Shown: piece after piece, positions 1 through 64,000 of the stretch
Position numbering within the stretch: the first letter of the stretch is position 1
Layout: each line of letters begins with the position of its first letter
NCBI GenBank assembly: GCA_022509065.1
Contig: JAFLTY010000003.1
Coordinates: 1,900 to 65,899 of the forward strand
Reading direction: 5' to 3'
DNA from: Muribaculaceae bacterium
Lineage (GTDB): Bacteria > Bacteroidota > Bacteroidia > Bacteroidales > Muribaculaceae
Length of the DNA stretch: 64,000 nt
Notes under the pieces: generated by a model
Told to the model about the DNA's origin: nothing
Databases searched by the model: none
The model's input: only the letters and a program-made list of their open reading frames with translations
Translations under genes and position numbers: made by a program

Positions 1-700
1 CCTCGACGTTTCCGGGACGTGAACCGTCGGCAATCTCACATATATCTTTGGGCTCGAGGTTGTGATTATAGTCACCGGAGGCCTCGGCATAAACACGCTT
101 GATGGCACGCACGGCAACACCCTCTTCGACTATGATGCCGTTTTTGGTTTTATGAGGCAGACAGAATGTCTCGACGCACGAGTTATCGCCTTGGTTCAAC
201 TTGCCGTTGATGACAAGTCCCACACCGAAACCTGTGCCGAAAGTGTAACCGAGCAGATTCTTGTAACGCTTGGTGCTTCCGGCTTCGGCCAACCTGCGGT
301 TCAAATCGGGGAGAGCTCCACAAAGCGCCTCGCCGTATGCGAAAAGGTCGCCGTCATTGTTGATATAAACCGGAATGCCAAACTCATTCTGGAGAAAAGC
401 CCCGAGTGCCACCCCATCACGGAACGACGGAAAATTGGGCAGGTAGCCGCCTATGATGCCGTTAGGATAGTCAGCGGGACCCGGGAATGCGAAGCTTATA
501 GCCACCGGTTTCTCGTCAAGCGAGTCGATGACCTGTCGGAAGCCTTTCACCATGGTGTCCAGACACATGTCCAAATCATGGGCGTTGGACGGATAGGTGA
601 CCGGATCAGTGATATACTCGCAACCACGCATGGCGCCGAACACCAGATTGGTGCCACCGGCGTCGAGGGTTATAACTATACGATTGTCGTGAATGTACAT
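1..700 (-). CDS. ROK/ASKHA-type sugar kinase (glucokinase-like); C-terminal part lies beyond the left window edge
   Basis: Absent from the ORF track because there is no stop in the window. The reverse complement from the ATG (rc of 698-700) reads MYIHDNRIVITLDAGGTNLVFGAM...PVAISFAFPGPADYPNGIIGG...LGYTFGTGFGVGLVINGKL. It has the DxGGT phosphate-1 motif and G-rich ASKHA blocks. The listed + ORF 62..718 is its antisense shadow. Confidence 0.6.
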   Translation of the reverse strand, partial: MYIHDNRIVITLDAGGTNLVFGAMRGCEYITDPVTYPSNAHDLDMCLDTMVKGFRQVIDSLDEKPVAISFAFPGPADYPNGIIGGYLPNFPSFRDGVALGAFLQNEFGIPVYINNDGDLFAYGEALCGALPDLNRRLAEAGSTKRYKNLLGYTFGTGFGVGLVINGKLNQGDNSCVETFCLPHKTKNGIIVEEGVAVRAIKRVYAEASGDYNHNLEPKDICEIADGSRPGNVE

Positions 701-734
701 AACGATATATGTTTTTAATGTTGATGAATATTCT

Positions 735-2984
735 TTATTTGCGCGTAAGTCGGTTCAATTGCCGGTTGGGTTGCAGGACATTGCCAACTGTTTTTGTCAG
801 CGGCTTTTTCTGATTGAATGACGCTGTTGCCCTTATATCGTTAGCAGAGGCTCCGAACATCAACCGGTAATTGCCGGCTTCGGTTTGCCACTGCGACGAG
901 TCCTCGTTAAACGATGCCAAATCCATGCTGTTAACCACAAATCTGAGTGTCTGGCTCTCACCGGGCTGTAAGGCGGCAGTCTTTGCGAATCCCTTTAATT
1001 CAAAAACCGGTTTCTCCATCTCACCGGCCGGAGCACCCACATACAGCTGCACAACCTCCTTGCCGGGGGCGTTGCCGGTGTTTTTAACATCTATACTGGC
1101 TTCGAAACCATCTCTTGTCGCGCGTACGACAGGTTTGCCATATTCGAATTCGGTATAACTCAGACCATAGCCGAAAGGATAAGACACCGGTTTATCGAAC
1201 GAGGTAAAATATCTGTATCCCACATAAATGTCTTCGTCATGGAGCGTGTAATCGTGATTGCGACGTGCATCGCCAAAGTCGGAGCCGCTTCCAGTGGGGA
1301 AATTGTTGTTTGCCGGGACATCTGAGACAGTCAGAGGGAACGTCATCGACAGTTTTCCGGATGGAAACGCCACGCCTGATATGACATCGGCCACTGCATT
1401 GCCTGCTTCCTGACCAGGTTGCCACGCCAGCAAGATGGCATCGGGGATATGTTTCCACGAAGCTGTTTCCATGACTCCACCGGTATTGAGCACCACTATC
1501 ACTTTCTTGCCAAGAGCGTGGAAGGCCTCCGTCACTCTTTCGAGCAATGCGCGCTCGTCGTTACTTATGTTAAAGTCATTGTCTATATGCCTGTCTGCCC
1601 ATTCGCCGGCCTGGCGACCGAATGTTATGACAGCGACATCATTATCTTCTGCGAGTCGAGCTATATTGCGATCTGAAAGCACTGGTTCGAAGTCAGCCGA
1701 CCATTCGCCGGCTATTTCCTTTGTCTTCTCACGCAAGTTTCTCTGTGCCTCGTAATAGTTTTTCAGTCTACCGTCTACTTGAAATCCGGCGTTAGTCAAC
1801 CCATCACTCAGGTTGACTATATAAGCCTTATTGACATCGCCCGACCCAAGTCCTCCGGCCATAAAATCGTATGATGTTCGGCCAAAAAGGGCTACTTTTC
1901 CAGGATTGACTATGGGTAAAGCGCTGTCGCGGTTTTCAAGAAGCACCATCCCTTCGGGAGCGGCAGAGCGTGTCAACGCCGCATGAGCTTTCAAATCAGG
2001 TTTGTTACTAAAGCTGTATCCCTTATAATGAGGTGTTTTGAGAATCAAATCAAGGACATGACGTACCTGACGATCTACATCTTCCATTGACAACGATCCG
2101 TTCCGGACGCTTTCTATAATATCTGTTTCCTGTTCGGCATATCCTGGCATCAGCAGTGAATTTCCGGCATATACTCTTTCAGCTGACGGTCGTCCGTCTG
2201 TCCAGTCGGTCATTATCAAGCCGTCATATCCCCATTCGTCACGCAATATGTCGGTCAGAAGCTCCCGACTTGACTGAGTCCATGTGCCGTTAAGACGGTT
2301 GTAACTGGACATTATTGTCCAAGGGTTGGATTTCGACAATGCTATCTGGAAAGGTTTGAGGTAAATCTCACGTAAGGCACGCTGGGACACGACCTCATCC
2401 ACTTCAAAGCGGTTGGTTTCCTGCGAGTTGACAGCAAAATGCTTCACGCTTGTTCCAACTCCGTTGGATTGCACGCCGTTGACATAAGCCGCGGCTATAT
2501 TTCCGGCGAGCACCGGATCCTCCGAGAAATATTCGAAATCACGGCCACATAACGGACTGCGATGAATGTTGATTCCTGGCGCAAGTAAGACATCGCATCC
2601 GTATTCGAGCACCTCATTACCAATGGCAGCTCCTATCTCCTCAACCAAATCGGTGTTCCATGTGCAAGCCAACGCTGTCCCTATGGGAAAGCCTGTTGCG
2701 TAATACGTGGCTGTGTCACCGGGACGCGTCGGAGCGATACGCACACCGGCAGGACCGTCGGTCAGCGCCACAGGAGGTAACCCGAACCGTTCGATATCCT
2801 GGATAACACCTGCTGCTCCGGGAACTCCTTTACCATTGTCGTAGCGGCCTACCAACAACCGTGCTTTTTCTTCGAGAGTTAGCTCTTTTATGACTTCATC
2901 AATGTTGTCCGGAGTGAGAAGTGTCTGCTGAGCATTTGTGATTACGGCAATCAAGAGCGTAAAGGTGAATATCGTCTTTTTCAT
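735..2984 (-). CDS. GH3 family beta-glucosidase-like exo-glycosidase (secreted)
   Basis: GH3 motifs are present: LTDGPAGVRI, KHFAVNSQETNR and GLIMTDW (nucleophile Asp context). Signal peptide MKKTIFTFTLLIAVITNA starts at the ATG at 2984. The track start 3014 is a TTG. Confidence 0.85.
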   Translation of the reverse strand: MKKTIFTFTLLIAVITNAQQTLLTPDNIDEVIKELTLEEKARLLVGRYDNGKGVPGAAGVIQDIERFGLPPVALTDGPAGVRIAPTRPGDTATYYATGFPIGTALACTWNTDLVEEIGAAIGNEVLEYGCDVLLAPGINIHRSPLCGRDFEYFSEDPVLAGNIAAAYVNGVQSNGVGTSVKHFAVNSQETNRFEVDEVVSQRALREIYLKPFQIALSKSNPWTIMSSYNRLNGTWTQSSRELLTDILRDEWGYDGLIMTDWTDGRPSAERVYAGNSLLMPGYAEQETDIIESVRNGSLSMEDVDRQVRHVLDLILKTPHYKGYSFSNKPDLKAHAALTRSAAPEGMVLLENRDSALPIVNPGKVALFGRTSYDFMAGGLGSGDVNKAYIVNLSDGLTNAGFQVDGRLKNYYEAQRNLREKTKEIAGEWSADFEPVLSDRNIARLAEDNDVAVITFGRQAGEWADRHIDNDFNISNDERALLERVTEAFHALGKKVIVVLNTGGVMETASWKHIPDAILLAWQPGQEAGNAVADVISGVAFPSGKLSMTFPLTVSDVPANNNFPTGSGSDFGDARRNHDYTLHDEDIYVGYRYFTSFDKPVSYPFGYGLSYTEFEYGKPVVRATRDGFEASIDVKNTGNAPGKEVVQLYVGAPAGEMEKPVFELKGFAKTAALQPGESQTLRFVVNSMDLASFNEDSSQWQTEAGNYRLMFGASANDIRATASFNQKKPLTKTVGNVLQPNRQLNRLTRK

Positions 2985-3010
2985 ATTGTCGTTTTTTATT
3001 ATACTATAAA

Positions 3011-4948
3011 TCAATGATTATCATACACATGGATTCGGTTTATGAAATGCATTGCTGACCCGTCTGTCGAGGTTGTCAAAGCGGCATCCCCTACTCCGCG
3101 CCCGGTTAACGTGTTCGCGGTCGATATTCCTGAGACCTTAATCTCGTTAAGGCTCTGTGCAAAGTTAACAATTTTGCCATTGTTGTCAAGTTTCATCGGA
3201 GAATATATTTCGAGACTTGACTTGAGCATTTCGCCGTCATGATGGGCTCGCATTTCGTCTTCGTTCATACCGGCACGCCACAGTGCTATTTCGGACACGC
3301 AGACACTCGATCCAAAATCTTTACTACCGGCAACAGTGAATCCTCCGTTCAAATTTATGTTTTCGTGAACGTGTGCAACCTCTTTTCCATCAATGTACAA
3401 AGCCGTGTATCCGCGCGCATAATAATGAGATAAGGCTATATCGTGCCAATCGCCGTCGTTCACAGCAGACTCTGATGCAGTTACACTGCCATTTCTTGGC
3501 GAGTTGTATGTAACGGTTCCGTCACCGTTAAGCCAAAGAGAGCCGGTGCCTGTTAGACTACCCGTTTCATGCGCGAAATTAAGCAACCGACAGGCACCCG
3601 TTACCTTAACGCGAAAACACAGTGTGAACGGATGCAAAGTTCCTTCGGGGGTGATTACAAGCGTCATATTTTCTTTAAGCTCGATTTGCTGCGATGTGTC
3701 GCGTCGGGGATGTGACTTTCCTGCGAGTATAGCATCGAAAAGCGAAGGGACGAAAGCACACATAAACTCCTTATGGCCTTGAGTGTTGGGATGGGCGACA
3801 TCAGCAATATAACCCACCGACCATTTACCCGTTCCGTCATCGATAGCGCCGAGGGAATTTATCGAAGGGACATCCCACCCGTGAATAAGAAGGTTCATTT
3901 TTTTCACACAGCCATAGTCCGATTCATTATAGTCACCACGGGTGTAATTGTTTACAACGACAGGTATCTTGCCATCGCTTCGCAGTTTATTTATAAGTGT
4001 CAGCATGTTAGTGACAAACCCGTTAAATATCGCTTCTTGATTCGTACTTTCGTGAATTCCCTCGTTGCCCAATGAAAGTCCTATGATGACATAACGGCCA
4101 AAATCGTTAAGAACGTCCGGATATCTGTCAAGAAGATTAGCAGTGTTGTTGCCGCCAATTGATACACCCGATGTATAGAACCCGTTTGGGCTCTCACCGT
4201 CTGCATACCGAGTCCGCAGCTGTTCGCCCAGCAAATAGGCGTAACCATGCATCAACTCAGCGCCTTGGCCGTTGGCCACCGACGAGCCGAAAACAGAAAT
4301 GCGCTCTTCGTCAACCGGGCTGTCTATCGCATAGGTGTAATCGCTCATATCGAGGGTGATGTCGTAGACTCCCCGGTTTATGCGAATGTTTTCGAGACCT
4401 GAAATTTTATTGTCTGACGTTGCTACCCGGAATGTCCCGGGAATGGGACGAACAGCTTGGTTATCATCATTGTTGAAGACGAAATAAAAATAGCGGTTGA
4501 GATATTCGTCGACAGTCTCACCCGACAAATTGACGCTACCGCGCCAGACCCCTTTCCCGACATAATCAAGGCATGTCTCATCGGGTACCACCGTACCTTT
4601 CAATGAAAGGGAAGATATTGGCTTGATTTGGAGCGAAGAGTCTGAGACATCATAGGTCATTTTCACCACAATGGATGTGTCAACAGTCACAGCTACGCCG
4701 TCAGCCGAGACCTTACCATAATCGTCAATTCCCAACGCCACTGCGTTGCCTCGCGAGTCTGTTCCATTCAACGTAAAAGTACCCGGGGACAGGCTAAGGT
4801 AAGATACATACCGATTGTCCAACTGTCGCATAGGCATCTCGCCTTCTTCAACGGCACTTCCCGAGACAGACAGATGTGAGAATTGCACCCCCATTGCCGA
4901 GAGTGCAATAACCATCGAAAGAACTATTATATAGATACGCTTTATCAT
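3011..4948 (-). CDS. Secreted SGNH/GDSL-fold protein with N-terminal beta-sandwich region and C-terminal LamG/concanavalin-like domain
   Basis: SGNH blocks are FGSSVANGQG (I), GLSLGNEG (III) and DVAHPNTQGH (V). The C-terminus LWLNGDGTVTY...DGDWHDIALSHY...LYIDGKEV is LamG-like. The ATG at 4948 (MIKRIYIIVLSMVIALSA) overlaps the upstream stop as ATGA. Confidence 0.7.
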   Translation of the reverse strand: MIKRIYIIVLSMVIALSAMGVQFSHLSVSGSAVEEGEMPMRQLDNRYVSYLSLSPGTFTLNGTDSRGNAVALGIDDYGKVSADGVAVTVDTSIVVKMTYDVSDSSLQIKPISSLSLKGTVVPDETCLDYVGKGVWRGSVNLSGETVDEYLNRYFYFVFNNDDNQAVRPIPGTFRVATSDNKISGLENIRINRGVYDITLDMSDYTYAIDSPVDEERISVFGSSVANGQGAELMHGYAYLLGEQLRTRYADGESPNGFYTSGVSIGGNNTANLLDRYPDVLNDFGRYVIIGLSLGNEGIHESTNQEAIFNGFVTNMLTLINKLRSDGKIPVVVNNYTRGDYNESDYGCVKKMNLLIHGWDVPSINSLGAIDDGTGKWSVGYIADVAHPNTQGHKEFMCAFVPSLFDAILAGKSHPRRDTSQQIELKENMTLVITPEGTLHPFTLCFRVKVTGACRLLNFAHETGSLTGTGSLWLNGDGTVTYNSPRNGSVTASESAVNDGDWHDIALSHYYARGYTALYIDGKEVAHVHENINLNGGFTVAGSKDFGSSVCVSEIALWRAGMNEDEMRAHHDGEMLKSSLEIYSPMKLDNNGKIVNFAQSLNEIKVSGISTANTLTGRGVGDAALTTSTDGSAMHFINRIHVYDNH

Positions 4949-6075
4949 GTCGAAACAACATTTCGAGTATATGTCGCGCGTCTGCTCAATCCCACCATCC
5001 AATGACAACCCGGTATTAATGCTATAATTTTAGCGGTGAGCCAACAACTCAAAAAAGTACACGCGGCAATGGCGGGGATGGCAACAGCGGTATGAAGCGC
5101 CATGTCATCCTTTAGTACTCCTACCCACAACCCGAGCCAGAATATATGCATCAGGTACATGCCGTAACTGAGGTTGGACAACTCGGTTACCAATCGCGGC
5201 GCGGTAGTTTTTTGTATGCAAGTGAAAAGGAGGAACGCTCCGGCAGTCAGTAGGAGACAGTTTATGGTGCAAAAAGACCACCCTATCTCGAGTACGGGGG
5301 TAACGTGCAAGACTCCGGGAACGGCTTGCACGTAGAATGACAATATTGTCCAAACCGCTCCGGCTACAAACAGCGACAGGCCGACAGTCATGCGCTTTTT
5401 GACGCTCCAGTCAAGATGCTTGCGGATATAATGAGCAAGAACCAGATAGCCCAGATAGCCCGAGAAGTACCACAACGCATGGAATTCGTTCCAAAAACAT
5501 TGACCCCATATCTCATCAAAAAATCGGTTTAGATACGGCATACATGTGGACACTGCAAAAAGCATGATGAAAAAACGCTCCTCGCGTGCCGATGCCTTGG
5601 CTAACCACGGCGAGATAACCGGGATGAAAAGGTACAGACTAATCAACGGATACATGAACCACAGATGCCCCGCCAACGTTGGGAAATTGAGCGGCAAACG
5701 CGACAAATCGGTCAGCGAATCTTCTAACTCTATTTGTCCCCACAGCTGAGGCACCGTTGAATAGAGTATCATAAAAAATATAAATGCAGGAAGGATACGC
5801 GCCGCGCGGCGTCGATAAAACATCGATGCCGTCTGTCCCTCGCGGAGGGGCACAAGCAGGAAGGCAGACACTATCATGAAGAGAGGAACAGACATTCGTG
5901 AAATCCCGTCATACACCGACACCCAAAGGCGGTCGGTTTCATTGGCCAGGAAAGACTGCGGTCCCGCCATATCCGTAGCACCGGGCGCACCGTAGAAATT
6001 TTCGCTGGCATGAACGAGCATGACAAGGAAACAGGCGACTATGCGAACATAATCGAGAAAAACTACTCTCTTCAT
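4945..6075 (-). CDS. Acyltransferase-3 (AT3/OafA-type) integral membrane protein
   Basis: The N-terminus MKRVVFLDYVRIVACFLVMLVHA is typical of acyltransferase family 3. About 10 hydrophobic helices run along the 376 aa. Confidence 0.8.
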   Translation of the reverse strand: MKRVVFLDYVRIVACFLVMLVHASENFYGAPGATDMAGPQSFLANETDRLWVSVYDGISRMSVPLFMIVSAFLLVPLREGQTASMFYRRRAARILPAFIFFMILYSTVPQLWGQIELEDSLTDLSRLPLNFPTLAGHLWFMYPLISLYLFIPVISPWLAKASAREERFFIMLFAVSTCMPYLNRFFDEIWGQCFWNEFHALWYFSGYLGYLVLAHYIRKHLDWSVKKRMTVGLSLFVAGAVWTILSFYVQAVPGVLHVTPVLEIGWSFCTINCLLLTAGAFLLFTCIQKTTAPRLVTELSNLSYGMYLMHIFWLGLWVGVLKDDMALHTAVAIPAIAACTFLSCWLTAKIIALIPGCHWMVGLSRRATYTRNVVST

Positions 6076-6094
6076 GATGGTTAGGGTGCCGGGC

Positions 6095-7231
6095 TTATTC
6101 GGCTACCGAAAACTTATAAGTGCAGTTGCTCGTATAGGTTTCACCTGGTCGTACAATCACCGACGGCCATTGTGACTTGTTGGGGCTATCGGGAAAATGC
6201 TGGCTCTCCATACAGATGGCCGCGCGTTTGGGATAGGCGATGCCCTTTTTACCGGTTACCGTTCCGTCAAGGAAGTTGCCGACGTAGAACTGAATTCCGG
6301 GTTCGGTTGTATAAACATCCATCTTAATACCGGTCGAGGGGTCAATTATATAAGCGGCGGGAGCGTTGACATCACGGTTGGAATTAAGCACCATGTTATG
6401 ATCATATCCCATGCCGTTGGCGAGTTGCTCATCGTCGGCATTGATATCCTGACCAACCGGTTTTGCCACTGTGAAGTCAAACGGGGTGCCTACTACCGAG
6501 AGTATCTCGCCCGTTGTCATGAAAGTGGAATCGATGGGAGTGAAGCCCTCGGCATCAAACCAAACAATTTCGTCAAGAATGTCATGCGAGGGGTCGCCAC
6601 TCAGGTTGAAATACGAATGGTTGGTGAGGTTGAGAATGGTAGTCGAGTCTGTTGTAGCCTTATAGGCTATGTCAAGGGCATTGTCATGCGTTAGGGTGTA
6701 CACCACTTCGACATTAACGTTGCCCGGGAAACCGGCCTCACCGTCGGGCGACATCAAAGCCAGGCTTAATGTCGAGTCAGTGACATTGGTCACATCCCAC
6801 ACCGAATGATGAAAACCTTTCGGTCCACCGTGGAGACAATGTCCGTAGTTGTTTTGTGGAAGCTGATATTCACGGCCACAAATCGAGAAATGTCCTTGAT
6901 TGATTCGGTTGCCGTAACGACCTATGAGCGCACCGAAGTTACCGTCCACGTTTATATAGTCAGCTATCGAGTCATGTCCCAAAACAACGTCGACAAACTC
7001 GCCGTTCTTATCGGGAACCATCAGCGATACAACGCGTCCGCCATAATTGGTGATACACGCTTCCAAACCGTTTGCGTTGGTAAGCGTATACAAGCCGACA
7101 TTCTTGCCGTCGACTTCAGCGACAAAATCTTCGGGATTAAGACCGGACTTTGTCAACGTCGTGGTTTCTTCATGGTTGGCACACGAGGCCATCATCAATG
7201 CTGCAGCAGCAATAAAAAAGCAATTCTTCAT
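6095..7231 (-). CDS. Aldose 1-epimerase (mutarotase) with lipoprotein signal peptide
   Basis: Mutarotase blocks are present: GALIGRYGNRI, LHGGPKGFHHSVW, TNHSYFNL. The ATG at 7231 gives MKNCFFIAAAALMMASC (lipobox). The longer track ORF adds an unlikely 29-aa extension. Confidence 0.85.
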   Translation of the reverse strand: MKNCFFIAAAALMMASCANHEETTTLTKSGLNPEDFVAEVDGKNVGLYTLTNANGLEACITNYGGRVVSLMVPDKNGEFVDVVLGHDSIADYINVDGNFGALIGRYGNRINQGHFSICGREYQLPQNNYGHCLHGGPKGFHHSVWDVTNVTDSTLSLALMSPDGEAGFPGNVNVEVVYTLTHDNALDIAYKATTDSTTILNLTNHSYFNLSGDPSHDILDEIVWFDAEGFTPIDSTFMTTGEILSVVGTPFDFTVAKPVGQDINADDEQLANGMGYDHNMVLNSNRDVNAPAAYIIDPSTGIKMDVYTTEPGIQFYVGNFLDGTVTGKKGIAYPKRAAICMESQHFPDSPNKSQWPSVIVRPGETYTSNCTYKFSVAE

Positions 7232-7307
7232 TTTTATTAAGATAATTGGATTGGTTTTATGTCGTGTTTGTATAATTAAGTTTTTACACCGGGGTCGATC
7301 CGGGTTA

Positions 7308-9350
7308 TCACATTTCAACTATTTTTCCGGGCAGTATCATGATGTCGCTTTCGACACGGCGGTCGCCATCATACTGGGCTTTAGTGAACAGCAACCAGAC
7401 AGTGGTGTCGTCATAGAGGAAAAATGAATTATAATAGGCACCGCATTGCGCCGGCAAAACATTGCCCGAAAGTGGTGTTTTAAAGTAATAGAAACCGTGT
7501 CCACTGTTATCGGTCAGAGCTGTCTGTGGCCTCGAAGTCTGCCAAACAGCGCCGGTTTGGTCGGAGTGAGCCATTATGAGGAATTCTCCCGTAGGTAGCT
7601 GTATCATATAAGGAGCGCCAGCACCTGTCTTAAAGCCTGTGCGCCAGCGGTCTTTGTCGTCCTGGGCGTTCCAGGCCAGAGTATCCCACTCTTTGTCCAG
7701 GTCGCGATGTTGTATTGTAGGTGGGATGCCTCCGTTAACACTCTCTTCGATGAACACCACCCCTTTATTGCCCTGCATCACCACGGCAACCGGCATTCCG
7801 TCACGAGCACCTGCCTTATAACTGGCTCGCTTATACTGAGTCCATGTAAGTCCGTTGTCAGTCGAACGTGTGGAGACGATTTCCTGATTCAACGCACCGC
7901 CTTGTTCCCACCACGTGGCTTCGGACGATACCAACAGTTCCAATTCGCCATTGGGCAACTGCACCACTTGGGGCTCCCAAGTGCGACCGCGACCCACCAC
8001 TATGGGGTCGCTCCAGCTCTCGCCACCGTCTTTCGATATGGTAGCCAGAACCTTACAGTTAAAATTTGTCTCCGGATTGGCATTAGCGACACATGTCAGT
8101 ATAACCCAACCGTTTGCCAGTCTGGTCATCTCGGGGTTGACTATACGCCAATATCCGCTACCCAGGAAAGTGTTTGTTTTGTTAAAAATTTCTTCGGCAT
8201 CTGTCCAGGTACGGCCGTTATCGTAACTTTTTGATAGGTAGCAATTATGCCAGGCATCGTTTTCTCCGCCATGATATGCGAGCAATATCTTGTTTTCATC
8301 AACGCGACACATTCTCGGATACTCAACCTGCAGTTTGTCGGGAGTCAGACAAATAAGATTGGTGTTGTCCCAATCTATACCGTGGGTTACAGGTTTCACG
8401 GTCTTATCCACTTCGAAAGTCGAGTAATCAGACCAGGTCGTCACGTTTTTTTCTATTTCAAAAACATCTTCGCCGATGCGCGCTTTGACAACGGCCAAAT
8501 ATGTCGTGCCGGGCGTCAGATTCTTTAAGTTCTGCGAGCAATACTTATTGTTTCCCAAAGCTTTGATATCGCATTTCTCTAAACTTGACTTATCGGCGCC
8601 AAACCACAACTCAGGCTCTTCAGACAGTTCGGTCGTTGATGAGAAGGGTATCTGGACGGTATTTTTTTCGATTATCCAGTCCTCCGAGTCAAAAGCTATT
8701 CCATCTTTTGTTTTTGCGGATTTAGCCGCCCCGAAAAGCACAGAGCCGTCCGCTGTCTTGAAATAGGGACGCAACGAATACGATGTACCGGGAAGGAGTC
8801 CTGCGCAGGTCATCACGAATTGTTCACCCGGCAGACTGTCACCCACTTTAACTCTTTCAATCAGAGTATGGGGACGGTTCAGGCCTCCGAGACTGACAGC
8901 ATATCCGTACTCAGCCAAATCAACGTCAACGAGAAGAGGCGCGCTTACTGTGATGTTTATGTAATCGCTGCCGCTCTCGGCCACGCGACCGCTTATATCA
9001 ACCAATCGAACCTCTCGTACTTCTGTTATCGCAGGACATGAAGGGTCTCCCTCTATGACAACGCGGTAAAGACTCGGAGAGTCATTTTTCATGATATACG
9101 AAAAACTCGGTTTTGTCGCATCTTTGATTGCAGTCCAAGTCTCGCCGTTATCGGTCGATTGCTCCCACTGCAACTTACCATAGTTTTCAGATGTCCAGGT
9201 AATATTAAACTTTACTTCCTGTCCTTGTACGGCATAACAAATCTGACGCTCGGCGTGTATCGTTGTGAAAGCGCTCAACAACGCGAATATGCCCACTAAT
9301 ATTTTTTGCTTCATGACTGTGTTCTTTAAGTATTTACCCCGATTAATCAT
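7308..9350 (-). CDS. BNR/Asp-box repeat, sialidase-fold beta-propeller protein with N-terminal Fn3/Ig-like domains
   Basis: Four Asp-boxes (SxDxGxTW): STDNGETW, SYDNGRTW, SKDGGESW, STDNGLTW. It has a signal peptide. Start is either 9350 (ATGA overlap with the upstream stop) or 9314 (MKQKILVGIF...). Confidence 0.7.
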   Translation of the reverse strand: MINRGKYLKNTVMKQKILVGIFALLSAFTTIHAERQICYAVQGQEVKFNITWTSENYGKLQWEQSTDNGETWTAIKDATKPSFSYIMKNDSPSLYRVVIEGDPSCPAITEVREVRLVDISGRVAESGSDYINITVSAPLLVDVDLAEYGYAVSLGGLNRPHTLIERVKVGDSLPGEQFVMTCAGLLPGTSYSLRPYFKTADGSVLFGAAKSAKTKDGIAFDSEDWIIEKNTVQIPFSSTTELSEEPELWFGADKSSLEKCDIKALGNNKYCSQNLKNLTPGTTYLAVVKARIGEDVFEIEKNVTTWSDYSTFEVDKTVKPVTHGIDWDNTNLICLTPDKLQVEYPRMCRVDENKILLAYHGGENDAWHNCYLSKSYDNGRTWTDAEEIFNKTNTFLGSGYWRIVNPEMTRLANGWVILTCVANANPETNFNCKVLATISKDGGESWSDPIVVGRGRTWEPQVVQLPNGELELLVSSEATWWEQGGALNQEIVSTRSTDNGLTWTQYKRASYKAGARDGMPVAVVMQGNKGVVFIEESVNGGIPPTIQHRDLDKEWDTLAWNAQDDKDRWRTGFKTGAGAPYMIQLPTGEFLIMAHSDQTGAVWQTSRPQTALTDNSGHGFYYFKTPLSGNVLPAQCGAYYNSFFLYDDTTVWLLFTKAQYDGDRRVESDIMILPGKIVEM

Positions 9351-9952
9351 TTCTTAATAATACGGGTGACATATACCTTGTTATCGACTCCGGTAAGGGT
9401 GATGATATAAGTACCCGGAGCGAGTTGAGATAAATCGGCCGATACAAAGGCCTCTCCCCCATTATCGACAAGGGCGCATAGTGTGCCCGACGTTGAAATG
9501 GCTGTCAATTGTACAGCCGGTGTCGCGCTAAACTCAACATGACCTGTAGTGGGATTTGGTGATACATAAAATTGAGCGAAACGCGGGTCAGAAACTCCGG
9601 CGGTAGTTACATCAAAAGTCACTGTCTGCATGCAGTCGCAAGTGTCCGATATGTCGAGGTGATACTTACCCTCATCATAAACGGTAATCGTTTCGGTTTC
9701 TCCTAATGTGCGACCCGTGTCATCATACCAGCGGTAGGTATATTCTCCGCTGCCTCCCTTGACTACAAGGTTGGCGCCAAGGAGCAATTGTCCGCCTTCA
9801 GCGGGAAGTGCTGTGTTAATCTGGTCGGTAAAAATCTCAAAAAGCGGATTTTGATTAATCCGCATCTCGACGACTGACTGCGCCGAGACTTTTGCGCATG
9901 CCATCACAGAAAGGAGAACAAGTGCAAAAGTGAAGTTTTTTTTCATAAACAT
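9347..9952 (-). CDS. Small secreted protein: Ig-like module plus full-length T9SS type-A C-terminal sorting domain
   Basis: Signal peptide MFMKKNFTFALVLLSVMACAKVSA. The GGSGEYTYRW motif is SprB/PKD-like. The C-terminus FYVSPNPTTGHVEF...LAPGTYIITL...VYVTRIIKK matches the Por-secretion tail pattern. Confidence 0.6.
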   Translation of the reverse strand: MFMKKNFTFALVLLSVMACAKVSAQSVVEMRINQNPLFEIFTDQINTALPAEGGQLLLGANLVVKGGSGEYTYRWYDDTGRTLGETETITVYDEGKYHLDISDTCDCMQTVTFDVTTAGVSDPRFAQFYVSPNPTTGHVEFSATPAVQLTAISTSGTLCALVDNGGEAFVSADLSQLAPGTYIITLTGVDNKVYVTRIIKK

Positions 9953-9995
9953 TATTTAATTCTTAGAATTTCATGGTTGATTTGTCAGACTGGCG

Positions 9996-11561
9996 TCATT
10001 TACCCAACACCACTTTGCTGTGGCCAACGATATAGACATCTTTGGGGAGAGAATCCCTGACATTTTTCAGGGTACCGATGTGACGGCCGGTCAGCGAATA
10101 GACTTCTTCTTCATCGTCCACATTTCTCATGATGATATCTTCTACGGCGTTCATCTGGTCTTTCGAAAGCAACCACTTTGCCAACAACGCATATTCAGAA
10201 GCAAAAGCGAACTGATGGAAGGCTTTTGTCACCACATCGTTACCCCAGCCGTCAAGCAGTCGAATGGGCAAAAGGTTATTGCGATTGTGATTTTCAAAAG
10301 CATAATCCAACGTTGTCTGAAACGAGGTCAATCCCGTGTTGGCCGATGTGTTCGTCGTGTAGGGATATGCATCGACATACGAACGCATGAGAACATCGTT
10401 AAACCAGGTGTTAAACCCGGATGTCGCTGTCGCGTCGGTGTTAAACTCGTAGGCATTCTGTTTGCGCACATATTTGGCAAATTTGTTCAGAGATGCCTTG
10501 CTGATTGTTGAAAGATCGTCGCGATAGTCCTCATCATCTGTGACACGGAAAAGTTCAGCGGCACCGGCAATCATTGTGCCTGTGTTGTAACTATAAAAAT
10601 TTCCTGTGGGACCGCCACAATCGACATGCTGGCGAAAACCCCTCGACACGATTATTTCACCGGGAGCTCCCATCATGTCCCAGAAAACGCCGGACGAATG
10701 TTGGAGCTTGTCTTTCTGCCAGTGATAGATGCGTTTGGCAAAATCAAGATAGTAGTCGGTTCGTGGTAATGTTTCCTTTACCACATTGTTTGTTTCTGCT
10801 TGCCGATAACAATACTGGACAGTATCGTCGCGGTCAGAGTATATGTCAGAGAGCCACACAAGCGGCTGAATAATGGGCGAGTTACTGCAAGCGTGTTTAG
10901 AGTTGTAACCGGGTCCCCATGTAATGCCGCCGTATTCCTCACCGTTTTCGTCTCGCCAGCAATCCCATCCTTCAAGGACATAGTCTGTCAGATAGGACGC
11001 AAGCTCCAGATAATCTTCGTTGTCAGTTAACCTATAGGCGCGGATGAGTTCGCGAGCCAACCACATCTGGTCATCGTAGACATTTAGGATGCCGGTGACA
11101 TTTGCCGTACCGCGAACCGAAGCTCGGGGCACAGCATATACGCTCCACTCTTTATTGCTGGTAGCATACGAAGACAGCCGATAGGTTCCTCGGTAATATT
11201 CGAGATTATCAATAAGGCGAATAAGCTGTTCCTTATATTTGTCAAAGTAGTCGTCGTAAAGTATAGGGTCAATTTCCTTTAGCTCGTTAAGCGCCTCGAG
11301 GATAGAGTTATGTGCCTCGATAGCCGCGGTGTACGGCCAAACATCGCTTGGACCGCTGGCGCTCCCGGTCTGGGTGTTATAAGTATCGGCCATGTACATG
11401 TTGTCTTCCGTACCCTTCATCGAGGAGGACCATGCGGCATCGGCTATCGCCATGGCGCGCGTGATGTTATTTACCGCCGTCTGCTGAGCGTCGGTCAACT
11501 GACCTACGACAGCACAACTCGACCAAAGAATCCCTGTCAACAACAATACTACTTTTCTCAT
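9996..11561 (-). CDS. GH76-like alpha-1,6-mannanase candidate with short T9SS-like C-terminal tail
   Basis: YDDQMWLARELIRAY shows the Asp-Asp pair context of GH76. GGITWGPGY and VWPYTAAIEAH blocks are also present. N-terminal signal is MRKVVLLLTGILWSSC. The tail is VYSLTGRHIG...DVYIVGHSKVVLGK. Confidence 0.6.
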   Translation of the reverse strand: MRKVVLLLTGILWSSCAVVGQLTDAQQTAVNNITRAMAIADAAWSSSMKGTEDNMYMADTYNTQTGSASGPSDVWPYTAAIEAHNSILEALNELKEIDPILYDDYFDKYKEQLIRLIDNLEYYRGTYRLSSYATSNKEWSVYAVPRASVRGTANVTGILNVYDDQMWLARELIRAYRLTDNEDYLELASYLTDYVLEGWDCWRDENGEEYGGITWGPGYNSKHACSNSPIIQPLVWLSDIYSDRDDTVQYCYRQAETNNVVKETLPRTDYYLDFAKRIYHWQKDKLQHSSGVFWDMMGAPGEIIVSRGFRQHVDCGGPTGNFYSYNTGTMIAGAAELFRVTDDEDYRDDLSTISKASLNKFAKYVRKQNAYEFNTDATATSGFNTWFNDVLMRSYVDAYPYTTNTSANTGLTSFQTTLDYAFENHNRNNLLPIRLLDGWGNDVVTKAFHQFAFASEYALLAKWLLSKDQMNAVEDIIMRNVDDEEEVYSLTGRHIGTLKNVRDSLPKDVYIVGHSKVVLGK

Positions 11562-11603
11562 ACAAATATTTTTCTCATTTAGAATAAATTCTTGAATAGG
11601 ATT

Positions 11604-11662
11604 AGTGGAACACCCGACTCCACTTACAATTGACTCTCTTTATACACGTCGGGCGTTCCACT
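11604..11662 (-). promoter_or_regulatory. Intra-operon stem-loop (15-bp arms, 14/15 paired, 29-nt loop) between surface-lipoprotein gene and GH76 gene
   Basis: AGTGGAACACCCGAC (11604-11618) pairs with GTCGGGCGTTCCACT (11648-11662). It lies inside the 182-nt gap of an otherwise tightly packed operon. Confidence 0.45.
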
Positions 11663-11743
11663 TACTGATAACATACATTCATTTGATTTTGCACGAAGTA
11701 ATTTTTATCAGTACCTAATCAAAAACCTAAAATTAACCTGTTC

Positions 11744-12814
11744 TTATTCAAATACAATCTGGTCTTCTTCCGGCATCTGGGTGTTGAGCTTACGTTCCAT
11801 TGTCATGTTACCGGTGACATTGTAGGTAATAACCGAGCCGGGAGCGGTACGATAGTCGTCAAACGTATAGTTAACATCGCTGACAATCAGCGTACGTCTG
11901 ACAATATACGATTGAACCTCGTCTTCTTGTTCGATGATAGTGTACGAGGCAAGACCATTTTGCGAGAAGTTTAGCTGTTCATTGTCGGTAAACAGTTCGA
12001 CAGTGCCCGAGGTGCCCCCTACCTTATTGGGAGTGAAGCGAGCAAAAATTTTGAAATCTTTGCGCAACTGGCTGCTTTCGTCAAATGTACCGGCATAGAA
12101 GAACACCGTGTTTTGGTCGACGGCATAAGTCTGTACCGTCGTCATGGCACCGGGTTCGTTGTCAACGACACCGCCCGATATGATGTAGAACTTCATGTTG
12201 GTTGCCTGAAAGACACCCGAAAAGTCTGTATAGGGCAGTATGCGCAACATGGCGGTGGCATAATTTTTGCGAGGATTTCGGAAGCAACCGTCAGACTGGT
12301 TTTCAACCACAGTCAGAGGAAGCACATAACGGTCGCTAAGATCGATGGTACGGAAATCCATCATGATGGGTAGCAACCCTATGTTTTCTCCTTTGGGAAT
12401 CTTTATTGATTCGGGGTAAGATGCATATTCCGACATATCTTTATACCATATCTCGGGACGGTTGATACTGAAACGCTCGATATTAAGTATGTCCAGAGTG
12501 TCAGAGTGAGCAACATGCGCTATGATATCGCGTGCGTTATCTGTCGATCCGCTGACAATCATGGGCAGATTGTAACTTGACAGACCTTCGCCATAGATAG
12601 GAGTGCCATCTTCGTTAACCCTCGTGAAAGGTATGTACACGGTGGTGACACCAACGCTTGAACCCTCGGTGTCGAGCGGTGCTTTGAAACTCACATACTG
12701 GAAATATTGTTCTTCGGTCCAGTCATTGTTACATGATGTAAGGCCAACGGCAGCAAGCATAAGAGCCGAACCCATCATGAACACCTTGTTATATTTGCTT
12801 ATATTCATTTTCAT
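11744..12814 (-). CDS. PUL-associated surface lipoprotein (SusE/F-position, DUF1735/DUF4361-like; candidate glycan-binding protein)
   Basis: Lipoprotein signal ...LAAVGLTSC. It sits immediately downstream of susD. The sequence is beta-rich with no catalytic motifs that I recognise. Confidence 0.5.
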   Translation of the reverse strand: MKMNISKYNKVFMMGSALMLAAVGLTSCNNDWTEEQYFQYVSFKAPLDTEGSSVGVTTVYIPFTRVNEDGTPIYGEGLSSYNLPMIVSGSTDNARDIIAHVAHSDTLDILNIERFSINRPEIWYKDMSEYASYPESIKIPKGENIGLLPIMMDFRTIDLSDRYVLPLTVVENQSDGCFRNPRKNYATAMLRILPYTDFSGVFQATNMKFYIISGGVVDNEPGAMTTVQTYAVDQNTVFFYAGTFDESSQLRKDFKIFARFTPNKVGGTSGTVELFTDNEQLNFSQNGLASYTIIEQEDEVQSYIVRRTLIVSDVNYTFDDYRTAPGSVITYNVTGNMTMERKLNTQMPEEDQIVFE

Positions 12815-12856
12815 GCGTGTAAGTTTTTAATCGGTTGATATGATTGGTTAAAGCCA

Positions 12857-15034
12857 TTAGTCTTGTGTCTGCCAACCGGGATTCTGTACCAACTCTTTGT
12901 TGCGTTTCAGCTCGTCAAAACAGATGGGCCAGAAATACATCTTGTCGGCGAAAACTGTCGGAAGGTTATAGATAGGCACTACGCGTTGGAATTCGTCAGG
13001 CTGCTTGGAAGTCATCATGACATTACATCCGTAAATTGTCTTCGATTCTTCGACGGGAGCATCCATCCAACGACGAAGGTCGTAATAGCGCTTGCCTTCG
13101 CCCATAAGCTCAATCATGCGTTCGCGTTTGATTTTGTTGCGTAGTGTCATCTGGTCACCGTATTCGCCGGGTGTGTAATCGGGCAAACCGGCACGACAGC
13201 GAACGGGACGTATGCCACGCTTCATTTCTGTCACATCGCGGCTTATGTTGTAGGTTTTCTTGCCATCCCACGACGGAATTGAGTAGGAACCGTTCAGTTC
13301 GTTAAGCGCCTCGGCATACATAAGGAGGATGTCGGCATAGCGTATGGCAGGTTCCCATTTATGCACGATATTGTCATAGTCACCGCCATCACGGATTGTG
13401 CGGTAATCGTTAGGATTCACCCATTTCTTGCAACCGATGCCGGTACGCAGGTAGTACGAGTTGTTCTGATAACCATTGTTGGTTGTTGTCGATGTACTTG
13501 AACCGTCGCTCGAACCTCCGGTGCTTGTGGTACCGCGGTAATAGAATATCTGCTGATATCTGTTCGAGTTGCTGCGTGTGGGACACGGATCCCACCAGTA
13601 CGAACCGTTAAACGACACGCAAGCATAGAAGCGAGGTTCGCGATTGGCGTATTGCATCGACACGTTGGGGCCAAGAGGCGGGAAGTTGGTGTAGACGTTA
13701 GCACCACGGGTTGTCGTCCATTCTTTCGAACGTTCCGAACCGTCACCACCGTTAAGCTCGCTGTCTTTACCGGCAACATCGGTACCGTCGTTCATATAAT
13801 AAGCGTCAACCATTTTCTGGGTAAGACCGTGACTGTTGAAACCGAACAACGAGTTAGGCATTTGGTGTGTCACAAAGCCATCGACATTCGAGTGCCAGCT
13901 ATAATCGGCGTTGTAACCGCGCGAGAAAATAATTTCAGAGTTGTCCAGACCTACGACACCGTTAAAGTAATCGCGGTACGACAGATACGGGTCAATGTCC
14001 ATCCATCCGTCAGGCCAAGCTTTCGTCGAGAAATCGCCGTCATCGGGAGGAGTTATTGTTTTGGGATAACCGGTGTTCTTGTTATCGCTGGTATTTACAC
14101 CGGCATGGTAAAGTTCGTAGTGTGCCTCACACTCGATGACGTCGCGGCAGGCAGCAGCGGCGCGCGCCCATTTAGATTCGTCGTAAGTGAGCGACAACAG
14201 AGGCTGACCGTCACGATTGCGTAAGTTCTGGGCAAAAGCATCGGTTACACCGGCGGGATGATAGCCGTTGGCAAGCTGACCGTTGGCAAGGGGACTTGCG
14301 GCATAGAGATAGGCCAACGCGCGGGTGGCAAGAGCTGCACCTTTGGTGGGACGTATAATCGCTGTAGCGTCGGTGTTACCCTGGAAACGGCTCCACGACT
14401 GCAGTTCTTCGCAAGCTTGTACCATTTCGGCTCCGATGAACTCGGCTACCTCTTCGTAGGTGCTACGCGGTGTGGCCAGTTCCTCATAAGGAAGCGTATA
14501 GTCAGCTCCGTTTTCAGGCATGATGGGCACAGGACCGTAACGGCGCAACAACAACCAATAATAATATGCGCGTACGAAACGAGCCTGACCTTTCATGTCA
14601 AGACGTTCCTCAAGGGTCAGTTTATCGTTCATGTCTATGTTCTGAATGAACACCGATGCTTGATAAATACCCTTGTAGGCGTTGTACCACGCGTTCTGTG
14701 CAAAGTTCTCGTTGTAGTCGCCTTGTTTTATCGCATTGTATGACTCCATGTAGGGGTAGGCATCGCCGCGATATTCGTCACGGTCGCCATAGTACATATC
14801 GTCAGCAAAACACTGGAAGTAGGTTCTTTCTTTTGTTTTGCAGTCGGCCAAATCGCCACGGAGAAAAGAGAATGATTGGGTAAGCCAGGCGTTAGTCTGG
14901 TTTATATCGGTGAATACGCTCTCGAGCGTTCTACGGTCTTCGAGGTACTTGTCGGCATCGAGAACGTCGCTGCACGATGTCAATGCGGTGAGAGCACCGG
15001 TAACGAATAATATTGAATAAAATTTATTTTTCAT
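12857..15034 (-). CDS. susD: SusD/RagB-family nutrient-binding outer-membrane lipoprotein (long, 725 aa)
   Basis: Lipoprotein signal MKNKFYSILFVTGALTALTSC. It lies 13 nt downstream of SusC. The helical N-terminal half is SusD-like, with conserved C-terminal YFWPI...EL..N....QNPGW. Confidence 0.85.
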   Translation of the reverse strand: MKNKFYSILFVTGALTALTSCSDVLDADKYLEDRRTLESVFTDINQTNAWLTQSFSFLRGDLADCKTKERTYFQCFADDMYYGDRDEYRGDAYPYMESYNAIKQGDYNENFAQNAWYNAYKGIYQASVFIQNIDMNDKLTLEERLDMKGQARFVRAYYYWLLLRRYGPVPIMPENGADYTLPYEELATPRSTYEEVAEFIGAEMVQACEELQSWSRFQGNTDATAIIRPTKGAALATRALAYLYAASPLANGQLANGYHPAGVTDAFAQNLRNRDGQPLLSLTYDESKWARAAAACRDVIECEAHYELYHAGVNTSDNKNTGYPKTITPPDDGDFSTKAWPDGWMDIDPYLSYRDYFNGVVGLDNSEIIFSRGYNADYSWHSNVDGFVTHQMPNSLFGFNSHGLTQKMVDAYYMNDGTDVAGKDSELNGGDGSERSKEWTTTRGANVYTNFPPLGPNVSMQYANREPRFYACVSFNGSYWWDPCPTRSNSNRYQQIFYYRGTTSTGGSSDGSSTSTTTNNGYQNNSYYLRTGIGCKKWVNPNDYRTIRDGGDYDNIVHKWEPAIRYADILLMYAEALNELNGSYSIPSWDGKKTYNISRDVTEMKRGIRPVRCRAGLPDYTPGEYGDQMTLRNKIKRERMIELMGEGKRYYDLRRWMDAPVEESKTIYGCNVMMTSKQPDEFQRVVPIYNLPTVFADKMYFWPICFDELKRNKELVQNPGWQTQD

Positions 15035-15047
15035 GAGTCAGACAGGA

Positions 15048-18000
15048 TTAAAAGTTAAGTTGGAAACCTACTGTCACTGATTTTGTCAGCGGGTATGCCT
15101 CGCCGTTCGAGCTACCCATTTCGGGGTCCCAAAGCTTGAAAGCGGAGAATGTCAACAGGTTTGTGCCTTGCAGGAAGAAACGGCAACTTTCGAAATGAAT
15201 AGCCTGCATCCATTTGTCGGGGAGGTTGTAACCCACTTCAAGGTTTTTGAGTCGCAGATAGCTTATGTCACGCATCCAATAACTCGACGCGCGGTAGTTG
15301 TTGTGCGAAGCGTTGCTCTGAAGATAAACCAGGCGGGGATATGTGGCGTTGGGATTCTCGTTAGCGGGTATACCGAGCTGGGCGGCTGTTTCCGAATCAA
15401 CCCAACGGTCATTGACCATGTCCTTAAGAATCTGGCCGTAACGGTCCTGGCTGAAAGCCCATACTGTCTTGCCTGAAAGCAATACTGTCGACTTACCGCT
15501 TCCCTGGAAGTGAACGTTAAAGTCAAATCCGCGCCATTGTACCGATACACCGACACCATAAATAAGATTAGGTGTGCTTGTCGCGCCGATGGCCACTTCG
15601 TCGCTGCTGTCCACTATACCGTCACCGTTGACATCCTTATACTTGATATCACCGGGCTGAACGTCACCGAACATCTGTTTGGGCGAATTGCGGATATCTT
15701 CATAATCCTCGAAAAGTCCCAGAGCCACAAGACCGCGCTGTTGGTTGATGCGATAGCCGGTTTGATACTGATAGGGATAAACGGCGTTCTCTACGTCATA
15801 GTCAAGAATGGTGTTCTTACTGTAGGTAAGGTTGCCGCGTACTGTCACTGCCACTTCGCCGAAGCGTTCGTTGTAGAAGAAGTTACCGTCCACACCTTCC
15901 GATTTGACGGCGCCTACGTTAGCCCACGGTGCTGATTCAAGACCCATGGAACCGGGCAGGAAGTTACGTATCATGTAAATACCGGTACGTTTTTCGTGGA
16001 AGTAGTCGGCGGTGATGTTGAAACGGCCGTTGAAAAGGCTGAGGTCAACACCCACGTCTTGCTTCGTCGATACTTCCCAGGTAACATTTGTGGCGGCAAG
16101 CGACGCAAAGTGCATACCTTGCATATAGGCGGCTCGTGTCTGGTCGGTAAGCGTACCGAAGTTATAGATATTGTCGCCTGTATAGTCGATGGTGTACAGA
16201 TAGGGGAAACGGGTACCCATTTTGTCGTTACCTACCTTACCCCATGAGTAACGTATCTTGAACATGTTAAGCCATGAACCAGCGCCGGACATCCACGGTT
16301 CGTTTGCAACGTTCCATGCCACCGAGAAAGCGGGGAAGAAACCGAAGCGGTGTCCTTTTGCGAAGTTTTCCGAACCGTTATAACCGAAGTTGAAATCGGC
16401 GAAGTAACGGTACTTATAGTTGTAAAGCACCTGGCCGGCAAGTGCCATGTTTTTACGGGCGATACCGTTTTTGATATCATCGCCGATGTTCTGTGTGGCG
16501 ATACTCGAGTCGTATGTGTATTTAACAGTAGCACCTACGTTATTTCCACCTTTGAACTCGCGGCTGTATGTCAGCATAAGGTCAAGGAATGTGCGGCGCG
16601 AACCGTCGTTACCCGAAGCCTGATACATATCGACTTTATCTTTGATTTTGTCGAAAATGAGTTCGCCGGTCACGTTGTCACGTCCATTGGCGTACCAACG
16701 GTCGGGTTGCTGAAGATGATCGATGTAGTTGTAGTTATATGTGTCGTAACCGAAGCGACCCACAAAACGCAAGCCGGGGGTAACGAACTTAAGATCCTGT
16801 TCGAGAGAAACGTTGTTTTGAAGGTTGTTGTTCCATTCCTGACGATAACCGGTCTGGGTTGTCATTACCCACGGGTTGGTGCGAAGATCGTCACGATTCA
16901 TATTGATCATGGGCACATAACCGTTGCTGTACATGATAGGAGTAAGAATGGCATTGTAACCGAACAACGAGTTCCATGCGTCGCCGTCACCCATACCAGG
17001 AGCGTTACGCAACGACAAGTCGCCCGATGTGCCTATTCTCAACAGTGTAGTCGAGGTGATGTCTATGTCAAGATTTACGCGGTAGTTCCAACGGCTATAG
17101 TTGGCGTTGGTGTTGTAACGTTCGCGCAGTGTGGCATCGGTCTTGTACATACCTTCTTCGTTGACATACGACACTGAAGCATAGTAACGCACGTTACGCG
17201 CACCGCCGCTCAGGTTAAGATTGGCGCGATAGCTCATGGCGCCGTCCTTCAGAATAAGGTCTTTCCAGTCCACATTGGGATAGAGGTCGGGGTCGAGACC
17301 GTTTGCAAACAGTTCGAGCTCGGTGGGAGTAAAATATGTACCGTTGCTTCGGGTGATATTGGCTTCATTGAGCAACGAGGCGTATGTCAAACCGTCAACA
17401 AACTCGGGAGTGCGTGTACGTGTGTTGTATGCACTCTCGAACTTTGCGTTTATCTTGATTGAGCCTTCGTTACCGTGTTTTGTGGTGATAAGCACAACGC
17501 CGTTAGCGCCCTTCGAACCGTAGATGGCGGTTGCCGATGCGTCCTTGAGGACTGTGAAGGTCTCGATATCCTCGATATTGAGGTCGTCGATGTTTTCACG
17601 CTCGAAACCGTCCACCAGAATATAGGCCGATGAGCCGGCACCGAATGTCGAGATACCGCGAATCCAGAATTCCGACTTGTTCTTACCGGGCTGACCGGAT
17701 GTCTGCATCGCGATAACACCGGGAACGTTACCTGCAAGAGCGTTAGACAGGTTGGAGGTGTTGTAGTGTTTGATGTCATCTACGTCGATAGCCGTCACAG
17801 CACCCGTCACCGTGATTTTCTTACGGGCACCCATACCGGTTACGACAACCTCGTCAAGAATATTATTGGATTTCATGCGGACAACGAAATCGCTGGCAGG
17901 TATTTTATCAATATGGAATTCCTGCGGATCCATGCCCACATAGCTTATAACAATTGCTTTTGCCGATGCCGGCACGTCAATTTCAAAATTACCGTCAATG

Positions 18001-18176
18001 TCGGTGGCAACGCCCACTTTCTGACCCTTGACCACTACTGACGCTCCGATAAGGGGTTCGTCATCTTGGTCATCAAGGACAGTACCTTTTATAATCTTTG
18101 CCGAAGCCAGGGGCATAATGAAAACCAGCGCGGCAATCAAGGTGAATAGTCTTTTCAGTAACATATCGTTGATCAT
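15048..18176 (-). CDS. susC: SusC/RagA-family TonB-dependent outer-membrane transporter
   Basis: 1042 aa. The carboxypeptidase-regulatory-like N-domain reads GTVLDDQDDEPLIGASVVVKG...TDIDGNFEI. A plug and a large barrel follow. The terminal aromatic ...VGFQLNF is present. Confidence 0.9.
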   Translation of the reverse strand: MINDMLLKRLFTLIAALVFIMPLASAKIIKGTVLDDQDDEPLIGASVVVKGQKVGVATDIDGNFEIDVPASAKAIVISYVGMDPQEFHIDKIPASDFVVRMKSNNILDEVVVTGMGARKKITVTGAVTAIDVDDIKHYNTSNLSNALAGNVPGVIAMQTSGQPGKNKSEFWIRGISTFGAGSSAYILVDGFERENIDDLNIEDIETFTVLKDASATAIYGSKGANGVVLITTKHGNEGSIKINAKFESAYNTRTRTPEFVDGLTYASLLNEANITRSNGTYFTPTELELFANGLDPDLYPNVDWKDLILKDGAMSYRANLNLSGGARNVRYYASVSYVNEEGMYKTDATLRERYNTNANYSRWNYRVNLDIDITSTTLLRIGTSGDLSLRNAPGMGDGDAWNSLFGYNAILTPIMYSNGYVPMINMNRDDLRTNPWVMTTQTGYRQEWNNNLQNNVSLEQDLKFVTPGLRFVGRFGYDTYNYNYIDHLQQPDRWYANGRDNVTGELIFDKIKDKVDMYQASGNDGSRRTFLDLMLTYSREFKGGNNVGATVKYTYDSSIATQNIGDDIKNGIARKNMALAGQVLYNYKYRYFADFNFGYNGSENFAKGHRFGFFPAFSVAWNVANEPWMSGAGSWLNMFKIRYSWGKVGNDKMGTRFPYLYTIDYTGDNIYNFGTLTDQTRAAYMQGMHFASLAATNVTWEVSTKQDVGVDLSLFNGRFNITADYFHEKRTGIYMIRNFLPGSMGLESAPWANVGAVKSEGVDGNFFYNERFGEVAVTVRGNLTYSKNTILDYDVENAVYPYQYQTGYRINQQRGLVALGLFEDYEDIRNSPKQMFGDVQPGDIKYKDVNGDGIVDSSDEVAIGATSTPNLIYGVGVSVQWRGFDFNVHFQGSGKSTVLLSGKTVWAFSQDRYGQILKDMVNDRWVDSETAAQLGIPANENPNATYPRLVYLQSNASHNNYRASSYWMRDISYLRLKNLEVGYNLPDKWMQAIHFESCRFFLQGTNLLTFSAFKLWDPEMGSSNGEAYPLTKSVTVGFQLNF

Positions 18177-18215
18177 GTATTTCTAAGGTCGTGAATAAAT
18201 GTGTTCTGAGGTACC

Positions 18216-19787
18216 TTACTCTGCGTTTTCTGCGTTTTCTTCGCCACCTTCTTCATCGTCTTCGTCACCACCGTTTATGATAGTGTCTTCACTTTCTTTA
18301 CCGATGGTACGTATGCGGCGGTTGTTATGGTCAAGTACATAGAAACGTTCGCGGGTCTCGTCGTAGACAATGCCTGTCACATCGCGGAAACGTGCAGCGG
18401 TGCGCAAAGCGCCGTCTTCAGTGCCCCAGATGTTACCGTTGGTCGAGGGAGCGCGTCCTGCGTATGTGCGCACAATGCCTTCGGGAGTAATGTAACGGAC
18501 ACAGAAATTAAGACAGTCGGCAAAATAGAAGTCGTAAACATCCGACTTGCCTTCGTCAACATACTGCTGGTTTTTAACAAAGACACCCTGATAGGGACGG
18601 TTCACGCGGGCGTTAGTGCCAACGGCATCCACCCAGTTGCCACTGCCGTTAGAGCCGGCCATTACATACGGGGTCATGAATTCCTTCTTGTTCCAGTCGT
18701 AGTCCGAACGGAGTATATAGCTGCGGTTGATGACAACCAGATAAGCATAGTCGCCCGAGGGATGGATGATTGTGGCAAACTCGTACGAGGGGTCTTGAAT
18801 CTTGAAAAGTTCGCGGAATGCGCCATCTTCACGATAGCCCGTCCATCCGGCTACCTCGCCTGTTTCCGGATCGGGTTCGGTGGCCTTGAAATAGTCATCA
18901 AGTTCCATGCGGAAGAGTTCACCGTTACTGTAACTGTTGAAATAAACCTCTCCGTTGACCGGGTGCACAGCCACACCATTACATTGTTTATATGCGACAA
19001 GGGGTTGGCACGACGAACGGTCGCTGAAGGTGCCGTCTGAGTTGCGCGTTACAATCCACACACTTGTCGAGTTGAAGCCTTGGTCGGCACGGTCGGTCGA
19101 TACCAGCATATATTTGCCGTCGAGCGAGAAATCAACGTTACGCAAGCGTTGTGTTCCGAATTTGTTCGCTGTCATCAACGGTGTGCATTCGCGAGCGTCC
19201 AAATCCAGTTGAGCTATCATACCGGCTCCCTTATCGTATGTTATATACACGCGGTTGGGATAAAGCGGGTCGATTGCCAGCGTACCTTCGGCGTTAAATC
19301 CGGTGCAGACATCGAACGAACCCCACAGTTCACCTTGACTGTCGTTATCGTTCTGATAGCCGCAAAGAGTACCCACAACGGGCAGAGCGTCATAGACGAA
19401 TCTTTTCGAGCTAACAACCGAATGGGGATTATTGGCGCTGTCATAGACAGTCAGAACTATTTCGCCAGAAAATGCCTGCGGCGGAACGAAAGCGTAAAGC
19501 TTGTCGGACATCACATTGATGACCACAGCGTCTTTACCGCCAATGCTAAGCGAAATTTTGTCCTTATCATCACCGAAATTGCTACCCTTGATGATGATCT
19601 GCTCGTAAGCGCTGCCGTTCTCGGGTGTGAACGAGTCTATAACGACAGGTTTCGACGGGTCAAAGGGAACCGAGACATCGACTGTCTCCTCATCCTTGCA
19701 CGACGAAAGAAAACCACAGAAAAGCACGCCGAAAAGCATGACTTTACTCATGGCTTCCAGTTTTTTCTTAAGTTTGAAGTTTTTCAT
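18216..19787 (-). CDS. IPT/TIG-domain surface lipoprotein with beta-propeller (NHL-like) body and acidic tail
   Basis: Lipobox ...CGFLSSC. The IPT/TIG region is VIDSFTPENGSAYEQIIIKGSNFG...GGKDAVVINV. The C-terminal tail is GGDEDDEEGGEENAENAE. It is the first gene of the susC operon. Confidence 0.7.
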   Translation of the reverse strand: MKNFKLKKKLEAMSKVMLFGVLFCGFLSSCKDEETVDVSVPFDPSKPVVIDSFTPENGSAYEQIIIKGSNFGDDKDKISLSIGGKDAVVINVMSDKLYAFVPPQAFSGEIVLTVYDSANNPHSVVSSKRFVYDALPVVGTLCGYQNDNDSQGELWGSFDVCTGFNAEGTLAIDPLYPNRVYITYDKGAGMIAQLDLDARECTPLMTANKFGTQRLRNVDFSLDGKYMLVSTDRADQGFNSTSVWIVTRNSDGTFSDRSSCQPLVAYKQCNGVAVHPVNGEVYFNSYSNGELFRMELDDYFKATEPDPETGEVAGWTGYREDGAFRELFKIQDPSYEFATIIHPSGDYAYLVVINRSYILRSDYDWNKKEFMTPYVMAGSNGSGNWVDAVGTNARVNRPYQGVFVKNQQYVDEGKSDVYDFYFADCLNFCVRYITPEGIVRTYAGRAPSTNGNIWGTEDGALRTAARFRDVTGIVYDETRERFYVLDHNNRRIRTIGKESEDTIINGGDEDDEEGGEENAENAE

Positions 19788-19824
19788 TATTGGTTTTTGA
19801 TTGGTTTAGATTCTTTATCGACTA

Positions 19825-19832
19825 CAAATTTA
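19825..19832 (-). promoter_or_regulatory. Bacteroidetes -7 promoter box (TAAATTTG on minus strand) for TIG-susC operon
   Basis: The reverse complement of caaattta matches TAnnTTTG. It lies 37 nt upstream of the ATG at 19787. Confidence 0.5.
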
Positions 19833-19863
19833 TGTTCGATTTATAGCAACAAACAATAAAATG

Positions 19864-19893
19864 TGTTCAAATAAGTGAAATTTCTGTTCAAAT
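19864..19893 (-). promoter_or_regulatory. Direct repeat operator candidate: 2 x TGTTCAAAT (sense ATTTGAACA), 21-bp spacing, 31 nt from -7 box
   Basis: Perfect 9-mers at 19864-19872 and 19885-19893. The same geometry occurs at three other promoters in the window. Confidence 0.55.
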
Positions 19894-19993
19894 CGCTTGT
19901 TTTAGCGCTTATAAAAGGCTTGAAAAACATTCTTGCCCAATTATTCATGTTATATGACACAATTTTTTTATTTCACATTTTATTAAATTTTTG

Positions 19994-20001
19994 TATTTTT
20001 G
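19994..20001 (+). promoter_or_regulatory. Possible -7 box (TATTTTTG) for the GH43-like gene
   Basis: TAnnTTTG match directly upstream of the in-frame ATGs at 20005, 20014 and 20023. Confidence 0.3.
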
Positions 20002-20013
20002 CGCATGTCAACC

Positions 20014-21033
20014 ATGAAAAATATGAAAATATTAGTCTATATCGCCGCCCTCTGTTTAATTTTTCTTAGCGGATGTTCCAAAAAAGCCGAAACTGTAAGC
20101 CAACAGCCAACACTGCTTTTTGAAGGAGCGGCATATCCTAATATAACCTTTCACAACGGCAAATATTATTTCACTTGCCAGAGTCCCGACATTAATTTAT
20201 ATGTGGCGGATAACATTGACTCGCTTGCCACCGCGTCGCCCATTGTCATACTCAACGGCGCAGAAAACGGCATGATGAATATATGGTCTCCCGAAATTTC
20301 CCGCATAGGCGACAAATGGTATATATATTTCGAGGCAGACGACGGCAATACCGACAACCACCAGCTGTATGTGCTTGAAAACACGGAAGAAGACCCGCTG
20401 GAAGGCGAATGGTCTCTACATGGCCCCATTATCACCAACGAAGAGTGGAACTTCGGCATTCATCCCTCAACCTTTAACATCGGTGAACGTCAGTTCCTGT
20501 TATGGTCGGGCTGGGAGCATCGTCGCGCCGAAACAGAGACGCAATGTATTTTTATAGCCGAAATGGAAAATCCATGGACTCTCAAGTCGGGACGTGTCCT
20601 GTTGTCGCGTCCGCAGTATGAATGGGAAAGACAGTGGATAACTCCCTATGGCACACGCAGCGCATACCCGATTTTTGTGAACGAGAACCCGGAAGGGTTC
20701 CTGTCACCGGACAGCAGTCGGGTTTTCATAGCATATTCGGCCAGCGGTATATGGACACCCTACTCCATCGTAGGAATGCTTCATGCCGATGTCAATTCCG
20801 ATTTGCTTGAGCCGGCTTCGTGGACAAAATTGCCCGAACCCATGTCGCCCGTCTACGACACCAACAGCGACATTGTGGGTATATCAAACATTTCTGTCAT
20901 AACGCCGACGCCCGACGAACCGACCCTGGTCCTTTTCCAGGGACATCATCTTGTCGACGATCAGAAATACTCTGACATTTATGTACAGAATGTGACTTGG
21001 TCACCCGACGGACTTCCATCTTTCAATTTTTAA
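20014..21033 (+). CDS. GH43-like five-bladed beta-propeller glycosidase (lipoprotein)
   Basis: IWSPEISRIGDKWYIYFEADDG...HQLYVLEN...DPLEGEW and ...VNENPEGF are GH43-type blocks. Signal is MKNMKILVYIAALCLIFLSGC. The track start 19999 is a TTG that overlaps the putative -7 box, so the start is uncertain (20005, 20014 or 20023). Confidence 0.6.
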   Translation: MKNMKILVYIAALCLIFLSGCSKKAETVSQQPTLLFEGAAYPNITFHNGKYYFTCQSPDINLYVADNIDSLATASPIVILNGAENGMMNIWSPEISRIGDKWYIYFEADDGNTDNHQLYVLENTEEDPLEGEWSLHGPIITNEEWNFGIHPSTFNIGERQFLLWSGWEHRRAETETQCIFIAEMENPWTLKSGRVLLSRPQYEWERQWITPYGTRSAYPIFVNENPEGFLSPDSSRVFIAYSASGIWTPYSIVGMLHADVNSDLLEPASWTKLPEPMSPVYDTNSDIVGISNISVITPTPDEPTLVLFQGHHLVDDQKYSDIYVQNVTWSPDGLPSFNF

Positions 21034-21097
21034 CGTTATTGGTGCTGATGTGCTGACCGCACTGACCTATGTGCGTCGCCCCTGCATGCATTGCCAG

Positions 21098-24000
21098 TCA
21101 GGACTCAGCTCCCTCTGTTTGCGGAGGATAATCGCTTGGGAGCACACCGAATTTTTCACGGAAACATTTTGCGAAATAGGATGACGAGGTGAATCCCACC
21201 CTCTCTGAAACCTCTGTAACACGATAACCGTCGCGCAACAGCTGAGCGGCGTGGTTGAGGCGGAAGTTTTTAAGATACTCGTTGGGCGACATTCCTGTGA
21301 CCGCTGTTATCTTACGGTAGAAACTTGACCGGCTCATATTGAGGCGCTGTGCCAACAGGTCGATAGAAAATTCTTCGTTGTTTATCGACTCGGTAATGAG
21401 AGCGTTCATCTTTTCAAGGAACTCGGCATCCATCTTATTAAGACCTGCCATAGGCGACTTCGCATCGGGCAGATTGTTCTCGGAAGCCAGTTTCTCATAA
21501 ATAAGTCGGCGTGATTTCAACAGATTCTCTATTTGCAGGACAAGTTGTCGCATCGGGAACGGTTTCTCCAGATATACCTCGGCGCCACACATCAGTCCCT
21601 CCTCGTGTGCTTCGGGCGACGTCATGGCGGTGAGCAACACAAAGGGTATATGCGAGTAGTTGATATCGCCCTTAACTTTACGACACAACTCCAACCCGTC
21701 CATAACATCCATCATGACATCACTCACAATGATATCAATCTTATTGTCTTTCAGGACATCGAGCGCTTGCTGTCCATTCGATGCCGAAACGACGGTATAA
21801 TGACTGGCAAGCGTTTCGGTAATCATTTCGCGAAGGTCATCGTTGTCGTCCACAAGTAACACCGTTACATCCTGACGGGTTGCCACAGCATCCTCTCGCT
21901 CGTTAAAATCATCGTATTCTTTATCGTTAACAACCTCGAGATTATCGCCTTTCGGAATAGTAAGCGTAAACAAGGCACCTCCGTCTTCGGCACTTTCACC
22001 CACGATGATGTTTCCGCCATGCGCGTTGGCTATAAGCTTGGCGTAAGCGAGTCCAAGCCCGGTACCGAGAGTAGCGGCAACCTTATCGTTACCAATCTGG
22101 TAGTAAGTGTCAAAGATGCGCTCGCGCTCTGCTTCAGGTACACCGGGACCGTCATCGGCCACGGTCAGCTCTACAGTGCCGTCTTCTGTCTCCCGTAACG
22201 ATATGACCAATCGCGATTTAGCATATTTCATACCGTTGCCCAGCAAGTTCATAAACAGGCGTTCTATCTTATCGACATCGATAGTGGCACGCACATCATC
22301 CTCTGGCAGACGCAATACAAGATCCTTGCCTCGCACTCGCATGGGCTCTTCGAAACGCCGGTATATGTTACGCAACATATCCGAGACGTTGCAACGCGAA
22401 AGATTCAACCTTATCTCACTGTCACTTTCCGCACGGCGAAAATCCAACAGTTGGTTAGTAATACCAAGGAGATAGTCGATGTTGCGTTGCATTGACTTGA
22501 TATATTTGTCATTGGAGCTCTTGTTGTCAGATGGCTTCCCGGTTGTGGTCTCGCCGGCAAGCTGTTCCAGAGGCAGACTGATGAGCATAAGGGGCGTCCG
22601 TATCTCATGCACCAGGTCGACAAAGTAGCGGGTCTTGGCTTCGAAAACCTCGCGTTCCTTCTGCACTTGCACTTCCTGCATTTTTCGTTGCAGATTCCTT
22701 TGCACCAGTACGCGTCCTATCTTATAGGCCATCCAACCGAGCAGAATCAGCAAGATAAGATACGCCAAGAACGCCCAGTCGGTACGATACCATGGAGGAA
22801 GTATCGAGACACCCATGCGCGTAACCTCGGCATCCTTAAGTCCATGAGGACGTAGCAGAAACTCGTAATTTCCCGGCGACAGATTGTTATATGTCACTTC
22901 AGCTACGTTCGACCCTATTACCCATCCTTTGTCAATGCCTTCGAGCATATAGTCATAGCGCAAGTCGGATTCGCTGAGCGGTCTAATCGCGGCAAAACTT
23001 ATCGTAAAGGTATTGTCGGTATAGGGTAATTTAATATTATCCCGTGTATATAACGGCACGTTCAGGTTACGGCTGCTAAGTTCGTCCGAGTCATCGGGGA
23101 GAACCGGCAACGACAGAGCCAGAGGATATACTCTTGGCTTGTAATCATATTTTTGCAAACTGGCGGGGTTGAACAACATAAGCCCGTCGACACAACCGAT
23201 AGCCATCCAACCCTTGTCAAGGACAATAGCGGGACTACTGACAGGTATCTGGGCAGCTTGACGTGAAAAGTTAAAATAGCGATGGTTATCACCTTCGTCA
23301 GCCCTTACGAGCCATTCATCGGTTCCAAGCCAAATATTGCCAAGGTCGTCCGACCCCATAAAAGCTGTCAGCACATTATTCACCGCGGGCATTTCTATCT
23401 GTCTGAAATCCTCGATGCTGTCGTTATAAACGTATATTTCACCCTTTGATGATGCAGCCCATATACGTTTTTCGTTATCAAAAGCGAAAGCTGTTATCGG
23501 CGATGTATTAAGCGACTTACACCAGAAAGCGCGACTGAACCGCGGGTCATCGGGGCGACGGTAGTACAACCCGTTGTTCGAGGACGATATCCAAATACCA
23601 CCCGCATTGTCCTCCTGCATGCCCATGGCACGTGTATTCTGTTCGAACTCGGGTAGTTGCGGAAAATTGTCTCCTGCCTCGTCATAACGACACACACCCC
23701 AGTCGGTAAGAACGAGAATCTGACCCGATCGGGTGCATCCGATATGATTTATATTATTGCTTATGACAGTGTAGGGCTTATTCGGGTCGTATGTATAATG
23801 ACTTATAATGCCGTTGCGTGTGTCACACTTGTATATGCCGTCGTTGTGTGTTCCTATCCATAATTCCTCGCCTTTAAGCACCATGGTGGTCACAGACACA
23901 TCAGACAAATCGGTCACTATCGAAGGTCGGAATTGACGACTCGCGATATCGAAGACGCACACCCCGTCGTCAGTGCCTACCCATATTACATCGCGGCGAG

Positions 24001-25084
24001 GCGCAAAGGCCATCGCCCTTATGGCCGAATTAGCTTTCGGCAATCCCGTACCTTCCCATCCGACAAAGATAAAGGGCATTGAGCGCGTCATCAGTAGTTC
24101 CAAACCGCCAATACTTCTGACAACGATAAGGTTTCCGTCAGAGTCTTCTATCACCGATACGATAGGAGTGACCCCCGACGTGCTCGAGTTATATTGGCTG
24201 ACTTCGTTGAACTTTCCACTGATAGTCCCATACTGCCAGATACCTTCGTCACTGCTGATAAACAGCGAGCCGTCAGGCCGTGTTATCAAAGAGTTAGCCA
24301 CACCGATAAATCCGGGGGTGGAGATGGCTTTAATCTCGCCGGTCAAGCCCTCAAGAACATATAGACCGTTTCCCGAAGTCACCCAGAGGTCACGACCCGA
24401 AGGAGACAGCAATACGGCGTTTTTACTATTGACAAATCCGGGAATATGATATGACTTAATCATTTCGCCGTTGTCGTCGAACGACTGTATGTCGCCATCA
24501 AAAGTTGCCGCGTAAATAAGACCGTCGGCGCCTGTCACTATATCGCTATAGAATGACCCGTGGCGGCTGTTCTGTTTGAGCTCTGACTCAGAAGGGTCGT
24601 ATAAAAATACGCCTTGACCGAGGGTTCCTATCCATATCTTACCTTTTTCGCCGGCTATCACTCCGCTTACCTGAGAGCTTATGGTAACACCATATTTTGT
24701 GGTTGCAATAAATTTCTCAATAGTATTGTTGGCGCGGTCGTAAGTATAAAGCCCTTTATCGGTGCCTATCCACACCTTGTCACCATCCTCATAAAATGTC
24801 AGCACGGACATTCCCGAGATATTTTGTAACACTCGCGATTGGTTGCCAAAAACCGGCATACCGTTACCGTCGAAACACTCCAATCCGGAAGCTGTCCCTA
24901 CCCATAAAAATCCATATCGGTCGCGGAAGGCGCTAAGATTTTCTGTTTTATTCGCAACATCTGTCTTGATAATTTCGAAAATGGGAGAAGCGGCGAAAGA
25001 CACCTGACAGAAAAGACACCCAAGCAAGAGTACGCACATTGTGCGCAGTTTAAAAATCGATGTTTTTGTAGCTTTTTTATTCAT
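21098..25084 (-). CDS. Hybrid two-component system (HTCS) sensor kinase / response regulator with AraC-type HTH output
   Basis: The periplasmic region has beta-propeller repeats and a Y_Y_Y-like part. A TM segment follows, then H-box HEIRTPL, ATPase G-boxes DDGPGV and GTGLGLAYAK, and receiver LLVDDNDD...SDVMMDVMDG. The C-terminal AraC HTH reads SPNEYLKNFRLNHAAQLL. The ATG at 25084 gives MNKKATKTSIFKLRTMCVLLLGCLF. Confidence 0.9.
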   Translation of the reverse strand: MNKKATKTSIFKLRTMCVLLLGCLFCQVSFAASPIFEIIKTDVANKTENLSAFRDRYGFLWVGTASGLECFDGNGMPVFGNQSRVLQNISGMSVLTFYEDGDKVWIGTDKGLYTYDRANNTIEKFIATTKYGVTISSQVSGVIAGEKGKIWIGTLGQGVFLYDPSESELKQNSRHGSFYSDIVTGADGLIYAATFDGDIQSFDDNGEMIKSYHIPGFVNSKNAVLLSPSGRDLWVTSGNGLYVLEGLTGEIKAISTPGFIGVANSLITRPDGSLFISSDEGIWQYGTISGKFNEVSQYNSSTSGVTPIVSVIEDSDGNLIVVRSIGGLELLMTRSMPFIFVGWEGTGLPKANSAIRAMAFAPRRDVIWVGTDDGVCVFDIASRQFRPSIVTDLSDVSVTTMVLKGEELWIGTHNDGIYKCDTRNGIISHYTYDPNKPYTVISNNINHIGCTRSGQILVLTDWGVCRYDEAGDNFPQLPEFEQNTRAMGMQEDNAGGIWISSSNNGLYYRRPDDPRFSRAFWCKSLNTSPITAFAFDNEKRIWAASSKGEIYVYNDSIEDFRQIEMPAVNNVLTAFMGSDDLGNIWLGTDEWLVRADEGDNHRYFNFSRQAAQIPVSSPAIVLDKGWMAIGCVDGLMLFNPASLQKYDYKPRVYPLALSLPVLPDDSDELSSRNLNVPLYTRDNIKLPYTDNTFTISFAAIRPLSESDLRYDYMLEGIDKGWVIGSNVAEVTYNNLSPGNYEFLLRPHGLKDAEVTRMGVSILPPWYRTDWAFLAYLILLILLGWMAYKIGRVLVQRNLQRKMQEVQVQKEREVFEAKTRYFVDLVHEIRTPLMLISLPLEQLAGETTTGKPSDNKSSNDKYIKSMQRNIDYLLGITNQLLDFRRAESDSEIRLNLSRCNVSDMLRNIYRRFEEPMRVRGKDLVLRLPEDDVRATIDVDKIERLFMNLLGNGMKYAKSRLVISLRETEDGTVELTVADDGPGVPEAERERIFDTYYQIGNDKVAATLGTGLGLAYAKLIANAHGGNIIVGESAEDGGALFTLTIPKGDNLEVVNDKEYDDFNEREDAVATRQDVTVLLVDDNDDLREMITETLASHYTVVSASNGQQALDVLKDNKIDIIVSDVMMDVMDGLELCRKVKGDINYSHIPFVLLTAMTSPEAHEEGLMCGAEVYLEKPFPMRQLVLQIENLLKSRRLIYEKLASENNLPDAKSPMAGLNKMDAEFLEKMNALITESINNEEFSIDLLAQRLNMSRSSFYRKITAVTGMSPNEYLKNFRLNHAAQLLRDGYRVTEVSERVGFTSSSYFAKCFREKFGVLPSDYPPQTEGAES

Positions 25085-25092
25085 AAAGTACA

Positions 25093-25100
25093 CAAAGATA
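25093..25100 (-). promoter_or_regulatory. Possible -7 box (TATCTTTG on minus strand) for HTCS gene
   Basis: The reverse complement of caaagata matches TAnnTTTG. It is very close to the ATG at 25084, so it is uncertain. Confidence 0.25.
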
Positions 25101-25236
25101 CAAATTATTCGCAATTCATATGACAATCCGAAAGTTTTTTCATTCGTATCTGCCTTTTCAGACCCATTTCATGTTATTAAACTCTGCTATTTGGGAATGT
25201 TCTCCCCAAAAAACGTGACGCATGGATAGATATAAA

Positions 25237-25276
25237 AACGGAGGACCTCGCTAATCATGTCTATCGGTCCTCCGTT
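25237..25276 (-). terminator. Rho-independent-type terminator after the GH127/146 gene
   Basis: Perfect 11-bp arms AACGGAGGACC / GGTCCTCCGTT with an 18-nt loop. It is flanked by an A-run (plus strand, a T-run on minus) and a T-run, so it could act bidirectionally. Confidence 0.6.
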
Positions 25277-25427
25277 TTATTTGTTAACAGATTTTTTTGA
25301 CATTCAATCCCTTATAATAAAATATACTTATAGATAAGAAATTGTAATTATATCATTTTCAATGTGTCAAAGACACGTCCTTATATTTTCAGGGGAAATT
25401 TTAGGAATATAAGCGTCCGCCTTACTG

Positions 25428-27473
25428 TCAGTTTGCTCGAGGGAAAGCAGCTATTCTGAGTCGCGCCGCTCCCATAGGTATCAGTGTAATAGAAGTTTCC
25501 TGGTCGCTCTGTGGCACAAACTTGGTGGGCAACAGGTCGGTAAGACCGGTTTCGTCGTATCCCCACGAAGGGATTTGACGGCCTACAGCCTTAAATTCGA
25601 AAGGCACGCTTTCGGGGGTGAAAGGCATGTTGTCAGCAGGCCATTCTTTTTTTGTAACCACGAAATCAACTGGCAAGTTATTGTCATCGACTTTGAGAGC
25701 ATAGTTCCAAGCAGATCCGGGACGTAACACATAGCATGGCCACAACGAAGCGTCCACACCCTCCTGCCAATGCGAGTCATCCTGCACGAAATCGGTGTCG
25801 CGGCTATCATGAGGTTCTATTATCTCGTCTATCTTGAGCGACAGGGTCAACGGACCGTAGTTGACACTTACGCTCGATTTGTTTTGTTGCCACACATCGG
25901 CTGTAACCGACATGGGTAAGGTGAGGCGCACTTCGTCGCCATCTTTCCATTCCCGGTTGAGACGTATGTATTTCCCTTCGGCTGCGGCTATGTCCTGAGC
26001 CTCCCCGTTAACGGTCACCGAAGCGTCTTTCGCCCATGCGGGAACACGAAGATACAACGGGAAAGACACAGTGCCGTCGGTATTGACAGTTATGGCTACT
26101 GTCTCGTCAAAGGGATATTCTGTTTTCTGAGTCAGTGTCACTTTCTTTCCGTTCGCGACGTTTGCAGTCGTTGTATTGGCGGCATATAGCATTGTGGCGA
26201 GTCCCCCGTCGGCGGTGGCCATCACCAGATGCTCGGCGTAATATGGCCAACCCATACCGTGATTATGCTGGCAACAACGGCTACTGAAAGGGCTCATCGA
26301 AAGCATACCGCGTAAATTGTTATCAATGCCGGGTCCATGCAGTTTTTCGTCACTGATGGCCATATTGGCAGATGTGATGTACCGCAACGATTTCATGTCG
26401 GGCATCAAAGCGGCGGTAAACGAGTTCAAAGCTACGTTCTCGCAGTGATCCGCCCAGAAAGGGTCACCGGTTATGCCCATCAGTATCTCGTCACTGGCCA
26501 TGTGTTCGACAAGAGCGCATGTCTCGGCGCCTTGACGAGGATCGAAATATCCCGCGCGTGCATTCTCGTCGGCGGCATACATACCGCCGGGCATCTGTCC
26601 GTAGCGGACTCGCATGGTGTTAAAATTATCATAGGTATGACGTAACATGGCCTCGTCGCCGGTGTACATGTAATAGGTCGCCGGTTCGCGAAAACCCTGT
26701 GCAACGTTAACTCCGTGCCAGTTAGGCAGATCGTTGTCGAGCGTCCAGTCGGATGTGTTTCTGTGAAGCTTGTCAATGAGCGGCAGGACACTTTCGTCTC
26801 CCGTACGGTTATACAGCCATAGGACACTCCATAGGTTATCGCCACCACGTTTCTCCTGCCACAGCCCTTTGAGGAACTGTGAGTCGGGGACGGTCATCTC
26901 CCATTTGAAATAATTTGTCATAGCGTCAAGGACACGCTCATCACCGCTGTTTTCATAATATGTCTGAAGAGCCCAAAGCATAATCATCTGCGCCCACAGT
27001 TCGGGGTTACCGTTTTCGTAGTTGTGCGGTCCCAGGAAACCGTCTGACTTTAGATTGGACAGCACAGCGTCAAACCACACCTGCGCCTCTTTTTTCATTT
27101 CCTCGTCATCAAGGATATACGCCAGGCTGCAATAACCTCGCAACCAATATGGCACTTCTTCCCATCCGTGGTCGCCACTGTCGCTCAGCCATTGGTTATT
27201 GTTCTTATCCAACCATGCGCTTACAGTGCCAAGTTTGCCGTTAAGTCCCTCTTTTTGTAATTCGAGATACTGACGTAGCCAACCACCAGGTTGAACAGCA
27301 CCGACCGGCAACTTTAACAACGGAGCCTGCACGAGGGGTGCGCGGAAGTTGGTATAATTCTGATTAGTACCCTCTAAGGGTCGTTCGACCACTGTTGTCT
27401 GACCGCAAACCCCCATGGCACCTATTGACATGGCCAAGGCCGCAAGCACGGTTTTTATATTGATTTTGTTCAT
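25428..27473 (-). CDS. GH127/GH146-type (DUF1680) beta-L-arabinofuranosidase-like cysteine glycosidase
   Basis: GAETCALVEHM (Glu-x-Cys) and SRCCQHNHGMGW (Cys-Cys) match the Zn/Cys catalytic signature known for the GH127 enzyme HypBA1. It has a signal peptide. It starts only 29 nt after the stop of paralog A. Confidence 0.75.
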   Translation of the reverse strand: MNKINIKTVLAALAMSIGAMGVCGQTTVVERPLEGTNQNYTNFRAPLVQAPLLKLPVGAVQPGGWLRQYLELQKEGLNGKLGTVSAWLDKNNNQWLSDSGDHGWEEVPYWLRGYCSLAYILDDEEMKKEAQVWFDAVLSNLKSDGFLGPHNYENGNPELWAQMIMLWALQTYYENSGDERVLDAMTNYFKWEMTVPDSQFLKGLWQEKRGGDNLWSVLWLYNRTGDESVLPLIDKLHRNTSDWTLDNDLPNWHGVNVAQGFREPATYYMYTGDEAMLRHTYDNFNTMRVRYGQMPGGMYAADENARAGYFDPRQGAETCALVEHMASDEILMGITGDPFWADHCENVALNSFTAALMPDMKSLRYITSANMAISDEKLHGPGIDNNLRGMLSMSPFSSRCCQHNHGMGWPYYAEHLVMATADGGLATMLYAANTTTANVANGKKVTLTQKTEYPFDETVAITVNTDGTVSFPLYLRVPAWAKDASVTVNGEAQDIAAAEGKYIRLNREWKDGDEVRLTLPMSVTADVWQQNKSSVSVNYGPLTLSLKIDEIIEPHDSRDTDFVQDDSHWQEGVDASLWPCYVLRPGSAWNYALKVDDNNLPVDFVVTKKEWPADNMPFTPESVPFEFKAVGRQIPSWGYDETGLTDLLPTKFVPQSDQETSITLIPMGAARLRIAAFPRAN

Positions 27474-27502
27474 AAAGATACTGCTGTTTAGATAGGAGAT
27501 GA

Positions 27503-28801
27503 TTATTTGATAATTAATTTCTTTCCGTTTTGTATATATATACCGGGAGCAAGCCCTTTTGTGTCTGTGCTGATGTATCTTCCGTAAAGGTCATAAATCC
27601 GATTGTCGGCAAAGCTTTTCTCTTCGCTAACAGGGAAGAACACAAAGTTTTGACTATATGGCATTTCTACAGCGAGTCCATAGTCAATATGGCCACCTCC
27701 GGCACCTTGCATCAATGATACGGCAAGTATGTTATCGCCCTCGTGAAGCAACGCTTTCTGCTCAGCGTTGAAGTTAAGACGGGCGTAGTCGTTATCGTTC
27801 CAGCCGGAGGCACTCCATAGCTGCGTGCCGTTTAGATACATGACAGGGTTTTCGTCATAGCTGCATGTCATAACCACACGGGAGTCCTCGTTGTTAATAG
27901 CCGCCATGTCATCGGCTGTAAGCGTAAAATGCCGTCGGACAAGAATGGGTCGTACCTGGCTTGGCCATTCCGTGACAAGGAACATATTCCTGTCGTTACT
28001 GAACGGTCCCACACCTTCAATCCAGAAAGTCTCGTCCTCGTCGCTACCGAACCATTCGGCGCGCTCGGCAGGTTCGATGTCTGTGTTGTAGTTAAGTATA
28101 TAGTATTTGCAGGGCCATGAGCCATCGGCAACCGTGTGCAGCAAAGTCCTGGTGACGGTCACGTCGGCGCCGTAGAGTCCGCAGTCGGCGAAAGCGCCTC
28201 CCCAGTTCTGATGGACATGGACTGCAATTATATTTTCTCCTTGTTTTAACAATGCTTTCTTATCGTCAGAAAGAAGCACGTATTCGTCATTGTTCCAGCC
28301 GTCCGTGACGCTGTGAACCATTTCTCCGTTTATATACCATTCGGACGGCGCGTCATCGTGTCCGCATGCCAGATATACAGGGCTGTCAGGCACGTTATCG
28401 AGTGTGAAAGTGCGCCGCAAATAAATCTCACCGGTTATGTCCGATGTTATCCAACGATATGAAGTCTGGCCATTGTAAACGGCGTCCGAGCTGAACGGAG
28501 CCCGTTGGATGCTCCACCCTTCTTCACCGTTATATCCGGGCATGTACCATGCATTCCCCTCATCGTCGGCGCCCGGTGTCGCCCATATCCTGTTATAGTC
28601 GGCGTCTGCGTAACGTTTGCCTTCGTTAAACACCCATACATTCGCTTCATAAGGAAGTGCGGGCGTGTACTGAGATGAAGGTAGAATAATGTTGTTGGGA
28701 TTGAAAGTGCTTCGCAACTCGTCCGTTACAGCCATAGCGCTAAAAGATGTTGACACCATGACGAGAGCCACTAACATTCCGGGATATTTGTTTTGTAACA
28801 T
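27503..28801 (-). CDS. Paralog A: secreted protein made of two jelly-roll (galactose-binding-like) modules plus short T9SS-like tail
   Basis: Signal peptide. Module 1 ends AVHVHQNWGGAFADCGLYGAD and module 2 ends AVSLMQGAGGGHIDYGLAVEMP. The tail is NRIYDLYGRYIS...APGIYIQNGKKLIIK. It aligns with the N-terminal halves of paralogs B and C. Confidence 0.7.
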   Translation of the reverse strand: MLQNKYPGMLVALVMVSTSFSAMAVTDELRSTFNPNNIILPSSQYTPALPYEANVWVFNEGKRYADADYNRIWATPGADDEGNAWYMPGYNGEEGWSIQRAPFSSDAVYNGQTSYRWITSDITGEIYLRRTFTLDNVPDSPVYLACGHDDAPSEWYINGEMVHSVTDGWNNDEYVLLSDDKKALLKQGENIIAVHVHQNWGGAFADCGLYGADVTVTRTLLHTVADGSWPCKYYILNYNTDIEPAERAEWFGSDEDETFWIEGVGPFSNDRNMFLVTEWPSQVRPILVRRHFTLTADDMAAINNEDSRVVMTCSYDENPVMYLNGTQLWSASGWNDNDYARLNFNAEQKALLHEGDNILAVSLMQGAGGGHIDYGLAVEMPYSQNFVFFPVSEEKSFADNRIYDLYGRYISTDTKGLAPGIYIQNGKKLIIK

Positions 28802-28814
28802 ATAGGCTTTTTTA

Positions 28815-28853
28815 AAGTGCGCCTCGAAAGTTCGAGTCTTTCGGGGCGCACTT
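28815..28853 (-). promoter_or_regulatory. Strong stem-loop (16-bp arms, one mismatch) between paralogs B and A
   Basis: AAGTGCGCCTCGAAAG pairs with CTTTCGGGGCGCACTT across a 7-nt loop. No T-run follows on the minus strand and no TAnnTTTG box was seen upstream of A. It is more likely an attenuator or processing site than a full terminator. Confidence 0.45.
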
Positions 28854-28889
28854 ATTGTGTAATATAGTCAGAATCTAACTATGGGGTCA

Positions 28890-31577
28890 TTAGCGAACAA
28901 TAAACTTCTTACCGTTGCGGATATAGAGGCCGGGAACATTGGCGTTCTTAACTTCGATACCCTGCAGGTTGAAGATGCGGTTGTCTTCTGTTTCGGGAGC
29001 TACCTTAACGTCTTCCACACCGTCAACTACGGGTTTGCCAAGGTAAGTCAGTTTGAAGTTGTCAACGACAACCCAGTCTTGTTCTGCGTCAGACTGATTT
29101 TTGTAAACACCTATTACGGCTTTTTCCTGGCCTTCTTCGACTGTGAAGGGAACTACTGTCTTGTAAAGACCGGCTTTAAAGTAGCTGGTTACTTGCATGC
29201 ATCCGTCGGGGAACTCTACTTGCTCGCCGTCCTCGGTAGTTGTCACGCGACCTTCACCGGGAGCCATATTGCTTTCGCTCAGGATGTTGGGAAGTTCAAC
29301 GTCTTCGCCATCTTCATCGCTTCCTGCCACTACATAAGCGTACTGGGCGCGGTCATTGTCCACTTGATAATCGAAGCTGCCATTACGATAGAAACCTTGT
29401 ACTGTGAGTACATAGTCGCCTTCGGGAAGGCCTTCGATGAACTGGTTTAAGGTCATATCACTCGTATTCCACGATTCGAGAACGAAGTCATAATGATTTC
29501 CACCTCTTTCCCAAACACTGGCGTTCTCGATTTCCCAAGCATCCATAGTTACGCGTTGGTTGAAGCCGGGATTGACGATAAAGAGCGATGCGTCAACAGG
29601 ATTTTCTTCGCTGGCTTCGTCAAGAAGGGCAAGACGTTCTTCGCGAGTAACGAGTTTCCACATTGCGTTTTCGTTGGCTTTGTCAAGGTTGCGCGATTCG
29701 GTGCATACGTTTGTTTCGTCGCTCTGACCGCCGTCAACGCTTCCGTAGGGATCCCACTGTATGTGTACGTCGGGATAATCGCTCTGTACGATAAAGTAAA
29801 TATTGTCACGACCTTCTACGGGGACAAACGCCCAACCGTCCTGACCTACTGTGTGGCCGGCATCCATATAGCCGCGATAGTTCAGATAATGGTTGTTTTC
29901 ACCGTTATAAAGACCTGTTTCGATAACGAACGAAGGAACTCCAGCTTTGCTGTCCTCGATTTTTTCCATGAGGGTAAGTTCGTCGCCATAGAAGCCGAGA
30001 GCTGCGTGAGCACCCCAGTCTGAACCGCCCTGGAGGAACTGTTTCTGACCTACGTTGTAAAGATAGAATTTGCCTTCGGCGGCTTCGTTGCCTTCAAATA
30101 CATCTTCGTGTTTGTCGGCGGCTGCACGACGGCGAGCGTAACGCAGCGTGCGCAGAGCGTTATTGTAATCATCGCGTGTCTTAGCGGCAGCGAACTGCTC
30201 GACAGCGGTAGCGTCACTGTAAATCTTAAGAGTTGCGTTGAAGTTATTGATAGCTTCCGAAGCGTCGCGTACAGCGGCTATAGCGCCCTGAAGAGCATCT
30301 ATGGCACTATCGAAATCTTTCACGTTTTCACCGGTGGCCAATACTGCTTCGGCTGTTTCTATTGCTTTTTCAACTTGAGGTGTCTGCAAAGCTTCACGGG
30401 CTTCTTCTATGAGCTGAGAGAGAAGAGCTTTATGCAGAGTAAGGTCTTCGGTGAAAGTGAAACCGTCGCAAGGCATTTCAACATAGAGACCGAAATCGAT
30501 GTGACCGCCGCCACTGCCTTGTTGAGCCGATACGCCAATCACGTTTTTACCTTCCACAAACAGAGCTATTTGGTCTGGGTTGAGTTCGTGAAGGGCATAA
30601 TTGGAGTCGTTCCAACCTTCGGCACTCCAAATTTCAGTTCCGTTCAGATAAACATGAGGGTATTCGTCATAGCTGCAAGTCAGATATACTTTGCCATGAT
30701 CTTTAAGAGCTTCAAGGCTTTCGTCTGTCAATGTGAAATAACGACGAACCAGTATGGGGTTAGCATCGCTGTTCCAATATGTTGTGCGGAATTCGTCATT
30801 ACTGTTGCTGTAGGGACCCGAAGCTATTGTCCAGTTCGAATCATCAGCATTGATAGCAAAGCAACCGTCGGCCACTGCACCGGCGATAGCATCGTTATTT
30901 TCAACGAGAGTATATTTGCTTACCCAGCTCTTACCTACTGAAACAGGAGCGTGGATGTATAGTTTTACGTCAGCGCCATAAAGACCGCAGTCGGCGTAAG
31001 CGCCACCCCAGTTCTGGTGTACGTGAACGGCCATAAGGTTTTCACCTACCTGCAGAGCAGCTTTTTCTTCGTCCGAAAGAAGTACAACGGCTCCTTCGTC
31101 CCATCCTTCAGTTTCGAAATGAACGAGTTTACCATTAATATACCATTCTGACGGGGCGTCGTCACGACCGCAAGCAAGATAAACGGGACCTTCAGGAATT
31201 TCATCGAGAGTGAAAGCGCGACGTATATAGATGTCACCCATAATTTCTCCGGCAATCCATTTGTCAGTGGTGAAAGGAGATTCCTTTACTTCCCAGTCGA
31301 TATCAGCGCTGTTTGTAAGAGTATATGCGTTTTCAAACCACTCGTTACCTTCAGCATCCGCTTCGGGAGTGCCCCAGATTTTGTTGTAATTAGGTTCGCT
31401 ATACCTTTCGCCGGTATTTACAATCCATACATCGGCTGTCCAGGGACTGTCCGGAGTGTGACGCGATGACGGTAGTATCACCTTGTTTGTGTTAATTGAC
31501 ACAACTGTTTCTCCGTTTGCGTAACCACTAATTATGGTAGCAACGGCAACGGAAAGGGTTAATAAAAATTTTTTCAT
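28890..31577 (-). CDS. Paralog B: two jelly-roll modules + helical linker + ~430-aa C-terminal beta-rich region + short T9SS-like tail
   Basis: The ATG at 31577 gives MKKFLLTLSVAVATIISGYA; the track start 31610 is a GTG. Blocks HVHQNWGGAYADCGLYGAD, GSGGGHIDFGLYVEMP, YLYNVGQKQFLQGGSDWGAHAALG and NAMWKLVTR are present. The tail is NRIFNLQGIEVKNANVPGLYIRNGKKFIVR. Confidence 0.7.
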   Translation of the reverse strand: MKKFLLTLSVAVATIISGYANGETVVSINTNKVILPSSRHTPDSPWTADVWIVNTGERYSEPNYNKIWGTPEADAEGNEWFENAYTLTNSADIDWEVKESPFTTDKWIAGEIMGDIYIRRAFTLDEIPEGPVYLACGRDDAPSEWYINGKLVHFETEGWDEGAVVLLSDEEKAALQVGENLMAVHVHQNWGGAYADCGLYGADVKLYIHAPVSVGKSWVSKYTLVENNDAIAGAVADGCFAINADDSNWTIASGPYSNSNDEFRTTYWNSDANPILVRRYFTLTDESLEALKDHGKVYLTCSYDEYPHVYLNGTEIWSAEGWNDSNYALHELNPDQIALFVEGKNVIGVSAQQGSGGGHIDFGLYVEMPCDGFTFTEDLTLHKALLSQLIEEAREALQTPQVEKAIETAEAVLATGENVKDFDSAIDALQGAIAAVRDASEAINNFNATLKIYSDATAVEQFAAAKTRDDYNNALRTLRYARRRAAADKHEDVFEGNEAAEGKFYLYNVGQKQFLQGGSDWGAHAALGFYGDELTLMEKIEDSKAGVPSFVIETGLYNGENNHYLNYRGYMDAGHTVGQDGWAFVPVEGRDNIYFIVQSDYPDVHIQWDPYGSVDGGQSDETNVCTESRNLDKANENAMWKLVTREERLALLDEASEENPVDASLFIVNPGFNQRVTMDAWEIENASVWERGGNHYDFVLESWNTSDMTLNQFIEGLPEGDYVLTVQGFYRNGSFDYQVDNDRAQYAYVVAGSDEDGEDVELPNILSESNMAPGEGRVTTTEDGEQVEFPDGCMQVTSYFKAGLYKTVVPFTVEEGQEKAVIGVYKNQSDAEQDWVVVDNFKLTYLGKPVVDGVEDVKVAPETEDNRIFNLQGIEVKNANVPGLYIRNGKKFIVR

Positions 31578-31636
31578 AAAATATTGATTTAAAAAGTTAA
31601 GTTGGTTCACGGTACAGATTGCTACTTTTAGCGCTA

Positions 31637-31644
31637 CAAAATTA
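31637..31644 (-). promoter_or_regulatory. -7 promoter box (TAATTTTG on minus strand) for paralog B
   Basis: The reverse complement of caaaatta matches TAnnTTTG, about 60 nt upstream of the ATG at 31577. Confidence 0.5.
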
Positions 31645-31675
31645 TGGTCAATATATCGTGTTTGTTAATAATATT

Positions 31676-31705
31676 TGTTCAATATATAGTATTTTTTAAT
31701 CATTT
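31676..31705 (-). promoter_or_regulatory. Operator candidate for paralog B (TGTTCAATA proximal, degenerate TAATCATTT distal)
   Basis: The proximal 9-mer is exactly 31 nt from the -7 box and the distal one is 21 bp further. This is the same geometry as at 19864-19893 and 34852-34881. Confidence 0.45.
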
Positions 31706-31869
31706 TTACTTGTTTGGCTGCATTGTTTAGTGTGTATGTAGCGTGGGGTCGCCCGTAAGTGTTCTTTACGACCAAAAACATGTCAAATCCCGGCTCACAT
31801 ACCGCTAATCGACAACTGCATCATGCAAAGTAAAACTTTTTTTAGAGCTGCCTCCTAAACTTCCTTAGC

Positions 31870-31894
31870 AAAAAAAGCCTCGCCGGCGCGAGCC
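31870..31894 (-). terminator. Rho-independent terminator after paralog C
   Basis: The minus strand reads GGCTCGC-GCCG-GCGAGGC followed by TTTTTTT (the plus-strand A-run at 31870-31876). Confidence 0.55.
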
Positions 31895-31929
31895 AACGAG
31901 ACTTTTTATTATTAAGAGTTGGAGTTGTC

Positions 31930-34749
31930 TTAACGGACAATGAACTTCTTACCGTTGCTGATGTAGATGCCGGGAGTGTTGGCATTTTTCACTTCCATAC
32001 CCTGGAGGTTGAAGATACGGTTGTCAGCGGGACGTGCCACGCTATCGAACATAACATCTTCGACACCTGCAAGGTAATCTTTAACAGCCTGTTTGGTTGT
32101 GTCCTTACCGTAATATTTCAGACGGAAGTTGTCGACTACAATCCAGTCACCGGGTTCGTCACCGGCTTCTTCTTTGTACACACCGACCGACATATCAACG
32201 CCATCACCTTGTTCCACTACGGTATAGGCCTTATAAAGACCGAGTTTGAAGTAATTGGTGGCCTGGTTGCAGTATTCGGGAATGTGCCAGTTCTTTGTGC
32301 CATCGGCATTGCTGTAGTCTGCACCTTCGCCGGGAGCTTTTCCGCTTTCCGAAAGGATGTTGGGAAGCTGGACGTCGTCCTCATAGTCATTGCCGGCGAA
32401 AAGCCATGCATTCTGTTTTTCGGGCAGGTTGGCCTGACCTAAGCATTCGTAACCGTCGATATTGTCATGATATTTGTGTGAACCGTTACGGTAAAAACCT
32501 GTAACACTTACTTCATAGATACCTTCGGGAAGACCTTCGACCATTGTTACGAGTTCCGAGCTTTCTTGGTTCCACGATTCAGCTGTGAAATCGGGATAGT
32601 TGCCGCCACGTCCCCAGAATGCGAAGTTAGTTACAGACCAATTGTCAATGGTTTCGCGCTGATTGAAGTTGGGGTTGACGATGTAGTACGAAAGGTCAAC
32701 GGGGTTTTCGAGCGATGCGGTGGCGATAAGAGCGTCGCGTTCGGCGCGTGTCACCAGTTTCCACATAGCGTCTTCGTTAGTGGGATCGAGATTGCGAGAC
32801 TCGGTGCAAACGTTTGTTTCGTCGTTGTTGCCACCGTCTACGCTTCCGAAGGGATTCCATTGAACGTGTACATCGGGATAGTCAGCCTGTACAATATAAT
32901 ATGTGTTAGTACGACCTTCAACGGGAAGGAATGCCCAACCACCGGCACCTGCGTCGTAACCGCTGTCCATATAACCGCGATAACCGAGGAAATGTTGTTC
33001 GGCGCCGTTATAGAGACCGGTTTCGATGACGTAAGCTTTTGTTCCGGCGTTAGTTTCGGCTATTTCGTCGATGAGGTTGATTTCGTTACCGATAATACCG
33101 AGAGCGGCGTGTGCGCCCCAGTCAGAACCGCCCTGAAGGAACTGTTTCTGACCTACGTTGTAAAGATAGTAAGCGCCTTCGGCGGGTTCAGCGCCTACAA
33201 ACACGTCTTCCTGAGTTTCGGCAACCGAACGACGGCGAGCGAAACGCAGAGTCTTGATAGCGTTTGCATAATCGTCGCGTGTTTGAGCAGCTTCGAATTT
33301 AGCTGTTGCTTCCGCATCGGTAAAGATGGACTGAGTGTCATAATAAGCCTGAATGTCGTTGCGTGCAGCACGGATAACGGCTATGGCGCTCTGTAGTTTA
33401 TCGATAGCTTCGAGAAGAGCTGTCGATGTGGGTGTGCCGGCGAGGATAGCTTCGGCATCTGCTATCTGAGTAGCAAAGTGAGGTGTCGTGGGAAGCGACT
33501 TAGCCTGGTCGATAAGTGCCTGCAGCTGTTCCTTGAGAGGTTCTGTACCGCCACTCATCTCAACATTGTCGCAATAAGATACTGAATAGAAACCGTAGTC
33601 AATGTGACCACCGCCACCACCGCGCTGTACTGATACTGCAAGAACGTTGTCACCTTCAACAAGAAGAGCGACCTGTTCGGGGGTCAGTTCGTATGTATCG
33701 TAGCGTGCATCGTTCCAACCGTCTGCGCTCCAGATAAGTTCGCCGTTGAGGTAAACTTTAGGATACTCGTCGTAGCTGCATGTCAGGAAAGCGTTGCTCA
33801 TAGCAGCGATTTCCGAAGCGGTAAGGGTGAAGTGACGACGAACGAGCAGGGCTGTACCCATATTCTCTTCACCAAGGTCAGTGTTACTGTTCCAATAGGT
33901 AACACGGAACTGGTCGTCGCTGTTACTGAACGAACCCTGACCTACTGTCCAGTCGGATTCGTCAGCGTCTTTGGCAAAAGCGCCGGCTTCGACTGCGGCA
34001 GCGATATCTTCGTTAGTGTCAATTAATTTATAAACACAGTCCCAAGCACCGTCAGCAACGGTATTGAGGTAGCTTGTCTTATAGTCGGCAGCGTACAGAC
34101 CGCAGTCGGCGAAAGCACCGCCCCAGTTCTGGTGCACATGCACGGCTAATACGTTTTCGCCCGGCTTAAGAAGAGCCTTCTGCGACTCTTCCAAAAGAAC
34201 ATATTCTCCGTTGTTCCAACCGTCGGCAACCATGTGTACAAGGACACCGTTGAGATAGTATTCAGCGGGAGCGTCATCGTGTCCGCAAGCAAGGTAAATG
34301 GGACCGTCGTGTACTGTGTTGAGAGTGAATGTGCGACGCATGTAGAAATCGCCCATGATGTCGCTGGTGATCCATTGGAATGATTTGTTGTCTTTATAAT
34401 ACTCGTCCGAGCTGAAAGGAGCGGTTTCGAGAGTCCATTCCGAACTTTCACCGTTAACAGGCGAGTAATTCACCGCATACCATGCGTTGCCGGCTGCGTC
34501 GTTGGCGGGCACGCCCCATACATGGTTGTAGTTTTCGTTTTCGTAACCTTGCGCACCTTCGTAACGTTGACCTGTGTTAACAACGTAGACAAGAGCCTGA
34601 TAGGGAAGGTTGGGTGTATACTCCGACGAAGGGAGTATAACATTGGCAGCATTCCACGTCGGTGTAACGTCACCTTCGGCATACGCTGCGACGGGAGCCA
34701 TCGCTATGGCGGCGACAGCAAACATCCCGGCTAAGTAAAATTTTTTCAT
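31930..34749 (-). CDS. Paralog C: same architecture as B (939 aa)
   Basis: Signal MKKFYLAGMFAVAAIAMAPVAAYA. Blocks HVHQNWGGAFADCGLYAAD, RGGGGGHIDYGFY, YLYNVGQKQFLQGGSDWGAHAALG and DAMWKLVTR are present. The tail is NRIFNLQGMEVKNANTPGIYISNGKKFIVR. Confidence 0.7.
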   Translation of the reverse strand: MKKFYLAGMFAVAAIAMAPVAAYAEGDVTPTWNAANVILPSSEYTPNLPYQALVYVVNTGQRYEGAQGYENENYNHVWGVPANDAAGNAWYAVNYSPVNGESSEWTLETAPFSSDEYYKDNKSFQWITSDIMGDFYMRRTFTLNTVHDGPIYLACGHDDAPAEYYLNGVLVHMVADGWNNGEYVLLEESQKALLKPGENVLAVHVHQNWGGAFADCGLYAADYKTSYLNTVADGAWDCVYKLIDTNEDIAAAVEAGAFAKDADESDWTVGQGSFSNSDDQFRVTYWNSNTDLGEENMGTALLVRRHFTLTASEIAAMSNAFLTCSYDEYPKVYLNGELIWSADGWNDARYDTYELTPEQVALLVEGDNVLAVSVQRGGGGGHIDYGFYSVSYCDNVEMSGGTEPLKEQLQALIDQAKSLPTTPHFATQIADAEAILAGTPTSTALLEAIDKLQSAIAVIRAARNDIQAYYDTQSIFTDAEATAKFEAAQTRDDYANAIKTLRFARRRSVAETQEDVFVGAEPAEGAYYLYNVGQKQFLQGGSDWGAHAALGIIGNEINLIDEIAETNAGTKAYVIETGLYNGAEQHFLGYRGYMDSGYDAGAGGWAFLPVEGRTNTYYIVQADYPDVHVQWNPFGSVDGGNNDETNVCTESRNLDPTNEDAMWKLVTRAERDALIATASLENPVDLSYYIVNPNFNQRETIDNWSVTNFAFWGRGGNYPDFTAESWNQESSELVTMVEGLPEGIYEVSVTGFYRNGSHKYHDNIDGYECLGQANLPEKQNAWLFAGNDYEDDVQLPNILSESGKAPGEGADYSNADGTKNWHIPEYCNQATNYFKLGLYKAYTVVEQGDGVDMSVGVYKEEAGDEPGDWIVVDNFRLKYYGKDTTKQAVKDYLAGVEDVMFDSVARPADNRIFNLQGMEVKNANTPGIYISNGKKFIVR

Positions 34750-34812
34750 AATTGGTAAATTTGATTAAATGGAATTTTGTTCACGGTTTAGACTTGTGCT
34801 TTTTAAGCGCTA

Positions 34813-34820
34813 CAAATTTA
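34813..34820 (-). promoter_or_regulatory. -7 promoter box (TAAATTTG on minus strand) for paralog C
   Basis: The reverse complement of caaattta matches TAnnTTTG, 63 nt upstream of the ATG at 34749. Confidence 0.5.
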
Positions 34821-34851
34821 AAGCCGCTATATTACAACCCATAAAAATCGC

Positions 34852-34881
34852 TGTTCAATTATCGTTACATTCTGTTCATTT
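34852..34881 (-). promoter_or_regulatory. Operator candidate for paralog C (TGTTCAATT, TGTTCATTT; 21-bp spacing)
   Basis: The proximal 9-mer (34852-34860) is exactly 31 nt from the -7 box. The distal one is at 34873-34881. Confidence 0.5.
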
Positions 34882-34919
34882 TATTAAAAACCGTATCAGT
34901 AGCCACGTCAAAAATCTTT

Positions 34920-34960
34920 ATTTGACCACATTTCAACGATATTTGAACAAAATTTGACCA
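34920..34960 (+). promoter_or_regulatory. Operator candidate for the 1504-aa gene (ATTTGACCA, ATTTGAACA, extra ATTTGACCA)
   Basis: The 9-mers at 34920-34928 and 34941-34949 are 21 bp apart, and the second ends exactly 31 nt before the -7 box. A third copy sits at 34952-34960. The set is the mirror image of 34852-34881. Confidence 0.5.
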
Positions 34961-34980
34961 AAATTCTTGTTTTGTTGGAT

Positions 34981-34988
34981 TAATTTTG
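34981..34988 (+). promoter_or_regulatory. -7 promoter box (TAATTTTG) for the 1504-aa gene
   Basis: TAnnTTTG match 65 nt upstream of the ATG at 35053. Confidence 0.5.
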
Positions 34989-34991
34989 CGA

Positions 34992-35037
34992 CACAAGGAA
35001 AAATAACCAAATTCCACAAGGAAAAATAACCAAATTC
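34992..35037 (+). repeat. Perfect tandem duplication, 2 x 23 bp (CACAAGGAAAAATAACCAAATTC)
   Basis: Read directly: 34992-35014 is identical to 35015-35037. It starts 3 nt after the -7 box and ends 15 nt before the ATG. Confidence 0.95.
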
Positions 35038-35052
35038 AATACCGTAATAAAA

Positions 35053-38000
35053 ATGAAAAAAATCAGTCTGTACCTATCGGCACTATCGTTAATGGCCACG
35101 GCTTCCCTGCCCGCCACAGCTCAGACAGCAGCCGATTTCGTTCCCTACCGGCAAACCGACATTCGTATGCCGTCGGTTCCCCTGTTGGTGAACGACCCCT
35201 ATTTCTCTATCTGGTCTAACTATGACGCACTCAACGGCGGTCCCACACGCATGTGGTGCGAACATGAAAAAGCAATTGAAGGCATACTGCGCGTTGATGG
35301 CACAGCCTATCGCTTTATGGGCACAGGCATCAAAACGCTGTTGCGTCCCATCGCCGGTATGACTGTCGACGGCACCGACTGGTCGGGTAGAGTCAGCTAC
35401 AACAAACGCACTGACGCCCAATGGGCAACTCCCGGCTTTGACGACAGCAGTTGGGCTGTCGAGGAGGCCGCATGGGGAACACCCGGTGAATATCCCAATG
35501 TCAGAAACAAATGGACCGGCGACAACAAAGATATCTACGTGCGCCGTACCGTTACCCTCACTCCCGAGGACTTGGAGAAAGACCTGTGGGTAATGTACTC
35601 GCACGATGACGTTTTCGAACTCTACGTTAACGGCACACGCGTTGTATCGACAGGCGAGACATGGCGTCAAGGCGAGCAACACCGCCTCAGCGATGCCGAA
35701 AAAGCTCTTCTTAAACCCGGCGACAATATCATAGCAGGCTATTGCCACAATACAACCGGTGGCTCGTACATCGATTTCGGTCTGTATGAAAACACTCTGC
35801 CCGAGGGAGCCGATACCCAGATGGCTCAACAGAACTCGGTTTATGTCCTTGCCACAAGTTCCTACTACAACTTCACCTGTGGGCCTGTAAACCTCGACTT
35901 GGTGTTTACCGCCCCCATGCTGATTGACGATCTCGACCTTATCTCTACTCCCATCAACTTCATTTCCTATCAAGTGACAGCCAACGACGGTAAGGAACAT
36001 GACGTGCAGTTCTATCTGGGCACATCGGCACAGCTCACTGTCAACGAGATGAGCCAACCCACCATAACCACCACTGTCAAGGAAGGCGGAATAACATACG
36101 CCAAAGCTGGCTCCGAGGCTCAGAATATACTTGGACGCTCGGGCGATATGATTTCGATTGACTGGGGTTATCTCTACATACCAGCTATTAACGGCGAAGT
36201 CAGTGTGGCTCCTGTCGAGACATCCGAAGCTTACTTCATTAAAACAGGTAAACTTCCCGAAAATGTCAGCGGCGAAATACGCAGTACAAACCGCGCCAAC
36301 ATGCCTGTCATTAACTTCGTTAACGATATGGGTAAAATAAAAGAAGGCCGCTCATTTATGATGATAGGCTATGACGAAGTGTACGACATGCAGTATATGC
36401 ACAATAACTACAAGGCATACTACGCTCGTAACGGCAAAACAATATTTGACGCATTTAAAGAGTTCAACCGCGACTATTCCAGCCTGATGGAGCGTTGCCG
36501 CGCACTTGACAAAATGATATACGACGACGGCCTTGCGGCAGGCAATGTCAAATATGCCGAACAACTTTCGGGTTGCTACCGCCACGTCATGGCCGCTCAC
36601 AAACTCTTTGAGGACAACACAGGTAAAGCACTGTATTTCTCGAAAGAAAACAAGTCTAACGGTTGCGTTAACACCGTCGACCTTACATACCCCGAATCGC
36701 CTCTCTATCTCCTCTACAACCCCGAGTTGCAGAAAGGTATGATTCTTTCAATACTTGACTACGCATTGTCCGACGCACGCAAGGGTAAAAACTGCGCCGC
36801 CCATGACCTGGGACAATATCCTCTGGCAAACGGACAGGTGTACGGCGACACAATGCCTCTTGAAGAATCTGCAAACATTATCCTGTTGGCCGATGCTATT
36901 TGCCGTATCACCGGCGATGGTGAATGGCTAAAACCCTATCGCAACGTCCTGAAAACATGGGCCGACTACTGTTATGCAGAAGGCCAGAATCCCGGCAACC
37001 AGCTCTGTACAGACGACTTTAAGGGTCCAAGCGAACAAAACACTAACCTTTCCGTCAAGGCCATTATGGCAGTGGCCGCTTACTCAAACCTTATCCCTTA
37101 CATCGGAGCTAATGCGCGTGACATCGAGAAATATCAAAAATACGCACAGGATATGGCTCTTATTTGGGAAGGAACCGCACGCGACGGTGACCACTACCGC
37201 ATGGAATTCCACAAACCGGGCACATGGAGTCAGAAATACAACCTTGTATGGGACAAAATGTGGGGTCTCGAGCTTTTCCCACAGGAAGTACTCGACCGCG
37301 AAATCAAATTCTACCTCAACCATCAGCAGAAATACGGACTGCCCCTTGACAGCCGCGACTTCATGACAAAGAGCGACTGGATAATGTGGACTGCCTCAAT
37401 GGCTCCCGACACCGAAACATTCCTTAAATTCTCGGACAAACATTACGACTACATCAACGAAACCACCTCGCGAATACCGTTGAGCGACTTCTTCTGGGCT
37501 CACACCGGCGTATCGTGCAACTTTAGCGCACGTTCGGTCATTGGCGGTCTGTGGATGAAAGTCCTCATGGATAAATACGCCCCCGTTAAGGAAGCTACCG
37601 CTTGGTCGCCCAAAGGAAACCACATCAAAACACGTTGGGCAGAACAAGTCAATCCCGAGTGTCCTCTTCCTGAACATCCCAAACCTCTGATGGTACGCAA
37701 CGAATGGAAAAACCTCAACGGACTTTGGGAATATGCCATAGGCGAATCAAACGGCACAGCGCCGACAGTTTGGGAAGGCGAGATTCTCGTTCCCTACCCC
37801 ATAGAGTCAAGTCTGTCGGGCGTTATGCGTCCTCTCGAACCGGGCAAAGCGCTTTGGTATAAAAAAGACATAGTTGTTCCCGAGGAATGGGACGGCAAGA
37901 AAGTGCTTCTGAACTTCGGAGCTGTCGACTATCAGGCAACCGTGTATGCCAACGGAACAAGCGGGCGCAACCAGATTGGTTCGCATATCGGTGGCCATAC

Positions 38001-39567
38001 GGCATTTACTGTTGACCTCACCAATTATCTCACCGATGGTAAAGCGACAGTCTACGTCAAAGTTATCGACAACACTGACGAGGGCAGACAACCTGTAGGC
38101 AAGCAGCGTCGTTATCCCGCCGGAAACGGTGACATCAATTACACCTCGACTTCAGGCATCTGGCAGACCGTATGGTTGGAAGCCGTTCCCCAAGCCTACA
38201 TCACCGACATACGCACTACTCCCGACGTAGATAACAGCAACCTCACTTTCGATGTCGCTCTGAAAGGTACTATAGGCGGCGAAGTTGAAGTCAAGGTTCT
38301 TGACGGTAACACTGTTGTGGCACAGAAATCTGTACCTGCAGCCAACACCACGACATTAACCCTCGATATTCCCGACGCTAAGTTGTGGAGTCCGGCACAT
38401 CCCAACCTCTATAACGTGCAAGTGACTTACACCAACGGCGATAACATCGATAAGGTTGACAGCTATGCCGCTCTTCGCAAGATATCATACGCCAAAGACG
38501 ATAAAGGGTTCTGGCGCCTTCAACTTAACAATAAAGACCTTTTCCAATTCGGTCCTCTTGACCAAGGTTATTGGCCCGACGGCCTGTTGACAGCTCCTAC
38601 CGACGAAGCTCTTCGCTTTGATTTGGAAAAAACAAAAGACTGGGGCTTCAACATGGTTCGCAAACACATGAAAGTCGAACCGGCACGCTGGTATTGGCAC
38701 TGCGACAGCCTTGGATTACTGGTATGGCAGGATATGCCCTCGCAATTCACCACCGACGAAGGCGACTGGCACGTCTTTGACTGGTATCCCGAACATAACT
38801 GCTCGATAGACCCGACAATCGAGAAAAATTTCAAAAACGAATGGCAGGAAATCATCGAACAGCACTATTCTAACCCGTGTATTGTCGTTTGGACACCGTT
38901 TAACGAACGCTGGGGTCAGTTCAAGACAGCCGAGATAGTGGCTTTCACTCAACAACTCGATCCCACGCGCCTGGTTAACCCGGCCAGTGGCGGCAACCAC
39001 TACAAACTTGGCGAAGGTACATTTGTGGATCAACACACCTATGACCAACCGATAGTCGTTTACGAAGGAGTGTTCGACTATACACGCCCCTACGTGTTGG
39101 GCGAGTATGGAGGCCTTGGTCGCAACATATCCGGTCATCGCTGGTATGAAAAAGACTCGCAGACATACAACACCTACCCCAACGAAAAAGCCATCACGGA
39201 CGCCTACGTCACACTGGTGGGTCAAATACAGAACATCGCCAACGGATACGTTAACAACGGACGCCATATTTGCTATGGAGCCGCGGTTTACACACAGACC
39301 ACCGATGTCGAAACAGAAGTAAACGGCATCATGACATACGACCGCGAAGTCATTAAGTTTGATGAAGACCGTATACGCGCTGCCGCCCACGCGCTAACCT
39401 CGATGTTTGGAAATGAAGACTCGGGCGTGGCTGTAGTCCCTTTCGTTGACGGCACCGGTGAACCTATCTATTATGATGTAATGGGGATTCGTCATAATGC
39501 GCCGGTGCCCGGAATCAATATAATTCTAAACCCCGACGGTTCAGCTTCTAAACAGCTGATTAAATAA
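35053..39567 (+). CDS. 1504-aa chimeric secreted enzyme: glutaminase-A-like (DUF4964/DUF5127/DUF4965/DUF1793-type) module with inserted jelly-roll, fused to a complete GH2 module, plus T9SS-like tail
   Basis: The N-terminus PSVPLLVNDPYFSIWS...LRVDGTAYRFMG is glutaminase-like. The insert WATPGFDDSSW...IYVRRTV...LSDAEKALLKPGDNIIAGYCHNTTGGSYIDFGLY aligns with paralogs A-C. The (alpha/alpha)6-type part reads VDLTYPESPLYLLYNP...AHDLGQYP...EESANIILLA. From about nt 37600 the GH2 blocks are NFGAVDYQATVYANG, GIWQTVWLE, WTPFNERWGQF and VLGEYGG. Confidence 0.7.
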   Translation: MKKISLYLSALSLMATASLPATAQTAADFVPYRQTDIRMPSVPLLVNDPYFSIWSNYDALNGGPTRMWCEHEKAIEGILRVDGTAYRFMGTGIKTLLRPIAGMTVDGTDWSGRVSYNKRTDAQWATPGFDDSSWAVEEAAWGTPGEYPNVRNKWTGDNKDIYVRRTVTLTPEDLEKDLWVMYSHDDVFELYVNGTRVVSTGETWRQGEQHRLSDAEKALLKPGDNIIAGYCHNTTGGSYIDFGLYENTLPEGADTQMAQQNSVYVLATSSYYNFTCGPVNLDLVFTAPMLIDDLDLISTPINFISYQVTANDGKEHDVQFYLGTSAQLTVNEMSQPTITTTVKEGGITYAKAGSEAQNILGRSGDMISIDWGYLYIPAINGEVSVAPVETSEAYFIKTGKLPENVSGEIRSTNRANMPVINFVNDMGKIKEGRSFMMIGYDEVYDMQYMHNNYKAYYARNGKTIFDAFKEFNRDYSSLMERCRALDKMIYDDGLAAGNVKYAEQLSGCYRHVMAAHKLFEDNTGKALYFSKENKSNGCVNTVDLTYPESPLYLLYNPELQKGMILSILDYALSDARKGKNCAAHDLGQYPLANGQVYGDTMPLEESANIILLADAICRITGDGEWLKPYRNVLKTWADYCYAEGQNPGNQLCTDDFKGPSEQNTNLSVKAIMAVAAYSNLIPYIGANARDIEKYQKYAQDMALIWEGTARDGDHYRMEFHKPGTWSQKYNLVWDKMWGLELFPQEVLDREIKFYLNHQQKYGLPLDSRDFMTKSDWIMWTASMAPDTETFLKFSDKHYDYINETTSRIPLSDFFWAHTGVSCNFSARSVIGGLWMKVLMDKYAPVKEATAWSPKGNHIKTRWAEQVNPECPLPEHPKPLMVRNEWKNLNGLWEYAIGESNGTAPTVWEGEILVPYPIESSLSGVMRPLEPGKALWYKKDIVVPEEWDGKKVLLNFGAVDYQATVYANGTSGRNQIGSHIGGHTAFTVDLTNYLTDGKATVYVKVIDNTDEGRQPVGKQRRYPAGNGDINYTSTSGIWQTVWLEAVPQAYITDIRTTPDVDNSNLTFDVALKGTIGGEVEVKVLDGNTVVAQKSVPAANTTTLTLDIPDAKLWSPAHPNLYNVQVTYTNGDNIDKVDSYAALRKISYAKDDKGFWRLQLNNKDLFQFGPLDQGYWPDGLLTAPTDEALRFDLEKTKDWGFNMVRKHMKVEPARWYWHCDSLGLLVWQDMPSQFTTDEGDWHVFDWYPEHNCSIDPTIEKNFKNEWQEIIEQHYSNPCIVVWTPFNERWGQFKTAEIVAFTQQLDPTRLVNPASGGNHYKLGEGTFVDQHTYDQPIVVYEGVFDYTRPYVLGEYGGLGRNISGHRWYEKDSQTYNTYPNEKAITDAYVTLVGQIQNIANGYVNNGRHICYGAAVYTQTTDVETEVNGIMTYDREVIKFDEDRIRAAAHALTSMFGNEDSGVAVVPFVDGTGEPIYYDVMGIRHNAPVPGINIILNPDGSASKQLIK

Positions 39568-39581
39568 TCGACCTTCCTAAA

Positions 39582-39616
39582 AATATAGGGACATGCTCAC
39601 AGTGTGTCCCTATATT
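39582..39616 (+). terminator. Stem-loop (perfect 12-bp arms) after the 1504-aa gene; terminator or attenuator
   Basis: AATATAGGGACA pairs with TGTCCCTATATT across an 11-nt loop. The following T-run is weak, and I found no clear TAnnTTTG box before the next gene. Confidence 0.5.
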
Positions 39617-39673
39617 CAAAAGAAGGGTTGATATTTCATTTTCCCCTAAAACTGTTTCCCTTAAATCCGATAA

Positions 39674-40645
39674 ATGAGAACTTCAATAAGCTTATTTTCC
39701 ATCATATCAGCAGTTTTTCTGACATTAAACGCAGGCAATCCGGTCTTCGAGGGTTGGTATGCCGACCCCGAAGCTGTAATTTACGATGATACTTACTGGA
39801 TATACCCGACTTATAGTCAGCCCTATGAAAAACAAGTGAAGATGGATGCCTTCTCGTCGAAAGATCTTCTTCACTGGACACGTCACGAAAACATTATTGA
39901 CACAACAGCTGTCCAATGGGCCGAAAAATGCCTGTGGGCACCGGCTGCTTTGCGTCATAACGGCAAATATTATCTCTTTTTTTCGGCCAACGATGTTCAT
40001 CCCGGAGAGACAGGTGGTATAGGAGTCGCTATTGCAGACAGTCCCGAAGGCCCTTACCGCGACGCCCTGGGTAAACCCCTTATTAACGACAATGTGAATG
40101 GTGCTCAACCTATTGACCAATTTGTTTTTGTAGACGAGGATGGCTCAATATATATGTATTACGGCGGCTGGGGACATTGCAACGTCGTAAAACTCACTGA
40201 CACCCTGACCGAACTGAAGCCGTTCGAGGACGGTACATTTTTCAAAGAAATCACTCCCGAAAAATATGTTGAAGGTCCGTTCATGTTTAAACGTGGAGGC
40301 AAATATTATTTTATGTGGAGTCAAGGAGGTTGGACAGGTCCCGACTATTGCGTGGCGTATGCAGTGGCCGACAACCCTTTGGGTCCCTTTGACTCACGTG
40401 GAGAAATTCTCAAACGAGATGAGATGATAGGCACAGGCGCCGGTCACCATTCCGTCATTCATATACCGGGAACAGATGACTATTATATAGTCTACCACCG
40501 TCACCCGCTCGGAGCCGATGACGGCAATAATCGCGTTACATGTATCGACCGCATGTATTTTGATACCGAGGGAAACATACTCCCCGTCAAAATGACATTC
40601 GACGGCGTCGAACCGCGCACTCTATCAGATTTAGAAAAAAATTAA
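39674..40645 (+). CDS. GH43 family glycosidase (arabinofuranosidase/xylosidase/galactofuranosidase-type fold)
   Basis: NPVFEGWYADPEAVIYDDTYWIYPT, LWAPAALRHNGKYYLFFS and EGPFMFKRGGKYYFMWS are classic GH43 blocks containing the catalytic Asp and Glu. It has a signal peptide. Confidence 0.85.
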   Translation: MRTSISLFSIISAVFLTLNAGNPVFEGWYADPEAVIYDDTYWIYPTYSQPYEKQVKMDAFSSKDLLHWTRHENIIDTTAVQWAEKCLWAPAALRHNGKYYLFFSANDVHPGETGGIGVAIADSPEGPYRDALGKPLINDNVNGAQPIDQFVFVDEDGSIYMYYGGWGHCNVVKLTDTLTELKPFEDGTFFKEITPEKYVEGPFMFKRGGKYYFMWSQGGWTGPDYCVAYAVADNPLGPFDSRGEILKRDEMIGTGAGHHSVIHIPGTDDYYIVYHRHPLGADDGNNRVTCIDRMYFDTEGNILPVKMTFDGVEPRTLSDLEKN

Positions 40646-40672
40646 TCCAATTATATAAAACCAATCTGACAA

Positions 40673-42988
40673 ATGACAATCAAAAAAAATATACACCTCT
40701 TGAGTCTGACTTTTACTATGTTTAGCGGCACTTGGTTCGCCCAATCGGTGCAAGCCAAAGTGCCCGAAACACCGGTTGACTACGTCAGCACTCTTGTAGG
40801 CACCCAATCCAAGCATTCTCTTTCGACCGGAAACACCTACCCTGCTATAGCTCTTCCGTGGGGTATGAATTTCTGGACACCGCAGACCGGTCGCATGGGA
40901 GACGGATGGGCATATACCTATGATGCGGATAAAATACGGGGGTTCAAACAGACACACCAGCCAAGCCCGTGGATAAACGACTACGGTCAGTTTGCAATCA
41001 TGCCGGTCACCGGGCGTCCGGTTTTTAATGAGGATGAACGCGCAAGTTGGTTCTCACACAAAGCTGAAGTTGCTTCACCGTATTATTACCGCGCTTATCT
41101 CGCCGATCATGATGTAGTGACAGAGATAACCCCGACAGAACGCGCGGCCATGATGCGATTTACCTTTCCCGAAACTGAAGACGCCTATGTCATAGTAGAC
41201 GCCTTGGATAATGGCTCTTCGGTGACAGTGATTCCCGAACAAAATAAAATCATCGGGTACACAACAAAAAACAGTGGAGGCGTCCCCGACAATTTCAAAA
41301 ATTATTTCGTCTTAGAATTCGACAAACCGTTTACTTACACGGCAGCAGTAACCGACGGCAATATAGACACAGCCAAATTGACCTCGACAGCCAATCATTC
41401 AGGAGCAATCATCGGTTTCAAAACGAAAAAAGGAGAACAAGTCAATGCACGTGTAGCTTCCTCCTTTATCAGTCCCGAACAAGCCGAACTCAACCTGAAG
41501 GAACTCGGTAAAGACACTTTCGAGCAAATAAAAGAAAAAGGACGCGACCGTTGGAATGAGGTTCTGGGAGCCATAGAAATCGAAGACGAAGATTTGGACA
41601 ACAAGCGAACTTTCTATTCTTGCCTCTATCGTTCACTCCTGTTCCCTCGCTCTTTTTACGAATATGACGCCGAGGGCAACGTCGTTCACTACAGTCCGTA
41701 CAACGGAGAGGTACTTCCCGGATATATGTTTACCGACACCGGCTTCTGGGATACTTTCCGCTCGCTTTTCCCGTTCCTTAATCTCATGTATCCGTCAATG
41801 AGCGAAAAAATGCAGGCCGGTCTTGTCAACACGTATAAGGAGAGCGGTTTCCTCCCCGAATGGGCCAGCCCCGGACATCGCGGTTGTATGGTAGGCAATA
41901 ACTCGGCTTCGGTAGTGACAGACGCAATCCTCAAAGGTGTTGACTGCGGTGAGGCAGACATATTGTGGGAAGCTGTGGTACACGGGGCTAACAATGTTCA
42001 TCCCCACGTACCGTCGACAGGTCGTCTCGGTCATGAATATTACAATACGTTGGGTTACGTCCCTTATGACGTCAATATCAACGAAAACGCTGCTCGCACT
42101 CTTGAATATGCCTATGACGACTGGTGTATCTATCAGTTGGGCAAAAAACTCGGTAAATCACAAACCGAACTTGCTCCGTTCAAAAAGAACGCCATGAACT
42201 ATAAGAACCTTTTCGATCCGTCGCACAATCTTATGCGCGGCAAGAACAAGGACGGCAAGTTTCAGGAACCTTTCAATCCTTTGAAATGGGGCGATGCCTT
42301 TACCGAAGGTAATAGCTGGCACTACAGCTGGTCGGTTTTTCACGACCCCGAAGGGCTCATCTCTTTGATGGGAGGTAAAGAAATCTTTAACAATATGCTT
42401 GATTCGGTATTTATTGTGCCTCCTGTTTTCGACGAAAGCTATTACAACAGCGTGATACACGAAATCCGTGAGATGCAAATCATGAACATGGGTAACTACG
42501 CTCACGGCAACCAGCCCATCCAGCACATGATATATCTGTATGATTATTCGGGAGAACCTTGGAAAGCCCAATACTGGATACGCCAAGTCATGGATAAAAT
42601 GTATAATGCCCATCCCGACGGATATTGTGGTGACGAAGACAACGGCCAGACATCTGCATGGTATGTATTCTCGGCTCTCGGTTTCTATCCCGTATGTCCG
42701 GGCAGCAATGAGTACGCTTTAGGAACCCCTTTGTTCAAAAAAGCCACACTCAACCTTGAAAACGGTAAAAAAGTCACGATAAGCGCACCTAACAATGCGG
42801 ACAATAAGCCTTATATACAGGCTATGACAATTGACGGCAAACCTTACACAGCCAACTATATCGACCATGAAACTCTGAAGAAAGGCGCTAAGATAGTCTA
42901 CGTGATGTCTGAACAACCCAATACACAACGCGGAACAGCTCCATCCGATGCGCCATACTCTTTCAGTAAAGAAATCGCAGACAAATAA
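40673..42988 (+). CDS. GH92 family alpha-mannosidase
   Basis: VDYVSTLVGTQS...GNTYPAIALPWGMNFWTPQT...GFKQTHQPSPWINDYG and ...AHPDGYCGDEDNGQTSAWYVF are GH92 signatures. Length is 771 aa with a signal peptide. Confidence 0.9.
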   Translation: MTIKKNIHLLSLTFTMFSGTWFAQSVQAKVPETPVDYVSTLVGTQSKHSLSTGNTYPAIALPWGMNFWTPQTGRMGDGWAYTYDADKIRGFKQTHQPSPWINDYGQFAIMPVTGRPVFNEDERASWFSHKAEVASPYYYRAYLADHDVVTEITPTERAAMMRFTFPETEDAYVIVDALDNGSSVTVIPEQNKIIGYTTKNSGGVPDNFKNYFVLEFDKPFTYTAAVTDGNIDTAKLTSTANHSGAIIGFKTKKGEQVNARVASSFISPEQAELNLKELGKDTFEQIKEKGRDRWNEVLGAIEIEDEDLDNKRTFYSCLYRSLLFPRSFYEYDAEGNVVHYSPYNGEVLPGYMFTDTGFWDTFRSLFPFLNLMYPSMSEKMQAGLVNTYKESGFLPEWASPGHRGCMVGNNSASVVTDAILKGVDCGEADILWEAVVHGANNVHPHVPSTGRLGHEYYNTLGYVPYDVNINENAARTLEYAYDDWCIYQLGKKLGKSQTELAPFKKNAMNYKNLFDPSHNLMRGKNKDGKFQEPFNPLKWGDAFTEGNSWHYSWSVFHDPEGLISLMGGKEIFNNMLDSVFIVPPVFDESYYNSVIHEIREMQIMNMGNYAHGNQPIQHMIYLYDYSGEPWKAQYWIRQVMDKMYNAHPDGYCGDEDNGQTSAWYVFSALGFYPVCPGSNEYALGTPLFKKATLNLENGKKVTISAPNNADNKPYIQAMTIDGKPYTANYIDHETLKKGAKIVYVMSEQPNTQRGTAPSDAPYSFSKEIADK

Positions 42989-42994
42989 ACGACT

Positions 42995-43681
42995 ATGCCA
43001 AGATACGGAATATTAACCGCTTTGACCATGTCAGCATTGGTTACCTTGCCTGTGTTTGCCGGCAACAAAGACTGGGCCGGTATTAACCGCTACCAACAGG
43101 CCAATAAAGAAATCACCGCAAAGCCCGACGTTGTCTTTATCGGTAACTCGATTACAGACTACTGGATAGACTTTCATCCCGATTTCTTTGCATCGAATAA
43201 CTATTTGGATAGAGGAATCGGAGGTCAGACATCGTCGCAGATGTTGCTTCGTTTTCGCGAAGATGTGATTAAACTTAATCCCGAGGTAGTAGTCATCAAT
43301 GCCGGGACAAATGATTGCGCAGAAAATACCGGTCCGTTCGACGCAGACTTTACGTTCGACAATATTGTCTCCATGGCCGAACTGGCAAAAGCCAATGGTA
43401 TAAAGGTCATTTTAGCTTCTATCTTACCGGCCTCTTCGTTTGGCTGGAATCCCAATGTAACTGACGCTGCCACCCGTATTGCCGATTTGAATAGTCGTAT
43501 CAAGGAATATGCCTTAGCTAATGGCATACCCTTTGCCGACTATTATACCCCGATGGTTTACGGCAATGACTTGGCTCTTAATCCCTCGTACTCAAACGAT
43601 GGTGTCCATCCTACAGCCGAAGGCTATGTCGTGATGGAAAGTGTTATTAAACCTATTATTGAAAAAACTTTAAAACCCTGA
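42995..43681 (+). CDS. SGNH/GDSL-family esterase (small, secreted)
   Basis: Blocks are VVFIGNSITDYW (I), GIGGQTS (II), INAGTNDC (III) and DGVHPTAEGY (V). It has a signal peptide. Confidence 0.8.
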   Translation: MPRYGILTALTMSALVTLPVFAGNKDWAGINRYQQANKEITAKPDVVFIGNSITDYWIDFHPDFFASNNYLDRGIGGQTSSQMLLRFREDVIKLNPEVVVINAGTNDCAENTGPFDADFTFDNIVSMAELAKANGIKVILASILPASSFGWNPNVTDAATRIADLNSRIKEYALANGIPFADYYTPMVYGNDLALNPSYSNDGVHPTAEGYVVMESVIKPIIEKTLKP

Positions 43682-43683
43682 CA

Positions 43684-45498
43684 ATGATTTATTCTAAAAT
43701 TAGACTCGCTGTTGTTGCCATACTTTCTACACTTGTATTGACCGACGCGTATGCCGGTGATAAAATACAAAGTCGATGGGCTGATGAAATCGACACCGCT
43801 CAACCTTGGAACGTTTACCCACGCCCCATGCTCGAGCGCGATAATTGGAAAAATCTAAACGGCTACTGGCAATACGCTATAGTTCCCCAAAAAGCGGGTC
43901 TTCCCACCGAGTGGCAAGGAGATATTCTGGTTCCTTATGCTGTGGAGTCCAGTCTATCGGGGGTTGAGCGCAGAGTTCGTGACAACGAAGCATTGTGGTA
44001 TAACCGCACTTTCACCGTCCCATCTTCATGGAAAGGCCAGGACATCATGCTCAATTTCGGAGCTGTCGATTGGTCATGCGAGGTCTGGGTAAATGACATT
44101 AAGGTTGGCTCACATAAAGGTGGTTACACTCCTTTCAGTCTTAACATAACCCCGGCTCTCAATAACAAAGGCGAAAACACCCTTACAGTGCGTGTTACCG
44201 ATCCGACCGACCATGGCTATCAACCCCGAGGCAAACAAGTCAATCGACCCGGAGGAATATGGTACACTCCTGTGACGGGCATTTGGCAGACTGTCTGGAT
44301 GGAACCGGTCAATAAAAATCATATCGCCTCTATCAAAACAACCCCCGATATCGACCGAAATGTAGTCAAGGTAGAGGTAAATCCTGTCGGAGGTGAAAAC
44401 AACATAGCTCAAATCGCAATTATTGACAACGGACAAACGATTGCAAGCGGCAAAACTGTGGCTGGTGAACCAGTGGAAATCCACATGCCTGAAAACGCAC
44501 ATTTATGGTCGCCGGATTCTCCTTATCTTTACGACATGGAGATAGTTTTGCTCGAGAACGGCAAAGTTGTCGACAAAGTGAACTCCTACACCGCCTTGAG
44601 AAAGTTTTCGACTGCTCGCGATGACAAGGGGATTGTGCGCTTACAGCTCAATAATAAGAACCTTTTCCAGTACGGTCCTCTTGACCAGGGATGGTGGCCT
44701 GACGGCCTTTATACGGCTCCCACATACGAAGCTATGATCTATGACATAGATAAGACCAAAGACTGGGGTTTCAATATGATTCGCAAGCACGTAAAAGTTG
44801 AACCGGAACTTTGGTACGCGTATTGCGACCGAAAAGGCATTCTCGTGTGGCAGGATATGCCAAACGGTGACAACAGCCCCGAATGGCAGGCTCATCAGTT
44901 CTTCAATGGGGCTGAAAAACAACGGTCGGCAGAAAGCGAAGCCAATTACCGCCGCGAATGGAAAGAAATAATAGACGCAAACTACAACCATCCCTGTATA
45001 GCCACATGGATTCCCTTCAACGAAGCGTGGGGACAATTCAAAGGTCCCGAAATAGCTGAATGGACCAAATCATACGATCCTTCCCGTCTTGTCAACCAGT
45101 CAAGCGGTGGCAACCACTATCACGTAGGCGATATGATAGACACGCACCATTATCCCGCACCCAATGTATCCGTTATCGATGGTGCACGAGCCAATGTACT
45201 TGGTGAATTCGGCGGAATAGGTATGGTAGCTGAAGGACATCTTTGGGCTCCTGACCGCAACTGGGGTTATGTCCAGTTCAACACGCCTAAACAGGTAACC
45301 GACGAATACGAAAAATACATTCGCAAACTTATCGATTTGGCCAAATCCACCTACTCCGCCGCTGTTTATACTCAGACAACAGATGTGGAGGTTGAAGTTA
45401 ACGGTCTTATGACTTACGATCGCGAAGTCATTAAAATTGATGAGGATAGAGTGCGTGCAATAAATCAGGAATTGTGCAATTCGCTAAACGTAGACTAA
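43684..45498 (+). CDS. GH2 family glycosidase (stand-alone paralog of the C-terminal half of the 1504-aa protein)
   Basis: NFGAVDWSCEVWVNDIKVGSHKGGYTPF, GIWQTVWMEP, WIPFNEAWGQF (acid/base NE) and VLGEFGG (nucleophile Glu). It is colinear with residues ~865-1440 of the 35053..39567 product. Confidence 0.8.
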   Translation: MIYSKIRLAVVAILSTLVLTDAYAGDKIQSRWADEIDTAQPWNVYPRPMLERDNWKNLNGYWQYAIVPQKAGLPTEWQGDILVPYAVESSLSGVERRVRDNEALWYNRTFTVPSSWKGQDIMLNFGAVDWSCEVWVNDIKVGSHKGGYTPFSLNITPALNNKGENTLTVRVTDPTDHGYQPRGKQVNRPGGIWYTPVTGIWQTVWMEPVNKNHIASIKTTPDIDRNVVKVEVNPVGGENNIAQIAIIDNGQTIASGKTVAGEPVEIHMPENAHLWSPDSPYLYDMEIVLLENGKVVDKVNSYTALRKFSTARDDKGIVRLQLNNKNLFQYGPLDQGWWPDGLYTAPTYEAMIYDIDKTKDWGFNMIRKHVKVEPELWYAYCDRKGILVWQDMPNGDNSPEWQAHQFFNGAEKQRSAESEANYRREWKEIIDANYNHPCIATWIPFNEAWGQFKGPEIAEWTKSYDPSRLVNQSSGGNHYHVGDMIDTHHYPAPNVSVIDGARANVLGEFGGIGMVAEGHLWAPDRNWGYVQFNTPKQVTDEYEKYIRKLIDLAKSTYSAAVYTQTTDVEVEVNGLMTYDREVIKIDEDRVRAINQELCNSLNVD

Positions 45499-45521
45499 CA
45501 ACCCATTACGCCATAATCATC

Positions 45522-46985
45522 ATGAAAATCAATCATCTTGCCATAACAACCGCTCTTGTCGCACTTGGTCTTTGCTCCACCAAAATCTATGCGCTTCCCA
45601 CCCCGGTGTGCGAAGCTGACAACACACGTGCGACATCGGAAAAATATATGGTTACCAATCGACCTCCGGTAAACGAACGTTTGTTCAAATCCGATGAGGT
45701 GGAGAGGCAGATATTACGTGTCAAATCGCTTCTGACAAACCCCAAGTTGTCTTGGATGTTTGAAAATTGTTTTCCTAACACCTTAGACACAACCGTACAT
45801 TTTCGTCTTGACGACGAGGGCAAAAATGACACTTTCGTGTACACCGGTGATATACACGCCATGTGGTTGCGTGACTCAGGCGCTCAGGTTTGGCCTTATG
45901 TCCAGTTGTCAAACGCCGACGACGCTCTCAAAAACATGGTTGAAGGCGTCATTCGCCGACAACTGCAATGCATACTGCTCGATCCTTATGCAAACGCGTT
46001 CAATGATGGTCCGACCGGCGGCGAGTGGATGTCGGATAACACCGCGATGATTCCCGATGTCCATGAACGTAAATGGGAAATCGATTCGCTTTGTTATCCC
46101 ATACGCCTTGCTTATGAATACTGGAAAGTGACCGGAGACACTTCTATCTTTGACGAAACATGGCTGGCAGCGGTAAACAAGATTTACGACACGTTTGTCG
46201 AACAACAAAAAAAAGATGGACACGGTTCGTACACCTTCACACGTAAAACAGACCGAGCCTTCGACACTTTGAGTAACAATGGAATGGGCACGCCGGTCAA
46301 ACCTTGCGGTCTTATTGCGTCCGCTTTCCGTCCCTCGGACGATGCCACAACTCTGCAATTCCTCGTGCCTTCAAACTTTTTTGCCGTTTCATCTTTGCGT
46401 AAAGCCGCTGAAATACTCCAAACAGTAAACAATGAACCGGCATTGGCTCAAAAGTGTGAAACTTTGGCCGAAGAGGTCTCAAAAGCTCTTAGCGAATACG
46501 CCCTTTACCAACATTCTGAATTCGGCACGATATATGCCTTCGAAGTGGATGGTTTTGGTAATCATCTTCTGATGGACGACGCCAATGTACCCAGTTTGCT
46601 CGCAATGGCATACTTAGGCGATGTCGATGTCAACGACCTCATATATCAGAACACTCGCCGTTTCGTTTGGAGCGAATATAACCCTTATTTCTTTCGTGGC
46701 ACTGCGGGAGAAGGAATAGGAGGTCCTCATGTCGGATACCGCATGGCATGGCCTATGAGTATAATGATGAAAGCCTTCACCAGCACCGATGACAACGAAA
46801 TTAAAGAATGCCTGACAATGTTGTTGAACACCGATGATGAAAAAGGGTTTATTCACGAATCGTTTAATGTCGATAATCCGGCCGACTACACTCGCGACTG
46901 GTTCGCATGGCAAAACACCCTTTTCGGGGAACTTATATTAAAACTCGTCAATGAGGGCAAGATAGACCTTCTAAACAGTCTATAA
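45522..46985 (+). CDS. GH125 family exo-alpha-1,6-mannosidase
   Basis: DTFVYTGDIHAMWLRDSGAQVWPY is the GH125 hallmark. The ATG at 45522 gives signal MKINHLAITTALVALGLCS. The track start 45474 overlaps the GH2 gene. Confidence 0.85.
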   Translation: MKINHLAITTALVALGLCSTKIYALPTPVCEADNTRATSEKYMVTNRPPVNERLFKSDEVERQILRVKSLLTNPKLSWMFENCFPNTLDTTVHFRLDDEGKNDTFVYTGDIHAMWLRDSGAQVWPYVQLSNADDALKNMVEGVIRRQLQCILLDPYANAFNDGPTGGEWMSDNTAMIPDVHERKWEIDSLCYPIRLAYEYWKVTGDTSIFDETWLAAVNKIYDTFVEQQKKDGHGSYTFTRKTDRAFDTLSNNGMGTPVKPCGLIASAFRPSDDATTLQFLVPSNFFAVSSLRKAAEILQTVNNEPALAQKCETLAEEVSKALSEYALYQHSEFGTIYAFEVDGFGNHLLMDDANVPSLLAMAYLGDVDVNDLIYQNTRRFVWSEYNPYFFRGTAGEGIGGPHVGYRMAWPMSIMMKAFTSTDDNEIKECLTMLLNTDDEKGFIHESFNVDNPADYTRDWFAWQNTLFGELILKLVNEGKIDLLNSL

Positions 46986-47017
46986 AAGCCGATTCGACTA
47001 AATCATAAACAGCATCC

Positions 47018-49171
47018 ATGTCTTTCCGAACTTTCATTACCCCACTAATTTTTCTTGCCGCTTTCACAGCCGCAAAAGCGGAAAACCTCATAAAAATTGA
47101 AAGTGACAACTACATCATTGTCTATGATGTGGCCGGTAATAATCGCGTTTATCAACGTTATCTGGGTAAGAAATTACGTCATCCCGACGACTATTCCCGA
47201 ATAGCCAACAGTCGCGAAGCTCTTCTTACCCACGGAATGGAGGACTATTTCGAACCCGCCATCCACATCAATCACGCCGACAACAACCAGTCGACTCTGC
47301 TTGAGTACACGAATCATACTCAAACAACCGCTCCCGATGGAAGCACATGCACTGTAATATCGCTCGCCGACCCGGTGTATAACAGCAAAGTAAACCTTTG
47401 TTGTACTGTCTATCCTGAAAACGACGTCTTTAAGATTCACACCGAAATAATAAACGGCGAGAACGAGCCTGTCCAAATCGAGAAATACGCATCGGCATTA
47501 CTCCATTTTGACCGACCGTCATATTACCTCACGCAATATGACGGTGATTGGGCTACCGAAGCAAACATCACCGAGTCACAGCTGTCTTTCGGAAAAAAAG
47601 TTCTTGATAGTAAACTTGGCACTCGAGCAAATATGTTTTGCGCTCCTTTCTTCAATATCAGCTTTGACAATCCTGGTAATGAGACTTCTGGTGACGTGCT
47701 TACAGGAACTTTGGCATGGACAGGAAATTTCCGTTTTACCTTCGAGGTTGACCACAACGGTGGTTTAAGACTGATTTCCGGAATCAATCCTTATGCCTCT
47801 CAACGTGTCCTCAATCCAAATGAAACTTTTATAACTCCCGACTTTGTCTTCACCCTCTCCGATTCAGGAACCGGCAAAGCAAGTCGAAATCTTCATGACT
47901 GGGCGCGCAACCATCAGATTGCCCATGGCAACGATGACCGGATGGTGCTTCTCAACAATTGGGAAACTACTTTTTTTGACATCAACGAACAAAAAATAAC
48001 CAATCTCATTCACCAGGCCAAAGACTTCGGTTTTGATCTGTTTCTGCTCGATGACGGTTGGTTCGGTAACAAATATCCTCGTCACAACGACACCCAAGGT
48101 TTGGGTGACTGGGATGAGAATTCAAACATTTTCCCTAACGGCATCGGGGTGCTCACTGCGGCTGCTAAAAACGACTCTGTGAAATTCGGAATATGGATAG
48201 AGCCAGAAATGGTGAATCCCAGAAGCGAACTATACGAAAACCACAAGGATTGGGTAATCACGCTTCCAAACCGCCCGGAATATTATTTCCGTAATCAGCT
48301 TGTGCTCGATCTTACAAATCCTGAAGTTCAGGATTATGTTTTCGGCATTGTGGATACGTTGATGACCCGATATCCCGACATATCGTTTTTCAAATGGGAT
48401 TGCAACTCTCCTATCACAAACATCTATTCCAATTACGAGAAAAATAGGCAATCACACCTTTATGTCGATTATGTCCATGGATTATATAATGTTTTGGAGC
48501 GCATCAGAACCAAATACCCCGACTTGGTCATGATGATGTGTTCAAGCGGTGGAGGCAGATGTGACTACGGAGGTCTCGAATACTTTGATGAATTCTGGAC
48601 CAGCGACAATACCGACCCTCTCGATCGTCTTTTTATTCAGTGGGGATTCTCTCAAATTTTTCCCGCCAAGGTTTTATGCGCTCATGTGACCAACTGGAAC
48701 CGCAACACATCTCTTAAATTTAGAACCAACGTGGCTATGATGGGTAAACTGGGTTTCGATTTAAACCTAAGCGATTTAAACCAACAACAAGCCGCTTACT
48801 GTCGTCAAGCCATAAAAAACTATAATTCGTTCAAAAACACGGTACTTAACGGTGACATCTACCGCCTTGTATCACCTTATAAAACGGAACATGCAGCTAT
48901 AATGTATGTTGATAAAACCGGTGATGACGCAGTTGTTTTCACTTTCGACATTTCTCCGAGATTCAATACAAATATACTTCACACCCAACGCGTTGTACAT
49001 CTACAAGGGCTCAATCCCGATTCACAATATCGTGTCAAAGAAATTGACCGACCTGATGCCGAAGATGCCGAATGGGGTACTTTCTCGGGCGAATACCTGA
49101 TGACCATCGGATTACCGATGCTCACATCATCACGCATGAACAGTCGAGTATTCCGAATCGAAAAAATATGA
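47018..49171 (+). CDS. GH36 family alpha-galactosidase
   Basis: FLLDDGWFG, GIWIEPEMVNPRSELY..HKDW, FFKWDCN (nucleophile context) and CSSGGGRCDYG are GH36 motifs. Confidence 0.85.
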   Translation: MSFRTFITPLIFLAAFTAAKAENLIKIESDNYIIVYDVAGNNRVYQRYLGKKLRHPDDYSRIANSREALLTHGMEDYFEPAIHINHADNNQSTLLEYTNHTQTTAPDGSTCTVISLADPVYNSKVNLCCTVYPENDVFKIHTEIINGENEPVQIEKYASALLHFDRPSYYLTQYDGDWATEANITESQLSFGKKVLDSKLGTRANMFCAPFFNISFDNPGNETSGDVLTGTLAWTGNFRFTFEVDHNGGLRLISGINPYASQRVLNPNETFITPDFVFTLSDSGTGKASRNLHDWARNHQIAHGNDDRMVLLNNWETTFFDINEQKITNLIHQAKDFGFDLFLLDDGWFGNKYPRHNDTQGLGDWDENSNIFPNGIGVLTAAAKNDSVKFGIWIEPEMVNPRSELYENHKDWVITLPNRPEYYFRNQLVLDLTNPEVQDYVFGIVDTLMTRYPDISFFKWDCNSPITNIYSNYEKNRQSHLYVDYVHGLYNVLERIRTKYPDLVMMMCSSGGGRCDYGGLEYFDEFWTSDNTDPLDRLFIQWGFSQIFPAKVLCAHVTNWNRNTSLKFRTNVAMMGKLGFDLNLSDLNQQQAAYCRQAIKNYNSFKNTVLNGDIYRLVSPYKTEHAAIMYVDKTGDDAVVFTFDISPRFNTNILHTQRVVHLQGLNPDSQYRVKEIDRPDAEDAEWGTFSGEYLMTIGLPMLTSSRMNSRVFRIEKI

Positions 49172-49175
49172 TATC

Positions 49176-50117
49176 ATGCTGAAACGCCTCTTTCTCGTCA
49201 TCTTCATATTATTCCTTTCGTCATTTAGCAGCTGGTCTGTCGAGAAGCCCGCGATATTCAATGTGGCCACATACAATCTTCGACAACTCAATGCTGACGA
49301 CGACTCCCACGGTGACGGGTGGTCGAACCGGTGCCCGGTAATAGCAAAGATCATACAGTTCTATGATTTCGATATTTTTGGCACTCAGGAGGGGTTCAAG
49401 TCTCAGTTGGAAAATCTTAAAGACAGTCTTCCATTTTATGACTATATCGGAGTGGGTAGAGAAGACGGTAAAGAGCAAGGCGAACACTCGGCAATTTTCT
49501 ATAACACAAAGAAGTTCGAGCTGCTCGATAAAGGCGATTTCTGGTTATCTGAAAATCCAGACCGTCCCGGACTCGGATGGGATGCCGCTTGCACACGCAT
49601 CTGTTCTTGGGGTCATTTTCGTCATAAAGAAACAGGCAAAGAATTTAGATTTTTCAACCTGCATCTCGATCACGTAGGTGTCCGCGCACGTATTGAGAGC
49701 GTATTGCTTGTCCAACAAAAAATAAGAGAGTTCGGAATCGATAAACCGACATTTTTAACAGGCGACTTTAATGTGGACCAACATAACGAAATGTATTCTG
49801 TCCTTACTTCATCCGACTTCCTTGATGATTCATTTCATACAGCCGAACTGGTGTTTGCCTTGAATGGCACTTTCAACGGATGGCAAACCGAAGGCTTCAC
49901 GGACAGTCGAATTGACCATATTTTTGTCACTAAGGACATTGCGGTTGAAAAATACGGAATTTTGACCGACACTTATCGCACCAAACTTCTTGAAAATGAG
50001 ACTTCCGATAGTTCAACAGTGCCCCACGCCGACAAGCCGGATGAAATAAATGTTGTGAAATATAGGGCACGAATGCCTTCGGACCATTTCCCTGTGCTAA
50101 TAAAAGTGGAACTTTAA
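49176..50117 (+). CDS. Endonuclease/exonuclease/phosphatase (EEP) family secreted phosphoesterase
   Basis: FNVATYNLR near the N-terminus, ...FNLHLDH..., and C-terminal PSDHFPV are EEP catalytic blocks. It has a signal peptide and starts 4 nt after the GH36 stop. Confidence 0.8.
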   Translation: MLKRLFLVIFILFLSSFSSWSVEKPAIFNVATYNLRQLNADDDSHGDGWSNRCPVIAKIIQFYDFDIFGTQEGFKSQLENLKDSLPFYDYIGVGREDGKEQGEHSAIFYNTKKFELLDKGDFWLSENPDRPGLGWDAACTRICSWGHFRHKETGKEFRFFNLHLDHVGVRARIESVLLVQQKIREFGIDKPTFLTGDFNVDQHNEMYSVLTSSDFLDDSFHTAELVFALNGTFNGWQTEGFTDSRIDHIFVTKDIAVEKYGILTDTYRTKLLENETSDSSTVPHADKPDEINVVKYRARMPSDHFPVLIKVEL

Positions 50118-50150
50118 GCCACAACTTGCTTAGCCAATCAACATTGTCCT

Positions 50151-51794
50151 ATGAAGAATCCAATAGCAATAACATTCCTTGTCCTTTTATCAATGCCGGT
50201 AATTGTTCTAAGTCAACAAACCGATGTTGAATTCGAAGTTAGGGCCAAATATCTTAACATCCCCGTTTCTCATGCTTCTGAAAGATTGCACATGCAAATG
50301 AGTTCTGACCCAATGGATACGTTGCCCTTCGAAATTCGACTGGCATCGCAAGTGCCCGATTATTGGATGTTCAAAGATATTTCTTCTCTAAAAGGTAAAA
50401 AACTGAAAATTCATACCGACAGACCGAGTGTCGGACTCAATGCAATATACCAGGCGGACACTATTGCCGGCGAGTCAACTATTTACCACGAACGTCAACG
50501 TCCCCAATATCACTTCACCTCAAAGCGCGGATGGCTCAACGACCCCAACGGGTTAGTGTATCATGATGGCGAATACCATCTTTTCTATCAGCACGATCCT
50601 TACGACCGGGACGGACTTCATAAACACTGGGGTCATGCCGTAAGCACTGACCTGATACACTGGCAGGAGCTTCCTTCAGCAATTTTCCCTGACACCAAAG
50701 GAGATATATGGTCGGGAACCGCTGTCATGGATGTAGCGAACACCTCAGGTTTCGGCAAAGACGGTAACCCGGTAATGGTGGCCGCTTATACAGTAGACAA
50801 CGGTGCGACTGAGACTCAACATATCGCCTATAGTAACGATCGTGGACGCTCCTTTACCAAATATGCTTCGAATCCAGTTGTGGCGAGCAATGACAAGTGG
50901 CACACAATTCACACTCGCGATCCAAAATTGTTACGTTACGACGATTCTCATTGGGTCATGGTTTTATGCGAGCGCGACGGTCATTCCATTTATACTTCGG
51001 ATAATCTTCGCGATTGGACATACCGCAGTCACATAACCGGTTTCTGGGAATGCCCCGAACTTTTCGAACTGGCTATTGACGGAAATCCCGAAAATACCCT
51101 TTGGGTAATGTATGGTGCATCCGGTACGTATATGCTGGGGAACTTTGATGGTTACGTTTTCACTCCGGTCTCAGGTAAGCATAAATACACCGGAGGCTCG
51201 CTATATGCGGCTCAGACATTCAATAATATGCCGGATAATTATGGTCGCCGTATTCAAATCGGTTGGGGAAGAATATCGATACCTGACACTCCTTTCAACC
51301 AACTAATGCTCTTGCCCACCGAACTGACTTTACAAACCACAAAAAATGGAGTTCGAATGATTAATCGGCCGGTACGTGAATTAGACGCTTTGTGTCATTT
51401 GCTCGATAAAGACGTGGATTTGTCGCAACAGAGTGCCACGGATTTGCTCAACCGATTTACAGAAACAGACGGGTTGCGCATCAAGGTGACCATAGAATTG
51501 TCACATGCCACCGATGCATCATTGTGGTACGGCGGACAACGCATCATCGACTATGACCTAAACGGCACTTCAATGAACGGACACTTCTATTCTCCACAAG
51601 ATCCAACTGACATGTGTTTGACAGCAGACATTTTTATTGACAGGATGGTGGCAGAGGTGTATATAGATGGTGGTCTGTTTTCTGATTCTATGTCACTTAA
51701 TCCATATATTGAAAAGCCTCGGTTTGAGTTTAAAGGAAACAATATAAAAATAAAAAATATCGAGGTTTACAGTGTGGATTCCATTTGGAATTAA
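50151..51794 (+). CDS. GH32 family beta-fructofuranosidase-type enzyme
   Basis: QYHFTSKRGWLNDPNGLVYHDGEYHLFYQHDP (WMNDPNG block), HTRDPKL (RDP) and FWECPELF (EC) are all present, so all three catalytic signatures are intact. It has a signal peptide. Confidence 0.85.
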   Translation: MKNPIAITFLVLLSMPVIVLSQQTDVEFEVRAKYLNIPVSHASERLHMQMSSDPMDTLPFEIRLASQVPDYWMFKDISSLKGKKLKIHTDRPSVGLNAIYQADTIAGESTIYHERQRPQYHFTSKRGWLNDPNGLVYHDGEYHLFYQHDPYDRDGLHKHWGHAVSTDLIHWQELPSAIFPDTKGDIWSGTAVMDVANTSGFGKDGNPVMVAAYTVDNGATETQHIAYSNDRGRSFTKYASNPVVASNDKWHTIHTRDPKLLRYDDSHWVMVLCERDGHSIYTSDNLRDWTYRSHITGFWECPELFELAIDGNPENTLWVMYGASGTYMLGNFDGYVFTPVSGKHKYTGGSLYAAQTFNNMPDNYGRRIQIGWGRISIPDTPFNQLMLLPTELTLQTTKNGVRMINRPVRELDALCHLLDKDVDLSQQSATDLLNRFTETDGLRIKVTIELSHATDASLWYGGQRIIDYDLNGTSMNGHFYSPQDPTDMCLTADIFIDRMVAEVYIDGGLFSDSMSLNPYIEKPRFEFKGNNIKIKNIEVYSVDSIWN

Positions 51795-51850
51795 ATGTTT
51801 TTATTTAAATTTGCAACTATAAATCAATCAATAACCCTAATCTCAAAGTT

Positions 51851-52990
51851 ATGGAACTTAAAGAAATAATCCGCAAGGAATTTAAACAGCGTTTCGGAGT
51901 AGAAGGCACAGTATATGCATCGGCCGGTCGCATAAATCTAATTGGAGAACATACCGACTACAACGGCGGCTTTGTTTTTCCGGGGGCTATAGACAAGGTC
52001 ATAATGGCAGAACTGCGTGCCAACGGTACCGACAAAGTCAAAATCTTCTCGATTGATATTAACGAGTATGTAGAATTCGGTCTTAACGAAGAAGACGCTC
52101 CCGTTGCTCAATGGGCACGCTACATTTTCGGTGTATGCCGTGAAATAATCAAACGCGGTGGCCGAGTAGAGGGTTTTGATGCCGTCTTTGCAGGTAATGT
52201 TCCTCTGGGCGCCGGTTTGAGTTCTTCGGCTGCCCTCGAGTCATGCTTCGCTTTTGCACTTAATGACATGTTTAACAACGGATCGATTGACAAGTTCGAG
52301 CTGGCTCGTATCGGTCAATCAACCGAACATAATTACTGTGGTGTCAACTGTGGCATTATGGATCAGTTTGCCAGTGTCTTCGGCAAAAAAGATCACCTTA
52401 TGCGTCTTGACTGCAGATCTATGGAATATGAATATTTTCCTTTCCATCCCGAAGGTCACAAGCTCGTTCTGCTTGATTCGGTAGTCAAACACGAACTTGT
52501 GGATTCTCCTTACAACAAACGCCGCGAATCGTGCGAACGCGTAGCCAAACGTCTTGGCATTGAAACATTGCGCGATGCCACACCCGAAATGCTTGAATCA
52601 ATAAAAGATGACATTAGCGAAGAAGACTATCGCCGAGCAAAATTCGTAATTGGCGAAAAAGATCGTGTATTGGCAGTTTGCGATGCATTGGTCAAAGGCG
52701 ACTATGAAACAGTCGGACGGTGCATGTATGAGACACACAACGGCTTGTCGAAAGAGTATGAAGTTAGTTGCGAAGAACTCGACTATCTTAACGATATCGC
52801 CAAGGAATGCGGTGTAACAGGTTCACGAATAATGGGCGGTGGTTTTGGTGGATGCACCATCAACCTGGTAAAAGACGATCTTTACGACACATTTATCGAA
52901 ACAGCAAAAAAACGCTTCAACGAAAAATACGGTCATGAGCCTAAAGTGTACGATGTAATTATTAGCGACGGCGCTCGCCGTGTGGAGTAA
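51851..52990 (+). CDS. galK: Galactokinase
   Basis: GRINLIGEHTDYNGGFVFP (galactokinase signature) and GAGLSSSAALE (GHMP ATP motif). Confidence 0.9.
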   Translation: MELKEIIRKEFKQRFGVEGTVYASAGRINLIGEHTDYNGGFVFPGAIDKVIMAELRANGTDKVKIFSIDINEYVEFGLNEEDAPVAQWARYIFGVCREIIKRGGRVEGFDAVFAGNVPLGAGLSSSAALESCFAFALNDMFNNGSIDKFELARIGQSTEHNYCGVNCGIMDQFASVFGKKDHLMRLDCRSMEYEYFPFHPEGHKLVLLDSVVKHELVDSPYNKRRESCERVAKRLGIETLRDATPEMLESIKDDISEEDYRRAKFVIGEKDRVLAVCDALVKGDYETVGRCMYETHNGLSKEYEVSCEELDYLNDIAKECGVTGSRIMGGGFGGCTINLVKDDLYDTFIETAKKRFNEKYGHEPKVYDVIISDGARRVE

Positions 52991-53001
52991 TAATCTGTGA
53001 T

Positions 53002-54051
53002 ATGATAGCAAAAACAATCCACACCTCGCCTCATGGCGATATCACGCTGTTGAGGCTGACCAACTCTTCAGGAGCTTCTGTCGTTCTCAGCACACTCGGT
53101 GCCGGTATCATAGAAGTCAACGTGCCCGACTCTAACGGGAGAATGGATGACGTAGTTTTGGGCTACGCAAATCCGGCTGATTACATGGCTGACGGACCCT
53201 GCGCGGGGAAATGTCCCGGACGGTATGCGAACCGCATAGCCAAGGGTGTTCTGGAAATTGACGGTAACAAATACTCCTTACCGATAAATAACGGTCCGAA
53301 CCATCTTCATGGTGGCCCGGAAGGTTTTCAAAACCAGATCTGGACCGTGGTTGAAGCCAATGACAACACCGTGGAAATGCAATATGTTTCAGCCGATGGA
53401 GAACAAGGATATCCCGGAACACTAACGGCTACGGCAATCTACACTTGGACCGACCAAAACCAACTAAAGCTCACACTCAAAGCTCAGGTTGAAGGCAAGC
53501 CCACAGTTGTCAATCTTACAAACCATGCTTATTGGAATTTGTCAGGACATGACGCAGGCAACGCGCTCAAACAAACATTACAACTGAACGCCTCCAAATA
53601 TTTGCCCACCGATGATACCCTTATTCCGACGGGTGACTTTGCCGACGTAAAGGATACCCCGATGGATTTCACTTCACCCAAGTCACTGGATACAGACATA
53701 CATGCAGATTTCCCGGCACTTGTTTTTGGCAAAGGGTACGATAACTGTTGGGTAATTGACAACTTCGACAACGGTAAGGAAAAAACAGCAGCCATACTGA
53801 CCGATGACAAATCCGGTCGCGTCCTTACAGTTACCACCGACCAACCCGGGGTGCAGATATATACTGGCAATTGGCTTGCAGGCTCGCCCACAAACAAAGC
53901 CGGACGTCCTTATGCAGACTACGACGGCGTGGCTATAGAGTGTCAGGATTTTCCCGATGCTCCTAATAAGTCTAATTTTCCCGGCACTGTGCTGCGTCCG
54001 GGCGAGGTTTATTGCCGACACATAACATTTACGTTCTCAACAAAAAAATAA
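53002..54051 (+). CDS. galM: Aldose 1-epimerase (cytoplasmic mutarotase)
   Basis: GRYANRI, NHLHGGPEGF and TNHAYWNL blocks. There is no signal peptide. Confidence 0.85.
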   Translation: MIAKTIHTSPHGDITLLRLTNSSGASVVLSTLGAGIIEVNVPDSNGRMDDVVLGYANPADYMADGPCAGKCPGRYANRIAKGVLEIDGNKYSLPINNGPNHLHGGPEGFQNQIWTVVEANDNTVEMQYVSADGEQGYPGTLTATAIYTWTDQNQLKLTLKAQVEGKPTVVNLTNHAYWNLSGHDAGNALKQTLQLNASKYLPTDDTLIPTGDFADVKDTPMDFTSPKSLDTDIHADFPALVFGKGYDNCWVIDNFDNGKEKTAAILTDDKSGRVLTVTTDQPGVQIYTGNWLAGSPTNKAGRPYADYDGVAIECQDFPDAPNKSNFPGTVLRPGEVYCRHITFTFSTKK

Positions 54052-54956
54052 TGAAACCCACACTTTTTATACTCGCGGCAGGCATGGGCAGTCGCTATGG
54101 CGGCTTAAAGCAACTCGACGGTCTGGGTCCCTGTGGCGAAACAATCATGGACTATTCAGTCTACGACGCTATTAAAGCAGGCTTCGGCAAGATAGTATTC
54201 GTCATACGCAAAGACTTCGAAAAAGACTTTCGTGACAAAGTTCTATCGAAATACGAGGGCAAAATCCCGGTGGACATCGTTTTTCAGTCTGTCGATAAAT
54301 TGCCCGACGGCTTTGTTTGCCCACCCGATCGCACAAAGCCATGGGGTCCTGCACACGCAATCCTTATGGCAAAAGACACAATTAAAGAACCATTCGCCGT
54401 TATCAACGCCGATGATTTTTATGGCCGCAACTCTTTCGAAGTAATGGCAGCAGAACTTAACCGACAAAAAGAGGAACCAGGTCAGTACGCTATGGTAGGT
54501 TTTGCTGTTGGTAACACAATGACCGAAAACGGCATAGTGGCTCGTGGTGTCTGCGAACGTAAGGACGGATACCTTACCTCGGTGGTCGAACGCAAGACTA
54601 TAACGTACAACGACAAGGGAGACATTATATTCACCGATAACGAAGGCATTGAACACACACTTGACCCTTCAACCCCGGTTTCAATGAATATGTGGGGATT
54701 TACTCCTGATTACTTCGCCGTGGCTGAAAGAGAATTCACCGACTTCCTCAAACGAGACATAAATACTCCCAAAGCCGAACAAGTCATACCCGATGTCATC
54801 GGGAATTTGATACGTTCAAACGAAGCTAAAGTCAAAGTCCTGGATACTAATTCCCGGTGGTTTGGCGTTACATATGCTGAGGACAGACCAAAAGTCGTAC
54901 AAAAATTCGCCGAACTTCATCAATCCGGCCAATATCCTACCCCACTTTTCCGATAA
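54051..54956 (+). CDS. Sugar-phosphate nucleotidyltransferase-fold protein
   Basis: The ATG at 54051 overlaps the galM TAA by 1 nt. MKPTLFILAAGMGSRYGGLKQL is a G-rich NTP-binding loop of the nucleotidyltransferase fold. ...PWGPAHAIL...VINADDFYG is also present. Confidence 0.65.
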   Translation: MKPTLFILAAGMGSRYGGLKQLDGLGPCGETIMDYSVYDAIKAGFGKIVFVIRKDFEKDFRDKVLSKYEGKIPVDIVFQSVDKLPDGFVCPPDRTKPWGPAHAILMAKDTIKEPFAVINADDFYGRNSFEVMAAELNRQKEEPGQYAMVGFAVGNTMTENGIVARGVCERKDGYLTSVVERKTITYNDKGDIIFTDNEGIEHTLDPSTPVSMNMWGFTPDYFAVAEREFTDFLKRDINTPKAEQVIPDVIGNLIRSNEAKVKVLDTNSRWFGVTYAEDRPKVVQKFAELHQSGQYPTPLFR

Positions 54957-54985
54957 CATAACCAATAAATTAACCATACCAAATC

Positions 54986-56335
54986 ATGACAACTAACAAT
55001 CAAACCAACCAACCACGCGGAAACTATTCACTCCCCATAGTGATTATGTTCGCGTTGTTCTTCATGATTGCTTTCGTTACCGGCTATCAGAACCCTCTTG
55101 GCGAAGTAATCAAAAACATGACAGGCGGTAACGCCATCCTGTCACAGTTAGGAACCTTGGCCAATTTCATAGCCTACGCATGTATGGGATATCCTGCCGG
55201 TATCCTCCTCGAAAAAAGCGGATACCGTGTAACTGCACTTTGGGCAGTGACCGTAGGATTCCTGGGTGTACTCATAACTTACATCTCAGGGTTTATCGGC
55301 ACCAATATCCCCGCTGTGATAGTTTACCTCATTGGCGCTTTTGTTGCCGGCTTTTCAATGTGTATGCTTAACACAGTTGTCAATCCCATGCTTAACTCTC
55401 TGGGAGCTACACAAAAACAAGGCAACCAGCTCGTACAGTTCGGTGGATCGTGCAACTCTCTTGGCGCAACCCTCGCACCGGTCATCGTAGGTGGCCTTAT
55501 CGGCGGACAGGCAAGCTCTATATCGTCGGCTAACCCCGTTTTCTATCTCGCAATGACAATCTTTGCCGTTGCATGGATAGTGCTTTACCTGTCAAAACTC
55601 CCCGAAGCTCCAGACTTGGGTAAGAAAAAAGAAAAAATTAACGCCGGTGGAGCTTTCCGTTTCGCAAACTTCACATTCGGCGTGATTGCCATCTTCTTCT
55701 ACGTAGGTATAGAAGTTGGTATCTCCAACTGGACATTCCAGTATCTTAAAGAAAGTGAAATAGTAGGACTCGCCAATCCCGCCTTTGAAGCAGCTGCCAT
55801 TGCCGGAACCGTTTGCGGTATCTACTGGCTTCTCATGCTCGTAGGTCGCCTTATTGGCGGAGCAATAGGAGGTGCAGTGTCAAGCCGCGTCATGCTTATT
55901 GTGACATCGCTCGTCGCCATTATACTTCTCGTATTGGGCATCTGCACTACCGAGTCTGTAGTACCCTTCATTGGCTTTGACTCCAAGAACATGCTCTTCA
56001 GCGTCGTACAAGTACCGCTTAACTCCATCTTCTTTATAGCGTGCGGACTATGTACATCGGTGATGTGGGGCGCCATATTCAATCTGTCCGTTCAGGGTCT
56101 CGGCAAATATACCGCTGTAGCATCCGGTCTGTTTATGACCATGGTATGCGGAGGTGGCATAATACCCGCTCTCCAGGGCATCATTGCCGACTCTTCAATA
56201 CTCGCCTCATTCTGGCTCCTTGTGGCAGTCACAGTATACCTCCTCATCTACGCGCTTTTCCTGTCAAGACCCTCTAACAAAATGCCGCAGGAAAAAGAAA
56301 TCCTGTACGAAGACGGTCACGAAGTACAAGCTTGA
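54986..56335 (+). CDS. MFS sugar:H+ symporter (FucP/GluP glucose-galactose-fucose permease type)
   Basis: 449 aa with about 12 hydrophobic helices. It has the FucP/GluP-like N-terminus and central loop KLPEAPDLGKKKEK. It lies next to galK and galM. Confidence 0.75.
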   Translation: MTTNNQTNQPRGNYSLPIVIMFALFFMIAFVTGYQNPLGEVIKNMTGGNAILSQLGTLANFIAYACMGYPAGILLEKSGYRVTALWAVTVGFLGVLITYISGFIGTNIPAVIVYLIGAFVAGFSMCMLNTVVNPMLNSLGATQKQGNQLVQFGGSCNSLGATLAPVIVGGLIGGQASSISSANPVFYLAMTIFAVAWIVLYLSKLPEAPDLGKKKEKINAGGAFRFANFTFGVIAIFFYVGIEVGISNWTFQYLKESEIVGLANPAFEAAAIAGTVCGIYWLLMLVGRLIGGAIGGAVSSRVMLIVTSLVAIILLVLGICTTESVVPFIGFDSKNMLFSVVQVPLNSIFFIACGLCTSVMWGAIFNLSVQGLGKYTAVASGLFMTMVCGGGIIPALQGIIADSSILASFWLLVAVTVYLLIYALFLSRPSNKMPQEKEILYEDGHEVQA

Positions 56336-56364
56336 CCGTAGGCTACATATCATCCAATTCACTT

Positions 56365-56395
56365 ATCCCCGGAGACTATAAAATCCTCCGGGGAT
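56365..56395 (+). terminator. Stem-loop terminator after the permease gene
   Basis: Perfect 10-bp arms ATCCCCGGAG / CTCCGGGGAT with an 11-nt loop. Confidence 0.5.
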
Positions 56396-56479
56396 GAATT
56401 TTAATGTTAAAAATGCTTGTTTCCCAAACCATAAATACAAAAAACAGCAATAACATTATTTCAAATCAAAAAAAATCTA

Positions 56480-56487
56480 TAAATTTG
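56480..56487 (+). promoter_or_regulatory. -7 promoter box (TAAATTTG) upstream of tRNA-Leu
   Basis: TAnnTTTG match about 65 nt before the tRNA 5' end. Confidence 0.4.
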
Positions 56488-56551
56488 CACCCACAAAGAC
56501 CAAAGCTCACACGCAGGTCGGCTTTTAGACTGTTCGATGACAGACTACAAA

Positions 56552-56633
56552 GCCCGGATGGCGGAATTGGTAGACGCGCTGGTCTCAAACACCAGTGGGG
56601 CGACCCATCCCGGTTCGAGCCCGGGTCCGGGTA
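56552..56633 (+). tRNA. tRNA-Leu: tRNA-Leu (anticodon CAA), class II with long variable arm
   Basis: Hand-folded. Acceptor GCCCGGA/TCCGGGT (one terminal G-U). Anticodon stem CTGGT/ACCAG with loop CTCAAAC. Variable arm GGG-GCGA-CCC. T arm CCCGG-TTCGAGC-CCGGG. Discriminator A. CCA is not encoded. Confidence 0.9.
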
Positions 56634-56636
56634 CTG

Positions 56637-56678
56637 AATTGGAGACTCCTGTTTTCGGGGTTTCCAATTTCTTTTTTA
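56637..56678 (+). terminator. Terminator after tRNA-Leu
   Basis: AATTGGAGAC pairs with GTTTCCAATT (9/10) and is followed by TCTTTTTT. Confidence 0.5.
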
Positions 56679-56907
56679 TCCCCTCGTAACCCTCTGGTCT
56701 GTTTATAGATAAGGTCGAGTACCATGTTCAACTTTTTGGTTCGATATGATCCTACCTCAACTTCTCTTATTCCGTATCAATCGGGACAGGTCAATCCGAT
56801 GCTCCCAAAGCCTCGTCGCCTTGCAACTGTGCTCCATAATAAACAATGGGCAAAGTATTTGCAAAAGGCTTCCGGGCTTTAGCTCGCAAATACTCAAATC
56901 TACATTC

Positions 56908-58398
56908 TCATCGACTAAACTCAATAACCGACATTACCGGCAGATGGTCGGAAGCAGTGTCTTGTCCTGAGGAGCCTTCGGAAGTTTCGATTAGCTTAAA
57001 ATCGGCTTTCGGTGTTCCCCATATATAGTCGAGCCGGCTAATGGGTTCTTTAGCCGGGAATGTAGGTGCGGTTCCGGACAAGAGTTCAAAACAGCTTTTC
57101 ATTGTCTCGATTGGCGCCGAGTTTAAGGTGCAATTAAAGTCCCCTGCTATAATAGCCGGGATTGGAGTATCGGCAAACCGGTTGACAACACACTGCGCCT
57201 GAAGCGACTGTGTGTCTTCAGACTTGTAATCGAAATGGGTCGACGCGAAGATGAACGGCAGTTCTTCCTCCATTCTGAATGTTCCTATCAATATTATGCG
57301 CGGTTCTTCATTTTTAGGGTTAGGCAACGGTATTGTGTTAAGCTGATCGGCTGGATAACGTGACAAGATTCCTACGCCGTAATAACCGCCCGGGACGCTG
57401 AAGTTGATAGTTTTGCCGAAATAACCGAACATTCCAGTCTTGGCGGCCAATTCGTTGATAAAGTTGACACCGTTGTTATGGGGCGCCATTTTACGCATGG
57501 TGTTAATGTCCACCTCCTGAAGAGCAACGAAATCGGGGTTGAAAGCTTTAATCTCGCTGGCCAGACGTTCCATAGTAGCTAATTCTCCGAAACGCAAGTT
57601 ATACGACATGATACGCAGAGTAAGGGTTGCATAAGCCTCTTCGATGAGTTTCTGGGCGAGTTCGGGGTCGTTAGTAGTGATAAAATCCACTCCTTGCTCA
57701 ATACTGTAACGAATATCACCCTCACTGTTCACCGTCCAGATGTTCACAGGCATGCCCATAGCGTGAAACTTTTCTATCCAATCGGGATTTTTGCGAAAAT
57801 GGCCGATATTGAAATCAGGGCCCGTCGCACCTAACTCTCTCACGGCTTCAGGAGTAGTTCCCGTAAGATAATACACCGGTCTGTCGGCCTGCTCGACAAG
57901 AAGACGACATGCGTTTTCTGAAAAAGTTATATAGGTTGTTCTGTCCTTCAGCCCTTTGGAGTCTATCATGTCAATTATCAGGGGCACTGCTACATTCTCC
58001 CGTGCAGAATCTTTATGAGGTTTAACCTCAAGAACCAATCCGACATTCAACGTCTTGGCAGTGTCGAGGAAAGTGTCAAGCCGTGGGATAACTTCACCAT
58101 TAGGTAGGTGACATTTATCTATCACATCGGATGTTGAGGTTTGAATTACCACCCCGTTAATATCGGAATTATGATTGACGTATAGCACATCATCGGCCGA
58201 TATCCATACGTCGAATTCGGTCTGTTCAACCCCTATCGAATCGGCCTTTACCAAAGACCGTATGCTATTTTCGGCCGAACCTGGCGCCTGATGATATCCA
58301 CGGTGAGCAACAACCTGCGGACGTGAAGCATTTGCTTTGGGACAAACCGAAATAACAAAGAAAAAAATGAAAAGCGTTGCGAAAAATGAGTACTTCAT
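56908..58398 (-). CDS. Secreted two-domain phosphoesterase: glycerophosphodiester-phosphodiesterase (GDPD) domain fused to EEP domain
   Basis: The N-terminal half has QVVAHRGYH...ENS...TEFDVW (GDPD HR...E...E/D blocks). The C-terminal half has LRIMSYNLRFGE ... ASDHLPV (EEP). Signal peptide is MKYSFFATLFIFFFVISVCPKANA. Confidence 0.75.
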   Translation of the reverse strand: MKYSFFATLFIFFFVISVCPKANASRPQVVAHRGYHQAPGSAENSIRSLVKADSIGVEQTEFDVWISADDVLYVNHNSDINGVVIQTSTSDVIDKCHLPNGEVIPRLDTFLDTAKTLNVGLVLEVKPHKDSARENVAVPLIIDMIDSKGLKDRTTYITFSENACRLLVEQADRPVYYLTGTTPEAVRELGATGPDFNIGHFRKNPDWIEKFHAMGMPVNIWTVNSEGDIRYSIEQGVDFITTNDPELAQKLIEEAYATLTLRIMSYNLRFGELATMERLASEIKAFNPDFVALQEVDINTMRKMAPHNNGVNFINELAAKTGMFGYFGKTINFSVPGGYYGVGILSRYPADQLNTIPLPNPKNEEPRIILIGTFRMEEELPFIFASTHFDYKSEDTQSLQAQCVVNRFADTPIPAIIAGDFNCTLNSAPIETMKSCFELLSGTAPTFPAKEPISRLDYIWGTPKADFKLIETSEGSSGQDTASDHLPVMSVIEFSR

Positions 58399-59063
58399 AT
58401 TATTTAAAAAACTCGTTGGTTGAATTAATTCGTTAAAAAATTATTGGGAAACGATAACCAACCCCTTATATGGAGTCGGAAAACTAACCGGTTGGCACTG
58501 TCAGAGCAAGAGGCGGTTCAACATTTCCTCACAAATGTCGTGAGAATTTGATAAATCTGCAAGTAATAGTAACACTAAAATCGGAATAAATGTCCTCCGA
58601 GGAGGCTATATGTATCAATTTTTATCATCCTTTCGTCCGTAAAAACTAAGGCTCTAATGCATTTCGTATAATAAAATGGTACTTTCGTATATCATGGCAA
58701 AAAATACTTGGGGAATATATCCATATTTTCTTCCTTTGCTCAACAATAGGCAATTTCGGTTTGGTCATGCCTATTGTTCTGCATATGTAGTAATAAAACG
58801 ACAGGAGTTAAACTCAATAGATGCTAATATTCGATTTTATTGATAGAATAATATAATGATATCAAAACCTTTAACGTTAAAGGATTTGGAGAATTGTCGG
58901 GAATCCCTGAACCTCAAATGCATCAGTTCCGGTAAATCACATGAGTGGAGTGTAGATAAATATTAGTACATTTTATGATCGCCGTTTCTAAGACAATATA
59001 CTTTAAATCAAACCGTTTTCTTATTAATATGTTTTAGCTTTTAATAAAATCTAATTTATTATT

Positions 59064-60509
59064 ATGTCAATCGTTCGCATTCTTTGTCTCGCTTCAATAT
59101 GGAACGTATGTTTGAGTTCATTTGCGATTAATGTTTCAGTAGATGAAAATGTAGAATTTATTAGTGCCATTTGTCGAACTGCGGGATTTGAAGAATATAT
59201 TGACGACACCAATCAATCTTACGCAAATGCTGTTGATTCGTTAATGTCTCCATACAAAGGTCACGATGCAATAAAGTATCTTACTAAAGTAAGGAATAAA
59301 CAAGGAGTGGGATTTGATGCCATAGCAAATCTTGCTGTTCATACAGAAATAGTAAACGGGAATCTAATCTTAAAAGATGGGGCTGATCTATCAAAGGTTG
59401 ATTCAAGGTGGGAGTCGGGGCAAGACAAAGAGATTGTCTTGTTGTTGAATGATTTGTATCACAAATCTAACTTCTCAAAATTTTTTAATGATAATGCTTC
59501 TTTTTATGAAAAAGTAAGCTCTAATGGCCAAGAATTATTATCGCAATGTGATATTGACTGGCTTGATAATTTCTTTGGAAAAAAGCTCTCCAATAGTAGA
59601 GTGGTGGTTTCTTTGTTGAATTGCGGAAATTATGGAATGACACAAAAGTTACAGAATAATCCTGATGAAGCGGTAATAATTGTTTGTTGTACAAATCTTG
59701 ACGAACAAAATATTCCGGTTTTTAATTCTTTTAGAAACCAATCGCTTATTGTTCATGAAAGTTCCCATCCCATGACAAACCCATTGATTGACTCCAACCT
59801 TGAAAATTTCAATGGCAACATTGAGACCATGGCATCCTTAATGTCAAAAGAATTAAGAGGAGGAGCCTATGCCGGAGGAAGGACAATGATGGCAGAGTCA
59901 ATGGTTCGTACAGTGGAAATAATGTATAAAAAAGCTCATTCTAAAGGTTATGACGAAGAAAGTGCCGAATCTGAAATTAAAAGACTCATGTCTCGGGGCT
60001 TCATGTTTATACCTGAGGTTTATGAAGGTTTCACGATTTATGTTGAAAATCGTGAACAATATCCGATTATCGACAATATAATGCCACTTATTATAGAAAA
60101 AATTAACAATGTTGATGTAGCAGCACGGTATGCAGAGTACATAGATGACACTCCGACATTAATAGGCTGCTCAATGCCGATGGATGCAAAAGACATTGCA
60201 CCATCAGATTCTATTAAAATTTCGTTTTATTTCGATAAACCGATACGTAAAGGGCCTTGGGGTTGGAGGAATTATAACGATAACGAAGATATTGAACCCG
60301 AAAAAGTTACCCCAAAAATCTCTAAAGATGGAAAAGAAATAATCGTTGAAATTGAAGCTACAAAACCTAATTCAGAATATGGGTTTGGTATTGATGGATA
60401 TCTTTTCACAGGATTAAAAGGATATCCAGCCAAAGGGTCTCAAGATGTCCATTTCTTTACAGGCGATAAACCTGAAAATCTGAGGTTCATTGGTAATCTG
60501 CAACAATAG
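59064..60509 (+). CDS. Secreted DUF4932-like protein with HExxH motif and C-terminal Ig-like domain
   Basis: Signal peptide. The N-terminal pattern is VDENVEFISAICRTAGFEEY...YKGHDAIKYL...GFDAIANLAVH. LIVHESSHPMTNPL contains the HExxH motif. Confidence 0.5.
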   Translation: MSIVRILCLASIWNVCLSSFAINVSVDENVEFISAICRTAGFEEYIDDTNQSYANAVDSLMSPYKGHDAIKYLTKVRNKQGVGFDAIANLAVHTEIVNGNLILKDGADLSKVDSRWESGQDKEIVLLLNDLYHKSNFSKFFNDNASFYEKVSSNGQELLSQCDIDWLDNFFGKKLSNSRVVVSLLNCGNYGMTQKLQNNPDEAVIIVCCTNLDEQNIPVFNSFRNQSLIVHESSHPMTNPLIDSNLENFNGNIETMASLMSKELRGGAYAGGRTMMAESMVRTVEIMYKKAHSKGYDEESAESEIKRLMSRGFMFIPEVYEGFTIYVENREQYPIIDNIMPLIIEKINNVDVAARYAEYIDDTPTLIGCSMPMDAKDIAPSDSIKISFYFDKPIRKGPWGWRNYNDNEDIEPEKVTPKISKDGKEIIVEIEATKPNSEYGFGIDGYLFTGLKGYPAKGSQDVHFFTGDKPENLRFIGNLQQ

Positions 60510-60762
60510 AATAAATTTTAGCAAAAATACTCATTTCTCGAATCTCCATCGAAAAAGATTTTAAATCATTCAAATCTTATGCCGTTCATTTGGATGATTT
60601 TCTTTTTATGAGATTAAACTTTTTCATCAAGAATCCGTTACGGTAATCTTTTGCTTATAAATAGAGTTATCTAAATTGTGAAAAATATATAAATTCTTTT
60701 TCTTGTGTAATTTTTATAAAAGTTGTGCAACATATGAGATAAAGAAACTAAAAATTAAAATA

Positions 60763-61251
60763 ATGATTGACCTTCCACAAAAAGAAAAAGAATTTATAAA
60801 TCTTATTGAGAACCATTCACGACTCATCAATCAGATTTGTTACTTCTATTCAACTACACAGAATCCTTTTGAAGATTTAAGACAAGAGGTATATATTAAC
60901 ATCTGGAGGGGCATTGAAAAATTCAGAGGCGAAAGCAAAATTTCAACTTATATTTATAGAATTGCTTTAAATTCAGTCTTAATGGCTCTTCGAACCTCCA
61001 AAACAAAAATTGAAACTGTACCTATTGATTTGGAGTTAAATTTATCTATGTCTTTTGATGATGATCAAAAAGAGAAACTGGAACTTATGTATCGTCTAAT
61101 TAATAATCTCGATGATATTGAAAAAGCTATCATTTTACTTTGGTTAGATGAAACCTCATACCACGAAATAGCAACCATCGTCGGAATCACCCCGGAGAAT
61201 GTAGCCACCAGAATTTACAGAATTAAAAAGAAACTCTCAAACTCGTTATAA
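60763..61251 (+). CDS. ECF-type RNA polymerase sigma-70 family factor
   Basis: Region 2 reads EDLRQEVYINIWRGIEKFRGESKISTYIYRIALNSV. Region 4 reads LWLDETSYHEIATIVGITPENVATRIYRIKKKL. The ATG is at 60763; the track start 60703 is a TTG. Confidence 0.8.
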   Translation: MIDLPQKEKEFINLIENHSRLINQICYFYSTTQNPFEDLRQEVYINIWRGIEKFRGESKISTYIYRIALNSVLMALRTSKTKIETVPIDLELNLSMSFDDDQKEKLELMYRLINNLDDIEKAIILLWLDETSYHEIATIVGITPENVATRIYRIKKKLSNSL

Positions 61252-61252
61252 T

Positions 61253-61804
61253 ATGGATATCGCGGAAATGAAAAAAAACCTGTCGCTAATTGACAAATTA
61301 CTTGAACGCGCTAACAGCCCTGTTCAGATCGACACTCAACGGGTGCATACTGCAAAATCCAAGCTCGAAAAGAAATTTTTTGAAGCTATTAAAGTCAATA
61401 CGCTAATCTGTGTCATATTCTTGATTATCTGGCTTAAGGACGGTAACGACATTAATATATCAATACCTTACAGACTTATAATCTCTATTGTTACTTTTAT
61501 CGGAAGTCTTTGGTATCTTTATCTATATCAGGCCGTCAAGAGGATTGACATTTATACTCTCACTCCAAGACAGCTTTTCTCAAAAATCTCAGGTTTGAAA
61601 TTAAAAATATATTCCGGAGAAATTGCTATCGGGATGATACTTGTAATACTTTTTACGTTGTTTCTCCCACAAATTTTCCAAGCTTCCTTACTCGGTTTTT
61701 GGTTATGCATCATAACAATATGTTTTGCGATAGCTATTTCATTGATAGTGTATATTCCCCGTTATAAAAAGATATTCAACGATTTGACTGCTATAAAAAA
61801 TTAA
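61253..61804 (+). CDS. Small 4-TM membrane protein coupled to the ECF sigma gene (possible anti-sigma; no recognisable FecR/zf-HC2 domain)
   Basis: It starts 1 nt after the sigma stop. About 55 soluble N-terminal residues are followed by four hydrophobic helices. Confidence 0.4.
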   Translation: MDIAEMKKNLSLIDKLLERANSPVQIDTQRVHTAKSKLEKKFFEAIKVNTLICVIFLIIWLKDGNDINISIPYRLIISIVTFIGSLWYLYLYQAVKRIDIYTLTPRQLFSKISGLKLKIYSGEIAIGMILVILFTLFLPQIFQASLLGFWLCIITICFAIAISLIVYIPRYKKIFNDLTAIKN

Positions 61805-61835
61805 GTTTTCTATATAGTCAATTAGACGTGTTTAG

Positions 61836-61861
61836 ATGTGCCGGGTATTTTCTTGGCACAT
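61836..61861. terminator. Weak stem-loop between convergent genes
   Basis: ATGTGCC pairs with GGCACAT across a 12-nt loop. Confidence 0.3.
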
Positions 61862-61927
61862 TTAACATGTTGTTACAATCCGGAAAGCTCAATTGATTTA
61901 GATTCAACCTTTTCGACGAACCGTCTG

Positions 61928-63034
61928 TTAGCTTGTAGATGAGATTTCGTTACGCAGGGGATAATTGTCGCGAAGCGCCTCGAAACGTTTGGCAACCTCT
62001 ATGTCTGACAATTGTCGCGCATAGGCATCGTTGACCGATGCTCTTCCATCAAACGATCCGTCATTGTTTGTAGAGGGTTGTGACAATAGAACACTTCGCA
62101 TATAATGGCTGTCATCGAAGGGATTGTATGACTCAAGAATTTGAGGCACTGTAACTTCAGCCGGTATGGCAACGGCATCTCTGCTGTCCGCTTTTAGTGC
62201 CGGTAATTCGAAATGCCTGGAAAGTGCATCAAGAACCATTTGAGTCGCCCTTATCTTTCCGTCTCGGCTATAACCGGCGATATGAGGCGTCGCGATATCC
62301 ACAGCTTTCATAAGTTCAAGGTTTATATGTGGTTCACCCTCCCAAACGTCCGCTACGGATGCGCCAAGGCGCCCTTCGCGTATGGCCTGCAACCATGCGG
62401 CGTTATCGACGACAGCTCCACGCGAAGTATTGATAACTATGGGACGTTTGACCAACGACTCGAAGAAGCTTTGGCTTCCCAAGCCAAGGGTCGCGTGTTC
62501 TCCATCTCTTGTCAACGGCACATGAAAAGTAATAACATCGGCCGTAGCAGCTACCTCCTCAAGGGTAAACCAGGTCTTTTCCGGCTCGCGAATCGCTCTC
62601 ATAGGGTCAACAAGCATTACTTTGAAACCCAACGAACGACACCATCGCTCAACCAGACGGCCTACGTTGCCTACTCCAACAATAGCAACCGTAGTGTCCT
62701 TCATATCAGACTTTAGCAGTCGCAGTAACGACGCCATAACATACTGGGCCACTGCCGGAGCGTTGCATCCGGGAGCACTGACGGCGGTGACATCGTTATT
62801 TTCACACCAACACTCGTCTATATGGTCACGGCCTATGGTAGCTGTAGCTATAAAACGACATTTGGAACCACTTAACAAATTACCGTCAATACGTGTGCGC
62901 GTTCGTACAACGAGTGCGTCGGCGTCTCTAACTGTCTCCGGCGTTATATCGTCGGGCGATAAATATTTCACCTCAGCGTATGGTTCCAGAACTCCCTGTA
63001 TGTAAGGGATGTATTTGTCAATGATAATTTTCAT
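61928..63034 (-). CDS. pdxB: 4-phosphoerythronate dehydrogenase (D-2-hydroxyacid dehydrogenase family)
   Basis: MKIIIDKYIPYIQGVLEPYAEVKYL...ALVVRTRT is a PdxB-type N-terminus. The NAD motif is VGVGNVGRLV. HIAGYS contains the catalytic His. The ATG is at 63034. Confidence 0.75.
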   Translation of the reverse strand: MKIIIDKYIPYIQGVLEPYAEVKYLSPDDITPETVRDADALVVRTRTRIDGNLLSGSKCRFIATATIGRDHIDECWCENNDVTAVSAPGCNAPAVAQYVMASLLRLLKSDMKDTTVAIVGVGNVGRLVERWCRSLGFKVMLVDPMRAIREPEKTWFTLEEVAATADVITFHVPLTRDGEHATLGLGSQSFFESLVKRPIVINTSRGAVVDNAAWLQAIREGRLGASVADVWEGEPHINLELMKAVDIATPHIAGYSRDGKIRATQMVLDALSRHFELPALKADSRDAVAIPAEVTVPQILESYNPFDDSHYMRSVLLSQPSTNNDGSFDGRASVNDAYARQLSDIEVAKRFEALRDNYPLRNEISSTS

Positions 63035-63193
63035 GTCCTTTTTATTTGACAAAGGTAATAAAATAGCTCGATATGGGACTTTTTATCTATGAAAAACACC
63101 ACAAAAATCACTGATTAGAGCTCGGATTGGCTTATATTGAGCCATTAAAGCAAATTATGCGACAGATTTTGAGCAAAAGTGAAAAAAAAATGC

Positions 63194-63201
63194 TAACTTT
63201 G
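63194..63201 (+). promoter_or_regulatory. Possible -7 box (TAACTTTG) for the coiled-coil/zapA genes
   Basis: TAnnTTTG match 15 nt upstream of the ATG at 63217. Confidence 0.35.
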
Positions 63202-63216
63202 TCAAAAATTGGACTT

Positions 63217-63510
63217 ATGGCATCTGACTTGGATTCTACTCTAAAGCGCTTGGCTGAAAAATCCCGGTTTATGACCGAGCGGTTCAAAGTGGTTACAAGG
63301 CAACGTGACGAAGCAATCGCACGAATCGCCGAACTTGAAAAAGAACTACACGAACGCGACCGACGCTTGGAGTCGATGCAGACAGAACTCGAGTACTTGA
63401 AAGTCTCGTCGGTGTTGTCTCCCACTTCCGAATCAGTGGCAGCGACACGAGCCATCATAAAAGGGTTGATCAGTGACATCGATCGGTGTATCGCCGATAT
63501 CAGAGATTGA
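63217..63510 (+). CDS. Small coiled-coil protein (ZapB-like position upstream of zapA)
   Basis: MASDLDSTLKRLAEK...IAELEKELHERDRRLESMQTELEYLK is heptad-rich. The start is chosen downstream of the putative -7 box, so the track ORF from 63127 is probably too long. Confidence 0.45.
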   Translation: MASDLDSTLKRLAEKSRFMTERFKVVTRQRDEAIARIAELEKELHERDRRLESMQTELEYLKVSSVLSPTSESVAATRAIIKGLISDIDRCIADIRD

Positions 63511-63576
63511 CAGTCGACGCACTGTGCCCTTGGAGAGTCCTGAAACTAAAAAAAACTATAAACAGAAACAAATACA

Positions 63577-63906
63577 TTGAGCAGCTCTCAACAAAAAATA
63601 ACCATACGCATCGCCGATGTTTCGCCCATCGGCATGAAGATTCCGGCTGACACCGAAGAAGTGGTGCGCAGGGCTGAATACAATGTGAATAAGGTTTGGA
63701 ACAAATGGCGTAACGACCTATCCAAACTATCAGGAAAAGAAGTGCTTGCCATGGTTACTTTTCAGTTTGCAAAACACTATTATCAGTTGCTTGAACAGGT
63801 TGAACGAGAGCAATCACTTCTTGAGAATTTCGAAAAAGAACTTGATGTCCTGCTTGATATTTATTCGCCGGACAGCGCGAAGACATCAGACGCACAAAAA
63901 TCATAG
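63577..63906 (+). CDS. zapA: Cell division protein ZapA-like
   Basis: KITIRIADVSPIGMKIPADTEEVVRRAEYNVNKVW... shows a ZapA-family pattern. It has a TTG start with no nearby ATG. It is in a conserved neighbourhood with pdxB. Confidence 0.5.
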   Translation: MSSSQQKITIRIADVSPIGMKIPADTEEVVRRAEYNVNKVWNKWRNDLSKLSGKEVLAMVTFQFAKHYYQLLEQVEREQSLLENFEKELDVLLDIYSPDSAKTSDAQKS

Positions 63907-64000
63907 TTTCATACTTCAAGTATCTTTTTCAGGCGTTTCTGTCTTAAAATTTTTAGTTTCAGAGCTTTCAATATCCGATTTTTGCTCGTCTCCTACCCGG

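What the first reader, a model, noticed from the sequence alone, without database searches (positions are those of the whole stretch)
735..56335. Enzyme set points to a fungal-type, galactosylated and phosphorylated alpha-mannan rather than a plant or host glycan
Seen in sequence: one regulated locus combines the following.
- GH76-like (9996-11561), GH92 (40673-42988) and GH125 (45522-46985).
- GH36 alpha-galactosidase (47018-49171).
- Two GH2 modules, two GH43, GH127/146, GH32, GH3 and a BNR propeller.
- Two SGNH proteins.
- An EEP phosphoesterase, with a GDPD-EEP fusion next door.
- Cytoplasmic galactose entry genes (galK, galM, permease) in the same operon as the glycosidases.
Established knowledge: the GH76, GH92 and GH125 triad is the hallmark of the characterised Bacteroides thetaiotaomicron yeast alpha-mannan PULs. 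Those PULs also use sugar-phosphate-removing enzymes and, for fission-yeast mannan, an alpha-galactosidase. GH43 and GH2 families include beta-D-galactofuranosidases, and alpha-L-Araf and beta-D-Galf are near-isosteric.
Inference: the target could be an alpha-1,6-mannan backbone decorated with galactose (pyranose and/or furanose) and phosphodiester-linked groups, i.e. a fungal galactomannan or phosphomannan. Released galactose would be funnelled directly into metabolism. A Sus-type PUL with this mix, together with T9SS-type cargo, is to my knowledge not a described archetype.
Basis: partly seen in the sequence, partly recalled or inferred. Interest (0 to 1): 0.7.

Follow-up and report, generated by a model that had tools for sequence, protein, structure and literature searches.

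The report
Probable fungal galactofuranomannan utilisation locus
This is a large sugar-harvesting gene cluster of an uncultured gut Bacteroidales bacterium that most likely digests fungal cell-wall alpha-mannan carrying galactofuranose, alpha-galactose, phosphate and ester groups: a new variant of the known yeast-mannan loci, not a new kind of system.

Summary

New evidence supports the interpretation:
- The EEP protein is a close homologue of BT3783, the mannose-6-phosphatase of the B. thetaiotaomicron yeast-mannan PUL (E 1e-109).
- The GH76-like protein keeps the catalytic Asp-Asp motif.
- Both GH2 modules belong to the furanosidase-only GH2 group. The stand-alone GH2 conserves every catalytic and galactofuranose-contacting residue of Streptomyces ORF1110 on a position map; the fused module conserves them on reading its alignment.
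- A related species keeps GH32-galK-galM-NTP transferase-MFS fused to the same glycosidase operon without any alpha-galactosidase. It also ends the SusCD/GH76 operon with a ROK kinase and mannose-6-P isomerase.
- No arabinose catabolic genes occur anywhere.
- GH125, GH92, the phosphatase, GH127, GH43, GH2 and GtaA-like genes co-occur in many Bacteroidales loci.

Weak points:
- The GH32 is a bona fide fructosidase type and is unexplained.
- The GDPD-EEP gene is not linked by strand or synteny.
- The T9SS signal is recognised, below threshold, in only one protein.
- A T9SS-linked mannan PUL is already described in B. salyersiae.

Nothing is experimentally tested. Verdict: new variant of a known kind, moderate interest.

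The parts
1..700 (-). ROK-family sugar kinase (N-terminal 233 aa; the gene runs off the window start). Probable mannose or hexose kinase at the end of the SusCD/GH76 operon.
   Evidence: The open frame on the minus strand is shown. NCBIfam gives ROK_glcA_fam, E 3e-10. The relative locus L088 has ROK plus mannose-6-P isomerase at the same position. The ORF 62-718(+) is its shadow.
735..3014 (-). GH3 exo-glycosidase with an Fn3-like domain and a signal peptide.
   Evidence: Pfam GH3 N, GH3 C and Fn3-like domains. The best NCBIfam matches are exo-alpha-1,6-L-arabinopyranosidase and beta-glucosidase, both far below cut-off. The gene is absent from the relative L088.
3011..5008 (-). SGNH/GDSL esterase (665 aa) with a weak laminin-G-like domain.
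   Evidence: Pfam Lipase_GDSL_2. Conserved in L088.
4945..6075 (-). Acyl_transf_3 integral-membrane acyltransferase; its role in a catabolic locus is unexplained.
   Evidence: Pfam, E 5e-48. Conserved in L088 and, by the tblastn identities, in L061 (75%), L058 (72%) and L023 (65%).
6095..7318 (-). Aldose 1-epimerase with a signal peptide (probable true start at MKNCFF..., about 378 aa); periplasmic mutarotase.
   Evidence: Pfam Aldose_epim. NCBIfam galactose-1-epimerase, 327 bits. 56-58% homologues sit beside GH125 in Bacteroides loci.
7308..9350 (-). Sialidase-fold six-bladed propeller preceded by Ig/FnIII domains (GH93-like); specificity unknown.
   Evidence: Pfam BNR_2. AF2 model with pLDDT 90.5. 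Top Foldseek hits are GH33 sialidases and GH145. JGI names a 60% homologue GH93.
9347..9952 (-). Small secreted protein (201 aa) with a T9SS-type C-terminal domain.
   Evidence: Por_Secre_tail at 23 bits, below the cut-off of 27. Conserved in L088.
9996..11561 (-). Divergent GH76 endo-alpha-1,6-mannanase candidate with a T9SS-like tail.
   Evidence: Pfam GH76 at 70 bits. PDB hits include the Salegentibacter GH76A 6shd (the top hit) and other solved GH76 alpha-1,6-mannanases; the 6shd alignment shows the catalytic DD and GGI.W motifs aligned. The tail is shown.
11744..12814 (-). DUF4973 / BT_3044-like surface glycan-binding lipoprotein.
   Evidence: Pfam. Lipobox and N-terminus are shown.
12857..18176 (-). 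SusD (12857-15034) and SusC (15048-18176) outer-membrane uptake pair.
   Evidence: Pfam SusD_RagB, Plug and CarbopepD_reg_2.
18216..19787 (-). IPT/TIG surface lipoprotein (SGBP-like).
   Evidence: Pfam TIG. The N-terminus reads LSSCKDEE.
19999..21033 (+). GH43 lipoprotein. Its nearest solved relatives are GH43 alpha-L-arabinofuranosidases; I recall these as subfamily GH43_26 exo-alpha-1,5 enzymes.
   Evidence: Pfam GH43. PDB hits 3k1u, 3akf and 5m8b at 108-122 bits. The subfamily label comes from memory and was not tested.
21098..25126 (-). Hybrid two-component system sensor/regulator; the only regulator in the locus.
   Evidence: Pfam Reg_prop, Y_Y_Y, HisKA, HATPase_c, Response_reg and HTH_18. 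It is only 22-29% identical to the HTCS genes of related GH125 loci.
25428..27473 (-). GH127 (beta-L-arabinofuranosidase family; possible alpha-D-Galf analogue activity).
   Evidence: Pfam GH127 catalytic and middle domains. Homologues at 51-79% sit beside GH125 in 9 of 80 loci.
27503..34749 (-). Three paralogous secreted proteins (432, 906 and 939 aa) of an unannotated family. They are built of tandem jelly-roll, CBM-like modules with a short T9SS-like tail. Probable glycan-binding proteins.
   Evidence: 51-54% mutual identity. No Pfam, NCBIfam or PDB sequence hit. Homologues occur only as 'hypothetical' proteins in Bacteroidaceae and Muribaculaceae MAGs, and one (P0019) carries GtaA-family Pfam domains. 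AF2 model with pLDDT 82.6. Foldseek returns only lectin, CBM and GH2_N-type sandwiches.
35053..39567 (+). 1504-aa fusion. The N-terminal half is GtaA-like (DUF4964-DUF5127-six-hairpin), a putative glycosidase of unknown specificity. The C-terminal half is a GH2 group III furanosidase module. A T9SS-like tail follows.
   Evidence: Pfam. The GH2 half matches 9j6n beta-D-galactofuranosidase at E 2e-141 and 7sf2 at E 2e-175. The GtaA half has no PDB hit. The same fusion occurs in L017 (76%), L053 (69%) and L085.
39674..40645 (+). GH43 whose best solved relative is BT_3675, a member of GH43_34. That subfamily holds both Galf-ases and Araf-ases.
   Evidence: Pfam GH43. PDB 3qz4 at 151 bits. The subfamily is taken from bioRxiv 10.1101/2021.10.27.466152.
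40673..42988 (+). GH92 alpha-mannosidase.
   Evidence: Pfam at 564 bits. Orthologues at 72-81% sit next to GH125 and GtaA-like genes in many loci.
42995..43681 (+). SGNH/GDSL esterase (228 aa) with a signal peptide.
   Evidence: Pfam Lipase_GDSL_2 at 99 bits. Found beside GH125 in 7 of 80 loci.
43684..45498 (+). GH2 group III furanosidase; probable exo-beta-D-galactofuranosidase.
   Evidence: Matches 7sf2 at E 3e-268 and 9j6n/9j6m at E 1e-143. K184, Y194, H369, N446, E447, E508, Y529 and E571 equal ORF1110 K212, Y228, H401, N463, E464, E530, Y551 and E594.
45522..46985 (+). GH125 exo-alpha-1,6-mannosidase.
   Evidence: Pfam at 584 bits. Homologues at 66-76% in 80 Bacteroidales loci.
47018..49171 (+). 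GH36 alpha-galactosidase with a signal peptide. It is inserted between GH125 and the phosphatase, which are direct neighbours elsewhere.
   Evidence: Pfam Melibiase at 348 bits, plus GH36N and GH36C. The GH125-EEP adjacency is seen in L013, L015, L020, L023 and L028. GH36 is absent from the relative L086.
49176..50117 (+). EEP-family mannose-6-phosphatase (BT3783 homologue).
   Evidence: Matches 3mpr at E 3e-109 and 4c1r 'mannosyl-6-phosphatase' at E 2e-108, full length. The function of BT3783 is described in PMC4978465.
50151..51794 (+). GH32 beta-fructofuranosidase-type enzyme with a signal peptide; unexplained by the mannan model.
   Evidence: Pfam GH32N at 219 bits. The WLNDPNG, RDP and EC motifs are intact. 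It directly follows GH125 in the relative L086.
51851..56335 (+). Cytoplasmic galactose entry module: galK (51851-52990), galM (53002-54051), sugar-1-P nucleotidyltransferase-like gene (54051-54956) and GluP-type MFS permease (54986-56335).
   Evidence: galK scores 298 bits against the TIGR00131 cut-off of 227. There is no terminator before 56636-56670. The same four genes follow the glycosidase operon in L086.
56908..58398 (-). GDPD-EEP fusion phosphodiesterase with a signal peptide; a neighbour, with no support for membership of the locus.
   Evidence: Pfam GDPD plus Exo_endo_phos. It lies on the opposite strand beyond the operon terminator. No homologue was found in the 80 related loci.

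Best explanation
The window holds one composite polysaccharide utilisation locus of an uncultured gut Bacteroidales bacterium. It most likely targets a fungal-type alpha-mannan or mannoprotein. The proposed substrate has an alpha-1,6-mannan backbone carrying mannose side chains, beta-D-galactofuranose, some alpha-galactopyranose, phosphate and O-acyl groups. In other words, it resembles an Aspergillus or Penicillium galactomannan or phosphogalactomannan.

Proposed mechanism (steps marked 'shown' rest on sequence tests here; the rest are inferred):
1. Secreted or surface proteins bind the polymer. These are the three CBM-like paralogues, the TIG and DUF4973 lipoproteins, and SusD.
2. Exo-furanosidases remove Galf caps and chains. 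These are the two GH2 group III modules (family and active-site residues shown), the GH43_34-like enzyme and the other GH43 (nearest to arabinofuranosidases), and possibly the GH93-like propeller, GH127 and the GtaA-like module.
3. SGNH esterases remove acyl groups and GH36 removes alpha-Gal.
4. The GH76 (catalytic motif shown) cuts the exposed alpha-1,6 backbone, and SusC/D imports the fragments.
5. In the periplasm, GH92 and GH125 release mannose. The BT3783-type phosphatase (close homology shown) removes mannose-6-phosphate.
6. Mannose enters metabolism through the ROK kinase (and PMI, as in the relative).
7. Galactose is imported by the GluP-type MFS permease. GalM, GalK and the nucleotidyltransferase then process it.
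8. One HTCS senses an unknown oligosaccharide and controls the whole set.
For: -
- GH76 retains the DD catalytic dyad against solved alpha-1,6-mannanases.
- The EEP protein matches BT3783/4c1r mannosyl-6-phosphatase at E 1e-109. The role of BT3783 in Bt MAN-PUL2 is documented in PMC4978465.
- Both GH2 modules match the GH2 beta-D-galactofuranosidase ORF1110 at about 480 bits. Every catalytic, Galf O2/O3/O5/O6-binding and Mg residue is conserved (PMC11627007). For the fused module this was read from the alignment rather than mapped by position.
- GH2 group III contains only furanosidases, with six Galf-ases and two Araf-ases characterised (PMC12243196).
- The best solved relative of the second GH43 (39674-40645) is a GH43_34 member, a subfamily with known Galf-ases.
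- Gut Bacteroides are known to use Galf-ases in PULs (PMC10115798).
- A related species keeps two matching units. The first is GtaA-GH2, GH43, GH92, SGNH, GH2, GH125, GH32, galK, galM, NTP, MFS as one same-strand run with no GH36. The second is TIG, SusC, SusD, DUF4973, GH76, tail protein, BNR, galM, AcylT3, SGNH, ROK, PMI. Galactose and mannose catabolism are therefore conserved parts of the two operons.
- No araA/B/D or other pentose genes occur in the window.
- In 80 GH125 loci from other Bacteroidales, the following neighbours recur: GH92 (30), GtaA-like (18), GH2 of this type (11), BT3783-like EEP (10), GH127 (9), SGNH (7) and GH43 (5).
- The B. salyersiae locus GH38-GH2-GH127 | GtaA-GH125-galM is probably the orphan CAZyme cluster reported as induced on yeast mannan.
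Against: - No experimental datum exists for this locus.
- Determinants that separate Galf-ase from Araf-ase within GH2 group III are not established (PMC12243196), so conserved ORF1110 contacts are suggestive only.
- The nearest solved relatives of the first GH43 (19999-21033), GH127 and the GH43_34 member are L-arabinofuranosidases.
- The GH32 has a complete fructosidase active site and is conserved in the operon. No fungal mannan is known to me to contain fructofuranose.
- GH36 plus GH32 also reads as a raffinose module.
- GH38 and GH99, which are used by Bt on yeast mannan, are absent.
- The HTCS and SusC/D are not orthologous to those of related loci (22-37% identity), so the inducing ligand is unknown.
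- In the relative the two modules lie on different contigs, so their joint regulation in this genome is assumed.
- The link between L048 and the published CAZyme cluster is inferred; locus tags were not verified.
Confidence: 0.55

Rival explanations
1. Composite locus without a single substrate. In this reading, a yeast-type alpha-mannan core (SusCD, GH76, GH92, GH125, phosphatase, ROK) has been juxtaposed with unrelated modules for plant glycans. These would be L-arabinofuranoside removal (GH2 group III, two GH43, GH127, GH93-like) and raffinose, sucrose and galactose use (GH36, GH32, galK, galM, MFS).
For: - The nearest solved relatives of the two GH43s are arabinofuranosidases or xylosidases.
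- GH127 is the beta-L-arabinofuranosidase family.
- GH2 group III also holds Araf-ases.
- GH93 is known to me only as an exo-arabinanase family; the JGI label is.
- The GH32 has intact fructosidase motifs, and GH36 plus GH32 is the classic raffinose pair.
- In the relative, the SusCD block and the glycosidase operon lie on separate contigs.
Against: - The furanosidase-type genes are interleaved with GH92 and GH125 inside one same-strand run with short gaps.
- They recur beside GH125, GH92 and the BT3783-like phosphatase in many unrelated Bacteroidales.
- No arabinose or xylose catabolic genes, no GH51 and no endo-arabinanase are present.
- The attached catabolic genes are for galactose and mannose only.
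- The relative keeps galK without any alpha-galactosidase.
- GH36 is inserted between GH125 and the phosphatase, which are adjacent elsewhere.
Confidence: 0.2
2. The target is the cell envelope of Actinobacteria rather than fungi. In this reading, lipomannan or lipoarabinomannan supplies an alpha-1,6-mannan with alpha-1,2 branches. The beta-D-galactofuranan of arabinogalactan supplies the Galf. Esterases and phosphoesterases would remove acyl and phosphodiester substituents.
For: - Gut Bacteroidetes grow on mycobacterial arabinogalactan using PUL-encoded Galf-ases (PMC10115798).
- GH76, GH92 and GH125 match the linkages of lipomannan (own knowledge).
- Galf-ase-type GH2 modules are present.
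- SGNH esterases and the neighbouring GDPD-EEP gene could fit acylated, phosphodiester-anchored glycolipids.
Against: - No GH172, GH183 or GH116 D-arabinan enzymes, and no recognisable GH5_13, are present. GH182 could not be screened for.
- The phosphatase is a close homologue of the yeast-mannan mannose-6-phosphatase, and lipomannan has no Man-6-P to my knowledge.
- GH36 has no substrate in these envelopes.
- The GDPD-EEP gene is not linked to the locus.
Confidence: 0.08
3. An ordinary yeast (Saccharomyces or Candida type) alpha-mannan PUL. In this reading the extra glycosidases have no dedicated decoration to remove. They would be relics or act on co-extracted wall material such as beta-glucan.
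For: - The core set equals that of Bt MAN-PUL1/2.
- The B. salyersiae cluster with GH2, GH127 and a GtaA-like gene appears to be induced on plain S. cerevisiae mannan, which lacks Galf. This is an inference.
Against: - Intact active-site residues in both GH2 modules (for the stand-alone GH2; for the fused module) and strong conservation of the accessory genes across species argue for function.
- A conserved galactose catabolic module has no use on a pure mannan.
Confidence: 0.1

Closest known systems
Bacteroides thetaiotaomicron yeast alpha-mannan PULs MAN-PUL1 and MAN-PUL2 (Cuskin et al. 2015, PMC4978465)
   Same: - Sus-type locus under an HTCS.
- Contains GH76 endo-alpha-1,6-mannanase, GH92, GH125 and an EEP-family mannose-6-phosphatase. 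The window protein matches BT3783 at E 1e-109.
- An alpha-galactosidase is added for galactosylated mannan. This is GH97 BT2620 in Bt and GH36 here.
   Different: - No GH38, GH99, GH97, GH67-like or GT32 genes.
- Adds two GH2 group III furanosidase modules, two GH43, GH127, a GtaA-like module, a GH93-like propeller, GH3, GH32, two SGNH esterases and an acyltransferase.
- Adds three CBM-like secreted paralogues.
- Adds attached galactose and mannose catabolic genes.
Bacteroides salyersiae mannan PUL52 plus orphan CAZyme cluster (Buzun et al., bioRxiv 10.1101/2022.07.15.500217)
   Same: - A mannan locus in which glycosidases (including a GH76) and large non-catalytic binding proteins carry T9SS-type C-termini.
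- GH2 and GH3 are present alongside GH76, GH92 and GH125.
- B. salyersiae also has a GH38-GH2-GH127 | GtaA-GH125-galM cluster, whose members are homologous to window genes.
   Different: - The binding proteins there are Big-2 proteins, not the jelly-roll family found here.
- GH38 and GH97 are present there and absent here.
- No GH36, GH32 or galK module and no GtaA-GH2 fusion are reported there.
- The T9SS signal here is recognised by Pfam in only one protein, below threshold.
Streptomyces sp. JHA19 ORF1110, GH2 beta-D-galactofuranosidase (PDB 9J6M/9J6N; PMC11627007)
   Same: - Both window GH2 modules align over the full catalytic unit (about 480 bits).
- They conserve the acid/base and nucleophile Glu, the NE motif, and K212, Y228, H401, Y551 and E594, which bind Galf O3, O5 and O6. 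They also conserve the Mg site.
   Different: - No CBM42 domain.
- One module is fused behind a GtaA-like domain.
- The closest structure is the uncharacterised B. cellulosilyticus BACCELL_01794 (7sf2).
- Activity is untested, and group III also contains Araf-ases.
Bacteroides D-galactan (Galf) PULs active on mycobacterial arabinogalactan (Al-Jourani et al. 2023, PMC10115798)
   Same: PUL-encoded exo-galactofuranosidases in gut Bacteroidetes, which shows that Galf glycans are a real nutrient for this group.
   Different: - Those loci use GH43_31 and GH182 enzymes and target a pure galactofuranan.
- They have no GH76, GH92 or GH125 mannan core and no phosphatase.
Salegentibacter sp. Hel_I_6 marine alpha-mannan PUL (PMC9213526)
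   Same: Its GH76A (6shd) is the best solved match to the window GH76. It is a GH76, GH92 and GH125 locus attributed to fungal mannan.
   Different: - The match is only 47 bits.
- It is a marine Flavobacteriia locus.
- It has no furanosidase complement or galactose module.

Membership tests
Bacteroidota fungal alpha-mannan PUL (Bt MAN-PUL type) | SusC/SusD pair with a dedicated sensor/regulator | tested here: met
   SusD at 12857-15034, SusC at 15048-18176 and HTCS at 21098-25126.
Bacteroidota fungal alpha-mannan PUL (Bt MAN-PUL type) | GH76 endo-alpha-1,6-mannanase with the catalytic Asp-Asp pair | tested here: met
   Pfam GH76 at 70 bits. The DD and GGI.W motifs align with 6shd, and 4c1s is among the other GH76 hits. 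The protein is divergent and its activity is untested.
Bacteroidota fungal alpha-mannan PUL (Bt MAN-PUL type) | GH92 and GH125 exo-alpha-mannosidases | tested here: met
   GH92 at 564 bits and GH125 at 584 bits.
Bacteroidota fungal alpha-mannan PUL (Bt MAN-PUL type) | BT3783/BT2630-type mannose-6-phosphatase | tested here: met
   Full-length match to 3mpr/4c1r at E 1e-109.
Bacteroidota fungal alpha-mannan PUL (Bt MAN-PUL type) | GH38 broad alpha-mannosidase and/or GH99 endo-alpha-1,2-mannosidase for side-chain removal | tested here: not met
   No GH38 or GH99 domain occurs in any window ORF.
Bacteroidota fungal alpha-mannan PUL (Bt MAN-PUL type) | Induction by, and growth on, alpha-mannan | not testable with these tools
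   The source is an uncultured organism known only from a metagenome contig.
GH2 group III (GH2_18) beta-D-galactofuranosidase | Closest similarity to characterised GH2_18 Galf-ase rather than to GH2 beta-galactosidases or glucuronidases | tested here: met
   9j6n scores 476-483 bits. This compares with 280 bits for the GH2_19 member 7xyr and under 100 bits for glucuronidases and galactosidases.
GH2 group III (GH2_18) beta-D-galactofuranosidase | Catalytic E/E, the NE motif and the Galf O5/O6-binding residues K212, Y228, Y551 and E594 | tested here: met
   All are conserved in 43684-45498. They are also conserved in the fused module, by reading its alignment to 43684-45498.
GH2 group III (GH2_18) beta-D-galactofuranosidase | Hydrolysis of beta-D-Galf and not alpha-L-Araf substrates | not testable with these tools
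   This needs an enzyme assay. Specificity determinants within group III are undefined (PMC12243196).
T9SS cargo (type A C-terminal domain) | C-terminal domain recognised by Por_Secre_tail (PF18962 / TIGR04183) | tested here: inconclusive
   Only the 201-aa protein matches, at 23 bits against a cut-off of 27. The tails of GH76, the GtaA-GH2 fusion and the three paralogues are not recognised, although they share a motif of the type ..Y.L.G....PG.YI..GKK.I.K.
T9SS cargo (type A C-terminal domain) | T9SS machinery genes (SprA, PorU, PorV and others) in the genome | not testable with these tools
   None lie in the window, and the rest of the genome is not available.
Raffinose-family oligosaccharide utilisation module | GH36 alpha-galactosidase and GH32 fructosidase conserved together with sugar uptake | tested here: not met
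   The relative L086 keeps GH32, galK, galM, NTP and MFS but has no GH36. In the window, GH36 and GH32 are separated by the mannose-6-phosphatase.
Plant arabinan / arabinogalactan PUL | Endo-arabinanase or GH51 together with L-arabinose catabolic genes (araA, araB, araD) | tested here: not met
   None is found among the window ORFs. The only catabolic genes are for galactose (galK, galM) and a ROK kinase.

The most novel reading that the evidence does not exclude
The locus could be the first complete Bacteroidota pathway for fungal galactofuranomannan. It may also contain several unassigned activities:
- The GtaA-like module (a family with no assigned substrate), physically fused to a Galf-ase, could be a new glycosidase acting on the linkage next to Galf.
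- The GH93-like propeller could be an exo-galactofuranobiosidase.
- GH127 could be an alpha-D-galactofuranosidase, since alpha-D-Galf is the isostere of beta-L-Araf.
- The conserved GH32 could act on a non-fructan furanoside.
- The three jelly-roll paralogues could be a new family of secreted fungal-glycan adhesins.
Probability: 0.25. Interest if true: 0.72.

Novelty: new variant of a known kind. Interest (0 to 1): 0.5.

Why it matters
- Fungal galactomannan is the diagnostic antigen of Aspergillus and a common wall polymer of moulds in food, feed and the gut. No bacterial PUL for it has been characterised in the literature I could search.
- If the reading is right, the locus and its relatives in Bacteroides and Muribaculaceae would explain how gut bacteria consume mould-type rather than yeast-type mannans.
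- It would supply Galf-specific enzymes useful for diagnostics and glycan analysis.
- It would give a genomic context in which to assign functions to the GtaA-like (DUF4964/5127/4965/1793) family and to an unannotated family of secreted multi-CBM proteins.
- If the reading is wrong, it is one more accessory-rich alpha-mannan PUL.

Tried and rejected
- PDB sequence searches with the 906-aa and 939-aa paralogues and with the GtaA-like half found nothing.
- The Foldseek search of the 939-aa model gave only CBM/jelly-roll matches and no catalytic fold. I therefore dropped the idea that these are new glycosidases.
- Foldseek of the BNR protein gave GH33 sialidases and GH145, not a clean GH93 match, so the family stays open.
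- I tried to learn whether GH182 (BACFIN_04787) equals the GtaA-like family. Neither the paper nor its supplements describe its domains.
- I tried to map the conserved GH76-GtaA-GH92-GH125-GH127 locus of B. thetaiotaomicron (L066) to VPI-5482 locus tags through the literature. This gave no useful hit.
- Sigma-70 promoter scans are uninformative for Bacteroidota.
- I first treated ORF 62-718(+) as a conserved unknown protein. It was rejected as the antisense shadow of a ROK kinase.
- I considered lipoarabinomannan, plant arabinan or AGP, and raffinose as targets. See the rival explanations for why each ranks lower.

Full report
**What is there.** The 64-kb window comes from a 141-kb metagenome contig (ENA ERZ27293326). 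The organism is an unnamed Bacteroidales bacterium. Its GH125 is at most 76% identical to any of the 185,579 GTDB species representatives. The nearest relatives are uncultured Bacteroides, Muribaculaceae and other gut Bacteroidales.

The layout is as follows:
- A minus-strand operon runs: TIG lipoprotein, SusC, SusD, DUF4973 lipoprotein, GH76, a 201-aa tail protein, a BNR propeller, signal-bearing galM, Acyl_transf_3, SGNH, GH3, ROK kinase.
- A lone GH43 sits on the plus strand.
- The HTCS follows.
- A minus-strand group holds GH127 and three paralogous 'hypothetical' proteins.
- A divergent plus-strand operon runs: GtaA-like/GH2 fusion, GH43, GH92, SGNH, GH2, GH125, GH36, EEP, GH32, galK, galM, nucleotidyltransferase, MFS. 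It ends at a strong terminator at 56636-56670.

There is one SusC/D pair and one HTCS, so a single PUL is the economical reading.

**Corrections to the observation.**
- The GDPD-EEP fusion (56908-58398) is real. However, it lies outside the range, on the other strand behind the terminator. It has no counterpart in 80 related loci.
- The left border is not 735. The ORF 62-718(+) is the antisense shadow of a ROK-family kinase that runs off the window.
- The T9SS claim is thin. Pfam sees a sub-threshold Por_Secre_tail only in the 201-aa protein. GH76, the fusion protein and the three paralogues share only a short C-terminal motif.

**Tests of the alpha-mannan core.**
- The GH76-like protein is divergent, scoring 47 bits against the best solved GH76. 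It still aligns its 'DD' catalytic pair and the GGI.W motif with solved alpha-1,6-mannanases.
- GH92 and GH125 are unambiguous.
- The EEP protein is a close, full-length homologue of BT3783 (3mpr/4c1r, 'mannosyl-6-phosphatase', E 1e-109). BT3783 is the enzyme that removes phosphate from mannose in Bt MAN-PUL2 (PMC4978465).
- In a related species from the same study (proteins 71-77% identical), the homologous SusCD/GH76 operon ends in ROK kinase plus mannose-6-phosphate isomerase. That ties the block to mannose catabolism.

**Tests of the galactose and galactofuranose idea.** The two GH2 modules are 47% identical to each other.
- Their best matches are BACCELL_01794 (7sf2) and the Streptomyces GH2 beta-D-galactofuranosidase ORF1110 (9j6m/n, E about 1e-142). 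Glucuronidases and galactosidases score far lower.
- The ORF1110 structure paper lists the catalytic residues and the residues that bind Galf O2, O3, O5 and O6 (PMC11627007).
- A position-by-position map shows all of them, and the Mg ligands, conserved in the stand-alone GH2. Reading its alignment to the fused module shows the same residues conserved there.
- A 2025 subdivision of GH2 places these enzymes in group III. Its only known activities are beta-D-galactofuranosidase (six enzymes) and alpha-L-arabinofuranosidase (two) (PMC12243196).
- The second GH43 (39674-40645) is nearest to BT_3675, a GH43_34 member. That subfamily contains both Galf-ases and Araf-ases.
- The first GH43 (19999-21033) is nearest to GH43 alpha-L-arabinofuranosidases. 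From memory I place these in subfamily GH43_26, exo-alpha-1,5-L-arabinofuranosidases.

Family membership alone cannot separate D-Galf from L-Araf.

The genomic context can. The related species carries the same operon: GtaA-GH2, GH43, GH92, SGNH, GH2, GH125, GH32, galK, galM, nucleotidyltransferase, MFS. It has neither GH36 nor the phosphatase.
- Galactose entry genes are therefore conserved members of the glycosidase operon even where no alpha-galactosidase exists.
- The galactose must then come from the GH2, GH43 or GtaA enzymes.
- No arabinose or xylose catabolic gene is present.
- In the window, GH36 is inserted between GH125 and the phosphatase. These two are direct neighbours in five other loci. 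This favours GH36 belonging to the mannan module.

**Recurrence elsewhere.** I examined 80 GH125-centred loci from other Bacteroidales, each with a 10-kb flank. Homologues of window genes recur beside GH125 as follows:

| Neighbour of GH125 | Loci (of 80) |
|---|---|
| GH92 | 30 |
| GtaA-like | 18 |
| GH2 of this type | 11 |
| BT3783-like EEP | 10 |
| GH127 | 9 |
| galM | 8 |
| SGNH | 7 |
| GH43 | 5 |
| ROK | 4 |
| Acyl_transf_3 | 3 |

- A B. thetaiotaomicron MAG has the order DUF4972, GH76, unknown, GtaA, GH92, GH125, galM, GH92, GH127, galM.
- B. salyersiae has GH38, GH2, GH127 | GtaA, GH125, galM.
- The B. salyersiae cluster is probably the 'orphan CAZyme cluster' with GH38 Bs01537 that was induced on yeast mannan. 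That link is my inference.

The accessory set is thus a recurrent partner of the mannan core and not an accident of this contig.

**The unannotated parts.**
- The three paralogues (432, 906 and 939 aa; 51-54% identical) have no Pfam, NCBIfam or PDB sequence match.
- Their homologues are 'hypothetical' proteins of Bacteroidaceae and Muribaculaceae MAGs, and one (P0019) carries the GtaA-family Pfam domains.
- An AlphaFold model (pLDDT 82.6) shows two N-terminal jelly rolls, a helical linker, further beta-sandwich domains and a short tail.
- Foldseek finds only lectin, CBM and GH2_N-type sandwiches and no catalytic fold.
- I read these proteins as secreted glycan-binding proteins. They would be functionally analogous to the T9SS-dependent mannan-binding proteins Bs04081 and Bs04072.
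- The BNR protein models with high confidence (pLDDT 90.5). It has Ig/FnIII domains followed by a sialidase-fold propeller. JGI labels a 60% homologue GH93.
- The GtaA-like half has no solved relative. A fungal member of this family was labelled by a retaining beta-glucosidase probe and proposed to be a glycosidase (PMC9668830).

**What does not fit.**
- The GH32 carries a signal peptide and intact WLNDPNG, RDP and EC motifs. It is conserved directly after GH125 in the relative. It looks like a true beta-fructofuranosidase, and I know of no fructose in fungal mannans.
- The Acyl_transf_3 membrane protein is conserved inside these catabolic loci and is unexplained.
- GH38 and GH99 are missing.
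- The HTCS and SusC/D are not orthologous to those in related loci.

**Comparison with known systems and novelty.**
- The core is the Bt MAN-PUL design.
- The combination of a mannan PUL with T9SS-type cargo and large binding proteins is already described for B. salyersiae.
- Four literature searches found no characterised Bacteroidota PUL that joins an alpha-mannan core to galactofuranosidases. The library does not cover most subscription journals.
- I rate this a new variant of a known kind. My confidence that the target is a Galf-bearing fungal-type alpha-mannan is about 0.55. Interest is 0.5: plausible, testable and useful for assigning functions to several orphan families, but entirely in silico and built on a familiar architecture.

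Noticed in passing
window 1-718: The listed ORF 62-718(+) with no family match is an antisense shadow. The real gene is a ROK-family kinase on the minus strand that runs off the window start. Its tblastn 'conservation' beside GH125 in L010, L017, L021 and L023 reflects ROK genes there.
   Followed up: yes
window 4945-6075; L088 13203-14333; L061 14925-16010: An Acyl_transf_3 integral-membrane acyltransferase is conserved inside catabolic mannan-type loci of several Bacteroidales (65-75% identity). This is odd for a degradative operon and remains unexplained.
   Followed up: partly
window 50151-51794; L086 10001-11659: A secreted GH32 with complete fructosidase catalytic motifs is a conserved operon member directly after GH125. 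No fructoside is expected in the proposed substrate.
   Followed up: partly
L086 16743-19203: In the related species, the GtaA-GH2...MFS operon is followed by a phage-type integrase and a resolvase. Housekeeping genes (metK) lie on the other side. The glycosidase and galactose module may therefore be mobile.
   Followed up: no
window 27503-34749: Three tandem paralogues belong to an unannotated protein family that is restricted, in the search, to Bacteroidaceae and Muribaculaceae MAGs. More distant members are typically 1100-1250 aa, and one (P0019) carries GtaA-family Pfam domains.
   Followed up: partly
window 54051-54956: A 301-aa nucleotidyltransferase-like gene (weak GalU/GlmU similarity) sits between galM and the permease and is conserved in the relative. 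It might convert Gal-1-P to UDP-Gal in place of GalT.
   Followed up: no
window 59064-61804: Downstream neighbours are a DUF4932 protein, an ECF sigma factor and a 183-aa membrane protein that could be its anti-sigma factor. They are not linked to the locus by any evidence.
   Followed up: no
L066 2964-5150: The B. thetaiotaomicron-type locus has a 728-aa protein with no Pfam match between GH76 and the GtaA-like gene. This is another unannotated member of these mannan-type loci.
   Followed up: no

Follow-up and report, generated by a model that had tools for sequence, protein, structure and literature searches.

A tandem trio of double jelly-roll proteins in a Muribaculaceae PUL, proposed to act in non-catalytic glycan capture

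Introduction

What do three consecutive, paralogous, secreted proteins do in a gut Bacteroidales sugar-utilisation locus (PUL) if none of them carries a recognisable enzyme domain? The tandem minus-strand genes A, B and C (432, 895 and 939 aa) lie in the window, that is, the whole 64,000-nucleotide stretch of contig JAFLTY010000003.1 of a Muribaculaceae bacterium, in a locus that contains SusC/D, its own DUF4973-type surface glycan-binding protein (SGBP), GH76, GH92, GH125, GH36, GH43, GH2, GH3 and a hybrid two-component sensor (HTCS). A first-pass annotation had delimited these ORFs exactly as they are found here and had read their products as non-catalytic glycan-binding proteins, which is still the best reading. 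With moderate confidence, we propose that A, B and C are surface or secreted non-catalytic glycan-capture proteins of a PUL that targets a decorated alpha-mannan, probably fungal. The features are collected in Table 1, the domain limits of C being carried over from B through an alignment (55% identity, 889 aligned positions).

Table 1. Position of the trio, its domains and the adjoining features in the window
Feature	Position	Strand	Remarks
GH127-family gene	25428..27473	-	Pfam PF07944 + PF20736; 29 nt downstream of A
Gene A, short form	27503..28801	-	432 aa; ORF
A signal peptide	28730-28801	-	
A jelly-roll 1	28157-28723	-	
A jelly-roll 2	27653-28156	-	
A C-terminal tail	27506-27610	-	disordered linker between jelly-roll 2 and tail
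B-A intergenic region	28802..28889	-	15-bp GC-rich hairpin
Gene B, long form	28890..31577	-	895 aa from ATG; mechanical ORF begins at GTG 31610
B signal peptide	31518-31577	-	
B jelly-roll 1	30960-31511	-	
B jelly-roll 2	30462-30959	-	
B helical FIVAR-like spacer	30120-30428	-	
B 12-strand beta domain	29646-30077	-	
B CBM-like beta-sandwich	29034-29609	-	
B tail	28893-28985	-	
C-B intergenic region	31578..31929	-	C terminator + B promoter motif
Gene C, long form	31930..34749	-	939 aa; architecture as B
C signal peptide	34678-34749	-	
C jelly-roll 1	about 34075-34671	-	limit transferred from B
C jelly-roll 2	about 33565-34074	-	limit transferred from B
C helical spacer	about 33223-33531	-	limit transferred from B
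C beta domain	about 32749-33180	-	limit transferred from B
C CBM-like sandwich	about 32104-32712	-	limit transferred from B
C tail	31933-32025	-	
Divergent control region, C to GtaA-like/GH2 gene	34750..35052	.	C's TAnnTTTG at about 34820
DUF4964-DUF5127-GtaA six-hairpin + GH2 fusion gene	35053..39567	+	1504 aa; Pfam; divergent from C
Jelly-roll insert in GtaA-like/GH2 enzyme	35335-35853	+	about residues 95-267; homologous to A/B/C modules

The shared double jelly-roll head

The N-terminal ~385 aa are common to A, B and C (50-54% identity in a three-way alignment) and consist of a signal peptide followed by two copies of a ~170-aa jelly-roll. The duplication previously described is real, the two copies being significantly similar by BLASTP within A (E = 4e-15), B (8e-13) and C (1e-14), and the same three-way alignment contains the motifs as quoted, AVHVHQNWGGA[FY]ADCGLY[GA]AD in copy 1 and Q.G.GGGHID[YF]G[LF] in copy 2. 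Pfam, PDB profile and Foldseek results agree with the earlier assignment to a galactose-binding-like, GH2-N-type fold. Pfam gave sub-threshold matches to PF13364, PF02837 and PF22666, with PF13364 reaching E < 0.01 in only 11 of 45 family members; the PDB profile search matched the N-domain of the GH2 enzyme BgaA, in an alignment that spans the ...RR.F.L...NG..V...N.IAVHV...G.Y pattern. The AF2 model of A (pLDDT 89) consists of two beta-sandwiches and a 3-strand tail, and the best Foldseek matches of the head are GH2 N-domains, GH35 beta-domains and RsgI CBM-like modules, a CBM67-containing rhamnosidase being matched as well. The head thus shares its fold with the GH2 N-terminal jelly-roll (PF02837, PF22666) and the GH35 beta-domains (PF13364), at a Foldseek probability of 1.0 and E down to 1e-8. 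Unlike these, however, the module stands alone, tandemly duplicated and without a TIM-barrel catalytic domain, its Pfam scores lie below or just at threshold, and its two loops, HxHQNWGG..DCG and GGGHID, are peculiar to the A/B/C family.

No catalytic domain was recognisable in A, B or C by Pfam, NCBIfam, PDB sequence search or Foldseek, in keeping with the first-pass annotation, and structure prediction followed by Foldseek on A and B returned accessory or binding-type folds only; these confident models and their matches would support glycan capture. On the other hand, the head has 76 invariant columns among 45 sequences, many of them His, Asp, Glu or Trp (including H195, H197, Q198, N199, D206, D149, D150, D316, E317, H371 and D373), which could also suit an active site and so count against a role in capture. 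Beta-jelly-roll enzymes are found in GH16, GH11, GH12 and PL7. The double jelly-roll head may alternatively be the catalytic module of an undescribed GH or lyase family at the cell surface, with its oligosaccharide products trimmed by the periplasmic GH127, a reading that would suit a Pfam-dark family with strict GH127 adjacency and an evolutionary rate near that of the surface enzyme GH76. We consider it rather unlikely, as the structural neighbours are all GH2/GH35/GH78 accessory domains or sensor modules, with no catalytic jelly-roll among them, and the two modules have diverged since their duplication but keep parallel motifs, which is what one would expect of fold signatures. Furthermore, in the PDB profile alignment the two conserved blocks fall on the strands that end the GH2-N jelly-roll, and they recur, weakened, in the accessory insert of the GtaA-like enzyme encoded next to C, where a homologous module (BLASTP E = 2e-19 against module 1 of A and 3e-13 against module 2) is built into another protein. 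For the blocks that had been suggested to hide a catalytic site, this placement and recurrence favour a structural or ligand-loop role. In other genomes, insert-bearing GtaA-like genes likewise accompany A- or B-type genes.

The C-terminal region of the long forms

Beyond the head, B and C contain the blocks YLYNVGQKQFLQGGSDWGAHAALG, ETNVCTESRNLD, AMWKLVTR and LPNILSES, which the alignment confirms as identical in both. Residues 383-895 of B were modelled by AF2 with a pLDDT of 90, and structure prediction and Foldseek resolve the region into a FIVAR-like helical spacer, a 12-strand beta domain and a CBM4/16/61-like sandwich, a composition that the first-pass annotation had not given. In the AF2 model the Ala-rich linker present in B and C folds as a helical bundle, and that of B matches the helical region of PDB 7jrm in a profile search (E = 7e-5), recalling the FIVAR domains of Gram-positive surface glycosidases; Pfam FIVAR is, however, not reached by B or C, and only sub-threshold in relatives. 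Foldseek matched the last sandwich of B to CBM16, CBM61, CBM4, CBM27 and Vip3 domains IV and V. This sandwich of B and C superposes on type B CBMs (CBM4, CBM16, CBM27, CBM61) with a CBM-normalised TM of about 0.6 and has the NP.F...W / L.G.Y.L.V pattern that is also seen in CBM-like repeats of the GH53 galactanase 9fli, but differs from type B CBMs in lacking sequence-level membership and in being part of a fixed cassette. This cassette of helical spacer, beta domain, sandwich and tail, here called the C-unit, follows heads that vary by genome, namely the double jelly-roll, a second C-unit or another 500-aa head. Such CBM-like usage, together with the jelly-roll inserted in GtaA-like enzymes, would also fit glycan capture.

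The middle beta domain is present in 1,653 representative protein clusters, the largest proteins reaching 3,195 aa, and nine giant relatives contain accessory domains only (FIVAR, DUF5013, DUF4859, Calycin_like, CHB_HEX_C_1, Fn3_assoc), a content that again fits CBM-like usage. The giant multi-repeat relatives, the modular, repeat-rich architecture with its FIVAR-like spacer and the Vip3-like matches might instead indicate adhesins or surface-coat proteins, serving for example in attachment to host or fungal cells and present in the locus by linkage only. We regard this as very improbable, since the position in mannan-type PULs beside glycosidases is kept in dozens of genomes and the same module is built into a PUL enzyme.

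The C-terminal tail and export

The signal peptides previously noted on A, B and C are borne out; they are of the signal peptidase I type (SPI), with no lipobox Cys. The three proteins also end in a common tail of 30-35 aa, DNRI[FY][ND]L.G...PG[IL]YI.NGKK.I[IV][KR], which had been overlooked. It is found on the GH76 of the locus as well (E = 7e-6), and two PDB entries for exported modules of gut CAZymes match it too, namely 4kca (E = 3e-10) and 7jvi/CapCBM89 (E = 2e-6); profile matches to four gingipain C-terminal sorting domain (CTD) structures are weak. The tail is similar to the final three strands of a type IX secretion (T9SS) sorting domain: like a type A CTD (TIGR04183 / PF18962), it follows a disordered linker and forms the very C-terminus of proteins with Sec signal peptides, and it has an 'iYdl.Gr.v' strand, G-[IL]-Y and a K-rich last strand ending in K/R. 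The CTD, in contrast, has 70-100 aa and seven strands, against ~30-35 aa and three strands in the tail, which lacks the N-terminal motifs of the CTD. Since the tail had no match to the TIGR04183 or PF18962 HMM and is far shorter than a canonical sorting domain, the T9SS route is no more than putative. Muribaculaceae, in whose genomes the closest relatives are located, carry a T9SS (PMC4936053), and a canonical TIGR04183 sorting-domain protein is encoded within the window.

Compared with SusE/F-type SGBPs, A, B and C are likewise PUL-encoded, non-catalytic, multi-domain beta-sandwich proteins and presumed surface substrate holders; SGBPs, however, are lipoproteins encoded beside susD, whereas A, B and C lack the lipobox Cys, adjoin GH127 and bear the T9SS-like tail. 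Few proteins of the PUL are less conserved between related genomes than A (56-60% identity, as against 75% for SusD, 72-74% for SGBP, 76-79% for GH127 and 60-63% for the surface GH76), and this low conservation, near that of GH76, fits surface exposure.

Pairing of A with GH127 and a proposed mechanism

Of the 45 loci of other genomes that could be evaluated, 39 have a GH127 gene as the next gene downstream of the A ortholog; the gap has a median of 18 nt and sometimes gives way to an overlap (-4 nt), and this order is kept across Prevotellaceae, Muribaculaceae and other Bacteroidales. The tight pairing had escaped the earlier description; with the gene content of the locus, it forms a context that would fit glycan capture. 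So strict an operonic tie to a single glycosidase would not normally be expected of a generic CBM-only protein, however, and counts against capture. With the short gap and conserved gene order, and with the equivalent jelly-roll of GH2 enzymes sitting on the same polypeptide, A might be a non-catalytic subunit or tether of GH127, in a complex that gives the enzyme the binding modules and the surface anchor that it lacks. This appears unlikely, because the signal peptides of GH127 orthologs are plain SPI ones and these proteins have neither tail nor lipobox, so that different compartments are predicted for them and for A with its export-like tail, and because A evolves much faster than GH127.

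Under the preferred reading, glycan capture, the SPI-type signal peptides, evident from the sequence itself, carry A, B and C over the inner membrane by Sec export, and the ~32-aa T9SS-like tail would direct them across or onto the outer membrane. Outside the cell, their folds suggest, the two GH2-N-type jelly-rolls bind substrate, as would the beta domain and CBM4/16/61-like sandwich of B and C on their FIVAR-like spacer, and the substrate would thereby be kept near the SusC/D importer and the surface endo-mannanase, a GH76 with the same tail. The ancestral A would stay in an operon with the periplasmic GH127-family enzyme; from this linkage and the related jelly-roll of the GtaA-like enzyme, the module probably recognises a glycan feature processed by both enzymes.

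Distribution and duplication history

The first-pass annotation had described a locus-specific, recently expanded family, and neither part is supported. The short form occurs in at least 224 clusters (Prevotellaceae, Muribaculaceae, other Bacteroidales), and another Bacteroidales genome, L018, has an array of two long forms, a short form, GH127 and HTCS, as here; together with the clusters of the middle domain, these speak against locus specificity. The A/B/C-type families are Pfam-dark and without a name, yet widespread. The head of B is nearer to an L018 long form (60% identity) than to that of C (52%), which indicates that the duplication is old. We propose that A is the ancestral short form, and that B and C originated in an old fusion of an A-like head with the widely used C-unit.

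The 33-nt identical run in B and C exists as reported, a few bases away (30034-30066 versus 33137-33169), and comprises 10 consecutive identical codons. Permutation of the codon labels (identical/non-identical) gave P = 0.028 for a run that long or longer, so that the run seems mildly unusual and the gene conversion proposed for it is only weakly indicated.

Intergenic elements

Gene C has its own terminator, as had been stated, a canonical hairpin with a U7 tract at 31879-31892. Separate promoters for B and C, also claimed earlier, are suggested by a Bacteroidetes-type TAnnTTTG motif upstream of each (about 31644 and 34820, respectively), and the two leaders, of ~60 nt each, are similar to one another. 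The hairpin between B and A, absent from the earlier description, is very stable on RNA folding (-29.3 kcal/mol, z = -7.4), possibly acting as a terminator, attenuator or RNA-stabilising element, and makes the proposed co-transcription of A behind B uncertain. The divergent region between C and the GtaA-like gene contains a perfect 23-nt tandem repeat (34992-35037).

The proteins A, B and C and their shared head

Genes A, B and C follow one another on the minus strand, and the ORF calls bear out the three reading frames described in the first-pass annotation; for B the mechanical ORF start is the GTG at 31610, and public gene calls likewise give 895 aa. A three-way alignment recovers the motifs quoted earlier, within a common N-terminal head of approximately 385 aa (50-54% identity), together with the blocks said to be identical between B and C. 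The proposed module duplication is evident within each of the three proteins, module 1 matching module 2 with BLASTP E values of 1e-12 to 1e-15. A, B and C all carry signal peptides for signal peptidase I (SPI).

Features of the window and of protein B, with their positions
Feature	Position	Strand	Content or basis
Gene A	27503-28801	-	ORF, 432 aa
Gene B	28890-31577	-	ORF, 895 aa from ATG
Gene C	31930-34749	-	ORF, 939 aa
GtaA-like/GH2 fusion gene	35053-39567	+	1504 aa: DUF4964-DUF5127-GtaA six-hairpin and complete GH2
Helical bundle	B 384-486		Sequence match to FIVAR-like helical region of PDB 7jrm, E = 7e-5
Middle beta domain	B 501-644		~142 residues, ~12 short strands (DSSP of model)
Short helix	B, between middle beta domain and last sandwich		Model
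Last beta-sandwich	B 657-848		Matches CBM16, CBM61, CBM4, CBM27, Vip3 domains IV and V
Disordered linker and tail	B, after last sandwich		Model
ORF with T9SS type A sorting domain	9347-9955		<=202 aa
GH76 endo-mannanase gene	9996-11561		
B-A spacer	28802-28889		88 nt
Identical B/C run	30034-30066 and 33137-33169		33 nt
Inverted repeat	30482-30502 and 35768-35788		21 nt, 20/21 matching
Tandem direct repeat	34992-35037		23 nt, two perfect copies
Low-GC stretch	58001-62000		GC 33-36% vs ~47% elsewhere
DUF4932 gene	59064-60509		

In Pfam searches the matches were marginal: A scored 23.5 bits with PF13364 (cutoff 23) and 19 bits with PF02837 (cutoff 28), C scored 18.8 bits with PF22666 (cutoff 27), and B matched none of these three galactose-binding-like jelly-roll families; PF13364 is reached at E < 0.01 by only 11 of 45 A-family members, and an NCBIfam search of the three proteins gave nothing meaningful. 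The A-family profile found the pneumococcal BgaA N-domain in the PDB (4cu6/4cuc, E = 1.4e-3), and in that alignment AVHVHQNWGGAFADCGLY falls on the two final strands and the loop of the jelly-roll. The AlphaFold2 model of A, built with 45 homologs (pLDDT 89), consists of two beta-sandwiches, after which come a disordered linker and a tail of three strands. When its head was compared with the PDB by Foldseek, GH2 N-terminal sugar-binding domains and GH35 beta-domains came out on top (probability 1.0), with further matches to RsgI anti-sigma CBM-like modules and a CBM67-containing rhamnosidase. The modelled fold places the heads of A, B and C in the galactose-binding-domain-like superfamily.

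The earlier statement that these proteins have no recognisable catalytic domain agrees with the Pfam, NCBIfam, PDB sequence and profile searches and with Foldseek, which returned no catalytic fold for the A model or for the modelled C-terminal part of B. As their catalytic domain (PF02836), GH2 glycoside hydrolases possess a (beta/alpha)8 TIM barrel in which glutamates serve as acid/base and nucleophile; A, B and C lack it, and a GH2 enzyme identity was rejected, since neither PF02836 nor PF00703 is matched and the models hold only beta-sandwich and helical modules. In the head, 76 columns are invariant, many of them His, Asp, Glu or Trp, and these could fit a hidden enzymatic activity, a reading that we consider unlikely. 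The argument that A is highly conserved and hence an enzyme was discarded, since few proteins of the locus are less conserved than A when related genomes are compared (56-60% identity, with 60-63% for GH76, 72-74% for the surface glycan-binding protein (SGBP), 75% for SusD and 76-79% for GH127); this divergence rate is typical of surface proteins.

The C-terminal unit of the long forms

The C-terminal 513 residues of B were modelled with a pLDDT of 90. The FIVAR Pfam HMM (PF07554) has no match in B or C, and it scores 20-21 bits (cutoff 29.2) in the relatives P0174 and P0240. The last sandwich of B resembles type B CBMs (Foldseek E = 1e-6; TM of ~0.6 normalised to the CBM), and the Pfam search of B and C gave no CBM match; as modelled, the sandwich belongs by fold to the type B CBM class, and by sequence both it and the heads appear to fall in no described family.

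The middle domain of B and C has no sequence relative in Pfam or the PDB, its best PDB profile match being CFAP161 at E = 1.3. Beta-trefoil lectin domains consist of twelve strands arranged as three four-strand units with pseudo-threefold symmetry. That the middle domain is a beta-trefoil is no more than a guess suggested by its number of strands, and an hhalign self-comparison, the test of such threefold organisation, detected no internal repeat. An exhaustive profile search retrieved 1,653 representative clusters with this domain at E <= 1e-3, 634 of them at E <= 1e-10; it often occurs in two to four copies per protein, in proteins that reach 3,195 aa, and nine of the largest, when scanned, contained accessory domains only, or nothing.

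Helical spacer, middle domain, last sandwich and tail form a mobile cassette, the C-unit. It comes after the double jelly-roll in B and C, after another C-unit in a 926-aa protein of L018 (a locus from another genome) and in an abundant 883-aa family, and after an unrelated, Pfam-dark 500-aa head in Prevotella.

Three Prevotella loci encode a protein of 990-1090 aa after GH127 (L034, 10418-13540; L035, 10778-13933; L049, 10504-13779), and in a fourth (L001, 6565-9546) the gene for the same protein type lies on the opposite strand, upstream of the A-GH127 pair. The C-terminal half of all four is the C-unit; the N-terminal half of ~500 aa has no Pfam match and nothing similar to it in the window.

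The C-terminal tail and protein export

The three proteins have a common ending that the first-pass annotation did not mention, DNRI[FY][ND]L.G..(5-10 residues)..PG[IL]YI.NGKK.I[IV][KR], which in the models forms three short strands after a disordered linker and totals ~32 aa. A tail HMM searched against the window showed that the same motif ends the GH76 endo-mannanase (E = 7e-6). Against the PDB, the tail profile matched the C-termini of the rumen arabinanase 4kca (E = 3e-10) and of CapCBM89 (7jvi, E = 2e-6), the latter from a capybara-gut Bacteroidetes xylanase (PMC8810776), and weakly the gingipain C-terminal sorting domains 5hfs, 7pq4, 5ag8 and 5ag9 (E = 0.3-0.6).

As in a type A sorting domain of the type IX secretion system (T9SS), the tail is placed at the C-terminus of Sec-exported proteins and carries G-x-Y and terminal K-x-x-K motifs. 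The canonical domain, however, is a seven-strand, Ig-like structure of ~70-100 aa. Neither TIGR04183 nor PF18962 matched the C-terminal 79 aa of any of the three proteins, even with E relaxed to <= 10, and a positive control within the window, the ORF at 9347-9955, scored 32.4 bits with TIGR04183 (cutoff 23); A, B and C are not recognisable as T9SS cargo by current HMMs. By inference, we read the tail as a T9SS-like sorting signal in truncated form. Secretion of T9SS type A cargo depends on PorU and PorV. The closest relatives of this locus are in Muribaculaceae, most of which have a complete T9SS (PMC4936053). The control ORF, with its canonical sorting domain, sits just downstream of GH76.

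Lipoprotein anchoring was rejected on the absence of a lipobox from A, B, C and the GH127 orthologs, the three proteins having no lipobox Cys at their predicted cleavage sites. SusE/F-like SGBPs have a lipoprotein signal peptide with a lipobox Cys and are encoded beside susC/susD, whereas A, B and C show neither feature, their genes lying ~10 kb from susC/D and adjoining GH127.

The short form-GH127 pair and its loci

The short form, to which A belongs, is represented by at least 224 clusters (90% identity), none of which carries a name. When one genome per species was scanned, 76 loci were obtained, in which a same-strand GH127-family gene directly follows the short form in 39 of the 45 genes with enough downstream sequence, with a median gap of 18 nt (range -4 to 262 nt). 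One more locus (L024), in which the start was mis-called, adds to the 39; two exceptions are second copies located 4.6 kb upstream of the same GH127, and separate look-ups found the pair in Prevotella sp. E9-3 and in one Bacteroidales MAG. Because GH76, GH92, GH125, a DUF4973 SGBP, an epimerase, an acyltransferase, an EEP phosphatase, a hybrid two-component sensor (HTCS) and GH43 recur around it across genomes, the pair is a regular part of an alpha-mannan-type polysaccharide-utilisation locus (PUL).

The gene order of L018 is that of the window: the divergent GtaA/GH2 gene, long forms of 926 and 931 aa, a short form, GH127, HTCS and GH43. When the heads are placed in a neighbour-joining tree, one clade unites the short forms that adjoin GH127, and the B of the window groups with the L018 long form (60% identity) and not with C (52%), which indicates that the B/C duplication predates the split of these organisms. 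The family had been described as locus-specific and recently expanded; the number of short-form clusters, the same array in L018 and the age of the B/C duplication all contradict this. Rumen Bacteroidaceae have a long form of 1,160-1,310 aa; in 15 of 26 evaluable loci, the genes after it are a GH127 paralog (~50% identity) and a GtaA-like gene. Nothing specific emerged when the literature was searched for a characterised homolog or for a PUL of this type.

The PUL of the window includes GH3, a GDSL esterase, an acyltransferase, a BNR protein, GH76, SGBP, SusD and SusC, continues with a TIG protein, GH43, HTCS, GH127, A, B and C, and proceeds after C with the GtaA-like/GH2 fusion, GH43, GH92, GH2, GH125, GH36, EEP, GH32 and galactokinase. 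The GtaA-like family is a suspected glycosidase (PMC9668830), and the GtaA part of the fusion has no solved relative. A jelly-roll homologous to the modules of A (E = 2e-19 and 3e-13) is inserted at residues ~95-267 of this enzyme, and the same insert occurs in GtaA-like genes of related loci.

Characterised members are only distantly related to the GH127 of the window (best PDB E = 1e-20). Many Prevotella-type orthologs (L023, L028, L030-L035, L037, L038, L040, L042 and L049) have a short additional C-terminal extension that ends in ...[DP]DC[EDVY]E or similar, which the GH127 of the window does not have.

Proposed glycan capture and division of labour

The modules occur alone, in tandem, fused to varied partners and inserted in enzymes of the same loci, as carbohydrate-binding modules do. 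We lean, if only slightly, towards A, B and C being surface or secreted glycan-capture proteins, because of their folds, the lack of a catalytic domain, the export signals and the surface-like divergence rate. From the first-pass annotation, the description of secreted, jelly-roll-built, probably non-catalytic and probably glycan-binding proteins has been retained, the locus-specific recent expansion has not, and the gene conversion and operon structure are weak. The proteins are filed as PUL-encoded, non-catalytic, CBM-like surface proteins, a known kind.

The signal peptides of GH127 orthologs are plain SPI ones, and these proteins lack the tail; the enzyme is therefore probably periplasmic. 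Outside the cell, A would bind a glycan feature that GH127 later removes, in a division of labour. The close gene pairing could also be read as a stable complex of A with GH127, but the probable periplasmic location of the enzyme stands against it, and such a complex seems decidedly unlikely. Three more novel readings seem unlikely: the double jelly-roll head, whose gene always immediately precedes that of a divergent GH127, may be an enzyme rather than a binding module and would found a new surface-acting CAZyme family; the ~32-aa tail, used by many gut Bacteroidales CAZymes, may be a minimal outer-membrane export signal, unrecognised and invisible to current T9SS HMMs; and the middle domain would be a new, widespread glycan-binding fold family.

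The standout features are the strict A-GH127 operon, the very widespread middle domain and the short export-like tail. Conserved mannan-type utilisation loci of Prevotellaceae, Muribaculaceae and other Bacteroidales of gut or rumen thus contain two uncharacterised families that neither Pfam nor NCBIfam models. If these bind glycans, both are candidate new CBM families and would give a handle on the substrates of the divergent GH127 subfamily and of GtaA-like (DUF4964/DUF5127) enzymes; should the short tail function in sorting, T9SS cargo is under-counted in gut Bacteroidales by current HMMs. Present ideas of PUL function are not overturned, and rather than a novel sort of system, what is gained is a solid lead to new CBM families and to a GH127 substrate.

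Control regions and repeats

A sigma-70 promoter scan is uninformative for Bacteroidetes, and the Bacteroidetes-type TAnnTTTG motif was searched in its place. It was found, with a similar leader, upstream of both B and C, in line with the separate promoters attributed to them; the promoter was thus duplicated together with the gene. The terminator assigned to C is also present, in canonical form after the gene. The spacer between B and A contains two hairpins, the larger of 15 bp, with -29 kcal/mol and z = -7.4 for the whole spacer; UUUAAAAAAG, not a U-tract, comes after the larger one, which may be a terminator, an attenuator or an RNA-processing site. Given so stable a hairpin, read-through from B into A, and with it the proposed co-transcription of A behind B, is not evident.

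The 33-nt run of identical DNA noted between B and C exists and comprises 10 identical codons within the most conserved peptide block. Identical degenerate residues share a codon between B and C in 54% of cases overall and in 59% in the region of the run, and a run of that length has P = 0.028 in a permutation test; with this P value and this codon sharing, the evidence for gene conversion or nucleotide-level constraint is weak.

The arms of the inverted repeat fall at the end of jelly-roll 2 of B and at the end of the jelly-roll insert of the GtaA-like/GH2 gene, both on IDFGLY codons and in frame. In another genome, programmed inversions are reported to target DUF4964/DUF5127 genes (PMC9881135). 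A programmed inversion between B and the GtaA-like gene is not supported, as the repeat lies on conserved IDFGLY codons and the window has no longer inverted repeats; no recombinase was found among the ORFs scanned. A divergent control region separates C from the GtaA-like/GH2 gene, and the perfect tandem repeat within it (CACAAGGAAAAATAACCAAATTC, twice) may be a regulator binding site. Farther along the window, the low-GC stretch that contains the DUF4932 gene may be foreign DNA.

Follow-up and report, generated by a model that had tools for sequence, protein, structure and literature searches.

Background

Counts of T9SS cargo usually rest on TIGR04183 or PF18962. The type-A CTD that these models describe (e.g., in RgpB, PorZ and HBP35) is a seven-strand sandwich of ~70-100 residues, located behind a flexible linker at the very C-terminal end of Bacteroidota proteins that are exported by Sec. 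Beside type A there are type-B (TIGR04131) and type-C (NF033708, ChiA) CTDs, C-terminal signals that differ from it in sequence, so the T9SS accepts several signal classes, each known to have different partners (PMC10202324); type-B signals require >100-200 residues and a PorP/SprF partner. Within the type-A CTD, motifs A and B have been modelled as touching PorV, motifs D and E govern the interactions with PorM and PorV, and the final 22 residues of the HBP35 CTD of P. gingivalis (essentially motifs D and E) are enough for the secretion of GFP (PMC10202324). The T9SS is functional in oral Prevotella species, all ten of its core genes are encoded in most Muribaculaceae genomes (PMC4936053), and TXSscan reportedly detects it in only some Segatella clades (PMC11514259). 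A rumen study from 2024, which used TIGR04183 only, judged the T9SS unlikely to be involved in polysaccharide degradation by Xylanibacter ruminicola (PMC11107044). In Bacteroides, the enzymes and binders of PULs reach the cell surface by a lipoprotein export route (SusD/E/F-like).

Here we analyze a C-terminal tail shared by proteins encoded in a 64-kb stretch of Muribaculaceae DNA (the whole stretch analyzed, hereafter the window). We consider it likely that this tail is a reduced type-A T9SS CTD ("mini-CTD", ~41-50 residues) behind a flexible linker, and that its cargo would be exported by the T9SS. No published description of the tail was found in the literature on the T9SS of Muribaculaceae, Prevotella and Segatella or on 4KCA and 7JVI, and no curated model was found for it.

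A shared C-terminal tail in the window

The original prediction had placed the same tail at the ends of five proteins, and translation reproduced the quoted sequences at all five (Table 1). When all 727 six-frame segments of the window were searched with an HMM trained exclusively on 115 tails from other genomes, it recovered the tails of paralogs B, C and A (E 1.7e-14, 7.5e-14 and 1.2e-13, respectively) as well as that of the GH76 enzyme (E 0.0022; E 0.00098 among 2218 C-termini), which bears out the claim for these four. The fifth tail, that of the 1504-aa enzyme, is looser and non-significant on its own (E 3.6 in the same search), and with an HMM made from homologues of B it ranked fifth at E 0.061, behind GH76 at E 0.048. 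Its assignment is backed only indirectly, by the orthologues P0078-P0080, in which the pattern is also present, and by a tail-less GH2 paralog (43684-45498, 46% identical) that stops just short of the point where the tail of the 1504-aa enzyme starts. The GH76 orthologue in L001 retains a tail nearer to the consensus (...VYTLTGVRLGFLDEVKSTLASGLYIVGNHKVYISH). Paralogs B and C are 51% identical over their full length, the true start of B probably being the ATG at 31577, which gives 895 aa and equals P0001. Paralog A matches B/C over their first ~380 aa, has lost ~500 residues and still ends in the tail. Among orthologues sharing 30-50% overall identity the tail is conserved.

In the window the tail is enriched on PUL-encoded proteins. 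The DUF4973 protein of the PUL core has an N-terminus reading ...LTSC followed by NNDW and appears to use the lipoprotein export route. The gene of the 201-aa protein, which had been suspected of carrying a full type-A CTD, adjoins the GH76 gene, and the suspicion was correct: TIGR04183 matches its residues 130-201 with 32.4 bits (cut-off 23), and PF18962 gives 23.1 bits, under its cut-off of 27. No T9SS core genes (porK/L/M/N, sov, porU, porV, others) are present within the 64-kb window, and no conserved partner gene was noticed there beside the tail genes. Indirect signs that the genome may encode a T9SS are its Muribaculaceae affiliation, given that most members of the family have all ten core genes (PMC4936053), and the gene for a canonical CTD cargo protein.

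Table 1 Tails, tail-bearing genes and neighboring features of the window
Feature	Position	Strand	Details
Paralog B tail	28890..29024	-	44 aa + stop, DGVEDVKVAPETEDNRIFNLQGIEVKNANVPGLYIRNGKKFIVR, then stop (translation)
Paralog B gene	28890-31577	-	895 aa counted from ATG
Paralog C tail	31930..32070	-	46 aa + stop, AGVEDV...DNRIFNLQGMEVKNANTPGIYISNGKKFIVR, then stop (translation)
Paralog C gene	31930-34749	-	
Paralog A tail	27503..27640	-	...ADNRIYDLYGRYISTDTKGLAPGIYIQNGKKLIIK, then stop (translation)
Paralog A gene	27503-28801	-	432 aa
GH76 enzyme tail, long-loop variant	9996..10148	-	AVEDII...EVYSLTGRHIGTLKNVRDSLPKDVYIVGHSKVVLGK, then stop (translation)
GH76 enzyme gene	9996-11561	-	PF03663 GH76
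1504-aa enzyme tail, loose, extended-hairpin variant	39421..39567	+	SGVAVV...PIYYDVMGIRHNAPVPGINIILNPDGSASKQLIK, then stop (translation)
1504-aa GtaA-like/GH2 fusion gene	35053-39567	+	Domains from family search
Canonical type-A T9SS CTD with PNP motif	9347..9565	-	TIGR04183, residues 130-201
Protein bearing the canonical CTD	9347-9952	-	201 aa
PUL core	11744..25126	-	Pfam
DUF4973 surface-glycan-binding-like lipoprotein	11744-12814	-	Pfam
SusD	12857-15034	-	Pfam
SusC	15048-18176	-	Pfam
TIG-domain protein	18216-19787	-	Pfam
GH43 gene	19999-21033	+	Pfam
Hybrid two-component regulator	21098-25126	-	Pfam

Breadth, position and hosts of the tail

A search of 1.84 billion representatives with the tail profile drew 56,227 protein clusters (defined at 50% identity) at E<=1e-3. 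Of the best 149 of these 56,227 clusters, 142 have a match that runs to the very last residue. A degenerate codon-pattern scan for the tail core gathered 128 genome matches, and the stop codon lies 0-7 codons beyond the G-h-Y-I-x-N-G-K-K pattern in 126 of them (exactly 4 codons in 94), the two exceptions being chance hits outside Bacteroidales. The tail thus occupies the extreme C-terminus, just as type-A CTDs do; its position and breadth rule out a chance motif, and the observation is confirmed. Tails are 41-50 aa long, have the consensus KG[IV]YIxNGKKxxxK, and none of the 239 parsed ones contains PNP.

Judging by the codon-pattern genome matches, the hosts are Prevotellaceae, Muribaculaceae and their relatives, including one Segatella copri genome (L112) and, among ~126 C-terminal matches, no named Bacteroides or Phocaeicola isolate; other T9SS-positive groups such as Porphyromonas, Tannerella and Flavobacteriia lie outside this sampling, so the co-occurrence of tail and T9SS is confounded with phylogeny. 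Bins labelled "Oscillospiraceae", "Oscillibacter" and "Bacteroides sp." were rejected as a sign of wider distribution, since those MAG series are demonstrably mislabelled.

Tail carriers comprise GH76, GtaA/GH2, GH43 (4KCA), CBM89 (7JVI), BACON, BspA-LRR, Cleaved_Adhesin and Big_2 proteins, and adhesin domains, BspA LRR and glycoside hydrolases are cargo families common to the tail and the type-A CTD. Such varied carriers, the shortened paralog A and the tail-less GH2 paralog all indicate that the tail is a portable module. With a simple sequence heuristic, a Sec signal peptide was found in 77 of 90 complete carrier ORFs, with a possible lipobox in only four, and in all six window proteins (the N-terminus of GH76 being ambiguous). 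The purpose of the Bacteroides lipoprotein route, i.e., to bring PUL enzymes and binders onto the cell surface, would be the same, but tail carriers mostly have no lipobox and their signal is C-terminal, not N-terminal.

Relation to T9SS CTD models

Even with a threshold as lax as E<=10, none of the five window tails matched TIGR04183, TIGR04131 or PF18962, and they thus do not reach the curated type-A cut-offs. Of a set of 119 tails, 21 matched TIGR04183 at E<=0.1 (best 2.6e-5) and 11 matched PF18962, with each T9SS-unrelated family matched by at most one tail (NCBIfam) or two (Pfam). The T9SS models in NCBIfam drew 21, 5 and 2 of the 119 tails versus no more than one for each other scoring family, i.e., the sub-threshold matches are statistically enriched. 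An hhalign comparison of the tail profile with the small canonical CTD alignment (P 8.3e-5) pairs I-Y-x-L-x-G with the CTD motif-C region and G-I-Y-I with motif D (GmYi), spanning a gap of ~15 columns, and the RgpB CTD in the PDB matches the tail profile weakly (E 0.05-0.26). Intermediates without PNP are recognized by both the tail HMM and TIGR04183, and two of these bridging forms, L014 (23.8 bits, profile positions 15-72) and L068 (26.3 bits, profile positions 20-70), score above the TIGR04183 cut-off. The profile comparison called for by the original prediction therefore supports a relation to CTDs through the 119-tail enrichment, hhalign, the RgpB match and the bridging forms, the window tails themselves being unmatched, and homology of the tail to type-A CTDs is well supported.

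The prediction of a truncated CTD was right in this respect, but its description as the distal half of one was imprecise. TIGR04183 alignments of tails begin at profile position 15-23 or beyond. The tail keeps a hairpin (h-Y-x-L-x-G-[RQ]-x-h) corresponding to the motif-C region, where CTDs have a like h-h-D/N-L-x-G-+-x-V hairpin, a G-h-Y-I strand equivalent to motif D (G-x-Y) and, after a tight N-G turn, a final basic strand (K-K-h-h-h-K) equivalent to motif E, the terminal Lys/Arg strand. It has lost the N-terminal strands with PNP (motifs A and B) and the ~15 central residues that form the internal gap in the alignment, and the loop of the final hairpin is largely gone, cut to the N-G turn. 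Motifs D and E, the essence of the minimal HBP35 signal, are also the best-conserved part of the tail; that signal was made by truncation in the laboratory, in a single species, whereas the tail is natural and widespread and also conserves a hairpin upstream and, in the linker, an x-G-[IV] motif.

Other known signals fit less well. The type-C model NF033708 gave only weak matches, with two of the 119 tails (best E 0.013 against a cut-off of 40 bits), and type B (TIGR04131 / PF13585) was absent from the match lists of both the window tails and the 119 tails, so a type-B or type-C identity is without model support. An OMP β-signal was likewise rejected, as the tail terminates in Lys or Arg and not in an aromatic residue. 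Searches for canonical CTDs returned little: a homologue search with that of the 201-aa window protein found nothing, and the one from L002 retrieved only five close relatives. A narrow canonical profile missed the RgpB CTD of the PDB and, iterated over ~1 Mb of loci, returned no more canonical CTDs; a regex search for PNP-type CTDs found none, and a phmmer query of the PDB with the CTD of the 201-aa protein brought up no CTD.

The AF2 model of the last 58 aa of B reaches a pLDDT of ~92 over the final 28 residues and places strands at 31-33, 38-39, 46-50 and 53-57, and in the model of A a linker (385-398, pLDDT <50) precedes the tail (399-432, pLDDT 81-88). The predicted fold is a small β-meander with 3-4 short strands in the final ~30 residues behind a low-confidence linker, and this prediction, as well as the length of the tail, differs from the seven-stranded Ig-like sandwich of canonical CTDs. 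A Foldseek search of the PDB with the isolated tail model, which is too small, returned noise only and no CTD match.

Proposed export route and alternative explanations

Conservation, the strictly terminal position, kinship to type-A CTDs, Sec signals and the host lineages are direct results; what we infer is that export depends on the T9SS, that the tail is cleaved and where the cargo ends up. A tail protein would be brought into the periplasm by Sec and signal peptidase I, where the T9SS would recognize the folded β-meander via motifs D and E (with PorM and PorV as proposed contacts), and would then pass the outer membrane through Sov. The PorU sortase would probably cut off the tail close to the x-G-[IV]-x-x-[IV] motif conserved in the linker, after which the cargo would be freed or fixed to the surface. 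For the PUL of the window, this route would put the GH76 endo-mannanase, the three jelly-roll binders and the GtaA/GH2 enzyme in an extracellular position without a lipid anchor. Points against this reading are that motifs A and B, the modelled PorV contacts, are missing from the tail, that the window tails match no CTD model, that 3-4 strands are predicted in place of the sandwich with no Foldseek match, that the window has no T9SS core genes, and that a Segatella copri genome has the tail although TXSscan reportedly finds the T9SS in only some Segatella clades (PMC11514259).

The lack of motifs A and B, together with the missing sandwich fold, could indicate that the tail, though derived from a CTD, belongs to a separate sorting or anchoring class that bypasses the PorV/PorU route, either with its own receptor or shuttle, comparable to PorP/SprF for type-B CTDs, or by non-covalent docking to a surface partner (e.g., SusC/D). 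The great uniformity of the tail, its confinement to particular lineages and its enrichment on the PUL-encoded proteins of the window would fit such a class, and multiple T9SS signal classes with distinct partners are already known (PMC10202324). We nevertheless think it unlikely, given that a graded series runs from canonical CTDs to the tail, that its best-kept parts are precisely the published PorM/PorV determinants, and that no conserved partner gene was noticed by the tail genes in the window. A bolder reading, in which the mini-CTD is a fourth class of T9SS-type signal with a dedicated partner for recognition or anchoring and the main route onto or out of the cell for PUL enzymes and binders in Prevotellaceae and Muribaculaceae, largely supplanting the Bacteroides lipoprotein route, strikes us as rather doubtful.

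A tail unrelated to the T9SS (a small module binding carbohydrate or protein, a tag for periplasmic interaction or degradation or an OMV sorting tag, resembling CTDs by convergence) would explain why curated CTD models do not call the window's tails and why Foldseek found no CTD match; short β-rich composition could partly account for weak profile matches, and some Segatella clades are reported without a T9SS (PMC11514259), yet Segatella copri L112 has the tail. Such a coincidence is quite improbable in our view: the weak matches cluster on T9SS models, bridging intermediates exist, and the tail stops exactly at the last residue, which would be needless for a binding module. Cleaved_Adhesin and BspA-LRR, classic T9SS cargo families, are moreover among the carriers, and named Bacteroides and Phocaeicola isolates are missing from the C-terminal matches. 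Decay of full CTDs into remnants without present function is suggested by tails shorter than every curated CTD and by the failure of the family models, but is scarcely credible for a tightly conserved motif found in tens of thousands of clusters, kept by the domain-deleted paralog A and conserved over orthologues that have diverged widely elsewhere. The reading of the tail as a reduced type-A CTD thus remains the best explanation.

Implications

TIGR04183 and PF18962 overlook the tail almost entirely, though the clusters that bear it belong to gut and rumen Bacteroidales, and a dedicated tail HMM would better annotation. Recombinant constructs, e.g., those of PDB 4KCA and 7JVI, could be made without the tail. 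The tail is also a compact candidate export tag, and a natural signal without motifs A and B bears on what the translocon, PorV and PorU require of a CTD. Provided that the tail does act as a T9SS signal, conclusions drawn from TIGR04183 only, such as that on Xylanibacter ruminicola (PMC11107044), would be false negatives, and in Prevotella, Segatella and Muribaculaceae many PUL surface enzymes would be T9SS cargo, not lipoproteins. Should it even prove to be a fourth signal class and the main surface route, it would call for a revision of T9SS cargo counts and of the way in which glycan foraging by these lineages, dominant in gut and rumen, is modelled.

Tail-bearing proteins of the locus

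The window covers part of a Bacteroidales genome given over to polysaccharide utilisation, with a PUL core confirmed by Pfam (see table). Its galactokinase is nearest to those of Muribaculaceae MAGs (≤85% identity), and where relatives of paralog B have a named source, the label is that of a Muribaculaceae or Bacteroidaceae MAG. The enzymes appear to be aimed at α-mannan: the classic trio for degrading it, GH76, GH92 and GH125, lies in this one locus. GH43 (two copies), GH3, GH127, GH2, GH36 and GH32 are also present, and the target is probably fungal-type mannan or another complex glycan. Owing to a 4-nt overlap (9347-9350) of the BNR-repeat and small CTD-protein genes, translational coupling of the two is suggested.

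Features of the locus with their positions and strands
Feature	Position	Strand	Remark
BNR-repeat gene	7308-9350
Small CTD protein, 201 aa	9347-9952
GH76 enzyme	9996-11561	-	long-loop tail
GH76 N-terminus	11514-11561	-	ambiguous
SusD	12857-15034		PUL core, Pfam
SusC	15048-18176		PUL core, Pfam
DUF4973 surface-glycan-binding-like lipoprotein			PUL core, Pfam
TIG-domain protein			PUL core, Pfam
Hybrid two-component regulator	21098-25126		PUL core, Pfam
Paralog A	27503-28801	-	long-loop tail
Paralog B	28890-31577	-	short-loop tail
Paralog C	31930-34749	-	short-loop tail
1504-aa enzyme	35053-39567	+	looser tail variant
GH92	40673-42988
604-aa GH2	43684-45498	+	no tail
GH125	45474-46985

The original prediction held that five of these proteins end in a common tail of ~45 residues, and translation reproduced all five C-termini. 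An HMM built from 115 tails of other genomes only was run over the window's 727 six-frame segments and recovered paralogs B (E 1.7e-14), C (7.5e-14) and A (1.2e-13) and the GH76 enzyme (0.0022), whose orthologue in syntenic locus L001 retains a tail nearer the consensus. The 1504-aa tail was not significant alone (E 3.6; 0.061, ranking fifth, with an HMM from B homologues). This protein joins a GtaA-like module (DUF4964, DUF5127, GtaA_6_Hairpin) to a GH2, and the separate 604-aa GH2, 46% identical to that part, ends where the tail starts, making the two a natural pair with and without it. The case for the fifth tail is thus indirect, resting on this paralog and on a variant common to the orthologues P0078-P0080 (e.g., ...NVYTLSGMHVDSLIRGINIVHNQDGSVNKIFCKK). 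The 201-aa protein, as proposed, carries a genuine type-A CTD (TIGR04183, 32.4 bits, cut-off 23).

Paralogs A, B and C are members of a large Muribaculaceae/Prevotellaceae family (900-1250 aa) for which Pfam and NCBIfam have no model. In paralog A, a domain-deleted copy, the part matching the first ~380 residues of B/C runs straight into the retained tail, and the ~500 residues between have been lost. Its full AlphaFold2 (AF2) model contains two GH2-N-terminal-like sugar-binding jelly rolls, so the three are probably non-catalytic glycan binders. Simple sequence heuristics found a Sec signal peptide in 77 of 90 complete carrier ORFs, frequently with an A-x-A↓Q type site, and a possible lipobox in only four; within the window, A, B, C, the 1504-aa enzyme and the small CTD protein have SPI-type N-termini. 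That of the GH76 enzyme, MRKVVLLLTGILWSSC followed by AVVGQLTD (…LWSSC↓AVVGQ), may be either a lipobox or an SPI site before Gln; if lipidated, the enzyme would combine an N-terminal anchor and a C-terminal tail.

Distribution of the tail

The tail behaves as a self-contained C-terminal module, both portable and widespread. It closes 72 of 81 homologues of B, with the consensus [DT]G[IV]xx[IV], 8-15 residues, h-Y-N/D-L-x-G-[QR]-x-h, 3-15 residues, K-G-h-[YN]-I-x-N-G-K-K-x-x-x-K, and mostly spans 41-50 residues counted from the x-G-[IV] motif onwards (239 parsed tails). A degenerate codon scan for G-h-Y-I-x-N-G-K-K, using one genome per species, returned at least 120 stretches; a stop codon followed within 0-7 codons in 126 of 128 matches listed (after exactly four in 94), and the two exceptions (an Anditalea and a WOR-3 MAG) were dismissed as chance matches. 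Among 1.84 billion 50%-identity representatives, the tail profile matched 56,227 proteins at E ≤ 1e-3 and 1,941 at E ≤ 1e-10, reaching the last residue in 142 of the best 149. Carriers are otherwise unrelated: GH76, GtaA/GH2, a GH43 arabinanase (PDB 4KCA), CapCBM89 (PDB 7JVI), and BACON, CHB_HEX_C, BspA-type LRR, Cleaved_Adhesin and Big_2 proteins. The chain sequences of the two solved structures include the tail (residues 642-682 of the rumen arabinanase, 802-842 of the capybara CapCBM89), which the 7JVI paper does not mention. Two short ORFs, P0087 and P0101, bear tandem copies (e.g., ...YKGIIIQNGKKAVKTAKATDGAIYNLAGQKVDSSYKGIVIKNGKKYINNFDK), which may have arisen by duplication or through faulty assembly or gene calling.

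Hosts among the matches listed are Prevotella, Prevotellaceae and 'Bacteroidaceae' MAGs from rumen and gut, Segatella copri, Hoylesella, Hallella, Xylanibacter, Alloprevotella, Muribaculaceae (Muribaculum, Sangeribacter, Lepagella) and Paludibacteraceae, with no named Bacteroides or Phocaeicola isolate. Odd host labels such as Oscillospiraceae and 'uncultured Bacteroides sp.' were rejected, as they come from MAG series with demonstrably wrong labels. Labels in the series SRP*_co*_* and H07*/G02*-L1_cleanbin are unreliable (L155, L186, L200, L131, L046, L098 and others), given that bins named Staphylococcus, Clostridium, Lachnospiraceae or Alistipes contain galactokinase genes of Bacteroidales/Muribaculaceae type.

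Relation to type-A CTDs

The tail had been read as a truncated T9SS signal. Curated CTD models miss the five window tails even at E ≤ 10. Across 119 tails scanned singly, however, the weak matches gather on T9SS models, which supports a relation to CTDs. TIGR04183 was matched by 21 tails at E ≤ 0.1 (best 2.6e-5), two other T9SS models by five and two, and each remaining scoring family by one; in Pfam, PF18962 was matched by 11 and any other family by at most two. Such concentration on one family rules out chance. With hhalign, a 118-sequence tail profile aligned to a small canonical CTD alignment (P 8.3e-5), pairing I-Y-x-L-x-G-r-r-v with i-y-D-l-s-G-k-q-v, omitting ~15 CTD columns, and then pairing l-x-k-G-I-Y-I with L-x-x-G-m-Y-i. 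RgpB CTD entries in the PDB scored E 0.05-0.26 against the profile.

The tail HMM also picked up another 41 variant C-termini among the retrieved loci, including an extended last hairpin (e.g., ...GIYIVLTDDGTVARRDKIAVE) and PNP-less intermediates. TIGR04183 matched seven of ten variants scanned, two above cut-off (L014, 23.8 bits, profile positions 15-72; L068, 26.3 bits, positions 20-70). There is therefore an unbroken series from canonical CTD through PNP-less CTD and long-loop tail to short-loop tail. Compared with a type-A CTD, the tail retains motifs D and E and lacks A and B, the PNP strand being absent from all 239 parsed tails. Two canonical CTDs (P0084 and P0086, relatives of the L002 canonical CTD protein) have T-T-A-I-E upstream of this strand, resembling the T-G-I-E / D-G-V-E that opens short tails; these may represent a common linker or processing site.

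AlphaFold2, given the last 58 residues of B and 28 aligned tails, predicted strands IFN, EV, GLYIR and KFIVR (mean pLDDT 82.7, rising to about 92 in the final 28 residues), with the x-G-V-E-D-V region lacking regular structure. In the paralog A model, a linker (385-398, pLDDT below 50) precedes the tail (81-88). Unlike in a type-A CTD, the sandwich fold is missing from the predicted tail.

A possible export route

Published work has established that export by the T9SS requires a type-A CTD and that such a CTD is sufficient for it. For GFP, the final 22 residues of the HBP35 CTD, comprising motifs D and E, are enough to bring about export, and the same motifs govern PorM and PorV contacts (PMC10202324); exactly these elements are conserved in the tail. 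All ten T9SS core proteins are encoded in most Muribaculaceae genomes (PMC4936053), and the T9SS is functional in oral Prevotella species. On these grounds we infer a route in which carriers would reach the periplasm by Sec export, the T9SS would recognise the tail as a mini-CTD, the cargo would cross the outer membrane, and the tail would probably be removed within the linker. Because motifs A and B and, in the models, the sandwich fold have been lost, the tail may instead use a receptor or anchoring route of its own. No T9SS core genes were seen within the 64-kb window, TXSscan reportedly detects the system in only some Segatella clades (PMC11514259), and, as the tail is lineage-restricted, its co-occurrence with the T9SS is confounded with phylogeny.

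We found no description of the tail in the literature and no model for it in Pfam (models to 2025) or NCBIfam release 20 (June 2026). In 2024, work on rumen Segatella/Xylanibacter PULs sought T9SS cargo by TIGR04183 only, and judged a T9SS contribution to polysaccharide degradation in X. ruminicola unlikely (PMC11107044). We rate the tail a candidate reduced type-A-like T9SS signal, with substantial consequences for annotation; it also offers a clear way to probe by experiment what such a signal minimally needs.
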